Shown: positions 1 to 64,000 of the stretch, one piece after another | How positions within the stretch are numbered: the stretch's first letter is position 1 | Layout of the letters: every line of letters starts with the position of its first letter | From: Methanoregula sp. | GTDB taxonomy: Archaea > Halobacteriota > Methanomicrobia > Methanomicrobiales > Methanospirillaceae | Reading direction: 5' to 3' | Assembly: GCF_028679125.1 (NCBI RefSeq) | Contig: NZ_JAJRCG010000004.1 | Coordinates: forward strand, 83,017-147,016 | DNA: 64,000 nt | Notes under the pieces: generated by a model | Told to the model about the DNA's origin: nothing | Database searches by the model: none | The model's input: the letters and a program-made list of their open reading frames with translations, nothing else | Position numbers and translations under genes: made by a program

Positions 1-732
1 GCCGCCTGCGGTAGCAAGCCAGATAATTGCACAGGTAAATGCAATGCCGCCGAGCAGGTTCATCCAGAGGGCACTGAATGCATTATTGATGGCTTCGTCG
101 GTCTTCGTGTACCCGATGAGGAGGAACGAACAGAGGGTCGTTACCTCCCAGAAGAAGTACACCCAGAGGAGATTGTTGGAGAAGACCAGCCCGAACATGG
201 CGGCAAGGAAGATGAACAGGATGGCAAAGAACCGCGGTCGCCGGTCCGGCATCTCCGTGTGGTGCTCGTGGAAGAACTTCATGTACCCGAGCGAGTACAC
301 GCAGATGAGACTGCCGATGATACCGATGATCATGGCCATGATGAGCGAGAATTCATCGATGAACAGGTTCGACTCCACGTGCACACCGTGGGCATAGAAC
401 AGTTCAAAGAACAGTATCATCACGGTCTGGACCAGGATGAGTGCCACGGCAAGCCATTTCTTGTACGTGATGCCGAGATACAGGATGTATACGGCAATGA
501 GCATCTCAAGGACGAACATGAGGATGCCGGTCTGTTCGGCGGGAATGACCGAGACCAGCATGGCTCCCTTGTTATAGGTCGTGATGAGCAGGAACACACT
601 GACTGCACCGATGATCAGTGCGGACAGTTTGACAATCCAGTTGCGTTCGACATCCTTTTTGGCGATCAGCAAAAAGAATGCTGCGATGAGCGGAAACAGG
701 ATAAGAAATATCAACAGCTGAGTGAGTTGCAC
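1..732 (-). CDS. echA: Ech hydrogenase subunit A (NuoL/MrpA-like membrane subunit), 5' part, runs off the window edge
   Basis: Not in the ORF track. Manual translation from GTG at 732 (GGAGG upstream) gives MQLTQLLIFLILFPLIAAFFLL...FSNNLLWVYFFWEVTTLCSFLLIGY..., an antiporter-like subunit motif. The frame is open to position 1. Confidence 0.85.
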   Translation of the reverse strand, partial: MQLTQLLIFLILFPLIAAFFLLIAKKDVERNWIVKLSALIIGAVSVFLLITTYNKGAMLVSVIPAEQTGILMFVLEMLIAVYILYLGITYKKWLAVALILVQTVMILFFELFYAHGVHVESNLFIDEFSLIMAMIIGIIGSLICVYSLGYMKFFHEHHTEMPDRRPRFFAILFIFLAAMFGLVFSNNLLWVYFFWEVTTLCSFLLIGYTKTDEAINNAFSALWMNLLGGIAFTCAIIWLATAGG

Positions 733-1216
733 CAGATACCCTCCCGCTCTGAATATGGGAATTTTTCATTATTAATCATATTGGAATTGTTCACGATTCT
801 TCACCAACAGGTGATACCAGGAGACAGGTTTTTTTTCAGATACCGGAGAAACACCACCCAACCCTGCATGTTCCCGGGTAGATCGGGAAACTCATAAAAA
901 GGCAGGAAAATCAAAAAATAGTGCCCGTTCTGCCCGGATTTGCCTGTGGTGCAGTCGGCGTGTAATAGATAAAAGTTTAATGTTCCAAAAATGCACTAAT
1001 GATCTCTTAGGATGGGTTGTGTACGTGTGCCGGGGAATTTCCGGAAGCATAAAAGAGCCCTCCTTTGGGTCATTTGAGCAGGTCTCTGCTGATGCCAAAT
1101 CAACATACCTGATGTGTCGGTAAGAGTGTCCCGGACGGTTTCTTCCTCATTATGTGCATTATGGGGGAAGGATCCGAAGATCGAGGGGGTTCTTCCCACA
1201 GCAGGGAGGTCATGGA

Positions 1217-3277
1217 ATGATCGAACTAGCATTACTCGTTGTCATTGTGATATGTGTTATCGCACTGATTCTTGCTGCTATCCTGGCGCGTAATCTCCTC
1301 TCACAGGATGAGGGGACGCCCAAGATGCGCGAGGTCTCCGATGCGATCAAGGTGGGTGCGGAAGCATTCATCAAGCGCCAGTACTCGACTATCGCCATTA
1401 TTGCCATCATATTGGCCGTGGTGATCTTTGCCGTCTATTACTTCACCGGACAGCAGTCGCTTGCCATGTATACGGCATTTTCGTATATCATCGGTGCCGC
1501 ATGCAGTGCAGTTGCCGGCGTTGTCGCAATGTCCATTGCGGTCAGGACAAACATCCGCACGGCAGCTGCAGCCCAGACCAGCGACGGGAAGGCGCTCGAC
1601 TTCTCGTTCCGCGGCGGGGCCATCTCCGGCCTGATCATTACCTCAATGTCGCTCCTCGGTGTCTCCCTGACGTACATCGCGCTCGGGGCAAACCCGCAGA
1701 CCACCCCCTTCGTCATCCTCGGGTTCGGGTTCGGTGCCTCGTTTGTGGCACTCTTCGCCCAGCTCGGCGGCGGTATCTACACCAAGGCCGCTGACGTTGG
1801 CGCAGACCTTGTCGGAAAGGTCGAAGCCGGTATTCCCGAAGACGATGTCCGGAACCCGGCCACCATCGCCGATCTCGTCGGTGACAATGTCGGGGACTGT
1901 GCCGGCCGTGGTGCTGACCTCTTCGAGTCCACAGCTGCCGAGAACATCGGTGCCATGATCCTCGGTGTTGTGCTCTTCCCCATCTTCGGTGTCAACGGGG
2001 TTCTCTTCCCCATCGTCATGTGTGCGCTCGGTCTCCTGGCAAGCATGATCGGTATCCTCTCTGTCAAGGGCAAAGACGGTGCCGACCCGATGGACGCCAT
2101 GAACCGCGGGTACTACATCACTGCAGTCATTTCAGCCATCTTCCTCTACTTCGGGGTCCAGTGGCTCCTCGGTACAACACCCAACTGGATCTACTTCTTC
2201 TTTGCAGGTCTCGTTGGTATCGTCCTCTCGGTGCTCTTCCTCCGGGTTACGATGTATTACACCGACCACCACTACCGCCCGGTGCAGGAGATCGCTGACG
2301 CCTCTGAAACAGGAGCAGCCACCAACATCATCACCGGGTTCTCGGTCGGTCTCGAGACCACCGCAATTCCCGCGATTCTCATTGGCCTCTCCCTCCTGAT
2401 CTCCTACTGGTTCGGTACCATGAGCGGTGTCCCGGGCGGCGGCCTCTATGGAACTGCCGTTGCAACCGTGGGCATGCTGATGGTCTGTGCGTACGTCCTT
2501 GCCATGGACACCTTTGGCCCTATCGCCGACAATGCCGGCGGTATCGTCGAGATGAGCCAGGCACCCGAGGAAGTAAGGAAGCGCATGGACCGGCTCGATG
2601 CAGCCGGTAACACCACGAAGGCACTCACAAAGGGATATGCGATCGGCAGTGCCTCCCTTGCCGTGTTCCTGCTCTTCAACGCCTACATGGCCGACATCGC
2701 CAAGCTCACCGGCAAGGCATTCGAGGTCGTCAACCTGGCAAGCGTCCCGGTCTTCGTCGGGGCACTTCTCGGCGCAATGCTGGTCTTCGTCTTTGCGAGC
2801 CTCGCCATCCGTGCAGTCTCCAAGACCGCACAGTCCGTGATCGGTGCAGTCCGTACCCAGTTCAAGAACCCCGCCATCATGGCAGGCACCCAGAAACCAG
2901 ACTATGCAGCCGTCATCGATATCACGACCCAGGGTGCGCTCAAGAACATGGTCCTCCCGGGCATCCTCGTGATCGGGTTCCCAATCATCATCGGTGTCAC
3001 CATGAAATACGAGGCCCTCGCCGGCTTCCTCATGGTCGCGACCATCACCGGCATCCTCCTTGCACTCATCCTCAACAATGCAGGCGGTGCATGGGACAAT
3101 GCCAAGAAATACATCGAGTCCGGTGCACACGGCGGCAAGGGCAGCGAGGCCCACAAGGCAGCCGTTGTTGGCGACACGCTCGGCGACCCGTTCAAGGACA
3201 CCGCCGGCCCGTCACTCCACGTGCTCATCAAGCTCCTCGCGACCCTGACGCTCGTGCTCGCGCCGCTCTTCATCTAA
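1217..3277 (+). CDS. hppA: Membrane-bound proton-translocating pyrophosphatase, K+-independent type
   Basis: Motifs GGGIYTKAADVGADLVGKVE, DNVGDNVGD-like (DLVGDNVGD), GNTTKA and GDTLGDPFKDTAGP. ATG at 1217 follows GGGAGGT. Confidence 0.97.
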   Translation: MIELALLVVIVICVIALILAAILARNLLSQDEGTPKMREVSDAIKVGAEAFIKRQYSTIAIIAIILAVVIFAVYYFTGQQSLAMYTAFSYIIGAACSAVAGVVAMSIAVRTNIRTAAAAQTSDGKALDFSFRGGAISGLIITSMSLLGVSLTYIALGANPQTTPFVILGFGFGASFVALFAQLGGGIYTKAADVGADLVGKVEAGIPEDDVRNPATIADLVGDNVGDCAGRGADLFESTAAENIGAMILGVVLFPIFGVNGVLFPIVMCALGLLASMIGILSVKGKDGADPMDAMNRGYYITAVISAIFLYFGVQWLLGTTPNWIYFFFAGLVGIVLSVLFLRVTMYYTDHHYRPVQEIADASETGAATNIITGFSVGLETTAIPAILIGLSLLISYWFGTMSGVPGGGLYGTAVATVGMLMVCAYVLAMDTFGPIADNAGGIVEMSQAPEEVRKRMDRLDAAGNTTKALTKGYAIGSASLAVFLLFNAYMADIAKLTGKAFEVVNLASVPVFVGALLGAMLVFVFASLAIRAVSKTAQSVIGAVRTQFKNPAIMAGTQKPDYAAVIDITTQGALKNMVLPGILVIGFPIIIGVTMKYEALAGFLMVATITGILLALILNNAGGAWDNAKKYIESGAHGGKGSEAHKAAVVGDTLGDPFKDTAGPSLHVLIKLLATLTLVLAPLFI

Positions 3278-3282
3278 CACCA

Positions 3283-3289
3283 TTTTTTT
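3283..3289 (+). terminator. Oligo-T archaeal terminator candidate after hppA
   Basis: T7 run 6 nt after the hppA stop codon. Confidence 0.45.
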
Positions 3290-3353
3290 ATTTCCTGTTA
3301 TCATCCTCCCGAATCGTAAGGTCTTTTAATTTTCGGGCTTGAAGGTAGTACAG

Positions 3354-4178
3354 ATGAGACGACCCTCTCTCCCGGGCTTCATTGCACTGATCCTTCTCGG
3401 ACTGCTGCTCACCACTGCCGGGTGTATCTCTGGCAGTCCAAAGGCCCCTGCCCCCTATTCGGCAGATCCGGCAGCCGTATCCTTGCAGGAGACCCTGGTG
3501 GTCGGTATCGACAGTGATTATCCGCCGTTCAGTTACCTCAACTCCAGCGGCAGCCCAACGGGGTTCGATGTCGATTCCATGCAGTGGATTGCGCAGAAGA
3601 AGGGACTGAAGGTGAAGTTCCAGCCAACTGCATGGGACAGTATCATCATCTCGCTCCTGACAGGAAAGATCGACCTGGTCTACTCGGGGATGTCGATTAC
3701 CCCCGAGCGGGCCGGAATGATCAACTTCAGCACACCGTACTGGGAAGTGAACCAGGACGTAGTAGCGCGAAACGACTCAGCGCTGACCCTCAAGGATGTA
3801 ACGTCCGGAACGGCAATCATCGGCACCCAGAGCGGCTCCACCGCGGCAGTCTGGGTTGATACGAACCTGGTCTCAACCGGCAGGATGTCGCCCGACCGGT
3901 TGGTACTCTATAACAACACCCCGCTCGCTCTTGACGATCTCGCTGCCGGCAGGGTGGACGCCGTGATGTACGACGACTATATTCTCAAAACGATGATTGG
4001 CGAAAAACCGCTCAAAACCCTGGGTACTATCGGGACAAAAGAAGGGTACGGTATTGCGGTCAGGAAATCCGATCCTGAACTCCTTGCCACCCTCAATGAT
4101 GGTCTCACCCAGCTGAAGGCCGATCCCTACTGGCAGGAACTTATTATCAGATACAAGATGAAGCAGAATTCCCCGTAG
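3354..4178 (+). CDS. Polar amino-acid ABC transporter substrate-binding protein (family 3)
   Basis: Hydrophobic N-terminus with Cys; VGIDSDYPPFSY, GFDVD, WDSIIISLLTGKIDLV and GYGIAVRK motifs. Confidence 0.92.
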   Translation: MRRPSLPGFIALILLGLLLTTAGCISGSPKAPAPYSADPAAVSLQETLVVGIDSDYPPFSYLNSSGSPTGFDVDSMQWIAQKKGLKVKFQPTAWDSIIISLLTGKIDLVYSGMSITPERAGMINFSTPYWEVNQDVVARNDSALTLKDVTSGTAIIGTQSGSTAAVWVDTNLVSTGRMSPDRLVLYNNTPLALDDLAAGRVDAVMYDDYILKTMIGEKPLKTLGTIGTKEGYGIAVRKSDPELLATLNDGLTQLKADPYWQELIIRYKMKQNSP

Positions 4179-4330
4179 TTCCACGTGCCCATCGCGATCC
4201 TTATCCTGACGCTCGTACCCGCACTGCTCTTCGTCTCATCTTGTTATTTCCGGTTTTACATCCGGATTTCTTTGAGATCGGGTATTGCCGTCCCGGACAG
4301 CCATTTATCGTTCAACACCGGATACTATGC

Positions 4331-5143
4331 ATGGATCCGCAGGAACATATCCTCATCCTCAGCGCGGGTGACCGTATCCACAAAACCTATTCTGCGGTTC
4401 TTGCGGATCTCCGGACCGTCACGCATACGTTCGTCTTTGCGGAAAAAGAGGTCTACACCGCCTCGGCCCGGGACGATACCCAGAAACGGATGTGGAAGTG
4501 CGCCATCCGTAATGCGATTGAAGAGGTAAATGCCATCTCCCTCTCACGGAATATTGCCTGTGCACTGGTCTGTATTGATGCAGCAACATTCGATGCGATC
4601 CGCGACCCGGTACTCGGGATATTCAGCGGGCATCCTGATGCCCGGTTCTCGTTCGATATCTCCGCAGGCTCCAAACGCCTTTCTATGGGCCTCTTCTCGA
4701 TGTCGCTCTGGGTTGACGGGGACGCGTATTATGCATTCGGAAATGCCCCGACGCGGAGAGTGCCGGTCCCGACACTTCCCGCAAGGAACCTCCCTGCCAA
4801 CCCGCACTATCTCGTGATCCTCACCATCCTCTTCCGCGGGCAGGATCCAAAACGTGAGGAACGGGCGCTGGTGCCAAAAGAGACCCTGTTCAACCAGACC
4901 AGAGCCTGGCAGATCCCGGTTCGCGATGCGGACGGTGAAACCAGGGGGCTGGATCTCTCGCCGGCAGACTTTTCCCGCATGGTAGCGGCGCTGGCTGGCT
5001 GGAATCTTATTACCGAAGAGACCTCTCCGGACCATGGAGAAGAGACGCTGTACAGCATCAGCCCTGAGGGCGAACTGGCATTGTTCGTGTATTCAGCCCG
5101 CATGAAGAAACGGGGTGTCGCAGGCACATCCGGCCTCACATGA
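4331..5143 (+). CDS. CARF-like (Rossmann) domain plus C-terminal winged HTH; putative transcription regulator
   Basis: N-terminal strand HILILSAG, CARF-type motif FDISAGSKRLS, and C-terminal wHTH wing (WNLITEE...LYSISPEGE). Start at ATG 4331 chosen by eye. Confidence 0.7.
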   Translation: MDPQEHILILSAGDRIHKTYSAVLADLRTVTHTFVFAEKEVYTASARDDTQKRMWKCAIRNAIEEVNAISLSRNIACALVCIDAATFDAIRDPVLGIFSGHPDARFSFDISAGSKRLSMGLFSMSLWVDGDAYYAFGNAPTRRVPVPTLPARNLPANPHYLVILTILFRGQDPKREERALVPKETLFNQTRAWQIPVRDADGETRGLDLSPADFSRMVAALAGWNLITEETSPDHGEETLYSISPEGELALFVYSARMKKRGVAGTSGLT

Positions 5144-5190
5144 TCCCCGTACTTACGCTCCGACTGGGTCCGGTTGAACAATAAAAATCA

Positions 5191-5392
5191 AACCCTGATG
5201 AAAAATTTTCAAACAGACCTTGACTGAAATTGTTAGTTCTCTGCAATTGATCATTTCGTATGGAGATACACCCCGAGGCTATGCCCCCGCCGGTGTGGCG
5301 CCCCCGGTTGAGATGGTGCTGCATTATCTGTTTCTGGTGCCATCGCCCATGCGCCCCATCCCCCTTGGAGGATTGGTGGCGCAAGAGGGGGG
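5191..5392 (+). repeat. Dispersed structured repeat, copy E (left AT-rich segment plus hairpin core)
   Basis: AACCCTGATGAAA...CAGACCTTGA left segment is shared with 50365-50406. Core is CCCCCGGTTGAGATG...CATCGC..GCGCC-hairpin-GGCGCAAGAGGGGGG. Confidence 0.85.
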
Positions 5393-5416
5393 TCTCCCGC
5401 GAATTTTTTTGAACGG

Positions 5417-5706
5417 GTGGGGGGGTCTGCACGATTTGAAACGCAAAGGGGAGGGGGGGTATGCCGGACACCCCCCTCCCCAAAAATGGGATGTACGCAT
5501 TATTGCACACGTTTTTTTGAGGGGTATTTTGCAGGTCTCCGACGGATCAGGTCATTTTCCGGCTACCCGAAAATGATCATGGGGGGGTATGATCCAGCCA
5601 AAGGGGGGGAGGGGTATGCCGGATACCCCCCCACCCCCAGGCAGGGGGGTCTGATCGTTTTGAAAACCGGAAGGTGGGGGGGTATCAGGCAGACCCCCCC
5701 CATCCC
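5417..5706. repeat. Three imperfect tandem G/C-rich hairpin units (G-run GTATGCCGGA[C/T]A C-run)
   Basis: GGGGAGGGGGGGTATGCCGGACACCCCCCTCCCC (5448-5481), GGGGTATGCCGGATACCCC (5611-5629) and GTGGGGGGGGTATCAGGCAGACCCCCCCCA (~5673-5702). Confidence 0.75.
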
Positions 5707-5728
5707 GCGGGCACAGAGCCGGCCGGTT

Positions 5729-6160
5729 TTACGCGTTCTGCCCGGTAAGGGAACCCATGACCTGTTCCATGGTCACCGGCAGGGTTTTGGAAAACGGAAC
5801 CGACCAGGAAAAAAAGATACAATCGATGACGGCCGTCCCCGTGATCGTGACCTTCACGCTCCCCCGGGTCACGAAGGCAGCGAGCGCCCCGATGAGAATT
5901 GCATTGTCCGAACTGACCGGGACGTGAACAAGGGTACTGTCCCGGGCAGGTATCTTCACCCGGCCGGTTTTTCCGGAAGCGATCTGACGGGATCGCTCCG
6001 CGTCCCGGCACAGCACCTTAAACGGCAGGTCGCGCAGGGTCACGCCAAGGGGATTGGGATTCTGCACCCGGATTGCCACATCGAGTTCAAGGGACGAGAT
6101 TGACAGGGAACAGAGCCGCACGTCTTCAAGGCTGACTTCCGGTTCGTGCAGGAGAGGCAT
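5729..6160 (-). CDS. LEA type 2 (WHy) family protein
   Basis: EPEVSLEDVRL...ELDVAIRVQNPNPLGVTL is the LEA_2 signature. Confidence 0.85.
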   Translation of the reverse strand: MPLLHEPEVSLEDVRLCSLSISSLELDVAIRVQNPNPLGVTLRDLPFKVLCRDAERSRQIASGKTGRVKIPARDSTLVHVPVSSDNAILIGALAAFVTRGSVKVTITGTAVIDCIFFSWSVPFSKTLPVTMEQVMGSLTGQNA

Positions 6161-6208
6161 TGTAAGAACATTTCACGAACCGGTTGAAAATCCTGCTTAT
6201 CAGTTCTG

Positions 6209-6508
6209 TTATTTCCGGCTCCGGAGCTCTTTTTCAGCTGCTGCAAGCCCCGCTGCAGCCTGCTCGTCCGTCATCTCCGGATTCTTGAACCGGGTGAACC
6301 GATCGCAGACAAGCTCGGGACATTTCCCGCAGTGGGGGAGTTTCTTCATGGTCGTGCAGCATTCGTAAATCGGGCACTGGTCGATATTCACAAATGCTGT
6401 CCAGAATGGTTTCCCCGTTACCTTTTCACAGCCAGGGCAGTCCTTCTTATGGTGGTCGCAGTCGCTGCACGAGAACCCGCATACGGTCTCAATCTTTTTC
6501 TTTGCCAT
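6209..6508 (-). CDS. Small Cys-rich protein (DUF3795-like)
   Basis: VCGFSCSDC..CPGC..CPIYECC..CGKC..C pattern. The upstream part of the 6209..6913 ORF looks non-coding. Confidence 0.8.
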   Translation of the reverse strand: MAKKKIETVCGFSCSDCDHHKKDCPGCEKVTGKPFWTAFVNIDQCPIYECCTTMKKLPHCGKCPELVCDRFTRFKNPEMTDEQAAAGLAAAEKELRSRK

Positions 6509-6854
6509 AGTCAAAGGTTTCCTGCCCTTAGGGATAAAGAGAGGGGACGGGCACCGCGAAAGTGAACGTTTTGTCCCCCGTTCTTCTCTCTCATCCCTCG
6601 TCATGGCACGTGCCAGTACTGAGAATGCAGGTTCTTCCCCGGTCTTTCCCTCACTATCATCTCCTGTTGTTCTCTGCCAGGGGAATAGTGAACACCTGCC
6701 CTCATGTGATTCTGGAACCTGCAGAGCACTCCCGGCCTCTTCAAAGGCAGGTTGGAAAAAACAGCCGTGTTTTTTTCCAACTTCCCGCTCATTATATACC
6801 TCCGGGATCAACCACGTGATCAGGCCCGGAACCGCCGGGCAGGATGGAGTAACC

Positions 6855-6998
6855 ATGAGCGAACAACCGTTCCACCAGAGATTCAGCAAAAGAGAGAAAT
6901 CTTCCCGGCACAATCCCGGAAACGATAACGGGAACCTGTCCCTGTCCGCATTATGGGAACTCTATCATGCTGATCCGTCATCGCACTACCGGCCTTGA
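6855..6998 (+). CDS. Possible 47-aa hypothetical protein
   Basis: ATG preceded by GGAG, with TTATATA ~60 nt upstream; no recognisable motif. Confidence 0.3.
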   Translation: MSEQPFHQRFSKREKSSRHNPGNDNGNLSLSALWELYHADPSSHYRP

Positions 6999-7191
6999 CG
7001 GATCGCCTCCTCAGTTATGCGAATGAAACCATCATACATCATCAGAACGATCAGCAGGAAACCGGCCGAACGACCGGGGCGGGAATTACCCCCTCCCCGC
7101 CGCCCCTCTTTTCAGTCTACGCGATAACCGCCTGGCTGGTGTGTTACCAACCACAAAGCACTCAATCCCCCCGCCCAAAATTTTTCCTGCA

Positions 7192-7938
7192 ATGACTCTG
7201 GATCCATTCTTTTACCAGATATTCGAGTCTCTCCCCCGGCAGGGACCGGGATGTCCTGAAGCGACAAGGAACGTATGGTCTTGTCTTCCCCCGCTCCCCA
7301 ACCATGCAAACATCCTCGATGTCGGATGCGGCTCCGGCACCCAGACCCGCGACCTTGCGGCCCTGACAAGCGGCACCATCACCGCTGTGGACAACCACCA
7401 GCCATTCCTTGACCGCATCACCGCATGGGCAACGGCAAACCATCTGGGCGGGCGCATCAGGACACGGGCGGCATCCATGGACGCCCTGCCGTTCGAGCCG
7501 GGACAGTTCGATCTCATCTGGTCCGAAGGTGCAATTTTCATCATGGGTTTTGAGGAGGGACTCCGGGCCTGGAAACCGTTCGTGAAGAAAGGCGGGTATA
7601 TGGTAGTCTCCGATGCCGCCTGGTTTGAACCAAATCCTCCCGCAGAATTGATGCGGTGGTGGGAGAAGGAGGGGTACATTCCCAAAACAGAGGATGCATT
7701 AAGAGAGCAGGTAAAGAACACCGGGCTCCGTCTCATTGCCACGTACCGGCTTCCTGAGGCCGGGTGGTGGGAGAACTACTATGTCCCGATGCTTGCCCGG
7801 GTTGCCGAGCTCAGAAAGACCCACGGGACCGATCCTGCATGTGCTGCCGTTCTCGATCCCCTCCAGGAAGAGATTGAGATGTACCGGCAGTACAAACGGT
7901 ATTACGGGTACACATTCTTCGTGATGCAGAACGAGTAA
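7192..7938 (+). CDS. Class I SAM-dependent methyltransferase
   Basis: ILDVGCGSG motif I; FDLIWSEGAI. Confidence 0.92.
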   Translation: MTLDPFFYQIFESLPRQGPGCPEATRNVWSCLPPLPNHANILDVGCGSGTQTRDLAALTSGTITAVDNHQPFLDRITAWATANHLGGRIRTRAASMDALPFEPGQFDLIWSEGAIFIMGFEEGLRAWKPFVKKGGYMVVSDAAWFEPNPPAELMRWWEKEGYIPKTEDALREQVKNTGLRLIATYRLPEAGWWENYYVPMLARVAELRKTHGTDPACAAVLDPLQEEIEMYRQYKRYYGYTFFVMQNE

Positions 7939-7958
7939 CACTTGGGAGGCAGTTCCTG

Positions 7959-8687
7959 ATGTCCAAGGAAATTGACAAACAGATCCGGTCTCTTGCCGGT
8001 TCACTTGACGCTGATTACTATGGTGTGGCGGATCTCACCCCGGCCCGCGACTTCATTCATGCGCAGGGAGGGGATCGGGCAGCGAGGTATCCGCGGGGAG
8101 TTGTGCTGGGGATACGGTTGCAGGACAGCGTTGTGGATCTCCTGCCGGAGAAAGACAACGAGGGAGCAATCCTGTACCGTCACACTACGTACGATGTTGT
8201 CAACATCGCCCTCGATCAGGCAGCGCTCCGGATCGCAAATGTTCTCCAGCGCGAAGGCTACGGGGCATTTCCCGTCCCCGCGTCGAAGCGGACGAGCAAC
8301 GAGCACATCTGCGGGATCTTCTCCCAGAAACTCGCGGCACACATGGCCGGGCTTGGCTGGATCGGGAAGAGCTGCCTGCTCGTGACTCCGGATCATGGTC
8401 CGAGAGTCCGGTGGGTCACGGTCCTGACCGATGCGCCGCTCCAGCCGACCGGGTCCCCGATGGAATCGCGGTGCGGGGAATGCACGGCATGTGTCGATAT
8501 CTGCCCGGTGCATGCATTTACCGGCAAACCGTTCTCGCCCGGAGAGCCCCGCGAGGCCCGGTTCGATGCTGCGGCCTGCGACCGCTATTTTAAGGAGCGT
8601 GAGAAGAATGACGGTGTCGCAACCTGCGGGCTGTGCGTGTGGGTCTGCCCGCACGGGAGAAAGAAGGGGAAGAGAGCGGAAAAATAA
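7959..8687 (+). CDS. QueG/reductive-dehalogenase-like protein with 2x[4Fe-4S] domain
   Basis: AGLGWIGKSCLLVTPDHGPRVRW, CGECTACVDICP and CGLCVWVCP. Confidence 0.85.
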   Translation: MSKEIDKQIRSLAGSLDADYYGVADLTPARDFIHAQGGDRAARYPRGVVLGIRLQDSVVDLLPEKDNEGAILYRHTTYDVVNIALDQAALRIANVLQREGYGAFPVPASKRTSNEHICGIFSQKLAAHMAGLGWIGKSCLLVTPDHGPRVRWVTVLTDAPLQPTGSPMESRCGECTACVDICPVHAFTGKPFSPGEPREARFDAAACDRYFKEREKNDGVATCGLCVWVCPHGRKKGKRAEK

Positions 8688-8893
8688 CCTGCCTGGAAAT
8701 GGGGGAATCCCTCTCTTTTAATGCTCCAGGGGGCTTCACTGGCGCTTCACCTTCCGCGATAGAAGAACGCTCGCGGGTTCCTCTCATCCCAGAGCCCTCT
8801 CCCTGATTCAATCAGTTCACATCACCGATGAGACCGGGCTCCCTTCGTTCCCCATCCGTTATGTAATAAATTCACCGATACATAGGAATTATT

Positions 8894-9598
8894 CTACTCA
8901 ATGTGATTGTGTAACCAGTGAGTAAAAAATTTTAATTGTTCATCGGTATGAAAGTAATGTTCTCCGGTTTCCAGAATCTCTAATGTACAATGAAATTTTT
9001 CTGCAAAATGGCTGATTGTATCAAATTCACACAAATTATCGTTAGCTCCGTATAAAATATTCGTATCAACTTCCCATGTATCAACAGGGTGTTCTTTCAC
9101 ATAACAGAAATAATCCCAATATAACTTTTGACCAACAGGGGTAGATATCGTTCTTTCTTCCTGTAAACGCTCAGGTGTTACATCAAACCACACCATCATA
9201 TTGCTTATAATCCGGTCCATGTCAACCACCGGTGACAAGAAAAGGGCTTTTTTCAATTCAAGATTGTGATAGGCTAAAAGGCTGAAATATGCTCCCATAC
9301 TGCATGCAAACAGGCTCAGCTCTTTCCACTGAGTTCTTGCATATTCCAAAATTTCCATCAGATTACTAACGCAAATTTGCACCTTACAAGGTGTCTTCTC
9401 CTCTTTTCTTTCGCCATGTTCTGGCAAATCAAAGCTCAGGACCTGATACCCTTTTTGAATTGCCTCATGAGCGAGAAGTTGAATAACTGCATCTTCCTTA
9501 TGGGATAAATTCCCATGTACTGCAATTACAAGTTTTTCACTCTCTTTTCCCCATAACGTCGCAGGGATATTTCCAATCTTAAAATTATATTTAATCAT
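8894..9598 (-). CDS. Alpha/beta hydrolase, AT-rich (likely horizontally acquired)
   Basis: VHGN oxyanion region, nucleophile elbow ACSMG, C-terminal GEHYFH; visibly lower GC than the flanks. Confidence 0.85.
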   Translation of the reverse strand: MIKYNFKIGNIPATLWGKESEKLVIAVHGNLSHKEDAVIQLLAHEAIQKGYQVLSFDLPEHGERKEEKTPCKVQICVSNLMEILEYARTQWKELSLFACSMGAYFSLLAYHNLELKKALFLSPVVDMDRIISNMMVWFDVTPERLQEERTISTPVGQKLYWDYFCYVKEHPVDTWEVDTNILYGANDNLCEFDTISHFAEKFHCTLEILETGEHYFHTDEQLKFFTHWLHNHIE

Positions 9599-9669
9599 TT
9601 TCTTCCATTATTTACGTGGTATACCTATCGTAAAACAGGGTGTAAAAAATAAGGACGACAATTCCGGTT

Positions 9670-10071
9670 TTACTTCTTTGCCAGCTTCAGGATCCGGATC
9701 GCCAGCCACGCCGCGTTGTCGCCATTGTCCACGCCAACGCAGGCAACCGGCACACCTTTGGGCATCTGGGCGATCGAGAGCAGCGCGTCCATCCCGTTCA
9801 GCGTCCCGCTCACGGGAACCCCGATGACCGGCTTGTCGGTCCGCGAGGCGATAACACCGGGAAGCGCTGCGGAGAGGCCGGCGATCGCAATGAAGATCTT
9901 CGCGTGGCTCGCCCTGACATAGGCCTCGAGCTTGTCGGGATCGCGGTGGGCAGAGAGGATCTGGGCATCGTAGGTGACCTTGTTCGCGTCGAGAACTTTC
10001 TTCACCTTATCGGTGATTGCCGCGTCAGACGCGGATCCGGAAATAATTGCTATATCTGCCATATCTGCCAT
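9670..10071 (-). CDS. purE: AIR carboxylase / N5-CAIR mutase
   Basis: [33 protein letters not shown]. Alternative start at 10062. Confidence 0.95.
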
Positions 10072-10118
10072 CCAAACTTATATTGCGTCTATATTAAAAT
10101 ACTATGAGCAGATTCACC

Positions 10119-11707
<1,589 letters not shown>

Positions 11708-11751
11708 GAAGAACGCAAGAATTATTGACCAATCACAAGAGATGATCTGAT

Positions 11752-12171
11752 ATGTGTGATACCAACCCGATAAAACTGGGATTCGTTGTCGCCGAGTTCA
11801 ACCGCGACATCACCTACATGATGGAGATTGAAGGCCGCGAACATGCAGCATTCCTTGGTGCAGAAGTCATCGAGACCATGTATGTTCCCGGGGCATACGA
11901 CATGCCGCTCGCGATCAAGAAACTGCTGACTGCCGGCAAGGTCGATGCGGTTGTCACCATCGGCTGCGTCATCGAGGGCGCAACCCAGCACGACGAGATC
12001 GTGGTGCAGCACGCAGCCCGGAAGATTATCGACCTCTCGCTGGAGTTCGGCAAGCCGGTCTCCCTCGGCATCTCCGGGCCCGGCATGACCCGGCTCGAAG
12101 CCAACGAGCGGATCGATTACGCAAAGCGGGCCGTTGAGTCAGCCATCAAGATGGTCAAACGATTGAGATGA
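11752..12171 (+). CDS. ribH: 6,7-dimethyl-8-ribityllumazine synthase
   Basis: [27 protein letters not shown]. Confidence 0.95.
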
Positions 12172-13301
12172 AGCCCCTGTCGGCGAAGATTGCCGGCGTT
12201 GCCGAGTCGGCAACGATCGCCATCTCCAACAAGGCAAAGAAGATGCAGCGGGAGGGCATCGATGTCATCAGCCTCTCGATCGGTGAGCCGGACTTCGATA
12301 CTCCCCGGCATATCACGGATGCCTGCATTACGGCGCTGAACCGGGGCGAGACGCATTACGCCCCGAGCAACGGCATTCCGGAACTGACGGGTGCAATCGC
12401 TGAGAAGATAACAAAGGAGAACAAGTTCCCCTGCACTCCTCAGCAGGTGATCGTTGCCTGCGGCGCAAAGGATGCGATCTACGAGGCGTGCGAGGCGGTC
12501 TTAAACCCGGGTGACGAGACGATCATCCTCACCCCGGCCTGGGTCTCCTACGAGCCCTGCATCCAGATCGCGGGCGGGAAGCCGGTCTTCCACGCGATCA
12601 ATCCCAAAACCTTCCAGCTCGACGACTCGCTTCTTGAGCGTGTGAACAGGAAGACCAAGATGATCATCGTCAACTCCCCGTCGAACCCCACGGGGGCTGT
12701 TTTTAATAAAAAGTCCATGCAGCTCGTGGCGGATCTCTGCGAGGACAGGGACATCTACGCGATGTCGGACGAAATCTACGAGAAGATGGTGTACGGCAAG
12801 GAGCACATCTCGCTTGCTTCTCTCGGCGACATGGCGCAGCGGACCATCACCATCAACGGCTTCTCGAAGGCCTATGCGATGACCGGCTGGCGGCTCGGGT
12901 ACGCGGTGGGTCCGAAGGAGATCATCACGGAGATGTCCAAGGTCCAGCAGCACTCCGTCAGCCAGGCAACGACCTTTGCGATGTGGGGAGCTGTGGCGGC
13001 GCTCAAGGGCGACCAGCGTTGCGTTGAGGAGATGCGGAAGGAGTTCGACCGCCGGCGCATATACATGATAAACGAACTTAACGCGATGGGCTACGAGACG
13101 GCCCCGGCCGAGGGTGCGTTCTATGCCTTCGTGAAGGTCAAGGGTGACGATATGGAAGTTGCGTCACGCTGGCTTGACAAAGGTCACGTGGCAGCAACCC
13201 CGGGCAGTGCGTTCTATGCGCCGGGATGGATCCGGTTGTCGTACGCGGCTTCGATGGAGAAGCTGAAAGAGGCGATGAAGAGGATCAAGAGGGTTGGGTA
13301 A
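12168..13301 (+). CDS. Class I/II PLP aminotransferase (aspartate aminotransferase-like)
   Basis: [35 protein letters not shown]. Confidence 0.95.
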
Positions 13302-13364
13302 TCTTTTTTTTAATCAATCAATATTACAACACAAAATAAATTACCTGCAAGGTTTATTGCAATA

Positions 13365-14543
13365 TTGGTGGAAGTTATCAAATTTTATTCAGATGATGAC
13401 TATTTTGAAAGAATTCATGAGATACGTGCAATTATTGAAAATGAGATTGGATTAACTCAAAATTATATCTCAATCGTTCATTACAGCAATGTTGAAATTA
13501 TCGCATTGATTTTGGGAATATTGGCGATAGTAACTTATTTTTCATTTAATACATTTGCGATCATTTGGGTCGTAATAGGTCCCTATGCAATTTATAAGAC
13601 TCTTCAGATCAATTCAGGAATGGAAAGTCTAAAATTAAAACTTGGTTTTAGGAAAATTGAAAAAAAGAAAAAAATCAGCTTCAAAGAAAATTTTGTTATT
13701 GATATCCCTGATCGCTATCCAAAATTTTCTGATATCGACTTATTAGCACTAAAAATCCGTATTGTAAAAGGGGATAGAACAAGTGATAGTAAAATTAACG
13801 CAACTAATAATTATCTTTGGGCAAGCGCCTTTTCAATGAACGCTTTTAACAATCAAATCGGGTATTGGACAATCTATGCATCCATTATTGTTCTCTACAT
13901 CTATTGTGTTTTAACAAAAACAATAGAATTTAATTGGTTTCTAATTCTCTTTGGAATCCTTCAATTAGGCTCTTTTTATTATCTAACTGCTTTGGAAGGG
14001 AATCTTAGATATTTTGTGATAAATGATTTTAAACGCAATTTCTTATTTTTTCATATTCTATGGATTGGCTCAATAACTGCATACTATGTGGTCTTTTTGA
14101 TCAGTTACTTTTCACTGATTCTTCAACTTCTGACAGTTCATAATATTTTACTTCTTGGGATGGTGGGGATTTTAGAATATTTTGTTATTATGTTAGGAAA
14201 TGATTTTTTTTCTTCTACTATCGGATCTGGAATAATGAATGACAAATTAACCGAGCTTATCAGACTCCGTGATACAATTAACAATCAAATTTTCACTCGA
14301 AAGAGGTTAACTGATGATCCTGACATCTTCTATTATGATTATTTAGTCATGAGAAGATACAAACTGATAAAATGGAAGGGACTCCTTTTCGGAAAATATG
14401 TACTTGAGCCGGATTTATCAGATGATGATATCAGAACGCTTTCAGAATCATCATTACATTTTGAAATATTACAAGGTGAAGTTGGAATGAAGGGATTATT
14501 TGTTACAAATAAAGAAATTTTAAAGCGGTATGGATACGTGTAA
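13365..14543 (+). CDS. Hypothetical polytopic membrane protein, strongly AT-rich
   Basis: 392-codon ORF (TTG start) in very AT-rich DNA where stop codons would be frequent by chance; multiple hydrophobic stretches; no recognisable motif. Confidence 0.75.
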   Translation: MVEVIKFYSDDDYFERIHEIRAIIENEIGLTQNYISIVHYSNVEIIALILGILAIVTYFSFNTFAIIWVVIGPYAIYKTLQINSGMESLKLKLGFRKIEKKKKISFKENFVIDIPDRYPKFSDIDLLALKIRIVKGDRTSDSKINATNNYLWASAFSMNAFNNQIGYWTIYASIIVLYIYCVLTKTIEFNWFLILFGILQLGSFYYLTALEGNLRYFVINDFKRNFLFFHILWIGSITAYYVVFLISYFSLILQLLTVHNILLLGMVGILEYFVIMLGNDFFSSTIGSGIMNDKLTELIRLRDTINNQIFTRKRLTDDPDIFYYDYLVMRRYKLIKWKGLLFGKYVLEPDLSDDDIRTLSESSLHFEILQGEVGMKGLFVTNKEILKRYGYV

Positions 14544-14594
14544 AATCTTTTTTTAGAAAAAAATGATGGACACGGCCAAAATGTGAAACGATGT

Positions 14595-14630
14595 CCCCCC
14601 TCTTGCGCCCCCTCCGGGAGGGTGACAAGT
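14595..14630 (-). repeat. Partial (3') copy of the dispersed structured repeat
   Basis: 14595-14609 is the reverse complement of GGCGCAAGAGGGGGG, identical to 5378-5392 and 43441-43455. Confidence 0.7.
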
Positions 14631-14886
14631 ACGGGTCCCCCTCAAAACCCACCTCCCGCTGCCCGATCGCAGGCGACTTTCTGCGCCCAATTGATGCTAA
14701 TTAAACATTTCAGAGTCTCCGACGTTTAAAAATCAGTCCGGGCATTTTGCGGGAGGGAATCCGGGCTCATTGTACCGTTTTTCACCCAATTCGATCTGTT
14801 TTCGGGTGCCCGAAATCCGGGGCCCGGAAAAAGTCGGCAATATGGGCTCTGATCGGCAATCCGGGCGTAATATGGGGGGTCGCCCC

Positions 14887-15402
14887 TCATTCCCCCTGAC
14901 TCTTTTCCGACCTCTTAGTACCGACGGAGATTTCCCGGGGGGGTGCCTGGATCGGGGGTATGATTTCCGTTCCGGCCGGTATCTCCTGGGCCGGCACTGT
15001 CGGTTGAGCCTGCACTACCGGCACCGCCACAAACGCCGGCTTCGGTCTCTCCGGAATCATTGAGCCATCGCGGGAAAGTTCGATGAGCCCGGTGTCCGTG
15101 GCGCGGAAGAACCGGAACGCCCCGCGGGGCAGAAAGACCCAGAGCTCGCGGGAGATCCCGGGGCCGGACGCGATGGCCCGGAGCGCCGCAAGGGCATCGC
15201 GAGCTTCGCCTTCGATCCACGCATGCGAGCAGTGGACGCGGGTGACACGTTTGATCCGGACATGGGCCGTGAAGCCCGGACAGTAGATCACGAAGTTGCA
15301 GATCATGCCCGGCTCGTGCATGAACTGCCGGGTCTCGCCCCGCTTCTTTGCAATGTGCACGGCCTCGCTGAGCGCCACGAGCGGTCTCCGCCCGCGACTC
15401 AT
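14887..15402 (-). CDS. Hypothetical protein, putative Hjc/PD-(D/E)XK-like fold; paralog of 50814..51359
   Basis: 38/113 identities, ungapped, to the 50814..51359 product (RGR, AVxIAxKRG, CxFxI, VRxxR, ELWV, RFFR); Pro-rich tail. Confidence 0.8.
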   Translation of the reverse strand: MSRGRRPLVALSEAVHIAKKRGETRQFMHEPGMICNFVIYCPGFTAHVRIKRVTRVHCSHAWIEGEARDALAALRAIASGPGISRELWVFLPRGAFRFFRATDTGLIELSRDGSMIPERPKPAFVAVPVVQAQPTVPAQEIPAGTEIIPPIQAPPREISVGTKRSEKSQGE

Positions 15403-15624
15403 GCCCGGCCTCCGGTCCCGGCCGGAATTTTTCGCAGCGGCAGGTGTTTATCTGCTGAACAATTTTTGTATTGTGCCTGATTGATGCGGAGTATGGCAAC
15501 AGCTCCTTCTTGTTGTAAATATGCCGGCTGCAATTCCATGAGTACACGGGCCGGCCACGCTGTTATTGTAAAAATTATTTTTAAAATTATATATGCTTTT
15601 TAGTATGGGGAACTGCGTCACACG

Positions 15625-16476
15625 TTATTTTTTCCACCATATCTTTGCAAATGTAGAATCGCCGGAGATCACGATCGAGTTCCCCTCGCAACGTACCCGT
15701 GCGGCAAGATACGTTCCCAGCACGCTCTTCTGCTCCGGTGTCTTCACCCCGAATCTCCCGCTGAAGAACGCCATCATCTCTTCGATGGTCCCGAACCGGT
15801 ACTCTTTTGAGAGCGGCATCATCTCCACGTTCGCATAGATCCCCATCTGGTACAGGACATTGTAGAGGCAGTCTGCCTTGGGCCCGGCATAGTACGGGGT
15901 CCCATGGAGCGGGACCCAGAGATCGGCATACATCCGCTCCCAGAAGGGGAGATCCACGAACCAGTACAGGCAGACGTACTGCTGCGATGCGGCATCCATC
16001 TTTGCGAGGGCGGCCCGGATATCCTCCATGGTCAGCGAGAGCGATGCGATCACGATGTCGTACGGGCCGGCGAGATCCCGGTCAACATCCACGTCCTCCC
16101 ACCGCTTCTGCACGCAGGTGATATTCGTGATGCCCTCGCGTGCAGCCCGCTCCCGCAGGAGGGAGATCATGCCTGATCCGGGTTCGACCGCACAGACCTC
16201 CCTGACCCGGGAGGCGAGCGGGATCGCAAGGGTGCCCGGCCCGGCACCGATGTCCAGTACCCGGGACTCGCGGGTCAGGTCCAGCCCGTCAAGGGTAATC
16301 CTGATGCGGCTGTCGTACTCCCGCCGGGAGTTGGCATCGTACCGCTCCGCGTTCTCCTTCCGGTTCCAGTCGTGCGATGGATCGTCAGGGATCCTGACGG
16401 AGTCGTGCCGCTTCTGCCGCAGCTTCCAGATCTCGTTCCAGTCGGGATCAGCTCGGCCCGGCACCGGGGGAATCAT
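15625..16476 (-). CDS. Class I SAM-dependent methyltransferase
   Basis: VLDIGAGPG; YDIVIASLSL. Confidence 0.9.
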   Translation of the reverse strand: MIPPVPGRADPDWNEIWKLRQKRHDSVRIPDDPSHDWNRKENAERYDANSRREYDSRIRITLDGLDLTRESRVLDIGAGPGTLAIPLASRVREVCAVEPGSGMISLLRERAAREGITNITCVQKRWEDVDVDRDLAGPYDIVIASLSLTMEDIRAALAKMDAASQQYVCLYWFVDLPFWERMYADLWVPLHGTPYYAGPKADCLYNVLYQMGIYANVEMMPLSKEYRFGTIEEMMAFFSGRFGVKTPEQKSVLGTYLAARVRCEGNSIVISGDSTFAKIWWKK

Positions 16477-16533
16477 ACCACTGAGTATGCACTCAAGCGG
16501 AAAAAAATGTTCACTGGCACAAAAAAGGAAAGG

Positions 16534-17721
16534 TTACTCGTGCCTGAGTGCATCGATCGGATTCAGGTTCGCTGCCTGCCATGCCGGGTAGAGACCGCAG
16601 GCAAGACAGATCACGATCCCAAAGCCGACACCTTCGCCAACCGAGATCGCTGTCGCCACCGTGAACAGGTACTTGGTCGACTGGAGCATCAGGGCGCTGA
16701 TGGCATATCCCGCGATCAGGCTGAGGATCCCCCCGATGACACTGCCGATAACCCCGATGATAGCGGCTTCGTAGATGAACATCTTCATGACCTCTTTCTT
16801 CTGCGTCCCGATGCTGCGCATGATACCGATCTCCTTGATCCGCTCGTTGACCGACATCATCATGATATTGAAGATCGAGACACCGGCAACGACCATGGAG
16901 ATCCCTCCGATTGCTGTGACGAATGTCGTGACCGCCCCGAACGTCTCGTAGATCGTAGCCAGGGTTGCCTTGCTGTCCATGACCGAGACGATCTTGTCCC
17001 GCTTGTTCAGCTGTTTCTCGATGATCTTCTTGACCTCGGCGGTATCCTGTCCGCTCTTTACCTTGACAACGACCTCGTCGTAATCACTCCTGCTGTAGGT
17101 GTTGTCGAACCAGCTCTCGGTGACAAGAATGGCATTGTCCGTGCTGATATCAAAGCTCATCCCCCGCTCCTCGATGATCCCGGTGACCCGGAGGGTCCCC
17201 TTCGAGCCATCGGTGCCCATGGAAATCCGGGACCCGACCTTGATATTATTGTCCTTGGCAAATTCCGATCCAACCATGCACCCGGAATTGCCGTTGTTGA
17301 GACCGCCTGATGAAAATTTCAGGTCGAGATCCGGGACATACTGGGGGTCAATACCATAGACCGCTGCAACAATATCATCGCCGCCAACCCCCACTTTCAT
17401 GCGCTCCGATGTCGAGAGCACCGGTATTGCCACGCTGGGAGCAACAGCACGTTTGATCTGCTGGAACTGCTGGTCGGTGATCTTCAGGTTCGCAGAACTT
17501 CCCCCGCCCCCCCCAAAGCCACCGCCGCCACCGGTATACGGGGTCACGATGACACTGTCACCTACTGATGAGAGGCTGTCAGAAACGGTCGCCACCAGGC
17601 TATTCCCGAGGATGCCCATCGATGCAATGGCAACGACCCCGATCACGATCCCGAGCATTGCAAGGGTTGACCGGAGAAAGTGCAGCCGGATATTCCGCTT
17701 GGCGATCTCCCAGAAGATCAT
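16534..17721 (-). CDS. ABC transporter permease, MacB/FtsX family
   Basis: RSTLAMLGIVIGV, SVNERIKEIGIMRSIG, AANLNPIDALRHE. Confidence 0.95.
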   Translation of the reverse strand: MIFWEIAKRNIRLHFLRSTLAMLGIVIGVVAIASMGILGNSLVATVSDSLSSVGDSVIVTPYTGGGGGFGGGGGSSANLKITDQQFQQIKRAVAPSVAIPVLSTSERMKVGVGGDDIVAAVYGIDPQYVPDLDLKFSSGGLNNGNSGCMVGSEFAKDNNIKVGSRISMGTDGSKGTLRVTGIIEERGMSFDISTDNAILVTESWFDNTYSRSDYDEVVVKVKSGQDTAEVKKIIEKQLNKRDKIVSVMDSKATLATIYETFGAVTTFVTAIGGISMVVAGVSIFNIMMMSVNERIKEIGIMRSIGTQKKEVMKMFIYEAAIIGVIGSVIGGILSLIAGYAISALMLQSTKYLFTVATAISVGEGVGFGIVICLACGLYPAWQAANLNPIDALRHE

Positions 17722-18395
17722 TCCACGATCCTCCCGTCAGCGATCCGGATCGTCCGCCGCGAGTACTCGGCGATATGCGGGTCATGGGTGACCATGATGA
17801 TGGTCGTGCCCTCCCGGTTGAGATCCGTCATAAGATCCATGATGCCGGCGCCTGTCTTGGAGTCGAGGTTACCGGTTGGTTCGTCGCAGAGCAGGATATC
17901 CGGGTTGTTGATGAGCGCCCGGGCAATGGCAACCCGCTGCTGCTGGCCCCCGGAGAGTTCGGTGGGGGTGTGGGTGAAGAGTTTCTCATCCAGCTGGACT
18001 GCCCGGAGCACTTCCTTTCCCCGTTCGGGATCCACGCCTTTTCCGGTCTTAAGCATCAGGGGAAACGTGACGTTCTCGATGATATTGAGGAGCGGGAAGA
18101 GGTTGAAGTACTGGAAGATGAACCCGATCCGGTCCCTCCGCAGGGTGGTCAGATCCACATCCGACATGTCGCCAATGCGGGTGCCGCTGATGTAAATATC
18201 GCCCGAAGTCGGGACATCCAGACAGCCCATCATGTTGAGGAGCGTGGACTTGCCCGACCCCGAGGGGCCCATGACGGAGATGAACTCGCCACGGTCTACC
18301 TGGAACGAGATCCTGTCGAGTGCCGTGACGTCTCCTGCGGGAAGCGGGTATACCTTGGTTACGTCACGGAACAGCATTACCGGCTGGTCATCCAT
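17718..18395 (-). CDS. ABC transporter ATP-binding protein (LolD/MacB-like)
   Basis: Walker A GPSGSGKS, LSGGQQQR, DEPTG. Confidence 0.96.
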   Translation of the reverse strand: MDDQPVMLFRDVTKVYPLPAGDVTALDRISFQVDRGEFISVMGPSGSGKSTLLNMMGCLDVPTSGDIYISGTRIGDMSDVDLTTLRRDRIGFIFQYFNLFPLLNIIENVTFPLMLKTGKGVDPERGKEVLRAVQLDEKLFTHTPTELSGGQQQRVAIARALINNPDILLCDEPTGNLDSKTGAGIMDLMTDLNREGTTIIMVTHDPHIAEYSRRTIRIADGRIVE

Positions 18396-18403
18396 CGGAA
18401 GCG

Positions 18404-19570
18404 TCACTTCTTGCTCTTCCTTATGTAGAAGTACCATCCGCCGGCAATTGCCGCGATGAGGATGAGTGCGGCAAGGATGGGAATGATCGGCGGGCCGTTG
18501 CTTGCGGCCGTGGTGTTAAGACGGCTTGAGGGAACAGTCACGTTCTGGACCGTGTGATAGAGGTTCCCGTCGGTATCCCTGAAAGAGACCTGGACGGGTA
18601 TGCTGGTGCTGCCATCCGTGTCGAACGAGATCTCAAATCCTCCGAAGTCGTCGGCTTTGAGTGCCCCGACAACATAGGTCTTGTAGGGATCTTGGGGTAT
18701 GGCAGGGGAAAGGGATGTAACTGTGACGGTATTTGCCGTATCGAGTCCGGCATTATTTATATCACCGGTCACGTGAAAGATGCCCCCCTCAGTGGTGACC
18801 TTGATATTACTCATGACAGGATATGACTGTTTTTTGTCCACGCCGAAGGTGATGGGGATGTCCATGGATGTCTGGTGGGGATTGTTGCCATTGTCGTACG
18901 TAAGGGTAAGATGAAGTGGGGTCTCTTTGTCTGGTGTGATGGAGATATTTACCGGTACCTTTGCCTGGGGAGCGAGCATTCCTATGAACGTCCGTGAGGG
19001 AGTTGCGGTGATGCCGTCACCGGCAACTTCAAGGGCAACATTGGTTACCTCGGCATCTCGGGGATTTGCCACCTGCAGGTAGATCGTCTTTTTCTTTTCC
19101 TGCTCAAAAGCATCCGGCTTATCGATCACGGTCAGGACAAGGGGGCGATTTTCCACCAGGACCATCTGCCGGTAATAGAGATTGTCAGCATCCCTGAATG
19201 TCATGGAGAACGTGGGATAATATGTCCCATCAGGAGCATCTGTGGTGACAGAAAATACAAATTTCTGGGTCTGGAGCGGTCCGATATGGACCGTGCTGTC
19301 ATAAGGGGCGCTCGTTGACCGGATGTTATCGTCTCCGAACGTAGCATGGTTTACAACAGTGCTGTCGTTGGTGTTGCCGTTTGTAACGGAAATAGTAACG
19401 GTACCGTCATCTCCGGTAAAGAACGTCCCGGGATCGTATGACACATTCGAGACATACACCTTGCTGGCTGCAACAATGGATTCAGGTGTGGCGTATGCAC
19501 TTGCCACCCCACAAATAGTGCTGCAGAGCAGGATCAGACATGTTACCGTAAAAAACTGGGTTATTCTCAT
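18404..19570 (-). CDS. Secreted, C-terminally anchored COG1361-like (S-layer/Ig-fold) protein
   Basis: Signal peptide, beta-rich repeats, C-terminal TM plus RKSKK; co-oriented with the MacB-type ABC genes. Confidence 0.75.
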   Translation of the reverse strand: MRITQFFTVTCLILLCSTICGVASAYATPESIVAASKVYVSNVSYDPGTFFTGDDGTVTISVTNGNTNDSTVVNHATFGDDNIRSTSAPYDSTVHIGPLQTQKFVFSVTTDAPDGTYYPTFSMTFRDADNLYYRQMVLVENRPLVLTVIDKPDAFEQEKKKTIYLQVANPRDAEVTNVALEVAGDGITATPSRTFIGMLAPQAKVPVNISITPDKETPLHLTLTYDNGNNPHQTSMDIPITFGVDKKQSYPVMSNIKVTTEGGIFHVTGDINNAGLDTANTVTVTSLSPAIPQDPYKTYVVGALKADDFGGFEISFDTDGSTSIPVQVSFRDTDGNLYHTVQNVTVPSSRLNTTAASNGPPIIPILAALILIAAIAGGWYFYIRKSKK

Positions 19571-20242
19571 TTACGAAACTCCGAGATTATAGATCATGTA
19601 GATGATATAGGCAACCACCGGGATACCCACGCAGAGCGCAGCATCCCGCGGCGACAGTTTCCGGGCCTGCTGGATGCCGAAGATCCAGATGTTTGCGCTC
19701 CAGAGCAGGAAGACAATGGCGATGAGGGAGGTGATCTGGGTCAGTTCCAGCATGGCCGGATCCAGCAGGAGGGCCTTTGTGACCGCCTGCATTGCCACGG
19801 GATCCTGCAACATGGCGGAAGTCACCTGGGGAACAACGATTTTTGGTACGTATTCGTATGCCACGATCAGGGTGACAACGGATCCAATCACCTGGGGGAG
19901 GTACCCGTACCCGACAACCTGCAGGGTCGACTTGACACTGCCCTCTCCCTTGAATGCCATTGAGAGGGCAAAGACCACGGCCGTCCAGACAAGCCAGAAG
20001 ATGAAGACTCCCAGCGCTGCCCCGATTATTGTCGAGAGGAGGATGATCACGTCGATGCCGGGATAGGCTCCGGCCATCATCTGTGCGGTCAATCCCCCGA
20101 TCAGGTATCCGTAGCCCGCAGCAACGATACCCCCGGCAAGGACGATGAGGAGGGGCCACTTGAGACTTTCATCTTTCTGTCCCATCAGGTCCGCGAAGAA
20201 TGCGCCGGGCCTGAGCAGGATATCACTAAAGGAACGCGTCAT
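19571..20242 (-). CDS. Yip1 family membrane protein
   Basis: LLRPGAFF N-terminus, VVGYGYLP, about 5 TM segments. Confidence 0.85.
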   Translation of the reverse strand: MTRSFSDILLRPGAFFADLMGQKDESLKWPLLIVLAGGIVAAGYGYLIGGLTAQMMAGAYPGIDVIILLSTIIGAALGVFIFWLVWTAVVFALSMAFKGEGSVKSTLQVVGYGYLPQVIGSVVTLIVAYEYVPKIVVPQVTSAMLQDPVAMQAVTKALLLDPAMLELTQITSLIAIVFLLWSANIWIFGIQQARKLSPRDAALCVGIPVVAYIIYMIYNLGVS

Positions 20243-20565
20243 AATCCAACCTGTTTTAATACTGTGTTATTCTGGATAAATCCGGAAATGTTGTCAACAC
20301 TGTGATGTTGACTGTAATAAACTTTCTGCCCTCCCCGTGATGTCATGGGCAGGAATTATGTGATAGAATGGTTCGTGGTCTTCCCCATTAGTGGTTTTTG
20401 GTTGATCTGCCGCGAGAAAAGCGGATCTGCGATTCCGTGCGGAGCCACGGGTTTTTCCCCGGGGAATTCCTGTTCCCTCGTTAAAACCTGGAGTAAAGGG
20501 GAGTCACCGGCAATGCGGGAACGTTGGGGGACTCCGCATTTCACCGGGAGGATTTGTAAGGGAGG

Positions 20566-21366
20566 TTACTCACCAGACTGCGCTTCCGAGAGTGCTTCGC
20601 GCGCCTTATCAACCATATTCTGGGCGGCCGTCACTTTTGGTTTGATGGGCGGGTATTCCTTCTTGTCAAATGAGGCCTGCGCTTCCTTGTAGAGACTCTC
20701 CGCCCGGTCTATCCTCCCCTTGGCCTTGGTCACGTTCGTTCCCTCGCTGCCTGCCATGTCGATCTCTTCCTGGATGGCAAGAACCTGGCCGTAGAGATCT
20801 TCAAGCATCCCGCGGTATTCCTCTGCCTTCTCGTTGTCCTCCTCGATCCTCTGGCGGCCGCGCTCCCGGGCATCCTCCCTTGCCTGCTCCTGCCCCTCAA
20901 GAATCTCCCGCAGTTCGTCTTCAACTTCCTGGAGGGTCTCGGCAAGGACCTCGGCAAATGCCGTTCGTTCATCCTTCGACTCCTCGTACCCGTCATATGC
21001 CCCGTATGCCCCTCCGGCAGCAGCGCCCCCGATTGCACCGGCAATGGCCTCGCCGGCCCCTTCTTCGCGGTGCAGGAGACTCCCGATCAGACCTCCCAGT
21101 CCCGCCCCGGCAACAGCGCCGGCAACGCCCTTGGTGATCTCCTTGCGGTTGCGATCGACGGTATAGGTTACCTTGACATTCAGCTTCTCAACAGCCAGAT
21201 CCAGTTTTCCCTGTTCGTCGGTATGTCTGACATGCATGGTTGCGGTTGTCGCGTTCAACACCTGCTGAGTTATCTCGGTCCCTTTGAGGGCAAGACGGGA
21301 CATCAGGCGTTCGGTGAAATCGGTGTACAGGGATGCCACACCCTGGCTGTAGTAGATGAAAACCAT
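20566..21366 (-). CDS. Hypothetical protein with glycine zipper and coiled coil
   Basis: GVAGAVAGAGLGGLIG...AIAGAIGGAAAGGAYG followed by E/R-rich heptads; start MVFIYY at 21366. Confidence 0.75.
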   Translation of the reverse strand: MVFIYYSQGVASLYTDFTERLMSRLALKGTEITQQVLNATTATMHVRHTDEQGKLDLAVEKLNVKVTYTVDRNRKEITKGVAGAVAGAGLGGLIGSLLHREEGAGEAIAGAIGGAAAGGAYGAYDGYEESKDERTAFAEVLAETLQEVEDELREILEGQEQAREDARERGRQRIEEDNEKAEEYRGMLEDLYGQVLAIQEEIDMAGSEGTNVTKAKGRIDRAESLYKEAQASFDKKEYPPIKPKVTAAQNMVDKAREALSEAQSGE

Positions 21367-21512
21367 GTGTATTCTCCAAAAAAATACTGGCGCTGTTTCA
21401 TCATATAGGTTAGAGTTCCCCCGGAAGTGCCGGCGATCCATTAAGCAATTAAATACAAAAATAGACACTTGTGTACCATAATGTATATATTTGTACAAAA
21501 CAAGAACTGTGT

Positions 21513-22871
21513 ATGCAGACCAAGATCCTGCTCGATGAGGAGCAGATGCCCAAAAAGTGGTATAATGTGCAGGCGGATCTGCCTTCCCCGCTCGATCCCC
21601 CGCTCCATCCCGCCACCCACAAACCGATAGTACCATCGGACTTATCGGCGATCTTTCCCATGGAACTGATCCGGCAGGAAGTGTCCACCGACCGGTATAT
21701 CGACATCCCCGAAGAGGTGCGGGAGGTCCTGAAGCTCTGGAGACCGAGCCCCCTGTACCGCGCCCACCGGCTGGAGAAGTTCCTCAAGACGCCGGCAAAG
21801 ATCTACTACAAGTGGGAGGGGGTCAGCCCGGCCGGGAGCCACAAGACGAACACCTCGATCCCGCAGGCCTACTACAATATGAAGGCGGGTATCGAGCGGA
21901 TCGCGACAGAGACCGGTGCCGGGCAGTGGGGATCCGCACTGGCGTTCGCCACGATGCTGTACGATCTCGAGTGTACCGTCTACATGGTACGATCGAGCTA
22001 TACGCAGAAGCCTTACCGCAAATCGATGATGCAGGTCTGGGGAGCGGAGTGTATCCCGAGCCCGAGCACGAGGACGAACTCGGGCAAGGCCGTACTTGAG
22101 AAGGATCCGGAGACACCGGGAGCGCTGGGTATTTCGATATCGGAGGCAGTTGAGGATGCAGCCACCCACAGCAACACCAACTATGCGCTCGGCTCCGTGC
22201 TGAACCATGTCTGCCTCCACCAGACGATCATCGGCCAGGAGTGCCGCGAACAGCTGGCCATGGTTGATGATTACCCGGATGTTGTCATCGGGTGTGTTGG
22301 CGGCGGATCGAACTTTGCCGGGATCGGGTTCCCGTTTGCGGGCGACAAGATGACCGGGAAGCACAGGGACGTGGATATCATCGGTGTCGAGCCGGCCTCG
22401 TGCCCGACCCTGACCAAAGGGGAGTACATGTATGACTTCGGCGATGTGGCGGGCTTAACGCCGCTCCTGAAGATGTTCACCCTGGGTCACGACTTCGTCC
22501 CGCCGTCCATCCATGCCGGCGGGCTCCGGTACCACGGGGACTCCGCCATTGTATCGCGGCTCGTCCACGATGGCGTGATGCGGGGGATCTCGTATCACCA
22601 GAGCGAGGTCTTCGAAGCGGCCCAGAGTTTTGCCCGGACAGAAGGGATCATTGTAGCTCCTGAAGCTGCCCACGCGGTGAAGGGCACAATTGATGAAGCG
22701 CTGAAATGCAAGAAGAGCGGTGAGGCAAAGACGATCCTCTTCAACTGCACGGGGCACGGCAACTTCGATATGTCGGCATACGATGCATATTACAGCGGCA
22801 AGCTGGTGGACTACGAATACCCGGACGCATTGATCAAAGAAGCGATCGGCCGGATACCCAAGGTTCAATAA
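21513..22871 (+). CDS. trpB2: TrpB-like PLP enzyme (TrpB2)
   Basis: [33 protein letters not shown]. Confidence 0.95.
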
Positions 22872-22894
22872 CCCCTCTCATCAATCACTTTTTT

Positions 22895-24004
22895 ATGAAA
22901 CGGATTGGCCTCATCATCAACCCGGTTGCGGGTATGGGCGGATCGGTGGGGCTGAAAGGCACCGATGGGAACGTGGAGGAGGCCAGGACCCGGGGGGCGG
23001 TGCCGCATGCCCTGGACCGGGCCCGGATGGCGCTTGCACCCTTGGCACGGAACACCGGACTGCACTTCGTCACCTGTTCCGGTGCCATGGGACAGGATGT
23101 CCTGCAGGAGGCCGGGTGCGAAGACCCTGAGGTGATCTATACCTTCTCCGGTGAGAGCAGTGCCCGCGACACGAAAGAAGCAGCACGACGTCTCCTGGAT
23201 GCGGGTATCGATCTCCTCCTCTTCTGCGGCGGGGACGGGACCGCCCGGGACATCTTCTCCATTGTTGGCAGGAACGTCCCGCTCCTCGGTATTCCCGCAG
23301 GGGTAAAGATGTACTCCGGTGTCTTTGCAGTCAGCCCCGCTGCCGCAGCTGAACTTGTCACAGGACTGGAAACGGCGGTACTGCGGGACTCGGAGGTCAT
23401 GGACGTCGACGAGGAGGCCTACCGGGCCGGCACGCTGGAGACCCGGCTGTATGGTATTGCCCGCACCCCGGTTATCCGGGGGATGGTCCAGGTCTCAAAA
23501 CAGGTGTATGAACAGCCGGACGAGGAGCGGGTGAAAGGCGAGATCGCGCAGTTCATGCAGGAAGTGATGCTGCCCGGCGCGCTCTATATCATCGGGGCAG
23601 GAACGACGACTGAAGCGATCATACGGTACCTCGGTCTCAAGAAAACCCTCCTTGGCGTGGATGTGGTGAAGAACGGGCGGCTCCTTGCACGGGATGCCGA
23701 CGAAAAGACACTTCTCCGCCTGACTGAAAATGAGAGCGATGTACGGATCATCATCAGCCCCATCGGTGCGCAGGGATTCATTCTCGGCAGGGGGAACCAG
23801 CAGATCAGTGCAACGGTCGTGCGGCGGGCAGGTACCGCACATATCATCGTTGTCGCTACCCCGCACAAACTCCAGGAAACTCCTGAACTGCTGGTGGATA
23901 CCGGTGATCCGGATCTTGATCGTATGTTCGGGGAATCGATCCAGGTCATCTGCGGGTACCGTCTCGCCCAGCGGAAGAAGATCCACCAGCCCGATGGTCA
24001 GTGA
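22895..24004 (+). CDS. ATP-NAD kinase family protein
   Basis: IINPVAGMGGSVGLKGTDG, GGDGTARD, GIPAGVKMYSGVF, GQGFILGRGNQQ-like motif. Confidence 0.9.
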   Translation: MKRIGLIINPVAGMGGSVGLKGTDGNVEEARTRGAVPHALDRARMALAPLARNTGLHFVTCSGAMGQDVLQEAGCEDPEVIYTFSGESSARDTKEAARRLLDAGIDLLLFCGGDGTARDIFSIVGRNVPLLGIPAGVKMYSGVFAVSPAAAAELVTGLETAVLRDSEVMDVDEEAYRAGTLETRLYGIARTPVIRGMVQVSKQVYEQPDEERVKGEIAQFMQEVMLPGALYIIGAGTTTEAIIRYLGLKKTLLGVDVVKNGRLLARDADEKTLLRLTENESDVRIIISPIGAQGFILGRGNQQISATVVRRAGTAHIIVVATPHKLQETPELLVDTGDPDLDRMFGESIQVICGYRLAQRKKIHQPDGQ

Positions 24005-24061
24005 TCCCTTGTATCACAACCGGGACCGGTAAGGTAAACGCGCCACGAAAAAAAGGGGCGG

Positions 24062-24655
24062 TCAGCCGAGCGGCGCGACGGTCTTTTTGTACATCTCATT
24101 GAGGACCTGGGCCAGCCCCGCGTAGATCGCAGCAAAGCCGCAGATGATTCCCTCGTACCCGGCGACGATCGTGATCGTTGCGTTTCCTGTAGCATCGCCC
24201 AGCGCGAGCAGGAAAAACAGGATAGCGAGGGTTGCGAAGATGAACTGCAATGCCCTGTTTGCCCGGAGTGTCCCGATGAACATGACCGCGGTGAACAGCC
24301 CCCACATGAAGAGGTACGCGGCCATGGCTCCTTTTGATGTCGCGTCTGCCAGCCCCATCTTCGGGAGGACGAGCAGGGCGACGAGCGTCAGCCAGAAGAG
24401 GCCGTAAGAAGTGAACGCCGTTGCGCCGAACGTGTTGTTCTTCTTCCACTCCTCGATCCCCGCGATGACCTGCGCCAGCCCCCCGTAGAAGATACCCATC
24501 GCCAGGATCATCGATCCCAGTGCGAAGAACCCGGCATTGTGCAGGTTCAGGAGCACGGTCGTCATGCCGAACCCCAGGAGCCCGAGAGGCGCCGGGTTGG
24601 CCGTGATATCAAGGCTTTTTACCTGTGTTACACTACTTCCAGACTCATTTGACAT
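24062..24655 (-). CDS. satP: Acetate uptake transporter (SatP/GPR1/FUN34/YaaH)
   Basis: [26 protein letters not shown]; downstream of acs. Confidence 0.92.
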
Positions 24656-24708
24656 AGTTTCTCACCTTTTTTATCCATTGTCCGACGTGTCGGTTCATGC
24701 ACCCCGGC

Positions 24709-26601
24709 TCACTCTTCCAGCGTTGAGATGTCGCCCGGATCGATTCCCATCTCCTGGGCTTTCAGGACGCGGCGCATGATCTTTCCGCTCCGGGTCTTGG
24801 GCAGCTTATCCACGAAATCGATCTCATGGGGGACAGCGATCGCCCCGAGCGTGGTCCTGACATGGTGCAGGAGATCCTGTTTGAGGTTATCGCCCGGCTC
24901 ATTTCCCACGCGGAGGATGACGAACGCCTTGATGGAGTTCCCTTTCATGGGATCCGGTTTCCCGATGACAGCTGCCTCGGCAACCGCATGGTGGGAGACG
25001 AGTGCGCTCTCGACCTCGGCAGTGCCGATGTTGTGGCCGGCAACGATGATAATGTCGTCTGCCCTCCCGAGGATCATGATGTACCCGTCTTTGCCCTTGA
25101 CCGCCAGATCGCCTGCCGTGTACATCCCTTTGATGGTCTCCCAGTACTTGCGGTAGCGTTCATCATCATGGTAGACCGTGCGCAGCATGGAGGGCCACGG
25201 GGATTTGATCACGAGCAGCCCGCCGGTCCCGGGTTTGACGGAGTTCCCGTCTTTATCCACCACATCGGCCACTACACCCGGGATCGCTTTCCCGACAAAC
25301 CCCGGGCGCATCGGTTCCCCGAGTACGGTCGTGATCATGAGCATGCCGGTCTCGGTCTGCCACCAGGTGTCGAGGATTGGGCATTTCTGCCTCCCGATAA
25401 CCCGGTAGTACCATTCGAACGCCTCGGGGTTCAATGGCTCTCCGACGGACCCGATGATGCGCAGGGAGCTCAGGTTGTACTTGTCGGGCCAGCTCTCGCC
25501 CATCTTCATGAACATCCGGATGGCTGTGGGTGCGGTGTAGAAGATCGTGATCTTCTGCTCCGCGATCATGCTCCAGAAGCTGCCGGCATCCGGGTAATCC
25601 GGGGTCAGCTCGGAGATGAAGACCGTTGCACCTACGGCAAGCGGGCCATACACGATGTAACTGTGCCCCGTGATCCAGCCCGGATCCGCACTGCACCAGT
25701 AGATGTCGTTGTCCTTGAGGTCGAAGACATACTTGCAGGTATAGTACGTTCCCACCATGTATCCCCCGCACGTGTGGACAATGCCCTTGGGTTTTCCGGT
25801 CGATCCGCTCGTATACAGGATGAAGAACGGGTCTTCCGCATCCATCACCTCGGGCGGGCAGTCATCGGACATTCCCTCCATCATTTCGTAGAAGTCCATC
25901 TCGCGCTCGTGGAGATCCACCAGCGGATCTCTCCTTCTCAGGACCACGACATGCTCAACTGTGGGTGCATTGATGACCGCCTCGTCAACGATCGCCTTGA
26001 GCTGGATCGCCTTGCCCCGGCGGATCGTGATATCTGCCGTGATAACGACTTTTGCCTCGGCATCCTGGATCCGCATATTCAGGGCCGCTGCGCCGAACCC
26101 GCCAAAGACCACGCTGTGGATTGCCCCGATGCGGGCACAGGCGAGCATGGCGATGGCCTGTTCCGGTACAAGCGGCATGTAAATGCAGACGCAGTCGCCT
26201 TTCTTCACGCCGATCTTCCTGAGTGCATTGGCGAACCGGGCAACCTGCGAGAGGAGCTTCTGGTAGGTGAAGATCCGCTCCCGGCCCTCCTCTCCCCTCC
26301 AGATCAGTGCAACCTTGTTGCGCCGGTGGTTGTTGACATGGCGATCGAGACAGTTGGCGGTAATGTTCAGCTTGGCATTGGTGAACCACCGGGCATACGG
26401 GTAGTTCCACTCCTTTACCTTGTCCCATGGAGAGATCCAGTCAAGCTCCTTTGCAATCTTTTCCCAGAACGCATCAGGGTCTGCCAGAAACTCATTGTAC
26501 GCTTTCTGGTAATCTCCCATCCATGCATTTTTTCGGTACTGTGGGTCGGGGGTGTATGTTTTTACATCCTCAACAAGCCTGACATCGAAATCTTCGGTCA
26601 T
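24709..26601 (-). CDS. acs: Acetate--CoA ligase (AMP-forming)
   Basis: YTSGSTGKPKG, DTWWQTETG, LPKTRSGKIMRR. Confidence 0.97.
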   Translation of the reverse strand: MTEDFDVRLVEDVKTYTPDPQYRKNAWMGDYQKAYNEFLADPDAFWEKIAKELDWISPWDKVKEWNYPYARWFTNAKLNITANCLDRHVNNHRRNKVALIWRGEEGRERIFTYQKLLSQVARFANALRKIGVKKGDCVCIYMPLVPEQAIAMLACARIGAIHSVVFGGFGAAALNMRIQDAEAKVVITADITIRRGKAIQLKAIVDEAVINAPTVEHVVVLRRRDPLVDLHEREMDFYEMMEGMSDDCPPEVMDAEDPFFILYTSGSTGKPKGIVHTCGGYMVGTYYTCKYVFDLKDNDIYWCSADPGWITGHSYIVYGPLAVGATVFISELTPDYPDAGSFWSMIAEQKITIFYTAPTAIRMFMKMGESWPDKYNLSSLRIIGSVGEPLNPEAFEWYYRVIGRQKCPILDTWWQTETGMLMITTVLGEPMRPGFVGKAIPGVVADVVDKDGNSVKPGTGGLLVIKSPWPSMLRTVYHDDERYRKYWETIKGMYTAGDLAVKGKDGYIMILGRADDIIIVAGHNIGTAEVESALVSHHAVAEAAVIGKPDPMKGNSIKAFVILRVGNEPGDNLKQDLLHHVRTTLGAIAVPHEIDFVDKLPKTRSGKIMRRVLKAQEMGIDPGDISTLEE

Positions 26602-26910
26602 GTCCCACCTATTCTACACTATTAATCATTGAAAACAACATATATATAATTTATTGTAGTGCTGTCAGACGCACGCGAAAAAATAAAATGGGCCCGGTGA
26701 TGACAAAAATGATGACAGGGTAATACCTGGAAAACCGTGATCCCGAAGTATAGAACGCGCGAAATCGTGCAGGATCTATTTTCATTTTTTCATAGAATCT
26801 CAAACAAAAATGCGGACATGCGCCTTCACGGCCCTGCAATCAGTACCGCTCTGGAAAAAGAGAGCGGATATACGAAGGGTTATCTATCCGGGTTTTTCAA
26901 TATAAGATCG

Positions 26911-27819
26911 ATGCTCAAGAAATTCAAGGGATGCCTGCTGGGAGCGGCGATCGGCGATGCGCTCGGTATGCCCAACGAGAGTGCATCCCCGAACCTGAAC
27001 AAGATGAAGTACGGGTACCGCCGTCCGTACAAGGGACATCCGAACCAGGAGCTGAATGCCGGGCAGTATACCGATGATACCCAGCTGATGATCCTTGTCG
27101 GGACCCTCCTTGCCGATGGCAAGTATAACGAGGACCGGTACGCAACCGCACTCCGGGAACTCTATACGCGGGGAGCGCTCCGCTTTCCGGATGGCTCGGT
27201 CGCTGCTGCATGCGAGCATATGGCAAAAGAGAATGTCCCGCAGAAAGGCGTCAAGTCCACAACGTCCGGCTGCCTGCCCATCGCGGTTCCCTTTGCCCTG
27301 ACATTCCCGGACATGAGCGAGGCCTGCGAACGTTCGGTCAGGGCCTGCAATATCACCCATTCCCACCCGGCCGCCCACGCCGCAGTATCCACCATTGTCA
27401 CGCTCCTGTACCATGCCCTCCACGAGTCGCCGGACCCGGTGGAACGGGCCGTGCAGAAAGCTCTTGCAGAAGACGAGGTGCTCGGGGGCAAGATCCGGAA
27501 CGCCCTCTCGCTCGAGAAGAATGGCATGGATACGGAGACCGCACTGCTCAAGATCGGCAACGATGTCTCGGTCTTCCAGACCCTCCCCATGGCCTTCTTC
27601 CTCATCAGCCGGTATTCCCATCCCCCTGACCTCCTGACCGTTGCCGCAAATATCGGGGGAAATACGGATACCATTGCCCTGATATGCGGGGCCTATCTCG
27701 GTGCATCCCGGGGCATGGATGCCCTGCCGGAGGATCTTATCAAGGGCCTTGAGGACCGTGACCGGATCGAGCTCCTCGGGCAGCGGCTCTACAATGCCTA
27801 TTCGCGCAAAAGCGAGTGA
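26911..27819 (+). CDS. ADP-ribosylglycohydrolase family protein
   Basis: GCLLGAAIGDALGMP, YTDDTQL, GGNTDT. Confidence 0.92.
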   Translation: MLKKFKGCLLGAAIGDALGMPNESASPNLNKMKYGYRRPYKGHPNQELNAGQYTDDTQLMILVGTLLADGKYNEDRYATALRELYTRGALRFPDGSVAAACEHMAKENVPQKGVKSTTSGCLPIAVPFALTFPDMSEACERSVRACNITHSHPAAHAAVSTIVTLLYHALHESPDPVERAVQKALAEDEVLGGKIRNALSLEKNGMDTETALLKIGNDVSVFQTLPMAFFLISRYSHPPDLLTVAANIGGNTDTIALICGAYLGASRGMDALPEDLIKGLEDRDRIELLGQRLYNAYSRKSE

Positions 27820-27924
27820 ACCGGGGTCCTTTTTTTAACCCCTTTTTAACTCCTGTTTTTTCAGGCGCCTTTTTTTAAAAAGCTGGTCAAAAAGGATTAA
27901 ATTTTGACAGTCGGACATTACTGT

Positions 27925-28911
27925 ATGAAAGTTGCGATTGTCGGGGCCTCCGGCTATGCCGGTGGTGAACTGGTCCGCCTCCTTCTTCACCATTCTGCTG
28001 CAAAAGTGACGTGTGTCACATCACGCAAACTTGCAGGTACCCCCCTGGATCAGGTCCATCCCCAGCTGAAAGGGTTCACCGATCTCAAATTCGAGAACCC
28101 GGAGACCGATGCCATCGAAGCCGATGTGGCATTCCTCGCGGTTCCCCACACAGCGGCAATGCAATACGCCGGTAAACTGCTCTCCCGCGGGATCAAAGTT
28201 GTCGACCTGAGCGCGGACTACCGCCTGGCAAAGGATGTTTTTGAGAAGGTGTATGGCGTTCCCCATACCGACTACTTCAAGGCACCCTACGGCATCCCGG
28301 AACTCCACCGCAAGGACTGCATCAATGCGAAGTTCGTCTCCAATCCCGGCTGCTTCCCGACCGGGGCAACCCTTGCCGCAGCTCCCCTCGCACATTACGC
28401 CCATACGATCATCTACGATTCCAAAACCGGCGTCAGCGGTGCGGGTGACAATCCCTCGGCAACTACCCATTACCCGAACGTGGGAGATAATGTCGGACCG
28501 TACAAGTTGACGACCCACCGGCACGTTGCCGAGATGCGGCAGGAGATGGCCTTCCTCAAATCCAGGGCAACGGTCTACTTCACCCCGCACCTCGTTCCGG
28601 TCAACCGGGGCATCCTGACAACGGCTCACATCCTGCTCAACGAACCCATGGAGCAGAAAGAAGTGGAGAAACTCTACCACGATTTCTACCGGAATGAGTA
28701 TTTCGTCCGGTACCAGAAGCCCATCCTTGCAGCTGTACGCGGGAGCAACTTCTGCGATATCATGGTGGAGAGCGAAGGAAGCCGCATCGTTGCCGTCTCA
28801 GCGATCGACAATCTCGTGAAAGGCGCCAGCGGTCAGGCCATCCAGAACATGAACCTGATGTGCGGCTTTGCGGAGAATGACGGCCTGACCGGAGCCGGCA
28901 TGCTGCCGTAG
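27925..28911 (+). CDS. argC: N-acetyl-gamma-glutamyl-phosphate reductase
   Basis: [27 protein letters not shown]. Confidence 0.97.
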
Positions 28912-28924
28912 GGAGGAGGAATCA

Positions 28925-29416
28925 ATGCTCGTTCAGGACGCAATGACAAAAGATCCGGTTGTCTGTACTGCGGATACCCCCCTTCGGGAGGTTGTCGCGC
29001 TCTTCCGGAAACACCATATCGGCGGGCTCCCGGTCATGGAAGGAAAGGAGCTCGTGGGGATGATCACAGAATCAGACCTCATCTCCCTCCTCGAAACCGA
29101 ACGGATCTCCGATGACCTCTGGCTCCCGTCGCCCTTCGAGGTCATCGAGATCCCGATCCGGGAGTATATCAACTGGGAGAAGACCAAGCACGCGCTGACC
29201 AACATCGGCGACATGCCGGCAAAGAAAGTGATGACCCACCGGGTGATAACAGCGACCGGGGAGATGGATGTGGAGGCTGCCGCAGCCCTCATGCTGAAGG
29301 AGGGTATCTCCCGGCTCCCGGTTCTTTCGGGTAAGAAGATCGTGGGAATCGTTACGAGGGCGGATATCATCAACGCCATCGGATCTGTATATTCTGAAAA
29401 AGAGAGCAGTGAATAA
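28925..29416 (+). CDS. CBS-domain protein
   Basis: Tandem CBS repeats (HIGGLPV...GMITESD; ISRLPV...GIVTRAD). Confidence 0.93.
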   Translation: MLVQDAMTKDPVVCTADTPLREVVALFRKHHIGGLPVMEGKELVGMITESDLISLLETERISDDLWLPSPFEVIEIPIREYINWEKTKHALTNIGDMPAKKVMTHRVITATGEMDVEAAAALMLKEGISRLPVLSGKKIVGIVTRADIINAIGSVYSEKESSE

Positions 29417-30574
29417 ATGTCGTTCAAGAGTATCTGTGCTGTCCCCGGCGTCAAAGCATGGGGTGTAAAAGAGGGAAAGTTCGGCCTTGCGCTCATTGAG
29501 GCACAGGGCACGGCAGCCGGTGTCTTTACGGAGAATCTCGTGAGGGCTGCACCGATCGAGCTGATGCGGAAACAGATCAAGGCCGGAAAACTGGAAGCGG
29601 TCATCGTCAACAGCGGGTGTGCGAATGCCTACACGGGAAAACGGGGACTTGCCGATGCCGTTACCATGACGGAGTATGCCGGATCAGCGCTCGGGGTAAA
29701 ACCCACGCGGGTCGGCGTTGCCAGCACCGGCGTCATCGGCCGGTATCTCGACCTGCCCCTCATCGAGCGGCAGAGCAGGGATGTTGCGCCAAAGCTGGTC
29801 CACACAGCGGAAGCAGAGATTGCCACCGCACAGGCGATCATGACCACGGACACGGTCCAGAAGCACGCGCTCGTGAAGAAGGAAGGATTCTCAGTCGGCG
29901 GTATCTGCAAGGGAAGCGGCATGATTGCCCCGAACATGGGCACCATGCTCGCGTTCATCTATACGGATGCAGAGGTGGGGGCAAAGCCGCTCTCTGAGGC
30001 CCTGAAGATGGCGACCAAACGCTCCTTCAACCGGGTGATCGTTGACGGCGACACAAGCACCAACGATATTGCGCTCTGCACGGCAACCGGTGAAGCGGGA
30101 AAAGTAAAGAAGGCAGAATTCTCCGCAGCGCTCGAAGAGTGCTGCCGTCTCCTTGCAATGCAGATTGCCGCTGATGGCGAGGGTGCATCCAAGCTGCTGC
30201 AGGTCACCGTCACCGGGGCAAAGAAGGAAGACGATGCAGAGAAGGTTGCCCGCACCGTCATCGAATCGCCGCTCGTGAAAACGGCAGTGTACGGCGAAGA
30301 CCCGAACTGGGGCCGGGTCGTGGCCGCAGCCGGCCGGGCTGGCGTGAAGTTCGATCCGAACGCGGTCTCGCTCTGGATAAGCGATGGCAGCAAGAAGTAC
30401 CCGCTCGTAAAGTCCGGCGAGATCATCGCCGACCTCGTTGCCGCCAAGAAAGCGATGCACGGCAGGAGCGTGATCTTCATCCTCGATCTTGCCGCAGGAA
30501 AGGCGGAAGCGACAACCTGGGGCTGCGATCTCACCGAGCGCTACGTGGAGATCAACGGCAGGTACACGACATGA
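29417..30574 (+). CDS. argJ: Ornithine acetyltransferase
   Basis: [36 protein letters not shown]. Confidence 0.97.
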
Positions 30575-31446
30575 TGAAACGCGAAGACGTGCTCATGGAG
30601 GCGCTGCCGTACATCCAGCAGTTCCACGGCAAGACCATCGTGATCAAGCTCGGCGGCCATGCGATGGTCGATCCGGTGGTGCTGGAGAACGCGATCCGGG
30701 ATGCCGTGCTCCTGCATTACGTCGGTATCCGCGTTGTCCTCGTCCATGGCGGCGGCCCGGAGATCAGCGAGAAGATGAAACAGCTGGGCAAGGAATCTGT
30801 CTTTGTCGGGGGCCTGCGGGTGACCGACCAGGAAACACTCGAGATCGCCCAGATGGTCCTGGTCGGCAAGATCAACAAGGGCATCATCTCCCTGATCTCC
30901 AAGTGCGGTGCAAAAGGCGTCGGGATCTCCGGCAGTGACGGGAACCTGATCATTGCAAAGAAGATGGATCTCCAGAAGGTCGAGGTCGGCGGCATCCAGA
31001 AGGAAGTTGACCTCGGGCATGTCGGCGAGATCGAGTGGATCGACCCCACGCTCCTCAACACCCTGCTCGACAAGGACTACATCCCGGTCGTCTCCCCCAT
31101 CGCCATCGACAAACACGGGGGCAGCCTGAACATCAACGCCGATACCGCGGCCGGTGACATCGCCATCGCCCTCCATGCCTACAAGCTCGTCAACATGACA
31201 GACGTTGACGGCGTCATGGACAAGGGCCGCACAAAAGTCTTCCATAAACTGACCGTCCGCGAGGCAAACGAGCTTCGGAACTCCGGGGCAATCGGTGAGG
31301 GCATGATCCCCAAGGTGATGTCCGTTATCAAGGCCGTGGAGAACGGCGTCAGCTACTCCCATATCATCAACGGGAATACCGAGCACAACCTCATCCTCGA
31401 GCTCTTCACCCATGACGGTGTCGGGACGATGATCTCCCTCTCCTGA
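30571..31446 (+). CDS. argB: Acetylglutamate kinase
   Basis: [27 protein letters not shown]. Confidence 0.97.
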
Positions 31447-31503
31447 TTTTTTGGGGCATTTTATTAACGTATGAGTTGTTAAACAGCTTACAGGATTTCC
31501 CCT

Positions 31504-31911
31504 ATGGATAAGACCCTCAAAATTATTGCAGCCGTCCTTGCGGTTGTCGTGGTTGCCAGTATCGCCGTGCTGGCCACCGGGACATTAACCTCGTCCCAGA
31601 AACCTGCCGCAGCCGGAGCATCTGCCGGAACAATATACTTCTTTTATGGCGAGGAATGCGTCCATTGCCACAATGTGATGCCATTCATCCTCAATATGAC
31701 AAAGAAATACCCGGAAGCCGATATCCAGCTCCTCGAAGTCTGGCATAACCAGACCAACAACCGGATCTTCCAGCAGGCACTTGCTGCTGCGGGTGAGACT
31801 ACTTCGGGCGTCCCCCGGGTCATTGCCGGAACAACGGTCCTCACGGGAGAGGTGGAGATCCCGGAACAGTTCGAGAGCCTCATCCAGGCCTCTCTTAAAA
31901 AAAAAAGGTGA
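31504..31911 (+). CDS. Membrane-anchored thioredoxin/glutaredoxin-fold protein (CVHC)
   Basis: N-terminal signal anchor; FFYGEECVHC; GVP cis-Pro loop; ends in an A10 run. Confidence 0.85.
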   Translation: MDKTLKIIAAVLAVVVVASIAVLATGTLTSSQKPAAAGASAGTIYFFYGEECVHCHNVMPFILNMTKKYPEADIQLLEVWHNQTNNRIFQQALAAAGETTSGVPRVIAGTTVLTGEVEIPEQFESLIQASLKKKR

Positions 31912-32987
31912 GTGACCCGTCTCCCTCAGGGAACCTCTCTTCCGCAACGGGTTCTCCGATCGTTGTCAGCACCCTGAAGGCCGTCTATTTTTACGGTGAA
32001 GGGTGCGAGCACTGCGAGAAAGTAAAGCCCGTCATTGCCAGCCTCCGGCAAAAATATCCCGATCTGCAGGTTGAAGCGCTGGAGGTATACCATAATGCCA
32101 CCAACCAGCAGCGGTTCGTTGATATGAACCGTCAGTATAACATCAGCAGCTCGGGGATCCCGGAGATCTTCATCGGTACCCGTGCGCTCGTCGGTGATGT
32201 TGCGATCAGCGGGCAGTTCGAGGCAGCGATCCTTGCCGAGAAAGCCAGGATCGCATCGTGCAACACTACGGAGATCACCCCGGTTCCGGACGGGGAGTGC
32301 GCCACCGGTGCCATATCCCTGACCCCCCAGATGGTGATCCTCCCGGCCCTTGTTGACAGTATCAATCCCTGCGCCCTCTCGGTCCTGATCTTCCTTCTCA
32401 TCCCGCTCGCAGCAGCAGCGAACCGGAGAAGAATCCTGTCCATCGGCGGCGCATACATAGCCGCGGTCTTCCTCTTCCACCTTCTCGTGGGGGTCGGGAT
32501 CTTCTCGGTTGTCTCCCTCTCCGGCTTCTCGAAGATCTTCTCGCTCATCGGGGGGTCGCTGGCCATTATCTTTGGTATCATCACCCTCTCCGATGTGATA
32601 CGGAAGCGCGAGACCTTCTTCCTCTCGGTCCCGAAGTCCGGCAAGGGGCTCCTCTCGCACTACAGCCGGATCGCATCCGTTCCCGCTGCGTTCATCCTCG
32701 GGATACTCGCCGGGCTGCTCGGGTTCTCCTGCACCGGCGGGATCTACATCAGCATCCTTGCCCTGATGAGCCAGAGCCTGACGGTGGCGGCCGGCCTGCC
32801 CTACCTTCTCCTCTATAATGTGATCTTCATCCTGCCGCTCGTGCTGGTAACGCTCCTTGTCGCGTACGGCATATCCCCGGAGAAGGCGGACACCTGGAGG
32901 ACCGAACACAAACTGGCCCTCCGGCTCGTGATCGGGCTCATCATGATAGCCCTCGGGCTCGTGATCTTCCTCGGGTGGTTCGGGTAA
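31908..32987 (+). CDS. Thioredoxin-fold (CEHC) plus CcdA/DsbD-beta-like transmembrane domain
   Basis: YFYGEGCEHC; SINPCAL and FSCTGGIY membrane Cys pair; possibly one gene with the upstream ORF. Confidence 0.88.
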   Translation: MSDPSPSGNLSSATGSPIVVSTLKAVYFYGEGCEHCEKVKPVIASLRQKYPDLQVEALEVYHNATNQQRFVDMNRQYNISSSGIPEIFIGTRALVGDVAISGQFEAAILAEKARIASCNTTEITPVPDGECATGAISLTPQMVILPALVDSINPCALSVLIFLLIPLAAAANRRRILSIGGAYIAAVFLFHLLVGVGIFSVVSLSGFSKIFSLIGGSLAIIFGIITLSDVIRKRETFFLSVPKSGKGLLSHYSRIASVPAAFILGILAGLLGFSCTGGIYISILALMSQSLTVAAGLPYLLLYNVIFILPLVLVTLLVAYGISPEKADTWRTEHKLALRLVIGLIMIALGLVIFLGWFG

Positions 32988-33015
32988 AATCCCGTCCCTG
33001 TTTTTAAAAAAGGTT

Positions 33016-33300
33016 TTATCGCAGCTTGCCTTCACCGGAGCATTGCCGCTGGCGCTCCTCGCTCATGGCAATGAGGATCTCAAAAATTTTCCGGACGGCA
33101 ACGGGATCGATCGTATGATCCACTGCCTGGCGGGAGACGGATTCGAGAACCACCGCAGTTCGTTTTTCGTCATGGATGGCAATTCCCCCCTCTCTCTTGA
33201 CTTCCGCCACCCGGTCTGCCAGCTCCTGCCGTTTCGCAATCAGGCGGATGATGGCGGTATCCACCAGGGAGATCTCGGCCCGCACCTGTTCGAGGGACAT
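33016..33300 (-). CDS. Chorismate mutase (AroQ type II), stand-alone
   Basis: SLEQVRAEISLVDTAIIRLIAKRQELADRVAEVK, IHDEKR. Confidence 0.9.
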   Translation of the reverse strand: MSLEQVRAEISLVDTAIIRLIAKRQELADRVAEVKREGGIAIHDEKRTAVVLESVSRQAVDHTIDPVAVRKIFEILIAMSEERQRQCSGEGKLR

Positions 33301-33398
33301 ACCATGTACATTTCCCCGCATTTGCATAAACGTAATGCTTACGAGCCAGAACGCCAAAGCAATTAACAATAGAAAATCCATCTGATCTGGAGTCTTGT

Positions 33399-34049
33399 AT
33401 GTTTGAACGAATTTCCCGTCGCGAGGAAGCGGATCTCTTTGTTGCCTGGATGGCAATCGCCCTCGCGTTTACCATCATCAATCTCACGCCGTACGGCATC
33501 CTCGGGCCGGTTAACCCGGTCAGCCCGATAAGCGGCCTGATCTATTTCGCGATCGCTCTTTTTACCGTAGGTATCGGGTTCATCCTCCACGAGATGGCCC
33601 ACAAGTTCATGGCCATCCGGTTCGGGTACTGGGCGGAGTTCGTCAAGGACAACTCCATGCTCCTCATCGCCATCGTGATGGCGGCGCTGGTCGGCTTTGT
33701 CTTTGCCGCCCCGGGTGCAACGGTCATCTACTCAAAGGACGGGCGGAGCCTCACCCGCAGGGAAGACGGTCTCATATCGGCGGCAGGCCCGGTCACAAAC
33801 CTTCTCCTCTGCGGTCTCTTTACCGCACTGTTCTTCATTGCCGGTGGGATAACGGCGCTGAAAAGCGGCAATCTGATCGCCATGATCGGCCTTGCCGGTG
33901 TCCAGATCAACGCGATGCTCGCCGCGTTCAATCTCCTGCCGGTCAGCGTGCTTGACGGGCGGAAGGTGCTTGCATGGAACGCCCTGGTATTCATTGTCCT
34001 CATTGCTGCGGCATTCGGGACGCTCGTGGCCTCGTATTATCTCCTCTAA
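33399..34049 (+). CDS. Peptidase M50-like (site-2 protease) membrane metalloprotease
   Basis: HEMAH zinc motif; AGPVTN; FNLLPVSVLDG. Confidence 0.9.
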   Translation: MFERISRREEADLFVAWMAIALAFTIINLTPYGILGPVNPVSPISGLIYFAIALFTVGIGFILHEMAHKFMAIRFGYWAEFVKDNSMLLIAIVMAALVGFVFAAPGATVIYSKDGRSLTRREDGLISAAGPVTNLLLCGLFTALFFIAGGITALKSGNLIAMIGLAGVQINAMLAAFNLLPVSVLDGRKVLAWNALVFIVLIAAAFGTLVASYYLL

Positions 34050-34106
34050 TCCCCCGCAAATCTTTTTTTCTCCGAAGAAATCATCCGGAACGATCTGATA
34101 TATCAG

Positions 34107-34209
34107 GGACATCTCCCGTTGCGATGACGAGGAATTACCGGTGCCCTGTCACGGAGCATCGCACTGCGCCCCGTCTCCCCCGGGGACTGGTGGCGTAAAA
34201 TAGGGGGTC
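34107..34209 (+). repeat. Dispersed structured repeat, copy A (lacks the 5' hairpin)
   Basis: GGACATCTCCCGTTGCGATG...CATCGCA.CTGCGCCCCGTC..GGGGACTGGTGGCGT..GGGGG. Confidence 0.85.
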
Positions 34210-34253
34210 GTATACAAAGGGAAAAATGTTTTTCAAAACCGCACTTTTTTATT

Positions 34254-34868
34254 TCAGATGCCCTGCTGAGTTTTCAGTTTCTCTATCTCCGCAACAATTG
34301 TCTGCCCCTTCCGGAATGCATCGGCAAGAGCCGTCGGGTGGTTTTTGATCCCCTTGTGCTCATCCATGTTGTTGGCAACGATGTTGCCATAGTATTCGAA
34401 ACCGGCATCATGGAAGAGGGCGGTGAGCGACGGGTATGCCCCGTCGAAGACATTGTCCCGGTTCTGGCCGGCAGTGGAGATGAAGATCCCCTTGTGCCGG
34501 GCAAGGTGTTCAGGAGAAAATTCGAGTGTCTTTGTCACGAACCGCCGGGCCCAGAGAAACTGGCCCCGGTCAATGAACCCCTTGAGCTGGGCGGTGATCC
34601 CCATGCTGTAGATCGGGGAGGCAACGACAACGCAATCGGCAGCCATCATCCTTTCAAAGAGCGGAATGGCATCGTCCTTAACGATACATTCGCCATCCTT
34701 GTGGCAGGCATTACAGCCCCGGCAGGCCGAGTAGTCGAGATCCTTCAAGACAACCTTCTCAACCACTGCCCCGGCCGAGCGTGCCCCGTCAAGGAAACTG
34801 TCGAGCAGGGTCTCGGTGTTCCCATGCCGGTGCGGGCTTCCCGATATTCCAAGAACGGTAACGGTCAT
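34254..34868 (-). CDS. Iron-sulfur flavoprotein (Isf/flavodoxin family)
   Basis: GSPHRHGNT, CRGCNAC...C, ASPIY. Confidence 0.92.
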   Translation of the reverse strand: MTVTVLGISGSPHRHGNTETLLDSFLDGARSAGAVVEKVVLKDLDYSACRGCNACHKDGECIVKDDAIPLFERMMAADCVVVASPIYSMGITAQLKGFIDRGQFLWARRFVTKTLEFSPEHLARHKGIFISTAGQNRDNVFDGAYPSLTALFHDAGFEYYGNIVANNMDEHKGIKNHPTALADAFRKGQTIVAEIEKLKTQQGI

Positions 34869-34880
34869 GTCAGCATCACC

Positions 34881-35495
34881 TCAGGCTGCGAGCCGTTTCC
34901 TGATCTCAGCGATCATGGTCTTCCCGAGCTGTACTGCATCGGCCTGTGCGGTCGGGTGCGTCCCGATTGCACCCTTCTCGTCAACATGGTTGATCATCAG
35001 GTAACTGATATCCGCATCCCTGATGTCGATCACGTGATAGAAGCACTTGACGGACGGAATGGCTGCATCGAAGACATGCGGCCAGTCCTGTCCGGCGCTC
35101 GCGAGGAATGCCCCGAGCCGTTTCCCTTTCCGTTCGGGAGGAATGACCGGGAGCCTGAGCACGTACTTCCGCGACCGGAAGACCTGCATGCGATCGATCA
35201 GTGCCTTGGCCGGGGCAGCGATGCCCATGCAGTAGATCGGGGCGGAGAGGAGAATGATATCCGCATCGATGATCTTGTCGTGATAGATATCCATCCCGTC
35301 CCGCTGGATGCATTTATTCAGTTTCTCGCAGGCATTGCACCCGCGACAGATATTGATATTTGCCTCGGTGAGCGCAGCTTTTTCCACGGAGACTTCCGGG
35401 TCCTCTGCCATCGATGCGAGCACCCAGTCGAGCAGCATCTCAGAGTTCCCGTGCCGGCGCGGGCTCCCGGCAAAGGCGAGGACCTTGATTGTCAT
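34881..35495 (-). CDS. Iron-sulfur flavoprotein (Isf/flavodoxin family)
   Basis: GSPRRHGNS, CRGCNAC...C, SAPIY. Confidence 0.92.
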   Translation of the reverse strand: MTIKVLAFAGSPRRHGNSEMLLDWVLASMAEDPEVSVEKAALTEANINICRGCNACEKLNKCIQRDGMDIYHDKIIDADIILLSAPIYCMGIAAPAKALIDRMQVFRSRKYVLRLPVIPPERKGKRLGAFLASAGQDWPHVFDAAIPSVKCFYHVIDIRDADISYLMINHVDEKGAIGTHPTAQADAVQLGKTMIAEIRKRLAA

Positions 35496-35618
35496 CACTC
35501 TCTTGTTGTCATCGTGCTGTAAAAAAGATGTGGATACTGCCGGTGGACTGGTGCGGGGAGGCCCCGGCATCTTTTCGTGAAGACGTGGTTCGAGAACCTC
35601 CACCCCCCACCAACGCCC

Positions 35619-36284
35619 TCACTCCCGGGTCTGGTCAGCCGGCCTGCCTGTGCTGTAGTGTGCATTCCGGAACCGGATCAGCTCGTCGCAGAACTCGCCT
35701 AAGTAATCATCCATGGAGAGGCTGCCCTCTTCAAAGATACAGTCCCCCTCCTCAATGACCTTGTTGATCATGTCCCGGGTGGGGAGGATGAGATCGATCT
35801 TCACGCCGGATTTTGCCGATCCCCGGATCAGCGCCTCGCGGAAGAGCCCGATGCAGTACGCGATCCGGAACGTGTACGTGTCCTTCGTCTTTTCAAGATA
35901 CCCGGCAACGCGGTCGGTCTCGATGCGGAGGAAGTCCTCGAGAATTTTTTTGTCTTTGCACTTCCCGAGCATGTACTTGTAATGGGCGTACGGGTACATT
36001 GTTTCGAGTTCCGCGGGAACGATCCCGCAGGTGCCGAAGATGACAAGATGGTACTGCGGTTCACAAAAGACCTGCGAGATTACCATCCGGATCAGCTGGT
36101 GGCTCGGGCTGGCGCTGTACGGTTTCCTCACCGCACAGGGCATGAAGATGGCGATGTCCTTGTGCGCAACATCGTACTCGTCGATGATGTACCGGTACGA
36201 CTGTTCGAACTCCGGGAGATAGAATGGCGGATCCGTGAGGATCGGCCTCGTGCTGTTCTTCCCCTCCGGTTCCTGATCAGCCAT
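35619..36284 (-). CDS. Stand-alone ArcS/TGT-C-like (DUF5591-like) domain protein
   Basis: MPCAVRKPYSASPSH and GIVPAELETMYPYAHY resemble the archaeosine synthase C-terminal domain. Confidence 0.75.
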   Translation of the reverse strand: MADQEPEGKNSTRPILTDPPFYLPEFEQSYRYIIDEYDVAHKDIAIFMPCAVRKPYSASPSHQLIRMVISQVFCEPQYHLVIFGTCGIVPAELETMYPYAHYKYMLGKCKDKKILEDFLRIETDRVAGYLEKTKDTYTFRIAYCIGLFREALIRGSAKSGVKIDLILPTRDMINKVIEEGDCIFEEGSLSMDDYLGEFCDELIRFRNAHYSTGRPADQTRE

Positions 36285-36366
36285 CGTCTTCCATACCAGA
36301 TCGCCCCGGAAGCAGATGAAACCCGCGATCCCCCGGGAAGTAAAAATAAAATAAAAATTTCCGGAA

Positions 36367-37011
36367 TTAAATGTTCTTGTAACAGAGGTACCAGTCCTTG
36401 TACTCGTACCCCTCGCTCTGCCTCTTCTCCATCTCGGCCGCGGTCTTTGGCGGCGCCACGACAACCTTGTCGCCCGGCTGCCAGTTGGCCGGTGTCGAGA
36501 CCTTGTACTTGTCCGTGGTCTGGAGCGCTTTTACAAGCCGGATGATCTCGGGCATGTACCTCCCGTTCTGGAGGGGATAGTAGATCATGGCCCGCATGAT
36601 CCCCTTGTCGTCAATGAAGAAGACACACCGGACCGCGGCGGTCGTGCTCTGGCCCGGGTGGATCATCCCGTACTTCCCTGCCACCTTCATGTTCAGGTCG
36701 GCAATGATCGGGAAGGGGATCTGCACTCCCATCTTCTCCTTTATATCGTGCACCCAGCCCAGGTGGGACGAGACGCTGTCCACCGAGAGGCCGAGCAGCT
36801 GCACATTCAGCGCTGCGAGTTCGTCATGGATGGCAGCGAATGCCAGGAACTCGGTGGTGCAGACCGGCGTGAAATCCGCCGGGTGGGAGAAGAGTACCAC
36901 CCACTTCCCTTTCAGGCTGGAGAGCGAGATCGGGCCGTGGGTAGTCTCTGCCGTAAAGTCCGGGGCAGGCTCGCCGAGGACCGGGAATGAAATGCATTCC
37001 TCAGATTCCAT
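36367..37011 (-). CDS. Peroxiredoxin (Prx6/1-Cys-like)
   Basis: LFSHPADFTPVCTTE, TPANWQPG. Confidence 0.96.
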   Translation of the reverse strand: MESEECISFPVLGEPAPDFTAETTHGPISLSSLKGKWVVLFSHPADFTPVCTTEFLAFAAIHDELAALNVQLLGLSVDSVSSHLGWVHDIKEKMGVQIPFPIIADLNMKVAGKYGMIHPGQSTTAAVRCVFFIDDKGIMRAMIYYPLQNGRYMPEIIRLVKALQTTDKYKVSTPANWQPGDKVVVAPPKTAAEMEKRQSEGYEYKDWYLCYKNI

Positions 37012-37024
37012 CGCGGAGTCCTCC

Positions 37025-37438
37025 TTACTTCTTCATCACGTCATCGAGCTGGGCCTTGCCGTACACATAGGCAGGCATACCCGAGAGAAGGAACGTGACG
37101 CGGAGCGCCTCTTCCACCTCTGCCTTGGTGACGCCGATAGCAGCAGCACCGGCAATCTGGGCGCGGACCGCATGCTGATCGCGGAGGGCGGCGGCGATCG
37201 CAATCGCGATAATCTTCTTGGTCTGCTTCGTGAGCTTGCCATCATCCCAGATGTGGTTCTCGAACTTCATCACGAGATCGAACATCTCGGGATCGTTTGT
37301 CGTCAGCTCCCTGAAGAACTTCGGGACTTTCCCGATCTGCTTCTCAAGATGTCTGAGATCTTTTCCCGTTGCCGCTGCCTTTCCGGCAACCGGCTTCTTT
37401 GCCGGTGCCTTCTTTACCATCGGTTTTTTTACTGCCAT
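37025..37438 (-). CDS. Carboxymuconolactone decarboxylase (AhpD-like) family protein
   Basis: LTKQTKKIIAIAIAAAL...HAVRAQIAGAAAIGVTKAEVEEAL. Confidence 0.85.
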   Translation of the reverse strand: MAVKKPMVKKAPAKKPVAGKAAATGKDLRHLEKQIGKVPKFFRELTTNDPEMFDLVMKFENHIWDDGKLTKQTKKIIAIAIAAALRDQHAVRAQIAGAAAIGVTKAEVEEALRVTFLLSGMPAYVYGKAQLDDVMKK

Positions 37439-37441
37439 TTT

Positions 37442-37567
37442 TTACTCCTCCAGTTGCATGGGTTCGCCGCAGCAGATCAGTTCTCCGCCGCCGGCTTCCT
37501 TTACAACAACCACATTTCCGCAGATCTCACACCTGAAGACCTGCCCATCCCTGGATACGTTCACCAT
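37442..37567 (-). CDS. Stand-alone desulfoferrodoxin FeS4 (desulforedoxin-like) domain, 41 aa
   Basis: [10 protein letters not shown]...[10 protein letters not shown]. Confidence 0.85.
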
Positions 37568-37691
37568 AATGACTGTGCTCCCCTTAAGGTAATTCCTGGT
37601 GCCGGGCTCTGCACTGCTGCATTCAGCCGGCTGCTGCCGGAACCCGGCACCAGTGTTCATACCATGGTACCCTGCGTGAAAAAATAAGGAA

Positions 37692-37943
37692 TTACAGGGA
37701 TTTCTTACCGCGTTTCGGCGGGTGCATTGCATCTTCCGGCGTCTTTATGTCCGGGCGGATGTGGGTCATCGGGAAGCACTGGTACTCTGCGCAGGAGCAT
37801 GCCGGACATTTCCGTAAGTCCTGCTCGGTCTTGTCGAGGGTCAGTTCCTTTCCGCAGTCAATACAGACATATTTTCCCGGGCCGACCTTCTGGCCTGCAC
37901 TGTAGGTCTTCTCTTCAGTCAAACGTAACACCAAACGTTCCAT
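37692..37943 (-). CDS. Zinc-ribbon protein
   Basis: [11 protein letters not shown]...CPAC. Confidence 0.75.
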
Positions 37944-38060
37944 TCACGTGGCAGATATATATGGATTGTGTTGATACCAATCCGGGCAGCCTGATCCACT
38001 GACGGCCGGAGCGGATACCACGGGCAAAACTATATGACCTCTTTTCCCTCCAGTTGTAGT

Positions 38061-38654
38061 ATGGCCGGCAGGATTATCGGGATACTCGGGAGCCCCCTCC
38101 CTGAGGGAAATACAGCCCGCCTGCTGGTACAGGCGTTAAACGGGGCACGGGATGCCGGCTGCACCGTGGAAACGATCGCCGTATCGAACCTCTGTTTCGA
38201 AGACTGCCAGGAGATGTTGTTCTGCAGGGATCACGAGACCTGCATCATGGATGACGACATGCAGCAGCTGTACCCGAAGCTGCGCGAGGCAGACGGGATC
38301 ATTCTTGCCACACCCATCATGTTCATGGGCATCCCCGGGAAACTCAAGTCCTTCATGGACCGCTGCCAGGTATTCTACATGGCGAAGTACGAGCGGAAAA
38401 ATTCCCTTGTTCCTGCTGAAAAGAGGGCGAACCGAAGGGCACTCTTCATCTGCATCTCCGGCATGAAGGTCCCGGAGGTGTTTGTCGGTGCCAAGCTGAC
38501 AACAAAGGCGTTCCTCGACATCATCGACTGCCAGTACGGGGACGAGCTGCTGGTCAGCGACATGGACACCCTCCGCGATGTCACGCAGCAGCCGGTTCTC
38601 ATGGAGACCGCGTACGCCAGGGGCCTGGCTCTCGGTAAGGCACTCAACCCGTAA
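38061..38654 (+). CDS. Flavodoxin/Isf family protein
   Basis: GSPLPEGNT, CQEMLFC...C, ATPIMF. Confidence 0.9.
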   Translation: MAGRIIGILGSPLPEGNTARLLVQALNGARDAGCTVETIAVSNLCFEDCQEMLFCRDHETCIMDDDMQQLYPKLREADGIILATPIMFMGIPGKLKSFMDRCQVFYMAKYERKNSLVPAEKRANRRALFICISGMKVPEVFVGAKLTTKAFLDIIDCQYGDELLVSDMDTLRDVTQQPVLMETAYARGLALGKALNP

Positions 38655-38676
38655 TTTGCATTCTCTCTCACTCTTT

Positions 38677-39339
38677 TCAGACCAGCCCGCGTTCCCGCAT
38701 GCTCAGGTGCCCTGCCTTCGTCACGATCAGGTGATCGATGAGCTGGATGCCCACGAGCGATCCAGCTTCCTTGAGCTGGGCGGTGATCGCGATATCCTGG
38801 GAGCTCGGCTCAAGGGAGCCCGAGGGGTGGTTGTGCACGCAGATGATCGATGCGGCCCTGTCCGTGATCGCATCGGCAAAGACCTCTCGCGGGTGGACGA
38901 GGCTGTGATTCAGGAGCCCGACCGTGATGACCCGGTTACCCAGCACCTCGCCCGCTCCGTTGAGGGTGATGCAGCAGAAGTGCTCCTGCCGCTTGTCCCG
39001 GAGGTGGGCGACAAGAGGGAGTATGTCGTCGGGCCTCGTCACCCTCCCACCCGCAGGTTCCGGTGCAAAATACCGTCGCCCCATCTCAAAACAGGCCAGG
39101 ATCTGCGATGCCTTCGTAGGACCGATCCCCTCGATTGCCCGGATATCATCGTACCTGATCTCCTTCTTCTCCCGGAGGATCCCGCATACCTCTTTTGCGA
39201 GTTCCCGCACGTCCCGCTGCCGGGTACCCCTCCCGATGATCGCCTCCATCAGCTCCGTGTCCGAGAGTGCACCGGCACCTTTCCGGGCAATCTTCTCGCG
39301 GGGCCGGTCCAGGAGCGGTACATCTCTCATCTTCTTCAT
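38677..39339 (-). CDS. radC: RadC-family JAB-domain protein
   Basis: DRPREK, GIGPTKA HhH, HPREVF, HNHPSG..PS.QD, DHLIV. Confidence 0.95.
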   Translation of the reverse strand: MKKMRDVPLLDRPREKIARKGAGALSDTELMEAIIGRGTRQRDVRELAKEVCGILREKKEIRYDDIRAIEGIGPTKASQILACFEMGRRYFAPEPAGGRVTRPDDILPLVAHLRDKRQEHFCCITLNGAGEVLGNRVITVGLLNHSLVHPREVFADAITDRAASIICVHNHPSGSLEPSSQDIAITAQLKEAGSLVGIQLIDHLIVTKAGHLSMRERGLV

Positions 39340-39500
39340 CGGCAAACGGTCTCCCTCTCCTTCATTTCGGGTCCACCCTCTCGTATGATAACGATTCACT
39401 TTTATTTAATTTAAATTATCCCGTTCAATTAATGATCACGTTTCCATCCAAGTGCCTCATAAAGAATATTTAAATGACCTCTTCTCCATACCATTTCAGT

Positions 39501-40004
39501 ATGGCAACCATTGACAATGCAAAGGAGGCATTTGCCGGCGAATCGCAGGCAAACCGGAAATATCTCGCGTTTTCCGAGAAGGCCGCCGAGGAAGGATTCA
39601 GGAGCGTGGCAACGCTCTTCAAGGCAGCGTCTGAGGCCGAGGCCATCCATGCAAAGAAGCTGTTAAAGGTGATCTCGGCGGTTGGCACCACTGCCCAGAA
39701 TCTTGAAGGGGGTATCGCAGGAGAGACCGATGAGTTCACTACCATGTACCCGGGATTCCTCAAAACTGCCGAGGAAGAGAAGAAGACCGATGCGATCCTC
39801 GCGTTCACCCATGCAATGAAGGCAGAGCAGGTCCATGCCGGGCTGTACAAGAAAGCCCTTGATGCCATCAGGGCGGGTCACGATCTCGGGAGAGAGAAGG
39901 TGTTTCTCTGCCCGGTCTGCGGAAACATCGAGCTCGGCAAGGCTCCCGACAAATGCCCGATCTGCGGTGTCTTTGCCAAGCAGTTCCGGGAGATCACCCT
40001 CTAA
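39501..40004 (+). CDS. Rubrerythrin
   Basis: AFAGESQANRKY, EAIHA, EQVHA, CPVCG..CPICG. Confidence 0.95.
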   Translation: MATIDNAKEAFAGESQANRKYLAFSEKAAEEGFRSVATLFKAASEAEAIHAKKLLKVISAVGTTAQNLEGGIAGETDEFTTMYPGFLKTAEEEKKTDAILAFTHAMKAEQVHAGLYKKALDAIRAGHDLGREKVFLCPVCGNIELGKAPDKCPICGVFAKQFREITL

Positions 40005-41383
40005 TCTTTTTCTTCGCTCTTCTCACCGTTACCGGGTGTTTCTCCGGTCTCGTTGGATCCGGCGGGTGCCGGTTCCTGCTGATGGTTTGCAGATTTGCGC
40101 CGGTGTATCCAGATTGCGACCACCAGTATTGCTATCAGGGTCGCCCACGATGCTGAATAGATCACGATGCTGGGATTGACGAGCAGGGTCTTGGGGATGT
40201 CAATCGGTGGTGACGGGGGTGTTGCAATGCACTGGAACACGACCTCGACACTGGCCGGGAACCGGTATTCTCCGTCAAAATACCGGAGGTATACCGTGGC
40301 ATTACCGGAGGGGATCACACCTTCTACCGGTGTATTGTGGGTGTTCGGGAAGGCAATCGACCGGTCAACGCGTTTTGTCCCGTCTGCGATCTCGACATAC
40401 CATGCGTCCGGGTATGATGAAGAGAAGAGATCGCGTGCCCCGACTACCAGTTTCGATCCCGCCGGCACGGAAACCTGCACGGTCCCGTTGGTGGTTTTGT
40501 CGGGGAACACGAAGGTCCTGGTTGCCGTCTCCCCGTTATTGAGCTGTACGGAACCGGAAACGATCCCGGGGAACGTGGCGGTTGCATTCGCCGGCGCGGC
40601 GTGGATGGTTCCCGGCTCCGCGGAGCAGAGGAACCGGTCATCCATCGCCTGGCTGTATCCCAGTGCCGTATCGTAGATCCTGACCTCATCGAGCCCGCCC
40701 TTCAGGTATCGGGGACTGACGGTGTCCGGGAAGGTCTGCGTCCCGGCATCGGCCCCGAGAAGGACATAGTTGGCATACTCGTAGTGGATGTCGCCCGTTG
40801 CATTGACGCGGTTTCTCAGTGCCCCGTCAAGATAGATCTTTGCGGTCTCGCCGTCATAGGTTCCGGTGACATGATGCCACTGGCCGGGCGTGATCCCCTC
40901 GTGCTGTACCGGCACGGTGACCAGACCGGACTTCTCCGTATTGATGACCCACCACAGGTCGTTCCCGTCTCCGAACCCTAACCAGTACCCGCCGTCCTCA
41001 TACGTGGAGATCAGCGTCTGGGGCTCGAACGAGTCCACGTAGAACCAGGTGGATACGGTGATCGCCTTCGCCGGGTGGTTCAGCGATGTGTGGGGGATGC
41101 TGACGTACTCCCCGGTGCCGTTGAACAGCAGTGCCCCCCCGCACCCGCCGCTTCCGGTACGTATGGCCCCGACCGTTGTCCCGGCGTTCCCGTGGCCGGA
41201 TGCATCGAGGAGCGTGAGGCCGCTTCCCTCATTGAAGTCGAGATACAGGGCCGGGTTGGCCGGTGTTCCCGCTGCAGCGGAGGCGGCATGAGCGCTGCCG
41301 GCGAGAGCCAGGAGCACGATGCCAAGGGTGAGAATCTGCCGCATCCTCCGGACGAAGGGGTCGACGTACATGGTAGTTACCAA
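40001..41383 (-). CDS. Secreted LamG/concanavalin-A-like domain protein with C-terminal TM
   Basis: YLDFNEG, WHHVTGTYDG..KIYLDG, GGLDEVRIY. Confidence 0.88.
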   Translation of the reverse strand: MVTTMYVDPFVRRMRQILTLGIVLLALAGSAHAASAAAGTPANPALYLDFNEGSGLTLLDASGHGNAGTTVGAIRTGSGGCGGALLFNGTGEYVSIPHTSLNHPAKAITVSTWFYVDSFEPQTLISTYEDGGYWLGFGDGNDLWWVINTEKSGLVTVPVQHEGITPGQWHHVTGTYDGETAKIYLDGALRNRVNATGDIHYEYANYVLLGADAGTQTFPDTVSPRYLKGGLDEVRIYDTALGYSQAMDDRFLCSAEPGTIHAAPANATATFPGIVSGSVQLNNGETATRTFVFPDKTTNGTVQVSVPAGSKLVVGARDLFSSSYPDAWYVEIADGTKRVDRSIAFPNTHNTPVEGVIPSGNATVYLRYFDGEYRFPASVEVVFQCIATPPSPPIDIPKTLLVNPSIVIYSASWATLIAILVVAIWIHRRKSANHQQEPAPAGSNETGETPGNGEKSEEKD

Positions 41384-41479
41384 TGGTGTATTTGGATTCG
41401 GTGAAAAAGAAGATTGCGATGGAAACGGCTTTTGTCCCTGTCAGTATGTTTATATTTTCCCGGAACCTTTTACGGGTTG

Positions 41480-42631
41480 ATGAGCAAAGTCACCGTGTAT
41501 TCGACCCAGAACTGCCCGTACTGCCGGATGGCCAAGGCGTTCCTTGAGAAGAACGGCGTGTCGTACGAGAGCATCGATGTTGGTGCTGATGAGAAGGCAG
41601 CAAAGAAGATGATCGAGCTCTCGGGGCAGCGGGGAGTCCCGGTCATTACGGTGGACGATAAAGTGATTGTCGGGTTCGATGCCCGGCGGCTCAACGAGCT
41701 CTTTGGCAGCACCGCTATGCCGGATGTCCATGATGTCCTGATTGTCGGTGCCGGCCCGGCGGGGCTGACGGCCGGGGTGTACTGCTCCCGGAAGATGCTC
41801 AATACCATGATCGTCACCGAGAATATCGGGGGGCAGGCGCTGGAGTCGTGGGCGATCGAGAACTACATGGGCTACCGGATGATCTCGGGCGAGGACCTGA
41901 TGAAGAAGTTCGAGGAGCAGGCGCGGATGCTCCACATCCGGCTGGAGCTGGACCGGGTCGTCTCCGCTGCACGGGAAGACGACCTCTTCGTGGTAACGAC
42001 TGCTTCAGGGAACAGGATACAGGCACGGGCGCTGATCCTCACGCAGGGGAACAAGCCGAAGAAGCTGGGCGTGGCAGACGAGGATAAGTATCTCGGCCGG
42101 GGCCTCTCGATCTGCGCTACCTGCGACGGCCCGCTCTACAAGGGGAAGCGGGTTGCGGTGGTGGGCGGCGGGAACGCTGCGCTCCAGACCGCACTCGAGA
42201 TGAGCAAGCTCGCAGCATCGGTGATCCTGATCGTCCGGAGCACCATCAGGGCGGACCCGCTCTATGTTGAGAAACTGAACGCGATACCCAACATCATCGT
42301 GCACAAGCAGTCGCAGGTTGCGGCACTTCACGGGGACACGTTCCTCTCCGGCATCACCATCAAAGATGAGAAGGGCGCTGAACAGGTGATCGATCTCGAC
42401 GCGGTTTTCATCGAGATCGGGTGGCTCCCGAACACGGAGATGGTGGAAGGTCTGGTGGACCTGAACGAGAAGAAGGAGATCATCGTGGATATCAATGGCC
42501 GTACCAGTGCGCCCGGCATCTTTGCGGCCGGGGACGTGACCAATGTCCGGAGCAAGCAGATCATCATCGCGTCCGGTGAAGGGGCGAAGGCGGCGCTTGA
42601 GGCGTACGAGTACCTGGGGCAGCAACGCTGA
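41480..42631 (+). CDS. Glutaredoxin (NrdH-like)-thioredoxin reductase fusion
   Basis: N-terminal CPYC/GVPV; GAGPAG, CATCDG, VGGGNA, GIFAAGD. Confidence 0.93.
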   Translation: MSKVTVYSTQNCPYCRMAKAFLEKNGVSYESIDVGADEKAAKKMIELSGQRGVPVITVDDKVIVGFDARRLNELFGSTAMPDVHDVLIVGAGPAGLTAGVYCSRKMLNTMIVTENIGGQALESWAIENYMGYRMISGEDLMKKFEEQARMLHIRLELDRVVSAAREDDLFVVTTASGNRIQARALILTQGNKPKKLGVADEDKYLGRGLSICATCDGPLYKGKRVAVVGGGNAALQTALEMSKLAASVILIVRSTIRADPLYVEKLNAIPNIIVHKQSQVAALHGDTFLSGITIKDEKGAEQVIDLDAVFIEIGWLPNTEMVEGLVDLNEKKEIIVDINGRTSAPGIFAAGDVTNVRSKQIIIASGEGAKAALEAYEYLGQQR

Positions 42632-42985
42632 AGGAACAATGGGATCGTTTGCCCGGATTTTTTTGAAATTTTTTCCGGTTTTTAGATTTTCAACCGGGCT
42701 CTTTGAGAAATAAAAAATTCGGACAGATGATTCTGGAAATGTTTTTTGGTGCCGGGATTTTCCGGAGGTGCCTGAACCCTGTTTGCAGATCCAAGGCAGG
42801 ACCCCGGATGGATCCCCTCCGGGTGGGTTCAGCCCCCCTTCCCCGACAGGGTTTACCGTCGGAGAACCTTCTCCCGGGGAGTACCTCTCCTGCCCAATAC
42901 CCATGTTTTTCAAATCTGGCTCTTTTTGCCAAACAGAGTCCATTTTAACCGAATTTATCCGGCCCCTGAAATTTAGGGTAACCGA

Positions 42986-43089
42986 AAAACTTCGTAATTC
43001 ACCTAAAACACCCTGCTAATTCATTTTAAATCGCGCTATACTCGCCCGGATTCCAAATTTTTACGCCGGAGGGGCAAAACTTCGTAATT
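42986..43089 (+). repeat. 14-bp direct repeat AAAACTTCGTAATT x2
   Basis: Exact copies at 42986-42999 and 43076-43089. Confidence 0.7.
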
Positions 43090-43233
43090 AGACCCTGTGT
43101 AATTCCACGATCAGGGAGGGGAATGAGGTAAAACACGTGTTACGGGAAGGTGGATCGGTGGATCCGGAGTGATCCGTGATCCTGGACGATCGTGCAGAAA
43201 TCCGTTATAAAAAAAACCGGGACTTAAAAAAAA

Positions 43234-43548
43234 GGTGATTAGGTAAAGTCCACCAAAAGTGCTATAAACCTGAAACAAAATTTTCATTACCGCTCTTGGG
43301 GGCTCCGGCAAGCCTCCGCCCCCGCCGCTCGGACATCCCCCGGTTGCGATAGTGCCGTATAACCTGTACCTGTGTGTGCCCCCAATTAAGGTAATGCCGA
43401 GGCATCGCTAATAGCGCCCCGTCCCCCTCGGGGGACTGGCGGCGCAAGAGGGGGGCTGTATTTTTGTGTTCTCTGGAGCGCAAATCTAAAAAAACCTGAA
43501 TTGGCTCAATACTAACCATGGGTTAGTGGTGGACTTTACCTAACCACT
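43234..43548. mobile_element. MITE-like element, 315 bp, with 22-bp imperfect terminal inverted repeats
   Basis: 43234-43255 GGTGATTAGGTAAAGTCCACCA versus the reverse complement of 43527-43548, AGTGGTTAGGTAAAGTCCACCA (20/22, inner 17 perfect); A8 run on the left and A7 on the right; no ORF. Confidence 0.6.
43298..43455 (+). repeat. Dispersed structured repeat, copy B
   Basis: GGGGGC..GCCCCC hairpin; GGACATCCCCCGGTTGCGAT...ATCGC; GCGCCCCGTCCCCC-TC-GGGGGACTGGCGGCGCAAGAGGGGGG. Confidence 0.88.
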
Positions 43549-43588
43549 AAAAAAATATTTCAAAAAATCCGGACTGCCGGACAGGATC

Positions 43589-45055
43589 TCATCTCTTCGA
43601 TCCCGCGGCTTTCTTCCGGTCCTTCTCCCGGTACCCTTCCAGCAGCACCGTAGCAATATTTTTCACCGGCTTATCGGTATGCCCGGCAATGTGGAACTCG
43701 CAGAACGGGCAGGAGGTGATGACGATATCCGCGCCGGTCTTTTTGATCTCTTCGCCCCGCCGTTTGCCAAGCGCCGCCGCCTCGTCAGGGTTGCCGGCCC
43801 GGACACCGCCTCCCGAGCCGCAGCAGATGGATGGCATCTCCACGAGATCCACGACCTGCCGGATCAATGCCCGGGGCTGGTCGCGGATGTCCTGTCCCCG
43901 CATGAGATGGCAGGGGTCGTGGTAGGTTGCCTTGATCGGGAGCCGTGCCGGGGGCTCGATGCCGTACCTGGTCAGGAGTTCGTTGATGTCGATGACCGCA
44001 AACGGGGTCTGGTAATCCTTCTTGAGCGTAGTGCCACAGCCGGCGCACATCGTGAGCACGGTGTCGATGCCCCGTGATTTGAACGTCTCGATATTGCGGC
44101 GCTTGAGCTCATCGATATACGCGAGATTCCCGGTCCGGATGAGCGGCGAGCCGCAGCAGACCTGCTCCTTGGGGATGATGACCCGGATGCCGTTCCTCCG
44201 CAGGACCTCCATGGCATCGAGCGCCGACTGCTGCTGCCGGAGATTGTACATGCAGCCGACAAAGAACCCGACCGTTGCCTTCACCGGGCCATCGGGTTCG
44301 ATGACACCCGGGACTTTCTCCAGGAACGATTCCGAAGTCCGGGGGATGCTCCGCCCGGTCTCCTGCACGAGTGCCGCGACCTCCATGTGCCGGGGCAGGG
44401 AGAGTCCCCGCTTGTTCGCGTGCGCCCGGAGTTTCTCGATCGCCTTTCCCGGTATCTCAATCGACTTCGGGCAGACCTTCCAGCAGGCCTGGCAGGTGGT
44501 ACAGAAGAAGAGGCCGTCCCGGATTGCATCCGGGATCCGGTCGCCGCTGTCCCGCGGGTCGAGCACGAGCCGCATCTCCTGCCGCATCGCGGTCGGGCCG
44601 ATGAACTTCGTCACGTCCACCGCGGGACAGACCGAGACGCACGAGAGACACTCGATGCAGTCCTTCAAGGGTTTTATCGCATCGATGTCGGCCTTCTTCG
44701 GGAGGACGACGTCCTTCTTCGGCAGCAGGGATGCGATCTGGTCGAGCCTCGGTATCAGGTCGGTCACGAGATCCTTCTTCACGGCAAGGTTCAGGGGCTC
44801 GATCGTGATCCGGTCCTTTGCCTCTTCCATGCAGGCAAGCACCGGCTCGCCGTTCACCCGCACCGCACAGCTCCCGCACTGGCCCGAAGCGCAGGAGTAA
44901 CGGTACGAGAGCGTGGGATCAAGGGTGTCGTGGATCGCGTGGAGCACGTGGAGGACCCGGGCACCGTCATTGACCTTCACGGTGTAGGACTCGACGTGCG
45001 GCCCGGTGTCCTTGTCCGGGTCAAACCGCCGGATCCGCACGGTCAGCTCCTTCAT
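43589..45055 (-). CDS. tfrB: Thiol:fumarate reductase (CoM/CoB) subunit B
   Basis: SCASGQCGSC 2Fe-2S, CIECLSC, CTTCQAC and two CCG domains. Confidence 0.94.
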   Translation of the reverse strand: MKELTVRIRRFDPDKDTGPHVESYTVKVNDGARVLHVLHAIHDTLDPTLSYRYSCASGQCGSCAVRVNGEPVLACMEEAKDRITIEPLNLAVKKDLVTDLIPRLDQIASLLPKKDVVLPKKADIDAIKPLKDCIECLSCVSVCPAVDVTKFIGPTAMRQEMRLVLDPRDSGDRIPDAIRDGLFFCTTCQACWKVCPKSIEIPGKAIEKLRAHANKRGLSLPRHMEVAALVQETGRSIPRTSESFLEKVPGVIEPDGPVKATVGFFVGCMYNLRQQQSALDAMEVLRRNGIRVIIPKEQVCCGSPLIRTGNLAYIDELKRRNIETFKSRGIDTVLTMCAGCGTTLKKDYQTPFAVIDINELLTRYGIEPPARLPIKATYHDPCHLMRGQDIRDQPRALIRQVVDLVEMPSICCGSGGGVRAGNPDEAAALGKRRGEEIKKTGADIVITSCPFCEFHIAGHTDKPVKNIATVLLEGYREKDRKKAAGSKR

Positions 45056-46680
45056 TGCTTCCCCTCCCGGATCTCGATTCCTTCACGTGCACGTGACAGG
45101 AACGTATGGCCGAAGGGCGAGTGCTCCGCATCATGGGTCTGGACGATATCGGTGCGGACGTGCGCCCCCCGGGACTCGGTGCGGAGCAGGGCGGCCCGGC
45201 AGATGAGCGAGGCGGTGAGGCACATGTTCTCCAGGATGCAGCACTCTGCAAGGTTCCGTGGCGATGCCGCCCTGATGCGGGAGGGGGCGAGCTGCTTTAC
45301 CAGTGCCAGCGTCTTTTCGAGATCGCCCGCGTTCCGGAAGATGCCGGCGCCTTCCCACATGGCGAGCTGGAGTTTCTTTCTGACCTGCGACGGGTTGATG
45401 GTGCCCGCGAGGAACCGGTTCAGCCGGTCCTGCTGTGCATCGACCTGCTGCTGGTCCACGATCTTCTTCCGCGGTGCGGCTTTCCCTGCCGACTCCCCGG
45501 CCCGTTTCCCGAAGACCTGCGTCTCGGCCAGGGCATTGCCGCCGAGCCGGTTGGCGCCATGCACGCTGCCGGATACTTCCCCGCAGGCAAAGAGCCCGGG
45601 CAGGGTAGTCCTGCACTCAGACGTGATCCGGAGGCCGCCCATGATGTGGTGGGCCGTGGGGGCCACTTCCATGGGGGTCGTGCGGATGTCCACGCCGAAC
45701 TTTTTGAACTGTTCGAGCATCACCGGGAGGCGGCTCTCGATCTGCTCGCGGGGCAGGTGCGTGACATCGAGGTATACCCCGCCATTCGGCGTTCCCCTCC
45801 CCTTGAGGATCTCGGTGGCGATCGCCCGTGCCACCACATCGCGGGTGGAGAGTTCCATCCGGGCCGGGTCATAGGTCTTCATGAACCGCTCGCCGTTCAC
45901 GTTCTTGAGAACCCCGCCTTCGCCCCGGACCGCCTCGGTCACGAGCCGTCCCCGGGCATCGTAGGGCTGTATCGCGCCGGTCGGGTGGAACTGGACCATC
46001 TCCATGTCGATCAGTTCCGCGCCGGCCCGGTAGCCCATCGCGTACCCGTCGCCCGTACCGCTCGACGAGTTGGTGGAGATATCGTAGACTTTTGTCCCCC
46101 CGCCCGTTGCAAGGATCGTGCTGTCCGCTTTGAGGAGGACAAGGCGGCCCTTCTCGTCCAGCGCCATGGCCCCGATGACCGCATCGCCATCTTTCAGCAG
46201 GTCGATGACCGTGTATTCCTGGAGGGTCTCGACATCCGTTGCAGCGAGACGGTCAACAAGCGTCATCATCATCTCGTGGCCGGTCCGGTCGCCCGCATAA
46301 CAGGTCCGGGGGAACCGCTGGCCCCCGAACGGGCGCTGGGCAACTTCATCAGCATCCGTGAAATCGAAGACCGCACCCCACTTCACGAGATCGCCCATGC
46401 GCAGGGGCGCTTCTTTCGTCAGGATGTCCACGAGCTCCGGGTCGTTGAGGTATGCTCCGCCTTTCAGCGTGTCCTCGTAATGGCCCCCGCACGAGTCCAG
46501 TTCCCGCAGGACCGCGTTGTATCCGCCTTCCGCCATCGTGGTGCACCCTCCCTTCCCCACGATGGTCTTGGAGATGAGGACGGTCTTTCCAAACTGCGAC
46601 GCCTCGATCGCTGCGCGGACGCCTGCACCTCCGCTCCCGATCACGAGCACGTGGCAGTCACAAACCTCATCTGCAAGCAT
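45052..46680 (-). CDS. tfrA: Thiol:fumarate reductase (CoM/CoB) subunit A
   Basis: IGSGGAG FAD motif, QFHPTG, TEAVRGEGG, HHIMGG, HGANRLGGN. Confidence 0.95.
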   Translation of the reverse strand: MLADEVCDCHVLVIGSGGAGVRAAIEASQFGKTVLISKTIVGKGGCTTMAEGGYNAVLRELDSCGGHYEDTLKGGAYLNDPELVDILTKEAPLRMGDLVKWGAVFDFTDADEVAQRPFGGQRFPRTCYAGDRTGHEMMMTLVDRLAATDVETLQEYTVIDLLKDGDAVIGAMALDEKGRLVLLKADSTILATGGGTKVYDISTNSSSGTGDGYAMGYRAGAELIDMEMVQFHPTGAIQPYDARGRLVTEAVRGEGGVLKNVNGERFMKTYDPARMELSTRDVVARAIATEILKGRGTPNGGVYLDVTHLPREQIESRLPVMLEQFKKFGVDIRTTPMEVAPTAHHIMGGLRITSECRTTLPGLFACGEVSGSVHGANRLGGNALAETQVFGKRAGESAGKAAPRKKIVDQQQVDAQQDRLNRFLAGTINPSQVRKKLQLAMWEGAGIFRNAGDLEKTLALVKQLAPSRIRAASPRNLAECCILENMCLTASLICRAALLRTESRGAHVRTDIVQTHDAEHSPFGHTFLSRAREGIEIREGKQ

Positions 46681-46754
46681 CTTATTATTTTGTGGTCGTA
46701 TAGGTACATAAATAAATGGCACGTCAATTGGCACGGCCGAAAGTGAGAGTGAGC

Positions 46755-48155
46755 ATGAAATATCTGATGAAGTTCGGTGGGACATCGGTTGCCGATGCCC
46801 AGTGTATCCAGCGTGTTGTCGATATCCTGGAGAAACACCGCAAAGCAGGAGACGAACTCGCCGTTGTCGTTTCGGCACAGCGTGGCGTGACCGACCAGCT
46901 CATCGCGGTCGCGACCGCCCTTCCCACCGCAAAGGACAACTCCGCCATCGCCCCCCTGATCCAGTCGCTTTCCAAGCGCCACATCACGACCCTCGAAGGG
47001 GCAGCCCCCGATTACGTTGCAGAGGTCGGGGCGGATATGGAGGAGCACCTCATCAGGCTCCAGAACATCCTCAATGCGATCTACAACCTGCGGGAACTCA
47101 CTCCCCGCTCGAAGGACTATATCATCTCGTTCGGCGAACGGCTCCTCGCCCCCATCCTCTCGGCCGCCCTGCGCCAGCGGGGTATCCCCTCGTCCGTGAT
47201 GGACGGGTGCGAAGCCGGCATCCTCACCACCGCACAGCACGGGGAGTCAACGTCCCTTCCGGACAGCGACGAGCGGATCAAGCGCCGTGTCGGCCCCCTG
47301 CTCGGGAAGGAGATCCCGGTGATCATGGGGTTCATGGGCTGCACCCGGGACGGGATCCTCACCACGCTCGGCAGGAGCGGCTCGGACTACTCCGCCTCCA
47401 TCATCGGCGCGGGAATCGATGCGGACGAGATCTGGATCTGGACCGATGTGGACGGGATCATGACCTGCGACCCCCGGGTGATCAACGATGCCCGCGTGAT
47501 GACCTCGCTCTCGTACCTGGAGGTGATGGAGCTCTCGTACTTCGGTGCGAAGGTGATGCACCCCCGCTCGATCGAGCCGGCAATGCGGAAGAACATCCTG
47601 GTCCGAGTCAAGAACACCTTCAACCCCACCCACCCGGGCACGGTGATCGTAAAGAACGGCAAGCGGGACAACCGCGTAGTCAAGGCCCTCACGTACATCG
47701 ACAAGGTCTCGGCGATCAACATCAACGGCGCCCAGATGATCGGCAGGCCCGGCGTGGCAAAAGCGATCTTCACGATCCTTGCCGACAACGAGGTGAACGT
47801 GCTGATGATCTCGCAGGGTTCGAGCGAGGCGAACATCTCGCTGATCGTTGACGAGACCCATGTCGCTGCCGCGGTAAAAGCTCTCGAAGAGCTGAAGAAG
47901 AAGTGCGTTGTCCGCGAAGTCTCGCACAACAATGATGTCTGTGCGGTCGCCGTGGTCGGGGCCGGTATGGCAGGGGCGCCTGGCACCGGTGGGCGAATCT
48001 TTACGGCACTCGGGAAAGCGGGTGTCAACGTGATGATGATCTCTCAAGGGTCGAGCGAAGCGAACATCTCGTTTGTCGTGAGCCAGAACGACGGCCCGCG
48101 GGCGGTCCGGGTGCTCCACGACGAGTTCCATCTCTCGGAGGAAAGCGATGAGTAA
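46755..48155 (+). CDS. lysC: Aspartate kinase
   Basis: MKFGGTSV, TLGRSGSDYSA, WTDVDG, two ACT domains. Confidence 0.96.
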   Translation: MKYLMKFGGTSVADAQCIQRVVDILEKHRKAGDELAVVVSAQRGVTDQLIAVATALPTAKDNSAIAPLIQSLSKRHITTLEGAAPDYVAEVGADMEEHLIRLQNILNAIYNLRELTPRSKDYIISFGERLLAPILSAALRQRGIPSSVMDGCEAGILTTAQHGESTSLPDSDERIKRRVGPLLGKEIPVIMGFMGCTRDGILTTLGRSGSDYSASIIGAGIDADEIWIWTDVDGIMTCDPRVINDARVMTSLSYLEVMELSYFGAKVMHPRSIEPAMRKNILVRVKNTFNPTHPGTVIVKNGKRDNRVVKALTYIDKVSAININGAQMIGRPGVAKAIFTILADNEVNVLMISQGSSEANISLIVDETHVAAAVKALEELKKKCVVREVSHNNDVCAVAVVGAGMAGAPGTGGRIFTALGKAGVNVMMISQGSSEANISFVVSQNDGPRAVRVLHDEFHLSEESDE

Positions 48156-49197
48156 GACCATGGCAAAGAAACCTGCTGCAAAGAAAATGCCGGTAAAGAG
48201 ACCGGCAGCGAAGAGCGCCTATGCCCGGGCCGGTGTGGATATCGATCTCGAAGCAACGGCGATCAGGGCCCTGATAAAGAACCTCAGCTACAGGCGGAAG
48301 GGGAAGGCGAAGATGATGGGCGCGGTCGGCCACTTCGCCGGCCTGATAGATTTCGGGGAGCAGGCCCTTGCCCTGACCACGGACGGCGTGGGCACGAAGA
48401 TGCTCGTTGCCGATCAGCAGCAGGACTGGAGCACGGTCGGGATCGACTGCATTGCGATGAACGTGAACGATCTCTACGTGATGAACGTAGAGCCGATCGC
48501 GTTTGTCGACTACATTGCGACCGACAAGCTCTCCATCGACAAGATGGCCCAGATCGGGATCGGGCTGAACGAGGGCGCAAAGCAGGCGAACATCGATATC
48601 GTTGGCGGGGAGACCGCGTCCCTCAGGGGGCTCGTGAACGGCCTCGACCTTGCCGGCACCTGTTTCGGGATGCAGAAGAAGGATAAGATCATTTCTGGCG
48701 ACAAGATCAAGCCCGGAGAGAAGATCATCGGCGTCCCGTCAACGGGTGTTCACAGCAACGGCCTCTCGCTCGCCCGGAGTGTTGTCGAGAAGTACGCGGG
48801 CTACGACAAGAAGTTTGTGGGAAAGAAGACCTTCGGGCAGGAACTCCTCACCCCGACCCGGATCTATGCCGAGAGCCTGAAGGTCGCAGCGACCTGCACG
48901 GTGCACGGCATGTGCCATGTCACCGGTGGCGGGCTGCTCAACTTCAACCGGCTCAGCAAGCACGGGTTCCGGTTCGATTCGCCCATCACCCCGCCCGCCA
49001 TCTTCGGCTGGATCCAGAAGGCCGGGGATATTTCTGCGGTCGAGATGTACCGCACCTTCAACATGGGCATGGGGTATGCGTATGTGGTGCCGAAAGCGAG
49101 TGTGGCGTGCGTGCTGAAGATGGTGCCCGGAGCTCAGATAGTTGGGGAAGTCGTGAAGGAGCCCGGGGCGTTTTTGGGCGATCTTGAGATAACATAA
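48148..49197 (+). CDS. purM: Phosphoribosylformylglycinamidine cyclo-ligase
   Basis: YARAGVD, TDGVGTK, GGETA, STGVHSNG, TFNMG. Confidence 0.97.
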   Translation: MSKTMAKKPAAKKMPVKRPAAKSAYARAGVDIDLEATAIRALIKNLSYRRKGKAKMMGAVGHFAGLIDFGEQALALTTDGVGTKMLVADQQQDWSTVGIDCIAMNVNDLYVMNVEPIAFVDYIATDKLSIDKMAQIGIGLNEGAKQANIDIVGGETASLRGLVNGLDLAGTCFGMQKKDKIISGDKIKPGEKIIGVPSTGVHSNGLSLARSVVEKYAGYDKKFVGKKTFGQELLTPTRIYAESLKVAATCTVHGMCHVTGGGLLNFNRLSKHGFRFDSPITPPAIFGWIQKAGDISAVEMYRTFNMGMGYAYVVPKASVACVLKMVPGAQIVGEVVKEPGAFLGDLEIT

Positions 49198-49308
49198 CCG
49201 AACGATCTTTTTTTAATCCCTTTTGGTATACTGCGTGGACCCGGCCGAAGGAGGCAACTCTTCAGATCGCAACGAATTCATACGAGAAACGAGAGAAGAT
49301 TCTCACTC

Positions 49309-49797
49309 ATGGTAGAATTTTCCCCGGTCAAGGACACCGATCTGGCAGCGATCCTGGAGATCTATAATCACTATATCCTGAATTCAACCGCGACATTTCA
49401 CAGCGAGAAATTGTCCAGAAAAGATCTGAAAGAATTTCTCTTCATCTCCCATCCGAAATATCCATCATTTCTGATAAAGGATAATGACGAGACGATCGGG
49501 TATTGTTTTTTGACCCAGTACAAAAAGCGGCAGTCATACGACCGGTCTGCTGAACTGAGTATCTACCTGAAACCGGAATTCACCGGCAAAGGTATCGGCC
49601 CGGCTGCCCTGGGCCATCTTGAGGCAGCCGCAAAAAAGGCCGACATTCATGTGCTGGTCGGGACCATCTGCGGGGAAAACCAAGCAAGTATCCGGCTGAT
49701 GGAAAGGGCCGGCTTTTCGAAGTGTGCCCACCTGAAAAACATCGGTGAAAAATTCGGAAAGGTTCTCGATGTCGTGGTGTACCAGAAAGAGATCTGA
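49309..49797 (+). CDS. GNAT N-acetyltransferase (YncA/Pat-like)
   Basis: EIYNHYI..TATF, SIYLKPEFTGKGIG, KFGKVLDV. Confidence 0.9.
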   Translation: MVEFSPVKDTDLAAILEIYNHYILNSTATFHSEKLSRKDLKEFLFISHPKYPSFLIKDNDETIGYCFLTQYKKRQSYDRSAELSIYLKPEFTGKGIGPAALGHLEAAAKKADIHVLVGTICGENQASIRLMERAGFSKCAHLKNIGEKFGKVLDVVVYQKEI

Positions 49798-49817
49798 ATT
49801 CCCATTAATTGAGAAAA

Positions 49818-50228
49818 TTATTTTCCGGTCCTTGTTTTCCCTGCTTCATCCGCCACAACCCCAGCCGCGATCACCATGGCCGGAATTACAAGATATCTCA
49901 AACCGATCTGCGCTGCATAATCCGGCAGCGTCATCCCCAGCAGCCCGACGAGCACGATCAGATCCAGCACCCAGTTGGCGAGCAGCCAGACCATGCCGGT
50001 GACAACCGCCTCGCGTGTGTAATTCTTTTCAACCGGCCGGAAGCACCAGATGATCAGGATCGCGGCCGTGATCGATCCGACCACGATCATCAGCGACTTG
50101 AAGAGCTGTTGGTCGATGAGCAGCCCGTCTTTTCCATAGAACGGGATGGCGCAGACGAACGGGATGAGCCAGGTCAGGAAGGCGCCGATGAGACGGCGGC
50201 GCCAGATCGTATCGAATGTGAATGACAA
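49818..50228 (-). CDS. Small 4-TM hypothetical membrane protein
   Basis: Four hydrophobic segments and GC-rich codon usage. Confidence 0.7.
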   Translation of the reverse strand: MSFTFDTIWRRRLIGAFLTWLIPFVCAIPFYGKDGLLIDQQLFKSLMIVVGSITAAILIIWCFRPVEKNYTREAVVTGMVWLLANWVLDLIVLVGLLGMTLPDYAAQIGLRYLVIPAMVIAAGVVADEAGKTRTGK

Positions 50229-50325
50229 GAGGAAACACCTGTGCTCAATTTCTCACCCTGCCGGACGATGAAGATGGAGGATTCGATCCGGAGCAATCGG
50301 ATCGTTGTTGAAAATTTTTCATTAC

Positions 50326-50598
50326 GATCACGATGGCAATTGAAAATTTTTTCCGGATCGATCGAACCCTGATGAAATTTTTTTCAGCAGACTTTGATGA
50401 AAATTTTCGGTCGGATCTCGATGTGCCATTCAAAAAGATCTTTGACGCTCCCGGGGCCTTTGCCCCCGCCGCGTGGGCGTCCCCCGGTTGCGATGATGCC
50501 GCATTACCCGGATACCATTTTGTAAAATATACGGAACAGGTAATTCCGGGACATCGCAAGCGCCCACGCCCCCTCGGGGCGGGCTGGCGCAAGGGGGG
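50326..50598 (+). repeat. Dispersed structured repeat, copy C (left segment plus core)
   Basis: Left segment GATCAC..ATTGAAAAT..CCGG..ACCCTGATGAAA; core GGGGC-CTTT-GCCCC, TTGCGATG/CATCGCAA and GCGCC..GGCGC AAGGGGGG. Confidence 0.88.
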
Positions 50599-50755
50599 CG
50601 GATCTCCCTCGAAAGAATCTCCCACCGTCGAAAGACCCGATCCGGACCCCCTGTTTCTGTCCGAAATCAAGACCCCGGTCCATCCTAGCCTGAGTTATGC
50701 CCCTGTATTAGCGCTATTTGCGGATCATTTTTTACGACGTGAAAATGGTGAAAAA

Positions 50756-50816
50756 AGGGTACTTAGTCCCTCATTTTTCCGAATTAGGCCCTCATTTTAG
50801 GGTACTTAGTCCCTCA
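50756..50816 (+). repeat. 18-bp direct repeat AGGGTACTTAGTCCCTCA x2 with a partial copy between
   Basis: Exact copies at 50756-50773 and 50799-50816; TTAGGCCCTCATTTT at 50784-50798. Confidence 0.8.
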
Positions 50817-51359
50817 CCTCTTTTCGGCAGGGGGATTCTCCGACGGTGATTCTCCAGAACAAAGGGGTGGGGATGCACCCTCTGAAAGGGGTATTTCTAC
50901 CGACGGTGGGATCATGCCTCTGTCGGATCCCCCGACCCCGGTTCCCTCCCCTCCATTCCGGGTAACCGGTACTTCAGCTGTACCGGCATTCCCGTTAGCC
51001 GGGCCGGCAGTTCCCGGCTCACCGCTCTGCTGGATCTCTTCGAGCCCCGCAGTGGTCAACCGGAAGAAGCGGTAGGTCCCGTGCTTGGAGTAGACCCAGA
51101 GTTCCAGCCGGATCTGTTGCGATGGCGGGAACAGCCGGAGCTCGGCAATCATCCTGCGGCACACGAACTCGATCTCGCTCGCCGGCGCAACAATCTTTTC
51201 AATGCGCATGACCCGGACAAAGATCACGAGCATCACGGCCCGGATAAAAAAATCGCAGACACTGTCATGAGCGTACGTGACCCGCATTACGCAGCCGCGT
51301 TTCCGTGCAATCGCGACAGCATCATTGATGCCCCGCGTTGCCGGCCGGCCGCGGTTCAT
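50814..51359 (-). CDS. Hypothetical protein, putative Hjc/PD-(D/E)XK-like fold; paralog of 14887..15402
   Basis: 38/113 ungapped identities to the 14887..15402 product; CDFFI then VIFVRVMR; Gly/Pro-rich tail. Confidence 0.8.
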   Translation of the reverse strand: MNRGRPATRGINDAVAIARKRGCVMRVTYAHDSVCDFFIRAVMLVIFVRVMRIEKIVAPASEIEFVCRRMIAELRLFPPSQQIRLELWVYSKHGTYRFFRLTTAGLEEIQQSGEPGTAGPANGNAGTAEVPVTRNGGEGTGVGGSDRGMIPPSVEIPLSEGASPPLCSGESPSENPPAEKR

Positions 51360-51515
51360 GGATGGGGCCTCTGTGGTTTGCTGGTGTTGATCATGGGGAG
51401 TGCTCCTGTGACGGGTGGCTGCGTGAATCAGTGATCGTGCCGGAAAATTTCATTGTGAGCGTAAGATATTGTATTATTTATTTTCGTAAGATAGATTTGG
51501 TTGGATCAATAACGT

Positions 51516-51567
51516 GATCAGAATCGCGATTGAAAATGTGAGCCGGTTTTACCAGACCTTGATGAAA
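51516..51567 (+). repeat. Isolated left segment of the dispersed repeat
   Basis: Ungapped match to 50326-50377, about 37/52 nt (GATCA..AT.GC.ATTGAAAAT.....CCGG.........ACC.TGATGAAA). Confidence 0.7.
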
Positions 51568-51624
51568 GATTTGAGCGGCGGAGGTGAAGTTCGAGAGGGT
51601 GTAAAAAATATTTGAATATTTCAA

Positions 51625-52479
51625 TCACTTATTTTGTTCTAATAAAAATCCAAGAGACAATCCTAACGTTTCAGATAATCCACCATTGACTAATTGAAAG
51701 AAAAACATTTTCTCTCTTCCATCTTTCTGAATTTCAACTCCATTATCATAGCAATTATAAGAAATAATTTTATTAAGTGGGATATTGGTTCCCTTTTGGC
51801 CGATAACCGGATGAAAAATTAATCTGGTATTTGTTAAAATTAGGTGTCCTCTTGATTTTTCGACTAATCTATCTTCTTTAACCATATGTCCTCGATAAGC
51901 CCCCACGCGATAACTTACTCCTTTTGCTACACGGAAAGAAAATCCATGTGATCCGCCAACATATCCAAGGTTAACAGATTTCATCTCTTTCCAAAAGGCA
52001 GTTGTAGCAAAATGTGCGGTCTCATTTTTCTTCAATACAATGGAGGCTGAATCTCCTTCAAAATGGACTACTGGGAGCTTTCCTTCATTTCGAATCATGT
52101 AAACATATTGATATGGGAGAATACGTTCATCATACTTGACATCCTCATTTGACAGATTCAATTGTTTTTGATAAGTGATCAGAGATTCAAGTTCGCCTTT
52201 GTCCAATTCTTTATCATTAGAAAAATTTTCCCATATTTCAGAAAAAATGCGTATTTGATCAGATTTGTGTGATTTCTTTAAAAAATCCATTTCAGGATCG
52301 GTAAGCGTTTTAGTATCAATAATTGTGTTTTTGATTCTAGTCAAATCACTCTGATATTGTGCTTCAATTTTTGCCCGTTCCGCTTTTTCTTTTGCCAAAC
52401 AGGTATCACAAAGTTCTCTTCTTGAGAATCGTTGAAAAAAAGAAAATGGTGTACCACAATTTTTACAGAAGTTTGACAT
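51625..52479 (-). CDS. AT-rich hypothetical protein: N-terminal Zn ribbon, C-terminal PH-like domain (inferred)
   Basis: CKNC..CDTC; GGSHGFSFRVAKGVSYRVG..GHLILTNTRLIF..IPLNKI; low GC. Confidence 0.8.
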   Translation of the reverse strand: MSNFCKNCGTPFSFFQRFSRRELCDTCLAKEKAERAKIEAQYQSDLTRIKNTIIDTKTLTDPEMDFLKKSHKSDQIRIFSEIWENFSNDKELDKGELESLITYQKQLNLSNEDVKYDERILPYQYVYMIRNEGKLPVVHFEGDSASIVLKKNETAHFATTAFWKEMKSVNLGYVGGSHGFSFRVAKGVSYRVGAYRGHMVKEDRLVEKSRGHLILTNTRLIFHPVIGQKGTNIPLNKIISYNCYDNGVEIQKDGREKMFFFQLVNGGLSETLGLSLGFLLEQNK

Positions 52480-52634
52480 TTCTAAACCTCTATTTATTAT
52501 AATGTCTAATTTTGATTGATGCTATAATATTTTTACTAATTTTATCGCAATCCCGTTAGAATCACAAATTGTGAGTAAAATTGCTCTCGCAATAGACGCG
52601 GCTAAAAATTTTAAGGGGATGTATTACGTTCTTT

Positions 52635-52799
52635 GGGGCTCCGTGCTGCTACACCCCCGCTGCGTAGGCATCCCCCGCGTTGCGATGACCCAGTCTTACC
52701 AGAACATATCATTCATAGGATGTGTTCTTGTTCTCTCACTCCGAGGCATCGCAACTGTGCCCCGTCCCCCAACGGGGGATTAGTGGCACAAGAAGGGGG
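52635..52799 (+). repeat. Dispersed structured repeat, copy D
   Basis: GTTGCGATG (52679-87) and CATCGCAAC (52747-55) form a perfect 9-bp IR; outer stem GTGCC/GGCAC; AAGAAGGGGG. Confidence 0.88.
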
Positions 52800-52990
52800 C
52801 ATCTGACTGATAATTTTCTCCACTCATCATCCAGCCGTACGCAGAGTTCACCACATCATCCATACAATTGCACGGTCCCTCCTTGTTGGGGGATCGCACG
52901 GGTACAGATCACTCGCGACAACGTCCCGTCACCGGAATACAAAAACAAAAAATCGTTCACTCAAAAAAAAGACGTGTCGGGTTTCCGCAC

Positions 52991-53527
52991 CTACTCGTCT
53001 TCCGGCACATACTTTTCCTTCGTAACGCCATCGGCAATAATCCCGCTGTTGCCGCTCGGATCCTCAAGAATCAGCGTGATGGGGAACGTCCCGGTCTTCA
53101 CCCGGGCAATATCCGCGAGGAGAGCGGTTGCGTTCTCCTTCTCTATGTCCGTGCCCCAGCGGAAGGCCCCTTTCACGACCTCCACGATCCGGTCGAGCAC
53201 GCCCTCCACGTTCGAGACAAACCCCTGGCAGACGGGGCCGGGATCGATCCGGACGCCCAGTTCCGGGATCTCGATGCTGGCGCTCATGCTCCGGATCACG
53301 CGGACCGAGAGGTCGTCTTCTGTATGGATGGCCAGCGTATACCGCGCCGGCTCGTTGTGTTTTAAGAGCTGCGTATCGACGAACTTGTACCCGCACGAAG
53401 GGCAGATGGCGGAAATGATGAGGATATCGGAAAAATAAGGAATATTTTCTGTCTTATACAGGTATTCGATATCAGTATTGCAACAGGGACACGGACCCGG
53501 GACGACTACCTTCGTTTCTGCCTGCAC
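52991..53527 (-). CDS. ZPR1 zinc-finger domain protein
   Basis: CPCC..IPYF..CPSCG; VEGVL; LEDPSGNS. Confidence 0.94.
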   Translation of the reverse strand: MQAETKVVVPGPCPCCNTDIEYLYKTENIPYFSDILIISAICPSCGYKFVDTQLLKHNEPARYTLAIHTEDDLSVRVIRSMSASIEIPELGVRIDPGPVCQGFVSNVEGVLDRIVEVVKGAFRWGTDIEKENATALLADIARVKTGTFPITLILEDPSGNSGIIADGVTKEKYVPEDE

Positions 53528-53896
53528 TTATGCTCCACCGATCTTGTCGCGCGAGATCTTCACTGACATGGGGGTCAGCACCACGTAGCGCTGGTCGCCA
53601 AGGCCGATGATATCGCCATTGACATCCTTTGCCACTTCTTTTAGGTCCTTTAAGACGCGCTCATAGGAGATCTTGTCCATCTTCAGGCGGGAGATATCGA
53701 CAATGACGATGTTGCCCGAGTAGACCTCGTCCTTGACGCGGGGGGTATCCTTGAGGTCGCTGATTGTCGCGATCTTGACGAGAAGAGCGGGGCTGCCGCT
53801 TCCGCGTTCCTCGTACGACGCGAGATCCAGTTCCATATAATCGTCGTCAGAGTGCGAAGCGCTCTTGCCAAGGAGGGTGTCTATGATCTTAACCAT
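53528..53896 (-). CDS. sepF: Cell division protein SepF
   Basis: DYMELDL; DEVYSGNIVIVDI; VNGDIIG; VVLTP. Confidence 0.9.
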   Translation of the reverse strand: MVKIIDTLLGKSASHSDDDYMELDLASYEERGSGSPALLVKIATISDLKDTPRVKDEVYSGNIVIVDISRLKMDKISYERVLKDLKEVAKDVNGDIIGLGDQRYVVLTPMSVKISRDKIGGA

Positions 53897-54019
53897 AAAA
53901 AAACTGTATGGTGAAAATTATTTAATAGTATCTATTTTCGGGCCACCGGATAGGTATTTCCTCCAAAAAAAAGGGCAAATCTGCGGTTTTTCCGCGCACT
54001 GGCCCACTATTTATCCGGG

Positions 54020-54517
54020 TCAGATTTCCATGTTCCAGATCTCGTCACCGACGTGATGGAACTTTTTGACCATTTTTCCCGCAGTTCCGGCACGCAGATC
54101 GGGCGCATCAAAGAGGGCAATCCCGATGGCAAGCGCCTTACCGTGCCGCTCATCGACGATCTGGACCGGGGCATTCGCCTTCACGTCATCCGTGCACGAG
54201 ACGATCCCGGGGCGCATGATATCCGCGCCGTTCACCACGTACGGGATGGCGCCGGCATCGACCACGACCCGCCGCTCCGGAAAGGGGCACTGGAGAGCGC
54301 CCTTCAGCGTCGGGAAGACCCAGTCCTCCGTGGCCATCAGCATCGGCTTCTTGTTCACCATGAAGAGCGAGACATTCGCCGTGGTCTCAAGGACCTCGAT
54401 CATCTCTGCGTGGAAGAGGGTTGATGACGGTCCGATCTGTTCTGCAAGGCGCGCCAGCAGGTCCTGCGCCTGGCTCTTCCGGATCGAATGGCGCTTCTTA
54501 ACGACAATCTTTTTCAT
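54020..54517 (-). CDS. PUA-domain RNA-binding protein (MCT-1/Tma20-like)
   Basis: FPTL; VVDAGAIPYVVNGADIMRPGI; HHVGDEIW. Confidence 0.92.
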   Translation of the reverse strand: MKKIVVKKRHSIRKSQAQDLLARLAEQIGPSSTLFHAEMIEVLETTANVSLFMVNKKPMLMATEDWVFPTLKGALQCPFPERRVVVDAGAIPYVVNGADIMRPGIVSCTDDVKANAPVQIVDERHGKALAIGIALFDAPDLRAGTAGKMVKKFHHVGDEIWNMEI

Positions 54518-54686
54518 GGTTCTGCATCAACATTCAGAGCGCAGGCATGAAAAAAATTTGCATCCCGTTGAAAAAAATGCCTCTTTTGGCAGCAGGTCTC
54601 CTTCAGGAAACCTTATTGCTCTCAGGGGTCTACGGTATGTTTAAGTGATCCGCTCGCACATATATGTTACTCCAGAGCGATGGTAA

Positions 54687-54929
<243 letters not shown>

Positions 54930-54940
54930 GGTGAATTAAC

Positions 54941-55123
54941 ATGACGAAAGGCACTCCATCAATGGGTAAGAGAAACAAGTTCTCCCACATCGCCTGCCGG
55001 CGCTGCGGGAAGATTTCGTTCCACGCCCAGAAGAAAGTCTGCTCTTCCTGCGGTTTTGGCAAGAGCACGAAGATCTCCAACTACAAGTGGCATTCAAAGC
55101 GACCAAAAACAGTAACGCATTAG
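54941..55123 (+). CDS. rpl37e: 50S ribosomal protein L37e
   Basis: [29 protein letters not shown]. Confidence 0.97.
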
Positions 55124-55132
55124 AGTTGTACC

Positions 55133-56554
55133 ATGTGTGGAATCGTTGGCATCGTGGATGCTGGCGGTGTATCAATCCAGCTCTACTATGCCCTGTACGC
55201 GCTCCAGCATCGCGGTCAGGAAAGCGCGGGAATATCTACATTTGACGGCACCCTGCTTCACAAATTCAAGGGAAGCGGGCTGGTTGCCGATGTTTTTTCC
55301 CCATCTGTTTTATCCGATCTGAAAGGTATGGTCGGTATCGGCCATGTCCGTTACCCGACAACCGGGTCAAACCTTCCCGAGAATATCCAGCCGCTGAACT
55401 TCCAGTTCCAGGATCATTTCATCTCCATTGCCCACAACGGGAACCTGGTCAATACCGGTGAGCTCCGGTCCGAGTACGAGAGTGCGGGCCAGATCTTCAC
55501 GACCACGACTGATACCGAGGTCATTGCCAAGATCCTGATCGATGCGATCAGCAACGCGGGATCGGTCGAGGATGCGGTCAGCCGGTGCATGCACAAACTC
55601 GTAGGCTCCTACGCGGTGACCATCCTGATCGACGGGGTCATCTACGGTTTCCGGGATCCGCTGGGCATCAAGCCCTTCTGTATCGGGAAGACCGAGCACG
55701 GGTACATGCTCGCCTCCGAGAGTGTTGCCATAGATGCGCTGAGCGCGAAGTTTCTCCGGGACGTGAAGCCCGGAGAACTGATCCGGATCGATGCGGATGG
55801 TGTCCGGTGCATGCAGATCGCGGTGGCAGGAAAGCGTGCCCACTGTATCTTCGAGTACATCTATTTTGCCCGTGCCGACTCGATCATTGACGGCGTGCTT
55901 GTCTACGATGTCCGGAGAACGATCGGCCGGAAACTTTTCGAGGAAGACCCGGTGAAGGCAGACTCGGTCTGTTCGGTCCCGGACTCCGGGACGGCCTATG
56001 CGATCGGGTACGCGGAAGGGTCGAAGATCCCGTTTGTCGAATCTCTCATGAAGAACCGGTACATGGGGCGGACGTTCATCATGCCCACGCAGAAGGAGCG
56101 GGAGAGGGCGGTCCGGATCAAGCTCAACCCGATCCCGGGCCACCTGAAGGATAAGTCCGTGGTGCTCGTTGACGACAGTATTGTCCGGGGTACGACCTCG
56201 AAACGGATCATCGAGATGATGCGGGACGCCGGCGCCCGCGAGATCCACATGCGGATCGGCTCTCCCGCGATCAAGGCGCCCTGCTACCTTGGCGTGGACA
56301 TGCCCACCCGGGGGGAGCTCATCGCGAGCAACAAGAACGAGGACGAGGTTCGGAAGTGCATCACGTCGAATACGCTCCACCATATCTCGCTCGATGCACT
56401 CACTGCGGCGATCGGGTTCGACCGCGAGAGTCTCTGCACGGGATGTCTCACCGGCTGTTACCCGCTCCCGATCGAAGGCGAGAAGGCAAAGACCTGCCAG
56501 ATCAGTTTCGTGGACGAGACCGTCCAGTCCAAACTCGGGGCGTTTGAGGCATAG
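55133..56554 (+). CDS. purF: Amidophosphoribosyltransferase
   Basis: MCGIVG, LQHRGQESAG, HNGNL, VDDSIVRGTT. Confidence 0.98.
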   Translation: MCGIVGIVDAGGVSIQLYYALYALQHRGQESAGISTFDGTLLHKFKGSGLVADVFSPSVLSDLKGMVGIGHVRYPTTGSNLPENIQPLNFQFQDHFISIAHNGNLVNTGELRSEYESAGQIFTTTTDTEVIAKILIDAISNAGSVEDAVSRCMHKLVGSYAVTILIDGVIYGFRDPLGIKPFCIGKTEHGYMLASESVAIDALSAKFLRDVKPGELIRIDADGVRCMQIAVAGKRAHCIFEYIYFARADSIIDGVLVYDVRRTIGRKLFEEDPVKADSVCSVPDSGTAYAIGYAEGSKIPFVESLMKNRYMGRTFIMPTQKERERAVRIKLNPIPGHLKDKSVVLVDDSIVRGTTSKRIIEMMRDAGAREIHMRIGSPAIKAPCYLGVDMPTRGELIASNKNEDEVRKCITSNTLHHISLDALTAAIGFDRESLCTGCLTGCYPLPIEGEKAKTCQISFVDETVQSKLGAFEA

Positions 56555-56651
56555 GCCTGCAGTTTTGCGGGATTATTGCCCCGATTTTAAAAAACCTTTA
56601 AACAATCAGAGATTGATAGTTTTGGAATAGCACGAACTTTTTGTGATACGC

Positions 56652-57431
56652 ATGGCCCCTCCACCCCGCATCCTGATCGTTGATGATGATTCGATCATCA
56701 CCCATCTTATCTCCACGATGCTCCAGAAGAAGGGGTATACCGTTATCGGGATTGTCACGAAGGGAGAGGAGGCGGTGATAAAAGCGGGGGAGCTGCACCC
56801 CGATCTCGTGATCATGGACGTCGGCCTGTCCGGGACAATGGACGGGATAGACGCTGCCCATTATATCTTCCAGCTCTTCCACTGCCCTGTCCTGTTCATC
56901 ACGGGTATCTCGGATGAGGAGCGACTCGACAAGGTGAAGTACTCCCGGCCCTATGGGATCATCTTCAAACCGTTCACCATGATCGAGATCGCGACAAACG
57001 TAGAACTCGCCCTGTACAACCACACCAACCGGGTCGGGGCCAAGAATGAGTTTCCCGCGGGCGACCCGAAGAAGCTGGCCGATGTGCTGGAAGCCGTTAT
57101 CGTGACGGACCGCCAGGGCCGGATCATCTATTACAACAATTATGCGGCGTGGTTCATCGACATTCCCAAAGAGAAGATCCTCATGAAGTACTGGAGGGAA
57201 GTGCTCATGCTCGTCCACGACCAGAGCGGCGAGCAGCTCAAGGATCCCATTGCAGAGGCCGCCAAGAACCAGACCGGCGTTGTGCTTGACACCCATACGG
57301 CGGTTGTGACCACCACCGGTAAAAACAGGAAAGTGCGTGTCTCGGTCCGCCCGGTCAAGGACGATCACGAACGGTTCCTTGCCGTCCTCTTCTCCATCAA
57401 GGAGAAGACGCCCAAACCCGGTGGTGTCTGA
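56652..57431 (+). CDS. Response regulator (REC) plus PAS domain, no output domain
   Basis: ILIVDDD, VIMDVGL, IFKPF, then a PAS domain (VIVTDRQGRIIYYN). Confidence 0.92.
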   Translation: MAPPPRILIVDDDSIITHLISTMLQKKGYTVIGIVTKGEEAVIKAGELHPDLVIMDVGLSGTMDGIDAAHYIFQLFHCPVLFITGISDEERLDKVKYSRPYGIIFKPFTMIEIATNVELALYNHTNRVGAKNEFPAGDPKKLADVLEAVIVTDRQGRIIYYNNYAAWFIDIPKEKILMKYWREVLMLVHDQSGEQLKDPIAEAAKNQTGVVLDTHTAVVTTTGKNRKVRVSVRPVKDDHERFLAVLFSIKEKTPKPGGV

Positions 57432-57460
57432 ACACTGTTTTTTACGGCTGGCAGATCTTC

Positions 57461-58137
57461 ATGGAGAATAATATCAGGTACGCGTTCAACCGTTTCGCAC
57501 AGGAGATGCCCGGCGGGAGCATAGTATTCCGGATCTGCGGCAGTTTTACACTGCTGCGGTCTGGGCAGCAGAGTCCGGAACACCGGAGCCGGAGGTCCTC
57601 GATATCGGGGCGGGCACCGGCCTGATGAGTGCGTACCTGCTCGAAAAGTTCCCGCAGGCGCACCTGACGCTCATTGATATTGCTGAAAATATGCTGGAGA
57701 TGGCCCGGCAGCGGTTTTCCGGCCGCGATCATACCCGGTATGTGGTGAGCGATTACTCCACGGGCGATCTGGGCGGACCATACACCATAGCCTGCTCGGC
57801 CCTCTCGATCCACCACCTCGATACCGAAGACAAGCGCCGTCTTTTCAGGCGAATCTATGCTGCACTCGCACCGGGCGGGATGTTCGTGAATGCGGACCAG
57901 GCGGATGGCGAGACCCCGTACTTCCGGGAGCGGTACCTGGAGTACTGGAACGCATTTTTCAGGACCGACCCGATGACGGCATCGCAGCAGGCGGAGATCA
58001 TGAACCGCCGCGACACCTTTGATAAAAACGAGAAACTTTCGGACCAGCTGGTGTGGCTCCGGGAGGCCGGGTTTTCAGATGTGGATGTTGTGTACCGGAA
58101 CCGGACATTCATGGTGACCGTGGCAAGGAAGAACTGA
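57461..58137 (+). pseudogene. Frameshifted class I SAM methyltransferase
   Basis: MENNIRYAFNRFAQE from ATG 57461 continues in another frame as DARREHSIPDLRQFY...VLDIGAGTGLMSAY. The shift is near 57505, and the downstream frame has TAA at 57469 with no start before motif I. Confidence 0.8.
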
Positions 58138-58271
58138 CCGTCCCGGCGTCCCCCCACCCGGGAAATAACGGATGACCCTGCATACGCCGGTGGAAAATCA
58201 TGCCTGCATTTTTTCTGACATCCGCATGACTTTATTATCTCCGGTCAATACCTATCAGACAGTGACCATTC

Positions 58272-59078
58272 ATGACACCAATCCGACGTTTCCTGATAAT
58301 CACGCTGCTCCTGCTCTGCCTGGTCCTTCCCGCAGTGAGTGCTGCCGCCTCCACGGCCGCTATTTCATCGGCCCCGGCAGTGACGACGGGTGTTCCCCCG
58401 TATAATGTCTCCGTCTACCTCGTCGACACCCGGGCAGCGGTTCTCGGGGAGAACTGGACCGAGGTCATACGAGTTACGACGCGCGGCCTCGCATGGTACC
58501 CGGAGAATGCCGATCTCCTCTGCCAGCAGGGATATGCCTACCGGAAGACGGGTCAGTACCAGAAATCTGTTGACACCGTGTCGCAGGCCATCCCGCTGGA
58601 TCCAAAACCGGTCCGGTATGCGAACCGGGGATACGGGTACCTCGCGCTTGGCAATGATACCGCCGCCCTTGCTGATGCTGAGGCCGGCATCGCCCTCAAC
58701 GCGACCTACCCGGTAACCTACGGGGTAAAAGCCCTGGCCATCAGTGGCATGGGGAAGAACCCTGAAGCCCTTGACGCAATCGGGACCGCTATCGCCCTCA
58801 CACCCGATAGTGCCCACTACTGGCATGTAAAGGGGAGGATCCTGGCCGCTGAAGGGGACTGCGCCGGTGCCGCAGCAGCACTGGAAAAATCCATTGCGCT
58901 CGATCCCACGTACACACTGCCCTACCCGGGCTTTGGCAGTGCCGGTGAGAACCTTGCAGACCTGAACACTGCCTGCGCGAAGACAGCATCCCCGCAGGCG
59001 ACAGCAAAATCCCCTCTCGGATGGATAGCGGTTGCCGGTGTTATCGGGGCAGTGATCGTAGCTGGTTCCCGGCGCTGA
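58272..59078 (+). CDS. Secreted TPR-repeat protein with C-terminal membrane anchor
   Basis: Signal peptide; TPR units (GYAYRKTGQYQKSV, YANRGYGYLALG, WHVKGRILAAEG); KSPL-TM-RR tail. Confidence 0.88.
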   Translation: MTPIRRFLIITLLLLCLVLPAVSAAASTAAISSAPAVTTGVPPYNVSVYLVDTRAAVLGENWTEVIRVTTRGLAWYPENADLLCQQGYAYRKTGQYQKSVDTVSQAIPLDPKPVRYANRGYGYLALGNDTAALADAEAGIALNATYPVTYGVKALAISGMGKNPEALDAIGTAIALTPDSAHYWHVKGRILAAEGDCAGAAAALEKSIALDPTYTLPYPGFGSAGENLADLNTACAKTASPQATAKSPLGWIAVAGVIGAVIVAGSRR

Positions 59079-59269
59079 AGCGGTCTGCAAACCCGCCCGG
59101 CCGTGCAGGATAAGATCAAAACTGTTTTTTATCATGATGGAGAGAGTCACCAGATAACGAGTCTGGCATCTCCCGACCGGGCCGGATGTTTTCTGCGCAC
59201 CTCCGAACTTCCCGGTAATGAGGGTGACTCCGGTAAGGAGCGGCTGCCACCACCCGTTCCGGTAATCCC

Positions 59270-60979
59270 ATGGATATCATCACGATTCTGGTATTTTCCT
59301 GCCTCGCATCGGCAATCATTACATACGGTCTTGGCATTTCGGTTTATACAAAAAACCCGAAATCACCGGTCAACCGCCTCTTCCTTGCTGCAATGCTGAC
59401 TGCATCCTTCTGGGCAGCCGGGGAGTTCCTCATCTGGCAGTCCACCGGCCCGGACGAGATCCGGTTCTGGCTGAAAGCGAGTTCCATCTGGCCGCTCGTT
59501 CTCGTTCTCACCCTGCATTTCGTTCTTGCCTTCACCCGCCACCCGCTTTCAGAACGCCGGAACCTGAAGTACCTCATTGTCTTTCTCTATATCCCGGCTG
59601 TTATCATCTCCCTCCTGGAGATCTTCACCGAACTGGTTTTCACCGTCACCTACCTGCCCGGCCGGGGCTACATCTATATTCCTGCAGTGGGCAGCCCCGT
59701 CTATTATGCACAGGCGGTCATGTTCTTCTGCCTCTCGGCATTTTTCCTGTATATCTGCATCTCATCCTGGAAGAACGAGGAGAAGAAGAGAGAGCGCGAG
59801 CAGATCCTCCTGGTGATGCTCGGTGTCATTCCCATCATGTTCTCCGGGATCATCTCCGTCCATCTCCTCCCCTACTGGGGCATCCATATCCCGAACCTCG
59901 TCTTTCTCGGGTTCGTCTGGTTCTCCCTCCTGATCACGTCGGCAATCATCTGGCGCGGGCTCTTCATGCTGAGCATCACGAGCGCGGTGACCGATATCAT
60001 CCAGACCATGCCCGACAGTCTCATTCTTGCGGATGAAAACGGCCGGATCCAGGTCTCCAACCGGTCAGCAACTGCCCTGTTCCGTGAAATATCCCCGGAC
60101 ATAAAAAACCAGGTGATCGGCACGCTCCTTCCACGGCAGAGCGGTGAAGCCATACAGAATGCGATACGGGATCGGAGCACATTTACGGACATGGAGGTGG
60201 TTCTTGACACACGGGATTACCGCGTTGTGAGCATTGCCGGATCCCCGGTTATCGATCCTGACGGGAATCCCGGGGGCATTGTCCTGATCATCCGGGATAT
60301 CACCGGCCGGAAGGCCACCGAGCGGGCACTTCGGCTGGTCAATGAGAAGCTCTCGCTCTTAAGCCAGCTGACACGGCACGACATCAACAACCAGATCCTG
60401 GCCCTGAACGGGTACCTGCAGCTTGCAAAAGAGAAGGCGGGTTCACCCGGCCAGGAACGGTATATCGCTGCCAGTATGAGGGTTGCCGGGAAGATCGAGA
60501 GCCACCTCCGGTTTTCCCGGCAGTATGAAGAGATCGGAAAACACGATCCCGTCTGGCAGCCTGCCAGGGGGCTGATCGAACAGGCAATCAGCGATCTTGC
60601 TCATGACGGGGTTGATATCCACGTCAATGTCCCGGTCGTGGAACTCTATTCGGATCCACTCACCGAGAAAGTATTCTACAACCTGCTTGAGAATGCCCTC
60701 CGGCACGGAGGGGACCACCTCACCACGATCCGCATATCTGCCGCAGCAGCCGATGGGGACCTGGTTATAATATTCGAAGACAATGGTGCGGGGGTTGCAA
60801 CAGATGAGAAAGAGCAGATCTTTGCCCGGTTTTATGGGAAAAATACCGGCCTGGGACTTACGTTCTCCCGGGATATCCTGTCCGTAACCGATATCCACAT
60901 CACCGAGACGGGGGTTCCGGGAACGGGGGCGCGGTTTGAGATTCGTGTACCTCCCCAGTCCTGGCGTTATGCCGGATAA
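59270..60979 (+). CDS. Sensor histidine kinase: 7TM N-terminus, PAS and HATPase
   Basis: 7 TM segments; H-box TRHDINN; NLLENA, EDNGAG, GLGL. Confidence 0.94.
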   Translation: MDIITILVFSCLASAIITYGLGISVYTKNPKSPVNRLFLAAMLTASFWAAGEFLIWQSTGPDEIRFWLKASSIWPLVLVLTLHFVLAFTRHPLSERRNLKYLIVFLYIPAVIISLLEIFTELVFTVTYLPGRGYIYIPAVGSPVYYAQAVMFFCLSAFFLYICISSWKNEEKKREREQILLVMLGVIPIMFSGIISVHLLPYWGIHIPNLVFLGFVWFSLLITSAIIWRGLFMLSITSAVTDIIQTMPDSLILADENGRIQVSNRSATALFREISPDIKNQVIGTLLPRQSGEAIQNAIRDRSTFTDMEVVLDTRDYRVVSIAGSPVIDPDGNPGGIVLIIRDITGRKATERALRLVNEKLSLLSQLTRHDINNQILALNGYLQLAKEKAGSPGQERYIAASMRVAGKIESHLRFSRQYEEIGKHDPVWQPARGLIEQAISDLAHDGVDIHVNVPVVELYSDPLTEKVFYNLLENALRHGGDHLTTIRISAAAADGDLVIIFEDNGAGVATDEKEQIFARFYGKNTGLGLTFSRDILSVTDIHITETGVPGTGARFEIRVPPQSWRYAG

Positions 60980-61037
60980 ATCGGAAAAACTCCATATCCT
61001 GACATGACTGTACCGGAGAAGACATTATCAAAAGAAG

Positions 61038-61112
61038 TAGCGAGGAATGGATTTGAACCATCGATCTCCGGGTTATGAGCCCGGCGGGATATCCTGACTA
61101 CCCTACCTCGCT
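61038..61112 (-). tRNA. tRNA-Met(CAT), initiator
   Basis: AGCGAGG...CCTCGCT-A acceptor stem with A1:U72; anticodon arm CCGGG-CTCATAA-CCCGG with three G-C pairs; GGTTCAAATCC T-loop; CCA not encoded. Confidence 0.96.
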
Positions 61113-61230
61113 TCCTATCTATGGTCAGGACTATAATATAGTCGGCATCCGTTGATATACTTTACTCACCTCCCTCTGATAGGGGTATTTCCGCTAGGAT
61201 TAAATCGGACGGCACCGGTATATTGAAACC

Positions 61231-61644
61231 ATGGATGATGATCTCGTACGGTTACGGGAGAAACGGATGCAGGAGATGACAGAGAAGATGCAGCACGGTA
61301 AGAAGGGCGGAGTGAAGAGCAGCGTAGAACATATTGACGAGATGCACTTTCAGCAGTTCGTGACCACCAACCCGTTTGCGGTCATCGACTTCTGGGCGGA
61401 ATGGTGCGGCCCCTGCCAGCGGATCGCCCCGATCATGGAGGAGCTCTCGATCGAGTTTTCAGGGCGGGTTGCATTCGGCAAGTGCAACACCGATGACAAC
61501 CGGCGCCTCGCCATGCAGTTCAACATCGATGCGATCCCGGCAATGATGCTCTACTCCCGCGGCCAGCTGGTGGACCGGATCATCGGGGCATACCCCAAGG
61601 AAGCGATCCGGGAGAAGATCGTCCGGAAGTTCGGGCTCGATTAA
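61231..61644 (+). CDS. trxA: Thioredoxin
   Basis: DFWAEWCGPC; AIP; IGAYPKE. Confidence 0.95.
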   Translation: MDDDLVRLREKRMQEMTEKMQHGKKGGVKSSVEHIDEMHFQQFVTTNPFAVIDFWAEWCGPCQRIAPIMEELSIEFSGRVAFGKCNTDDNRRLAMQFNIDAIPAMMLYSRGQLVDRIIGAYPKEAIREKIVRKFGLD

Positions 61645-61745
61645 TCTCTTCTTCCCCGCGTGGTCATCCCCCGGCCGGCAGGTGAACCTGCACGGCGGGG
61701 ACATCATCAAAAGGTTTACCCATTACCGGCTCTTACTATGAGGTA

Positions 61746-63560
61746 ATGGGCGATACGGGCAGTCCCTCATCGAAGATTATCAAATCACTCGGCCTCGTCT
61801 TTGGGGATATCGGGACAAGCCCCATCTACACGATCGGTGCCATCCTCCTCTTCCTGCTGCCCACCACCTTCAACATCTTCGGGCTCCTCTCCCTGGTCAC
61901 GTGGACCCTGCTCATCATCATCACGGTCCAGTACATCTGGCTCGCCATGTCGCTCTCCGACAAGGGGGAAGGGGGAACCATCGTGCTCAAGAATATCCTT
62001 GACACGCTGTTAACGCCCGGCATCGCCGCATCAGCGGTCTCCGTTCTCACAATCATCGGGGTCGCCCTGTTTATCGGCGATGGTGTGATCACACCCGCCA
62101 TCAGTATTCTCTCGGCCGTGGAAGGCATCCTGCTGATCCCGGGATTTGAGGGAATCGACCGGTTCGTCCTCCTGCTCATTGCAGCCTCTATCGCCATCGG
62201 GCTCTTTTATATCCAGCGCAGGGGAACCGATCGCGTTGCCTGGACCTTTGGTCCTGTCATGACGATATGGTTTTCGGCCCTTGCGGTTTTCGGCGTCATA
62301 TCCATCATCGGGGCCCCGCAGATCCTCTTTGCCTTAAGTCCCACCTATGCCATCGAGTTCATCCTCTACAATGGCTGGGCATCGCTCATCGTGATGTCTG
62401 CGGTTATCCTCTGCGTCACCGGGGGGGAGGCGCTCTATGCCGACATGGGTCACCTGGGCCGGGAACCGATCATCAAGGGCTGGGTCGTGGTCTTCCCGGC
62501 GCTCGTGCTCAACTATCTCGGACAGGGCGCCTTTGTCATCATGACCGGCGAGACCCATAATACCCTCTTTGCGATGATCAACCATATCAGCCCCTTCATC
62601 CTCATCCCGTTCCTCATCTTAAGTATCTGTGCCACGGTTATCGCATCGCAGGCCATGATCTCCGGCATGTTCTCCATCGTGTACCAGGGCATGATGACCC
62701 GGATCATCCCCAAGATGAGGGTCGAGTATACCTCCCCCGAACTCCGGTCCCAGATCTACATCGACGCTGTCAACTGGATGCTCCTTGGCGCCGTGCTGCT
62801 GGTGATCTTCGAGTTCCAGTCGTCGGAGAACCTCTCGTCCGCGTACGGCCTTGCCGTTTCGGGCTCGATGACGATCTCTGCTATCCTGATGACGATCATC
62901 TTCCTGAAGAAAGGCTCGCTGGGGAAGATGCTCATTGCCGGCGTCCTCATCCTGCTGGACACGATCTTCTTCATCTCAACGCTCCTGAAGATCCCGCACG
63001 GCGCCTACTGGTCGTTCTTTATCGCCATGATCCCGCTCATCGTCATTGTCACGTTCATTCTCGGCCAGGAGAAACTCCATACCCTGCTCAAACCGCTCCC
63101 GCTCGAGGAGTTCCTCCCCCGCTATCGTGAGTGTTACGCGAACCTGCACAAGATCCGGGGGACCGCGCTCTACTTTATCGGGGATATCCGGTATCCCTCT
63201 CCCTACCTCCCCCAGGTCTTCTTCCAGAACGAGATCATCTACGAGAACAATATCCTCGTCTCCATTGCCATCACCGAAAAACCGTTCGGGGTTTCTACGG
63301 ATTTCGACACGGGTGTAGCCCCCGGGCTCCATATCTTCCGCATCTCGTGCGGGTACATGGAGATCGTGGACGTGGTCAAGCTGTTGCAGGAGAAGGGAAT
63401 CGACGAGAAGACGATCTTCTATGGTATCGAGACCATCGTCTCCGACAAGGCCATCTGGAAGATCTATGGTCTCATCAAAAAGAACACGCCGCCGTTCATC
63501 CAGTTCTATTCCCTGCCCCCCGAGAAGATCCACGGCGTGGTGACAAGGGTCGTGATGTGA
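61746..63560 (+). CDS. kup: KUP/HAK/KT potassium transporter
   Basis: LGLVFGDIGTSPIY, GEGG, GDGVITPAISILSAVEG, TGGEALYADMGH. Confidence 0.97.
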   Translation: MGDTGSPSSKIIKSLGLVFGDIGTSPIYTIGAILLFLLPTTFNIFGLLSLVTWTLLIIITVQYIWLAMSLSDKGEGGTIVLKNILDTLLTPGIAASAVSVLTIIGVALFIGDGVITPAISILSAVEGILLIPGFEGIDRFVLLLIAASIAIGLFYIQRRGTDRVAWTFGPVMTIWFSALAVFGVISIIGAPQILFALSPTYAIEFILYNGWASLIVMSAVILCVTGGEALYADMGHLGREPIIKGWVVVFPALVLNYLGQGAFVIMTGETHNTLFAMINHISPFILIPFLILSICATVIASQAMISGMFSIVYQGMMTRIIPKMRVEYTSPELRSQIYIDAVNWMLLGAVLLVIFEFQSSENLSSAYGLAVSGSMTISAILMTIIFLKKGSLGKMLIAGVLILLDTIFFISTLLKIPHGAYWSFFIAMIPLIVIVTFILGQEKLHTLLKPLPLEEFLPRYRECYANLHKIRGTALYFIGDIRYPSPYLPQVFFQNEIIYENNILVSIAITEKPFGVSTDFDTGVAPGLHIFRISCGYMEIVDVVKLLQEKGIDEKTIFYGIETIVSDKAIWKIYGLIKKNTPPFIQFYSLPPEKIHGVVTRVVM

Positions 63561-63609
63561 TCCTGCGGTGATTTACAGGAACGATGCTGTACGGTTTCCC
63601 GATCCTGCC

Positions 63610-63756
63610 TTAAATGCAGCCCACTTGTTTTCCTGAATCTTCCTGAGGCAAGAGCGGCCACGGGCCGATGGCATTCCCGTGGCCGTCTGCCCGGACCCGG
63701 CGCATCGCCGTCTCTTCGTGGTTCTTGTTGCACACCGGCGTTGTGGATTCCGTCAT
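63610..63756 (-). CDS. Possible 48-aa hypothetical protein
   Basis: ATG start in an otherwise empty 300-bp gap; no motif. Confidence 0.25.
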   Translation of the reverse strand: MTESTTPVCNKNHEETAMRRVRADGHGNAIGPWPLLPQEDSGKQVGCI

Positions 63757-63888
63757 GGGTCTCTCTCCGCAATTACCCTCCCCTGATCCCTGCCGGCAGG
63801 TATGGGGATTGATCCCGTTTGTGCTATCTTTGATGCAACATTGATGTCGGGGGACGGTCAACAGGTAAAGCAGCAAACCGGGTGTTAT

Positions 63889-64000
63889 GTGGATGCCAGC
63901 ATCGTGATCCAGGGAGTCCTCGTCGGTCTCATCCTTGCCGTACCGGTCGGTCCCCTCTCCCTTATGTGTATCCGGAGGACCCTCTCGGAGGGCCGGCTCC
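63889..64000 (+). CDS. LysE family translocator, 5' part (truncated by the window edge)
   Basis: Manual translation from GTG 63889: MDASIVIQGVLVGLILAVPVGPLSLMCIRRTLSEGRL. Confidence 0.8.
   Translation, partial: MDASIVIQGVLVGLILAVPVGPLSLMCIRRTLSEGRL

Follow-up and report, generated by a model that had tools for sequence, protein, structure and literature searches.

A GC-rich repeat behind Methanoregula genes is probably the folded interior of MITEs mobilised by an IS5-family transposase

What kind of element scatters one GC-rich sequence through the spacers of a methanogen genome? The question is raised by a window of 64,000 nt, the whole stretch of DNA analysed here (NZ_JAJRCG010000004.1:83017-147016), from the 2.67-Mb genome of Methanoregula sp. 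GCF_028679125.1, in which a GC-rich module of 140-190 nt occurs as five copies and one 3' fragment (Table 1). Re-reading the sequence confirmed the positions that an earlier note had given for the five copies and the minus-strand fragment; the copy letters of that note were not in coordinate order. A 15-mer of the module, GGCGCAAGAGGGGGG, matches the window five times at no more than two mismatches, including at 14595-14609 on the minus strand, where 0.34 matches are expected by chance, and none of 100 shuffles reached five. Searching the whole genome, a profile of the five copies gave 34 matches at E<1e-5 and a covariance model gave 47 at E<=0.01, placing the copy number of the module at ~35-47. 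Core GC content in the matches is 55-69%, against 55% for the genome. We conclude that the repeat belongs to a new MITE family, which is a known kind of mobile DNA and no new RNA system. The module itself is probably the folded middle of MITEs that an IS5-family element mobilises into A/T-rich spacers behind Methanoregula genes.

Table 1. Copies of the module and their parts in the window.
Feature	Position	Strand	Basis or remark
Copy A, decayed TIR2-type MITE	5236..5392	+	profile and covariance model, 105.8 bits
Copy A, left inverted-repeat remnant GTTCTCTGCAATTGATCATTTCG	5236-5258	+	by eye, against TGCTCTGTAGAAATCATTTCG of TIR2 MITEs
Copy A, core	~5262 to 5392	+	first hairpin altered
3' core fragment, GGCGCAAGAGGGGGG and a few further bases	14595..14630	-	exact 15-mer match
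Copy B, 5'-truncated core without the first hairpin	34107..34212	+	profile and covariance model, 85.6 bits
Copy C, complete TIR1-type MITE	43226..43555 (element 43234-43548)	+	sequence alignment of copies
Copy C, target duplications	A8 at 43226-43233; A7 at 43549-43555	+	
Copy C, inverted repeats	GGTGATTAGGTAAAGTCCACC at 43234-43254; GGTGGACTTTACCTAACCACT at 43528-43548	+	
Copy C, core	~43290-43456	+	
Copy D	50444..50630	+	profile and covariance model, 134.2 bits
Copy D, core, GACGCTCC ... GGGGGGCGGATC	50444-50604	+	CGCCCC/GGGGCG subfamily
Copy E, decayed TIR2-type MITE	52582..52827	+	profile and covariance model, 124.3 bits
Copy E, left remnant TGCTCTCGCAATA	52582-52594	+	8/13 positions as TIR2 consensus, by eye
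Copy E, core with GTGCC/GGCAC	52626-52803	+	
Copy E, right remnant TTTCTCCACTCA	near 52815-52827	+	8/13 positions as TIR2 consensus, by eye

In its predicted fold, a 5' hairpin precedes a three-way junction that is closed by pairing of a C-run with a G-run. The other two branches are a long arm, conserved at its base and variable at its tip, and a two-part GC hairpin. This matches the layout claimed in the earlier note (5' hairpin, C-run, TTGCGATG...CATCGCA arm, nested GCGCC/GGCGC and GTCCCCC/GGGGGAC hairpin, then AAGAGGGGGG), and the compensatory changes it listed are present: the copy at 52635 has GTGCC/GGCAC, that at 50440 has CGCCCC/GGGGCG and that at 5260 has A-T in place of G-C. In an alignment of 111 copies from many genomes, which was fitted to the model and so favours the structure, 83-86% of cells are paired; shifting the partners by 1-3 columns lowers this to 40-63%. 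Double changes preserve pairing in the stems and occur at 26-28 of 34-35 pairs in the same alignment, a count equalled in none of 500 shuffles. Closure of the junction by the 3' G-run and the 5' C-run, as proposed earlier, holds up as well, with 86% of this helix paired and double changes at four of its five pairs.

Does this pairing mark an RNA? The strand-specific signal of a folding RNA, in which G-U is tolerated and A-C is not, was sought in stems P2 to P4b and did not appear: G-U to A-C counts run 20:20 (P2), 24:56 (P3 base), 24:43, 17:18 (P4a) and 11:8 (P4b). Because the two mismatches are equally common, no strand is marked as the one that folds as RNA, and the idea that selection acts on single-stranded RNA is left unsupported. 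Folding energies are better than those of shuffles, though modestly so, with z-scores of -2.25 for plus-strand RNA, -1.73 for minus-strand RNA and -3.87 for DNA; the MITE copy in the window scores -0.84.

Rather than standing free, the core is enclosed by terminal inverted repeats, themselves flanked by 8-bp A/T-rich target duplications, in units of 196-336 bp that lack coding capacity and are crossed by ORFs that are chance frames only. Two sets of repeats occur, TIR1 (GGTGATTGT...AATCACC) and the 13-bp TIR2 (TGCTCTGTAGAAA). Fourteen aligned copies of the TIR1 MITE share 21-bp GGTGATT...AATCACC repeats, outside which similarity stops abruptly; about 13 near-identical copies reside in the source genome, and their 8-bp duplications are A/T-rich (for example, AAAGAAAA and AAATAAAA). 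Among 29 TIR2-bounded elements, 20 carry an 8-bp duplication (at least seven of eight positions matching) and two more carry one of 7 bp. TIR2 copies in one relative (G032) read TGCTCTGTAGAAA-core-A8-TTTCTACAGAGCA, with duplications of 7-8 bp. At least one TIR2 (no more than three mismatches) is kept in 53 of 106 non-redundant core copies of relatives, both are kept in 31, and the distance from TIR2 to core is almost always ~33-41 nt. Within the window, copies A and E retain decayed TIR2 repeats; copy D has an unrecognisable left arm and retains only a homologous right arm, TCTCCCTCGAAAGAATCTCCCAC, which by eye resembles that of TIR2 MITEs. The ends drawn in the earlier note were therefore too narrow, and repeats and duplications had been overlooked for all but one copy. 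Its view of a mobile multi-copy element is supported, now with a conserved fold, inverted repeats and target duplications.

A likely source of transposase resides in the same genome. There, TIR2 pairs bound 335-bp core-less MITEs, a 240-bp core-bearing MITE and two 1-kb IS5-family insertion sequences (C2:5719-6723 and C3:136163-137160), whose ORFs of 315-323 aa match PF01609 DDE_Tnp_1 (5e-16) and DUF772. This transposase gene occurs in two intact copies and several broken ones. The insertion sequence itself lacks the core. With its length of ~1 kb, a single ORF of ~315 aa combining DDE_Tnp_1 with upstream DUF772, short inverted repeats and 8-bp duplications, it resembles the ISH1-like subgroup of the IS5 family, to which its assignment is putative; the archaeal ISH1 subgroup generates 8-bp duplications. 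An autonomous element with TIR1 repeats was sought in the source genome and none was found, which counts against the MITE reading.

These ends also bear on the suggestion that the repeat moves like REP/BIME or IS200/IS605-type elements. A single-strand DNA element of the REP/RAYT or IS200/IS605 (PATE) type, with hairpins recognised by a Y1 HUH transposase, would account for the hairpins close to both ends of the core, the conserved T(G/T)AC that precedes it, its better-than-shuffled folding as single-stranded DNA and the G-U/A-C symmetry, which fits structure at the DNA level. We nonetheless regard it as barely plausible, since the inverted repeats and the 8-bp duplications, which are typical of DDE elements, contradict it, the two hairpins do not resemble one another, and Y1_Tnp (PF01797) has no match in the source genome whereas control genomes do match. 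Members of the IS200/IS605 family have neither terminal inverted repeats nor target duplications. The genome holds one tnpB, truncated and 2 kb from the nearest copy, with a TPR gene between them. A TnpB/IscB guide-RNA scaffold was also rejected, as this sole tnpB is truncated and unlinked to any copy.

Where the copies sit explains much of their apparent polarity. Convergent spacers hold 42 of the 83 classifiable copies (genome baseline 21%), tandem spacers 40 (56%) and divergent spacers a single one (23%). The earlier note had seen the 3' end of the repeat facing an opposing stop codon in six of six cases. At least four of these six are convergent, a setting that any orientation fits, so the count is uninformative; the rule is largely automatic because either orientation faces a stop codon between convergent genes. 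The orientation pattern is thus mostly a by-product of tail-to-tail insertion, leaving a residual bias in tandem spacers, where 29 of 40 cores are antisense to the genes (29:11). This bias is 19:4 among copies without intact repeats and 10:7 among those with them, a difference that is not significant (Fisher p 0.15). On the core's own strand, T-runs often lie 3' of it.

The 29:11 bias is not expected from symmetric cut-and-paste insertion, and two functional readings draw on it. In one, the core works as a structured RNA, encoded by a small RNA gene or acting in cis at 3' ends, that MITEs spread and hosts keep in old copies because the RNA, or antisense action on the 3' end of an adjacent gene, benefits them. 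The double changes in its stems, its good conservation where inverted repeats have decayed (copies D and E), the antisense bias with its lean towards repeat-decayed copies, and the T-runs 3' of the core all speak for this reading, and MITE-derived small RNAs and terminator-like MITEs are known in bacteria (PMC10969869). We judge it unlikely, however, given that G-U and A-C are about equally frequent in well-supported helices, folding z-scores are modest, intact and decayed copies do not differ significantly, no common promoter-like box stands at a fixed distance (by eye), and low-copy genomes hold decayed MITEs and no conserved single-copy gene. In the other, the core is a portable functional module. 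Active MITE lineages of both unrelated repeat sets would keep its fold because very short elements need it in cis to transpose, and once inserted it would influence the upstream gene's 3' end in a strand-dependent manner, serving as a terminator, an insulator or an antisense element. If so, that action would be why decayed copies lie mainly antisense to the upstream gene. We offer this reading tentatively, as possible but doubtful.

The core might instead be an independent site-specific module, a recombination site or recaptured cargo, that enters backbones by a mechanism of its own. Three unrelated backbones, which are alike within the core only, have exactly the same core boundaries, CTCTTGGGGG ... 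AAGAGGGGGGC, and in another MAG this core recurs in numerous TIR1-like MITEs. So sharply bounded a core could mean movement or function of its own, a point against the MITE reading, and its 5' edge is a recombination target of an IS110-family element at no fewer than three places. Yet a bare core with a clean empty counterpart did not turn up, no recombinase gene candidate recurs beside the copies, and short motifs (TAATCGC upstream and GATCATGCC downstream) recur in the core-adjacent arms of different backbones, which favours a single MITE descent followed by nesting. We therefore consider independent entry very unlikely. More generally, no protein family recurs beside the copies except for two pairs of paralogous neighbour genes.

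The IS110-family element is a side observation. It has inserted at the 5' edge of the module at least three times, is 1.62 kb long, encodes a DEDD_Tnp_IS110 and Transposase_20 protein, lacks terminal inverted repeats and has CT on both sides at one fixed point in the repeat (GACG-CT-CTTGG). The non-coding left end of this element matches no Rfam family and does not resemble the core. Elements of this family can home to repeated extragenic sequences, as IS621 does in E. coli REPs. The fixed insertion point within a repeated element is thus shared with IS621-like elements, a likeness that concerns the inserted IS and not the MITE.

The module is widespread in the genus. All 36 other Methanoregula genomes searched carry it, with 1 to at least 45 copies each, and when one genome from each species was scanned for an exact pattern, the only matches were in Methanoregula, Methanoregulaceae or Methanomicrobiales MAGs. 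Congeners show bursts of near-identical copies, while genomes with one or two copies (including G020) contain decayed MITE copies and not a conserved single-copy gene. Copy B sits in the spacer where the M50 peptidase and FMN reductase genes converge; in most relatives this spacer is 30-120 nt long and empty, and in one (G004) it holds a full copy. No clean filled-versus-empty pair was found among relatives, whose species are too diverged for base-exact comparison, and this too weighs against the MITE reading. Rfam searches returned a tRNA as the sole match in the window and nothing relevant for the copies at E<=10. No description of the repeat, nor of any Methanoregula MITE, turned up in the literature searched, in keeping with the earlier note, which did not recognise it as a named family.

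On the MITE reading, the main vehicle would be a unit of 200-260 bp comprising TGCTCTGTAGAAA, an arm of ~20-35 nt, the core of 140-190 nt, a second arm of ~25-35 nt, often with an A-run, and the inverted repeat. The ~315-aa DDE transposase of the TIR2-bearing 1-kb insertion sequence would move it in trans, with each insertion duplicating 8 bp of A/T-rich target. In archaea such targets would mostly be the oligo-T terminator spacers behind genes; because these are targeted, copies would be intergenic, close to stop codons and rare in divergent (promoter) spacers, from which post-insertion selection may also purge them. Some lineages, including the element at 43234-43548, carry the core between TIR1 repeats, probably as a composite in which an older element became nested and was later amplified. 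This nesting of TIR2 within TIR1 is argued from weak end similarity seen by eye and from core-confined homology, which counts against the reading. Old copies would lose their inverted repeats and come to appear free-standing. Active lineages may need the fold in cis, for example if DNA fold-back joins the ends of so short an element for the transposase. The GC-rich core is also at odds with a review in which MITEs are typically AT-rich (PMC10969869).

Methanoregula is a key peatland methanogen genus known mainly through MAGs, and this is the first MITE family described for it. Naming its likely autonomous partner aids annotation, accounts for contig breaks and supplies strain-level population markers. 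It also carries a caution: a cut-and-paste element in terminator spacers can mimic covarying stems and an orientation rule.

The closest parallels are the IS-derived MITEs of prokaryotes, such as Sulfolobus SM1-SM4, those of Haloquadratum and Halobacterium, Neisseria Correia elements and Coxiella QMITE2. Like them, the Methanoregula elements are short, non-coding and multi-copy, share their inverted repeats with an autonomous IS of the same genome, duplicate intergenic A/T-rich targets, have a strongly folding interior and insert into one another (general features in PMC10969869). They depart from typical MITEs in their GC-rich interior, and from IS-derived MITEs in having a three-way junction instead of one long inverted-repeat hairpin and one interior common to two inverted-repeat sets that are unrelated. 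With REP/BIME and IS200/IS605-derived PATEs they share a dispersed, intergenic, palindromic nature and a frequent position behind genes, and some of those repeats are likewise targets of IS110-family elements. REPs measure 20-40 nt, PATEs have neither inverted repeats nor duplications, and both depend on Y1; the Methanoregula element, in contrast, spans 200-330 bp, has inverted repeats flanked by 8-bp duplications and lies in a genome that has no Y1 gene.

The dispersed repeat is real and lies far above chance. Inspection of the window sequence confirmed five copies (A to E) and a minus-strand 3' fragment at the positions the earlier note gave. We counted five occurrences of the 15-mer GGCGCAAGAGGGGGG in the window at ≤2 mismatches, versus 0.34 expected. 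Across the genome (2.67 Mb, 33 contigs; the window is C4:83017-147016), a profile HMM built from the five window copies returned 34 matches at E<1e-5, and the whole-genome covariance-model search that the note had proposed, carried out with our model R1 (173 positions, 35 pairs), returned 47 at E<=0.01. We therefore regard the repeat as genuine. Alignment of the copies resolves a GC-rich core that starts with a GGGGGC/GCCCCC hairpin (absent from the copy at 34107, changed in that at 5260), followed by a conserved GCCGC(G/T)..GGGCAT and a C-run. A variable arm enclosed by TTGCGAT(G) ... CATCGCA occupies the middle, and the 3' part reads GCGCC-CC-GTCCCCC ... GGGGGAC-TGGT-GGCGC, then AAGAGGGGGG.

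Folding of individual sequences consistently gives a 5' hairpin and a three-way junction, closed by a helix between the C-run and a G-run, with the long arm and a two-part GC hairpin inside. In 111 copies aligned to R1, and thus in an alignment fitted to that model, 83-86% of cells pair; sliding the partners by 1-3 columns lowers this to 40-63%. Double changes occur in 26-28 of 34-35 pairs, and none of 500 shuffles attained the observed values; many such changes were inherited by entire subfamilies, as in the inner hairpin, where UA became CG at the second pair. Folding z-scores against shuffles are modest (RNA, -2.25 on the plus and -1.73 on the minus strand; DNA, -3.87; window MITE copy, -0.84), and G-U and A-C mismatches are equally common in the well-supported helices. 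This means that the fold has been conserved across lineages, without a sign of RNA action or of the strand involved. Of the proposal that selection acts on single-stranded structure, it is the conserved fold that stands; the equality of G-U and A-C leaves the RNA part unsupported. Some structures were discarded. A terminal helix CTCTTG/CAAGAG has 5' changes without compensation, and helix P0 (ACGC/GCGT) is 58% paired; its alternative, CYY/GGG, reaches 83% chiefly by U-G and so is weak. MAFFT with RNAalifold on 18 copies recovered the P4 hairpin alone because the variable arm misaligns.

We located the ends of the element by adding 600 nt of flank on either side to 14 near-identical copies. In these copies, similarity continues past the core and then breaks off sharply at GGTGATTGTGTAACATCCACC (left) and GGTGGACTTTACCTAATCACC (right), which form 21-bp terminal inverted repeats (TIR1) with A/T-rich direct repeats outside them, for example AAAGAAAA and AAATAAAA. 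A second set (TIR2) bounds the unit amplified to at least 45 copies in a relative, MAG MFD02961 bin34: TGCTCTGTAGAAA, about 20 nt, the core, an A8 run and TTTCTACAGAGCA, with 7-8 bp duplications. Pairs of 13-bp TIR2 also surround four kinds of unit in the window's own genome, among them miniature elements (MITEs) with and without the core (see table). The 335-bp MITEs without the core constitute a second family, whose interior is GC-rich and palindromic and unlike the core (GGCGGGGGTCGGGCGGTGTACTT ... AAGTACACCGCCAGACCCCCCC). The ORF of the 1-kb elements encodes a DDE_Tnp_1 transposase with a DUF772 N-terminal domain, placing it in the IS5 family; the genome holds two intact and several broken copies of this gene. 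An 8-bp duplication matches at ≥7/8 positions in 20 of 29 distinct TIR2-bounded elements from several genomes, 1-kb insertion sequences included.

Coordinates of the repeat, associated mobile elements and neighbouring features (window positions unless prefixed; C, contig of the window's genome; L190, contig from the same metagenome)
Feature	Location	Detail
Copy A	~5236-5392	
Copy B	34107-34212	
Copy C	43226-43555	
Copy D	50444-50630	
Copy E	52582-52827	
3' fragment	14595-14630	minus strand
TIR1 unit of copy C	43234-43548	within A8/A7 duplication
1-kb IS5-family insertion sequences	C2:5719-6723, C3:136163-137160	TGCTCTGTAGAAA ends; 8-bp duplications; ORFs 315-323 aa
335-bp MITEs without core	C3:44142-44477, C3:91118-91450, C3:111138-111471, C9:30202-30536	same TIR2 ends
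240-bp MITE with core	C5:1052-1291	TIR2-bounded
Fourth kind of TIR2-bounded unit	contig ends	
IS110 element ends	C4:1-119, C1:1-119, C15:62046-62165	contig ends
IS110 element ends	C28:23269-23379, C15:1-111, C8:132112-132222	contig ends
Whole IS110 element, ~1.62 kb	L190:1-1629	1,629-bp contig
38-nt hairpins	5444-5481, 5599-5636, 5669-5706	CAAAGGGGAGGGGGGGTATGCCGGACACCCCCCTCCCC
AT-rich stretches	5187-5231, 50300-50420, 51516-51567	GAAAATTTT(T)C
Weak matches to AT-rich stretches	C8:72968-73296, C10:32221-32461, C22:42118	
ORFs with low third-position GC	8894-9598 (-), 13365-14543 (+), 51625-52479 (-)	
Paralogous 167-aa genes	C26:10506-11009, C6:88145-88648	43% identity

Half of the 106 non-redundant core copies from relatives (53) retain one or both TIR2 at ≤3 mismatches, with a distance to the core that is nearly always 33-41 nt; 31 retain both. 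By-eye comparison with the TIR2 MITEs shows what the apparently free window copies retain: GTTCTCTGCAATTGATCATTTCG at 5236-5258 in copy A, 8/13 remnants at 52582 and near 52815 in copy E, and no more than a homologous right arm in copy D. Another MAG carries a burst of MITEs with ends GGTGATTGT...AATCACC, the same core and different arms; different backbones are alike within the core only, from about CTCTTGGGGG to AAGAGGGGGGC. Sequences flanking the core within the TIR1 unit weakly resemble TIR2 ends, a likeness suggesting that the TIR1 element is probably composite and contains an older, nested TIR2 MITE.

Inverted repeats and duplications bear directly on the earlier analogy with REP/BIME or IS200/IS605 elements, which fails. 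Mobility of the IS200/IS605, PATE or REP type would call for other features: the genome has no Y1 transposase, and its only tnpB is truncated and unlinked to the copies, so this route is excluded as far as tested. The same truncated, unlinked tnpB led us to reject a TnpB/IscB guide-RNA identity. The copies may, less probably, represent a functional RNA gene family, but they show no strand asymmetry (G-U versus A-C), no shared promoter and no conserved single-copy locus. A master gene at a conserved locus was likewise rejected, the copies in low-copy genomes being decayed MITEs themselves; one single-contig relative has two copies of the element, both decayed. We consider it likely that the repeat is ordinary in nature, a group of MITEs mobilised by an IS5-family transposase. 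What is unusual is its GC-rich core forming a three-way junction, the occurrence of one core between two unrelated inverted-repeat sets, and the mostly antisense placement of old copies in tandem spacers.

Searches with R1 found the element in every one of the 36 further Methanoregula genomes searched, with copy numbers from 1 to at least 45; in three genomes of a different family the matches were no more than weak. A scan for exact patterns in a single genome per prokaryote species gave, among the matches listed, nothing but MAGs with the label Methanoregula, Methanoregulaceae or Methanomicrobiales. Rfam 15 held nothing resembling the element even at E<=10 (window and single copies, gathering and permissive thresholds), and the literature searched yielded no description. 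The first impression of a family without a name is borne out: the repeat family is genuine and, it appears, has not been described before.

The orientation tabulation suggested in the note was run on 83 copies from this genome and relatives, with genes called by a crude codon-usage caller trained on this genome. Convergent spacers hold 42 copies (genome baseline 21%), tandem spacers 40 (56%) and divergent spacers one (23%). The note had reported that the 3' end faces the stop codon of an oppositely oriented gene in 6/6 window cases. At least four of these six lie in convergent spacers, where this holds whichever way the element points, so the rule is uninformative about orientation, and only the preference for gene 3' ends is real. 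That preference arises because the duplicated targets are A/T runs and because insertions in promoters are probably lost. In tandem spacers, 29 copies are antisense and 11 sense to the genes (two-sided binomial p ~0.006), a bias not predicted by symmetric cut-and-paste insertion. It amounts to 19:4 (p 0.0026) for copies without intact inverted repeats and 10:7 for those with them, a difference short of significance (Fisher p 0.15). The simplest idea would be that survival depends on orientation.

Copy B lies between convergent M50 peptidase and FMN reductase genes (spacer 34050-34253). The same spacer in a relative, G004 (C1:18881-19059), holds a full core copy in the same orientation, and in ~20 other congeners it is empty and 30-120 nt long; the relatives are too diverged for a base-exact empty-site match. 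This pattern points to a hot spot or to an old insertion lost many times. Directly downstream of copy A lie three copies of a 38-nt G-run/C-run hairpin, two of which form a 29-nt inverted pair. Several repeats of the palindromic motif GAAAATTTT(T)C make up AT-rich stretches that lie upstream of copies A and D, with a further one at 51516; these stretches may serve as protein-binding sites or belong to another small repeat. As a 'left segment' of copies A and D they were rejected from the family, having only a few weak matches elsewhere and lying outside the inverted-repeat remnant of copy A. Three long ORFs have a third-position GC of 0.25-0.35 versus 0.7-0.85 in neighbouring genes and are probably foreign; two adjoin core copies, and the two scanned had no Pfam match.

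All-against-all comparison of neighbouring proteins found no protein family accompanying the copies, two paralogous pairs excepted. The ends of the 167-aa genes lie 20-32 nt from the 3' ends of two core copies belonging to one subfamily, and gene and adjoining repeat seem to have been duplicated together. The other pair, 30% identical, stands beside copy D and a TIR1 copy.

Two core copies (C28:23268, C15:111) have a different 5' flank that proved to be the end of another repeated element, of the IS110 family. This element accounts for assembly breaks at six contig ends, one of them the start of the contig that carries the window. Its protein has 424 aa (DEDD_Tnp_IS110 and Transposase_20), its left end is non-coding over ~250 nt and does not match the core, and it lacks terminal inverted repeats. 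A DNA search of 40 congeners did not find it. Its junctions read GACG-CT|element|CT-CTTGG on a target GACG-CT^CT-TGG; it has therefore inserted exactly at the core 5' edge, at least three times; one insertion lies within a TIR1 MITE and another at a CTCTTGG site that lacks a core. IS110-family elements home to repeated extragenic sequences, and insertion at the edge of a repeated core fits that habit.

Follow-up and report, generated by a model that had tools for sequence, protein, structure and literature searches.

The window analysed here is a stretch of 64,000 nucleotides of a Methanoregula genome (contig C4:83017-147016; assembly of 2.67 Mb in 33 contigs, ~55% GC, labelled G000). Its purM-ZPR1 interval contains several small genes and copies of two kinds of repeat, designated here L and core:

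48148-49197, + strand: purM (AIR synthase; Pfam AIRS/AIRS_C), the left anchor, syntenic in all relatives examined
49309-49797, + strand: GNAT gene
49818-50228, - strand: membrane ORF
50296-50417, + strand: L-family copy upstream of core C (nhmmer 89 bits, E 3e-25)
50438-50604, + strand: core copy C, C-subtype (nhmmer 125 bits, CM 137 bits)
50690-50850: short "mid" repeat
50814-51359, - strand: ORF181, member of a multi-copy Methanoregula orphan family (tblastn)
51504-51573, + strand: L-family copy, the left segment of the original prediction (whole-genome nhmmer scan, E 3.3e-13)
51576-52600, no strand: putatively inserted AT-rich DNA, approximate extent with fuzzy breakpoints (G008 L-core junction compared with both G000 flanks)
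51625-52479, - strand: AT-rich orphan gene (P0001, 284 aa, from translation)
52619/52626-52803, + strand: full-length core copy D, D-subtype (nhmmer 150 bits, CM 141 bits)
52991-53527, - strand: ZPR1 zinc-finger protein gene (Pfam jr-ZPR1 and Zn_ribbon_ZPR1), the right anchor, syntenic in relatives

A single ORF is present between the second L copy and core D, where GC is 0.31-0.39 as compared with about 0.55 genome-wide. The original prediction saw here a single repeat split into left and right halves around an AT-rich gene cassette, and the parts it described are indeed present. The match of 51516-51567 to 50326-50377 (37/52, ungapped) is exact, and the left segment is real, reaching slightly further to the left in the profile search than had been stated. 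The core copy to the right of the gene is complete and high-scoring, and there is one low-GC gene (33.7% GC) in between. A further supposed left fragment, a 16-mer at 42663-42678 ~620 bp ahead of core copy B, has to be given up: it has no nhmmer match, its exact string is unique, and it sits in the T-rich tail of a gene.

ORF181 has nine paralogues in G000 and 124 homologue clusters, with no Pfam domain. When ORF181 and the AT-rich gene were searched against Pfam, NCBIfam, PADLOC and PHROGs, only a weak GRAM match and one weak PHROG match of unknown function were obtained. The ORF181 segment (window 50735-51495) is 91-100% identical at the nucleotide level to the closest species, G263, whereas the flanking genes are about 85% identical; in its coding part, 9 synonymous and 9 nonsynonymous differences were counted. 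The high identity could be due to recent exchange of this ~760-bp piece or to an unusual constraint on it. Note also that a 43-bp tandem duplication (GGGTACTTAGTCCCTCA...) is present within the mid repeat (window 50757-50799), and that G263 does not have it.

A whole-genome nhmmer profile search revealed 29 L loci in G000. Seven of them are ~420-bp arrays, none with a core (C10:32126-32532, C8:72959-73377, C22:42047-42448, C7:75646-76064, C21:17901-18326, C5:61199-61600, C2:257156-257522). Each array consists of two ~120-bp L units, 281 bp apart, around a spacer, with ~28-bp CAGACCYTG/GAAAAATTTT repeats throughout. The arrays fall into two subfamilies, one of which has the palindrome ATCGCGATCACGATCGCGAT. 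L would thus appear to be one unit (about 70-120 bp) of a dispersed ~420-bp array family. Possible functions of the arrays are a protein-binding-site array or another non-autonomous element. Replication-origin (ORB) repeats were considered as well and rejected, because L has as many as 29 loci and because the arrays nearest to the two cdc6 genes are 28 kb and 56 kb away. A metagenome contig with a homologue of the AT-rich gene (46% identity) also has a short L-like piece (ATCAGGGTTTGGTGAAAAATTTTCAATCGCGATCA; L013:2073-2115) ~170 nt upstream of that homologue; this is probably a coincidence of common intergenic motifs.

The core family comprises 41 loci in G000 according to nhmmer (43 hits with a covariance model). 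The core is a ~165-nt multi-hairpin module with an optional 5' GGGGGC...GCCCCC hairpin, a long arm TTGCGATG...CATCGCAA with a hypervariable tip, a GCGCC..CCCCC-loop-GGGGG..GGCGC hairpin and a closing CCCCC/GGGGG stem. When 40 strong forward-strand copies, taken from many Methanoregula MAGs, were aligned, 91% of the pair cells proved to be standard pairs. Two-sided (compensatory) changes were found in 15 of 27 pairs, as compared with 5-6 with slid partners, in an alignment that is fitted to the model and leans towards structure. The mismatches (38 G-U vs 39 A-C) carry no strand signal. No Rfam family matched the window at gathering score, and raising E up to 10 gave chance-level hits only. Among 150 sampled genomes of the order, the core was found in 11 of 12 congeners, 15 of 29 members of the same family and 14 of 20 members of one other family; none was found in four further families. 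No description of L or core repeats was found in the literature.

Some cores are parts of larger elements, the best defined of which contains copy B:

43234-43548, + strand: 315-bp MITE with core copy B (TIRs GGTGATTGTGTAACATCCACC / GGTGGACTTTACCTAATCACC, A/T-run duplications)

This B-type element is represented by 13 copies in G000 (92-98% identity, 22-bp TIRs, cores inside), and the one at copy B is missing from the orthologous 140-bp spacer of G263. It is therefore small, non-coding and multi-copy, with TIRs, TSD and insertion polymorphism, as is characteristic of MITEs. No autonomous IS with B-type TIRs was found in the G000 assembly. A second inverted repeat, GCTCTGTAGAAATC...GATTTCTACAGAGC, brackets many non-B cores, ~25 nt upstream and 20-30 nt downstream (C5:1082-1264 in G000; loci L106, L134, L137, L083, L085, L111). 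As these two kinds of ends are unrelated, the same module is carried by at least two MITE types. The core, which compensatory changes keep foldable, thus occurs either solo or inside two or more different MITEs bounded by TIRs. Neither TIR type and no TSD is present at cores C and D.

We consider it a tentative possibility that the core represents a structured nucleic-acid module of a new kind, which could be a small RNA gene or a hairpin signal in single-stranded DNA. It would be maintained by compensatory evolution in Methanoregulaceae and a second family of Methanomicrobiales, occurring solo and as the payload of two or more unrelated MITE families, and its hairpins would make flanking spacers prone to rearrangement and foreign-gene uptake. 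If the core is an RNA gene, discrete ~165-nt one-strand transcripts would start near GGGGGCUCC. Two further sites in the window belong to this family or its surroundings. A partial core without the 5' hairpin is located between convergent genes at 34020-34211, where the spacer of G263 is ~190 nt shorter and has no core. Three G-run/C-run hairpins (CAAAGGGGAGGGGGGGTATGCCGGACACCCCCCTCCCC) lie directly downstream of core A (5444-5706), and similar sequence flanks the C11 MITE.

Do L and core belong together? A core is found within 100 nt of L at just three loci (copy A, copy C and an L next to the C1 B-type MITE), and 26 of the 29 L loci and 38 of the 41 core loci stand alone. The direct passage of L into the core that had been described thus holds at three loci, but not elsewhere; with L joined to 3/41 cores and the core to 3/29 L loci, L is not the left half of the core repeat. 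L and core are independent repeat families. Some link between them, e.g. a shared target preference, remains as a weak signal, as L stands just upstream of a core in 3-4 cases vs about 1.4 expected (a rough random-placement estimate, not computed by a tool). Furthermore, an AT-rich flank (<40% GC) adjoins 4 of the 41 cores vs 2.5% of genome windows. Both weak associations fit a shared preference for long A/T-rich spacers: A/T runs are duplicated by the B-type MITE, and GAAAAATTTT abounds in L. We also considered cores as markers of AT-rich islands and rejected this, as 4/41 is only a weak signal.

According to the alternative suggested by the original prediction, a single mobile element that can take up cargo, comparable to an integron cassette or composite MITE, would have L as its left and the core as its right end. 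L indeed precedes the core in the same orientation in copies A and C, at a distance of 20-75 nt, and the gene lying between L and core D has a foreign composition. However, most loci of either family are solitary, and cores are mobilised in MITEs with non-L ends. No TIR or TSD surrounds the L...core unit or the gene: a repeat search of 51380-52700 gave only 10-16-mers of chance size inside the gene. No tyrosine recombinase (PF00589) is encoded on contig C4, the only matches being at C2:22769 and C3:171376. A search for other L...gene...core arrangements returned none in the G000 genome, and no such unit was found at non-homologous loci; the only other copy is the syntenic one in G263.

The purM-ZPR1 interval of relatives is organised as follows:

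G014, G010, G017, G016 and others: 90-300 bp, no repeats
G001, G006, G004: 1.5-2 kb of other DNA
G008 and MAG contig L142: purM-core-L array-core-ZPR1
G160: L-core-ZPR1
G002: L array-core-ZPR1
L187 (Logan contig): membrane ORF-L-core C remnant-mid-ORF181-about 266 nt with an L-ZPR1; no AT-rich gene, no core D
G263: ORF181-decayed L-AT-rich gene-collapsed core D

Interval length thus ranges among congeners from 90 bp to >17 kb, and the gene is missing from the interval in at least nine related genomes. The breakpoints are not base-exact, the intergenic DNA of "empty" relatives being only about 65-70% identical. The empty allele that the original prediction proposed to look for exists (G008, L142, G160 and G002, with L187 also lacking the gene). 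The distinction of filled and empty sites therefore stands, as L-core-ZPR1 occurs without the gene, whereas the idea of split halves of one repeat falls, since two families are involved. In other words, of the two observations named beforehand as speaking against the prediction, the independence of L from the core was made, and the lack of an empty allele was not.

In G263, the flanks are 84-86% identical to G000, and window 50612-52640 is present as one block, with 13.8 kb of extra genes on the left and two extra genes ahead of ZPR1. Within the block, identity is 91-100% for ORF181, 84-95% for the AT-rich gene and 58% for L, the most decayed piece. Identities of 97-100% to G263 in the ORF181 part, as against about 85% in the flanks, hint that some or all of the block was exchanged more recently. 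L187 has an ORF181 protein with 98% identity to that of G000, and flanks with 80-94%. Core D of G263 (L034:5920-5960) has been reduced to ACGTTCTTGGGGGC joined to AGGACTGGCACAAGGGGGGCG, leaving 14 nt of the 5' end and ~21 nt of the 3' end, and only TTGACGCTCCTGGGGG is kept of the core C orthologue of L187 (reverse complement 5734-5807). Core collapse by internal deletion was thus seen twice. The cores themselves can also be followed between species: core C is 75.6% identical to the sole core adjoining ZPR1 in G002, and core D and the ZPR1-side core of G008 (G008b) have in common a GTGCC/GGCAC stem variant, the CAACGGGGGA loop and CCCCCGCGTT, as does L140.

These comparisons bear on the one-element explanation as well. 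L precedes the core at purM-ZPR1 of G002, G008, G160 and L142, as this explanation would have it. However, L187 keeps both L copies without a full core, having just the core C remnant and no core D, and the arrangement is vertically inherited with G263, where L decays fastest and the core is internally deleted. With the families separate and with no TIR/TSD, no recurrence and no integrase on the contig, L plus core is not supported as a cargo carrier, and we regard a single mobile element as very improbable.

The product of the AT-rich gene, P0001, is predicted to consist of an N-terminal CxxC...CxxC zinc ribbon, a helical middle and a C-terminal PH/GRAM-like beta-sandwich (AF2 pLDDT 87). The C-terminal domain gave a weak GRAM match and Foldseek hits to PH domains; a sequence search of the PDB gave nothing. 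The family is small (14 clusters among 5.8 billion proteins). The gene is single-copy in G000 and has homologues in 2 of 48 sampled congeners, one of them only 42% identical. Order-wide, 24 of 301 genomes match P0001, most via the C-terminal domain only and few over the full or nearly full length. Relatives of the C-terminal domain were found on bacterial plasmids and none in a phage collection. The Methanoculleus taiwanensis homologue has a cluster of small unknown genes as neighbours, of which two gave weak hits to DUF87 and PDDEXK_5. In G000, the gene is preceded by an AT-rich upstream region of its own (~120 nt). A comparison with G263 (protein 91% identical) revealed 51 synonymous and 26 nonsynonymous codon differences, and the gene is therefore under purifying selection. 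The AT-rich gene is thus both foreign in composition and conserved. Several features expected of horizontally acquired genes come together here: GC of 0.34 vs 0.55, absence from the syntenic site of relatives, a patchy family and conserved anchors.

It could be argued that the gene was already at this locus in the ancestor and that the relatives have lost it, AT-richness being a property of the gene family rather than a sign of transfer. Indeed, GC of the P0001 family is 0.32-0.45 in every host examined. However, the homologues in so few congeners and genomes of the order, the one in a cluster of small unknown genes and the relatives without the gene in the purM-ZPR1 interval all speak against it, and we find ancestral presence improbable in the extreme. 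The direction of the event was taken to be gain rather than loss.

Other AT-rich sites in the genome also contain cores. A second AT-rich gene (13365-14543, GC about 0.30) is accompanied by an ORF181 paralogue (14887-15402), with no L, and by what we take to be a core 3' fragment, as given in the original prediction (14595-14630). Gene, core fragment and ORF181 paralogue at 13365-15402 form the same trio as at purM-ZPR1. Furthermore, an AT-rich island (C2:19500-29000, L189; GC 0.26-0.45) contains a tyrosine recombinase gene (L189 2877-3797), tRNA-Gln (5671-5743) and two cores (C2:21813-21972 and C2:26609-26766), the second of which adjoins a 517-aa AT-rich gene.

Another possible scenario is that the gene and core D arrived jointly, as a ~1.25-kb segment beside a resident L, with the core marking one end as a recombination-prone hairpin or a hitch-hiking MITE. 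L187, which lacks core D as well as the gene between ORF181 and ZPR1, both being present in G000 and G263, is a point in its favour, and so are the four cores with an AT-rich flank, the core fragment beside the second AT-rich gene (13365-14630) and the cores within the integrase island on C2. Against this, a D-subtype core is present at the same place and in the same orientation without the gene in G008, L142/L140 and G160, and the AT-rich Logan contig L016 shares the gene only (51618-52541, 80% identity), with no core. As gene-less relatives possess a D-subtype core, the simplest reading is that core D predates the gene and was lost from L187. That L187 lost core D is indeed more likely than that it never had one, because cores collapse by internal deletion in two cases. 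Joint arrival therefore appears unlikely to us.

The pattern of presence and absence in relatives is best explained by the entry of an AT-rich foreign gene into the repeat-crowded, variable purM-ZPR1 spacer between two unrelated repeat families, and this is probably what happened. L followed by a D-subtype core beside ZPR1, being common to several species, would be the older state. About 1.0 kb of AT-rich foreign DNA, comprising the gene and its promoter region, would have entered the L-core spacer in the common ancestor of G000 and G263, as the gene is found between L and core only in these two, the gene being retained by selection thereafter. The insertion route was probably illegitimate recombination or the decay of a larger integrated element, since no signals of transposition or site-specific recombination remain. 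Weighing against this reading are the fuzzy breakpoints, the lack of both gene and core D in L187, the slight excess of L copies upstream of cores and the high ORF181 identity to G263.

The case is thus a fairly ordinary one: a cargo-carrying split element is not supported, whereas a real insertion in a repeat-rich hotspot is. A plausible "split repeat with cargo" can arise by chance when a foreign gene lands amid unrelated repeats, and the example guards against over-calling cassette systems in archaeal MAGs. As by-products, two undescribed Methanoregula repeat families were obtained, a covariation-supported hairpin with >40 copies per genome and the ~420-bp arrays, and purM-ZPR1 is now a defined hypervariable locus at which gene gain and repeat turnover in Methanoregula can be studied.

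How does the locus compare with known systems? As in integron cassettes (attC and IntI), a structured, imperfectly palindromic site adjoins a foreign gene. However, there is no integron integrase and no cassette array, the gene has an AT-rich upstream region of its own, and the core is a multi-branched module of about 165 nt with copies throughout the genome, most of which have no foreign gene next to them. In a composite transposon or MITE, the cargo would be flanked by one element twice, whereas here it is flanked by different families, L on the left and core on the right. Copy B and its 12 sisters resemble archaeal MITEs (315 bp, non-coding, ~22-bp TIRs, A/T-run target duplications, species-level presence/absence), but differ from them in that a ~165-nt structured module is carried by unrelated ends and in that the G000 assembly contains no autonomous partner. 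REP/BIME, ERIC, Correia/NEMIS, RUP and BOX elements resemble the core in their dozens of intergenic copies per genome, hairpin potential, subfamilies and internal deletions; unlike these bacterial repeats, the core is archaeal (Methanoregulaceae and one further family), bears no sequence relation to them and forms larger branched folds. The acquisition of genomic islands at hotspots shares with this locus the conserved anchors (purM and ZPR1), the variable interval, the deviant composition and the patchy gene. Here, however, a single ~1-kb gene was acquired, with no tRNA target, integrase or direct repeats, and it entered the spacer that separates two repeat copies.
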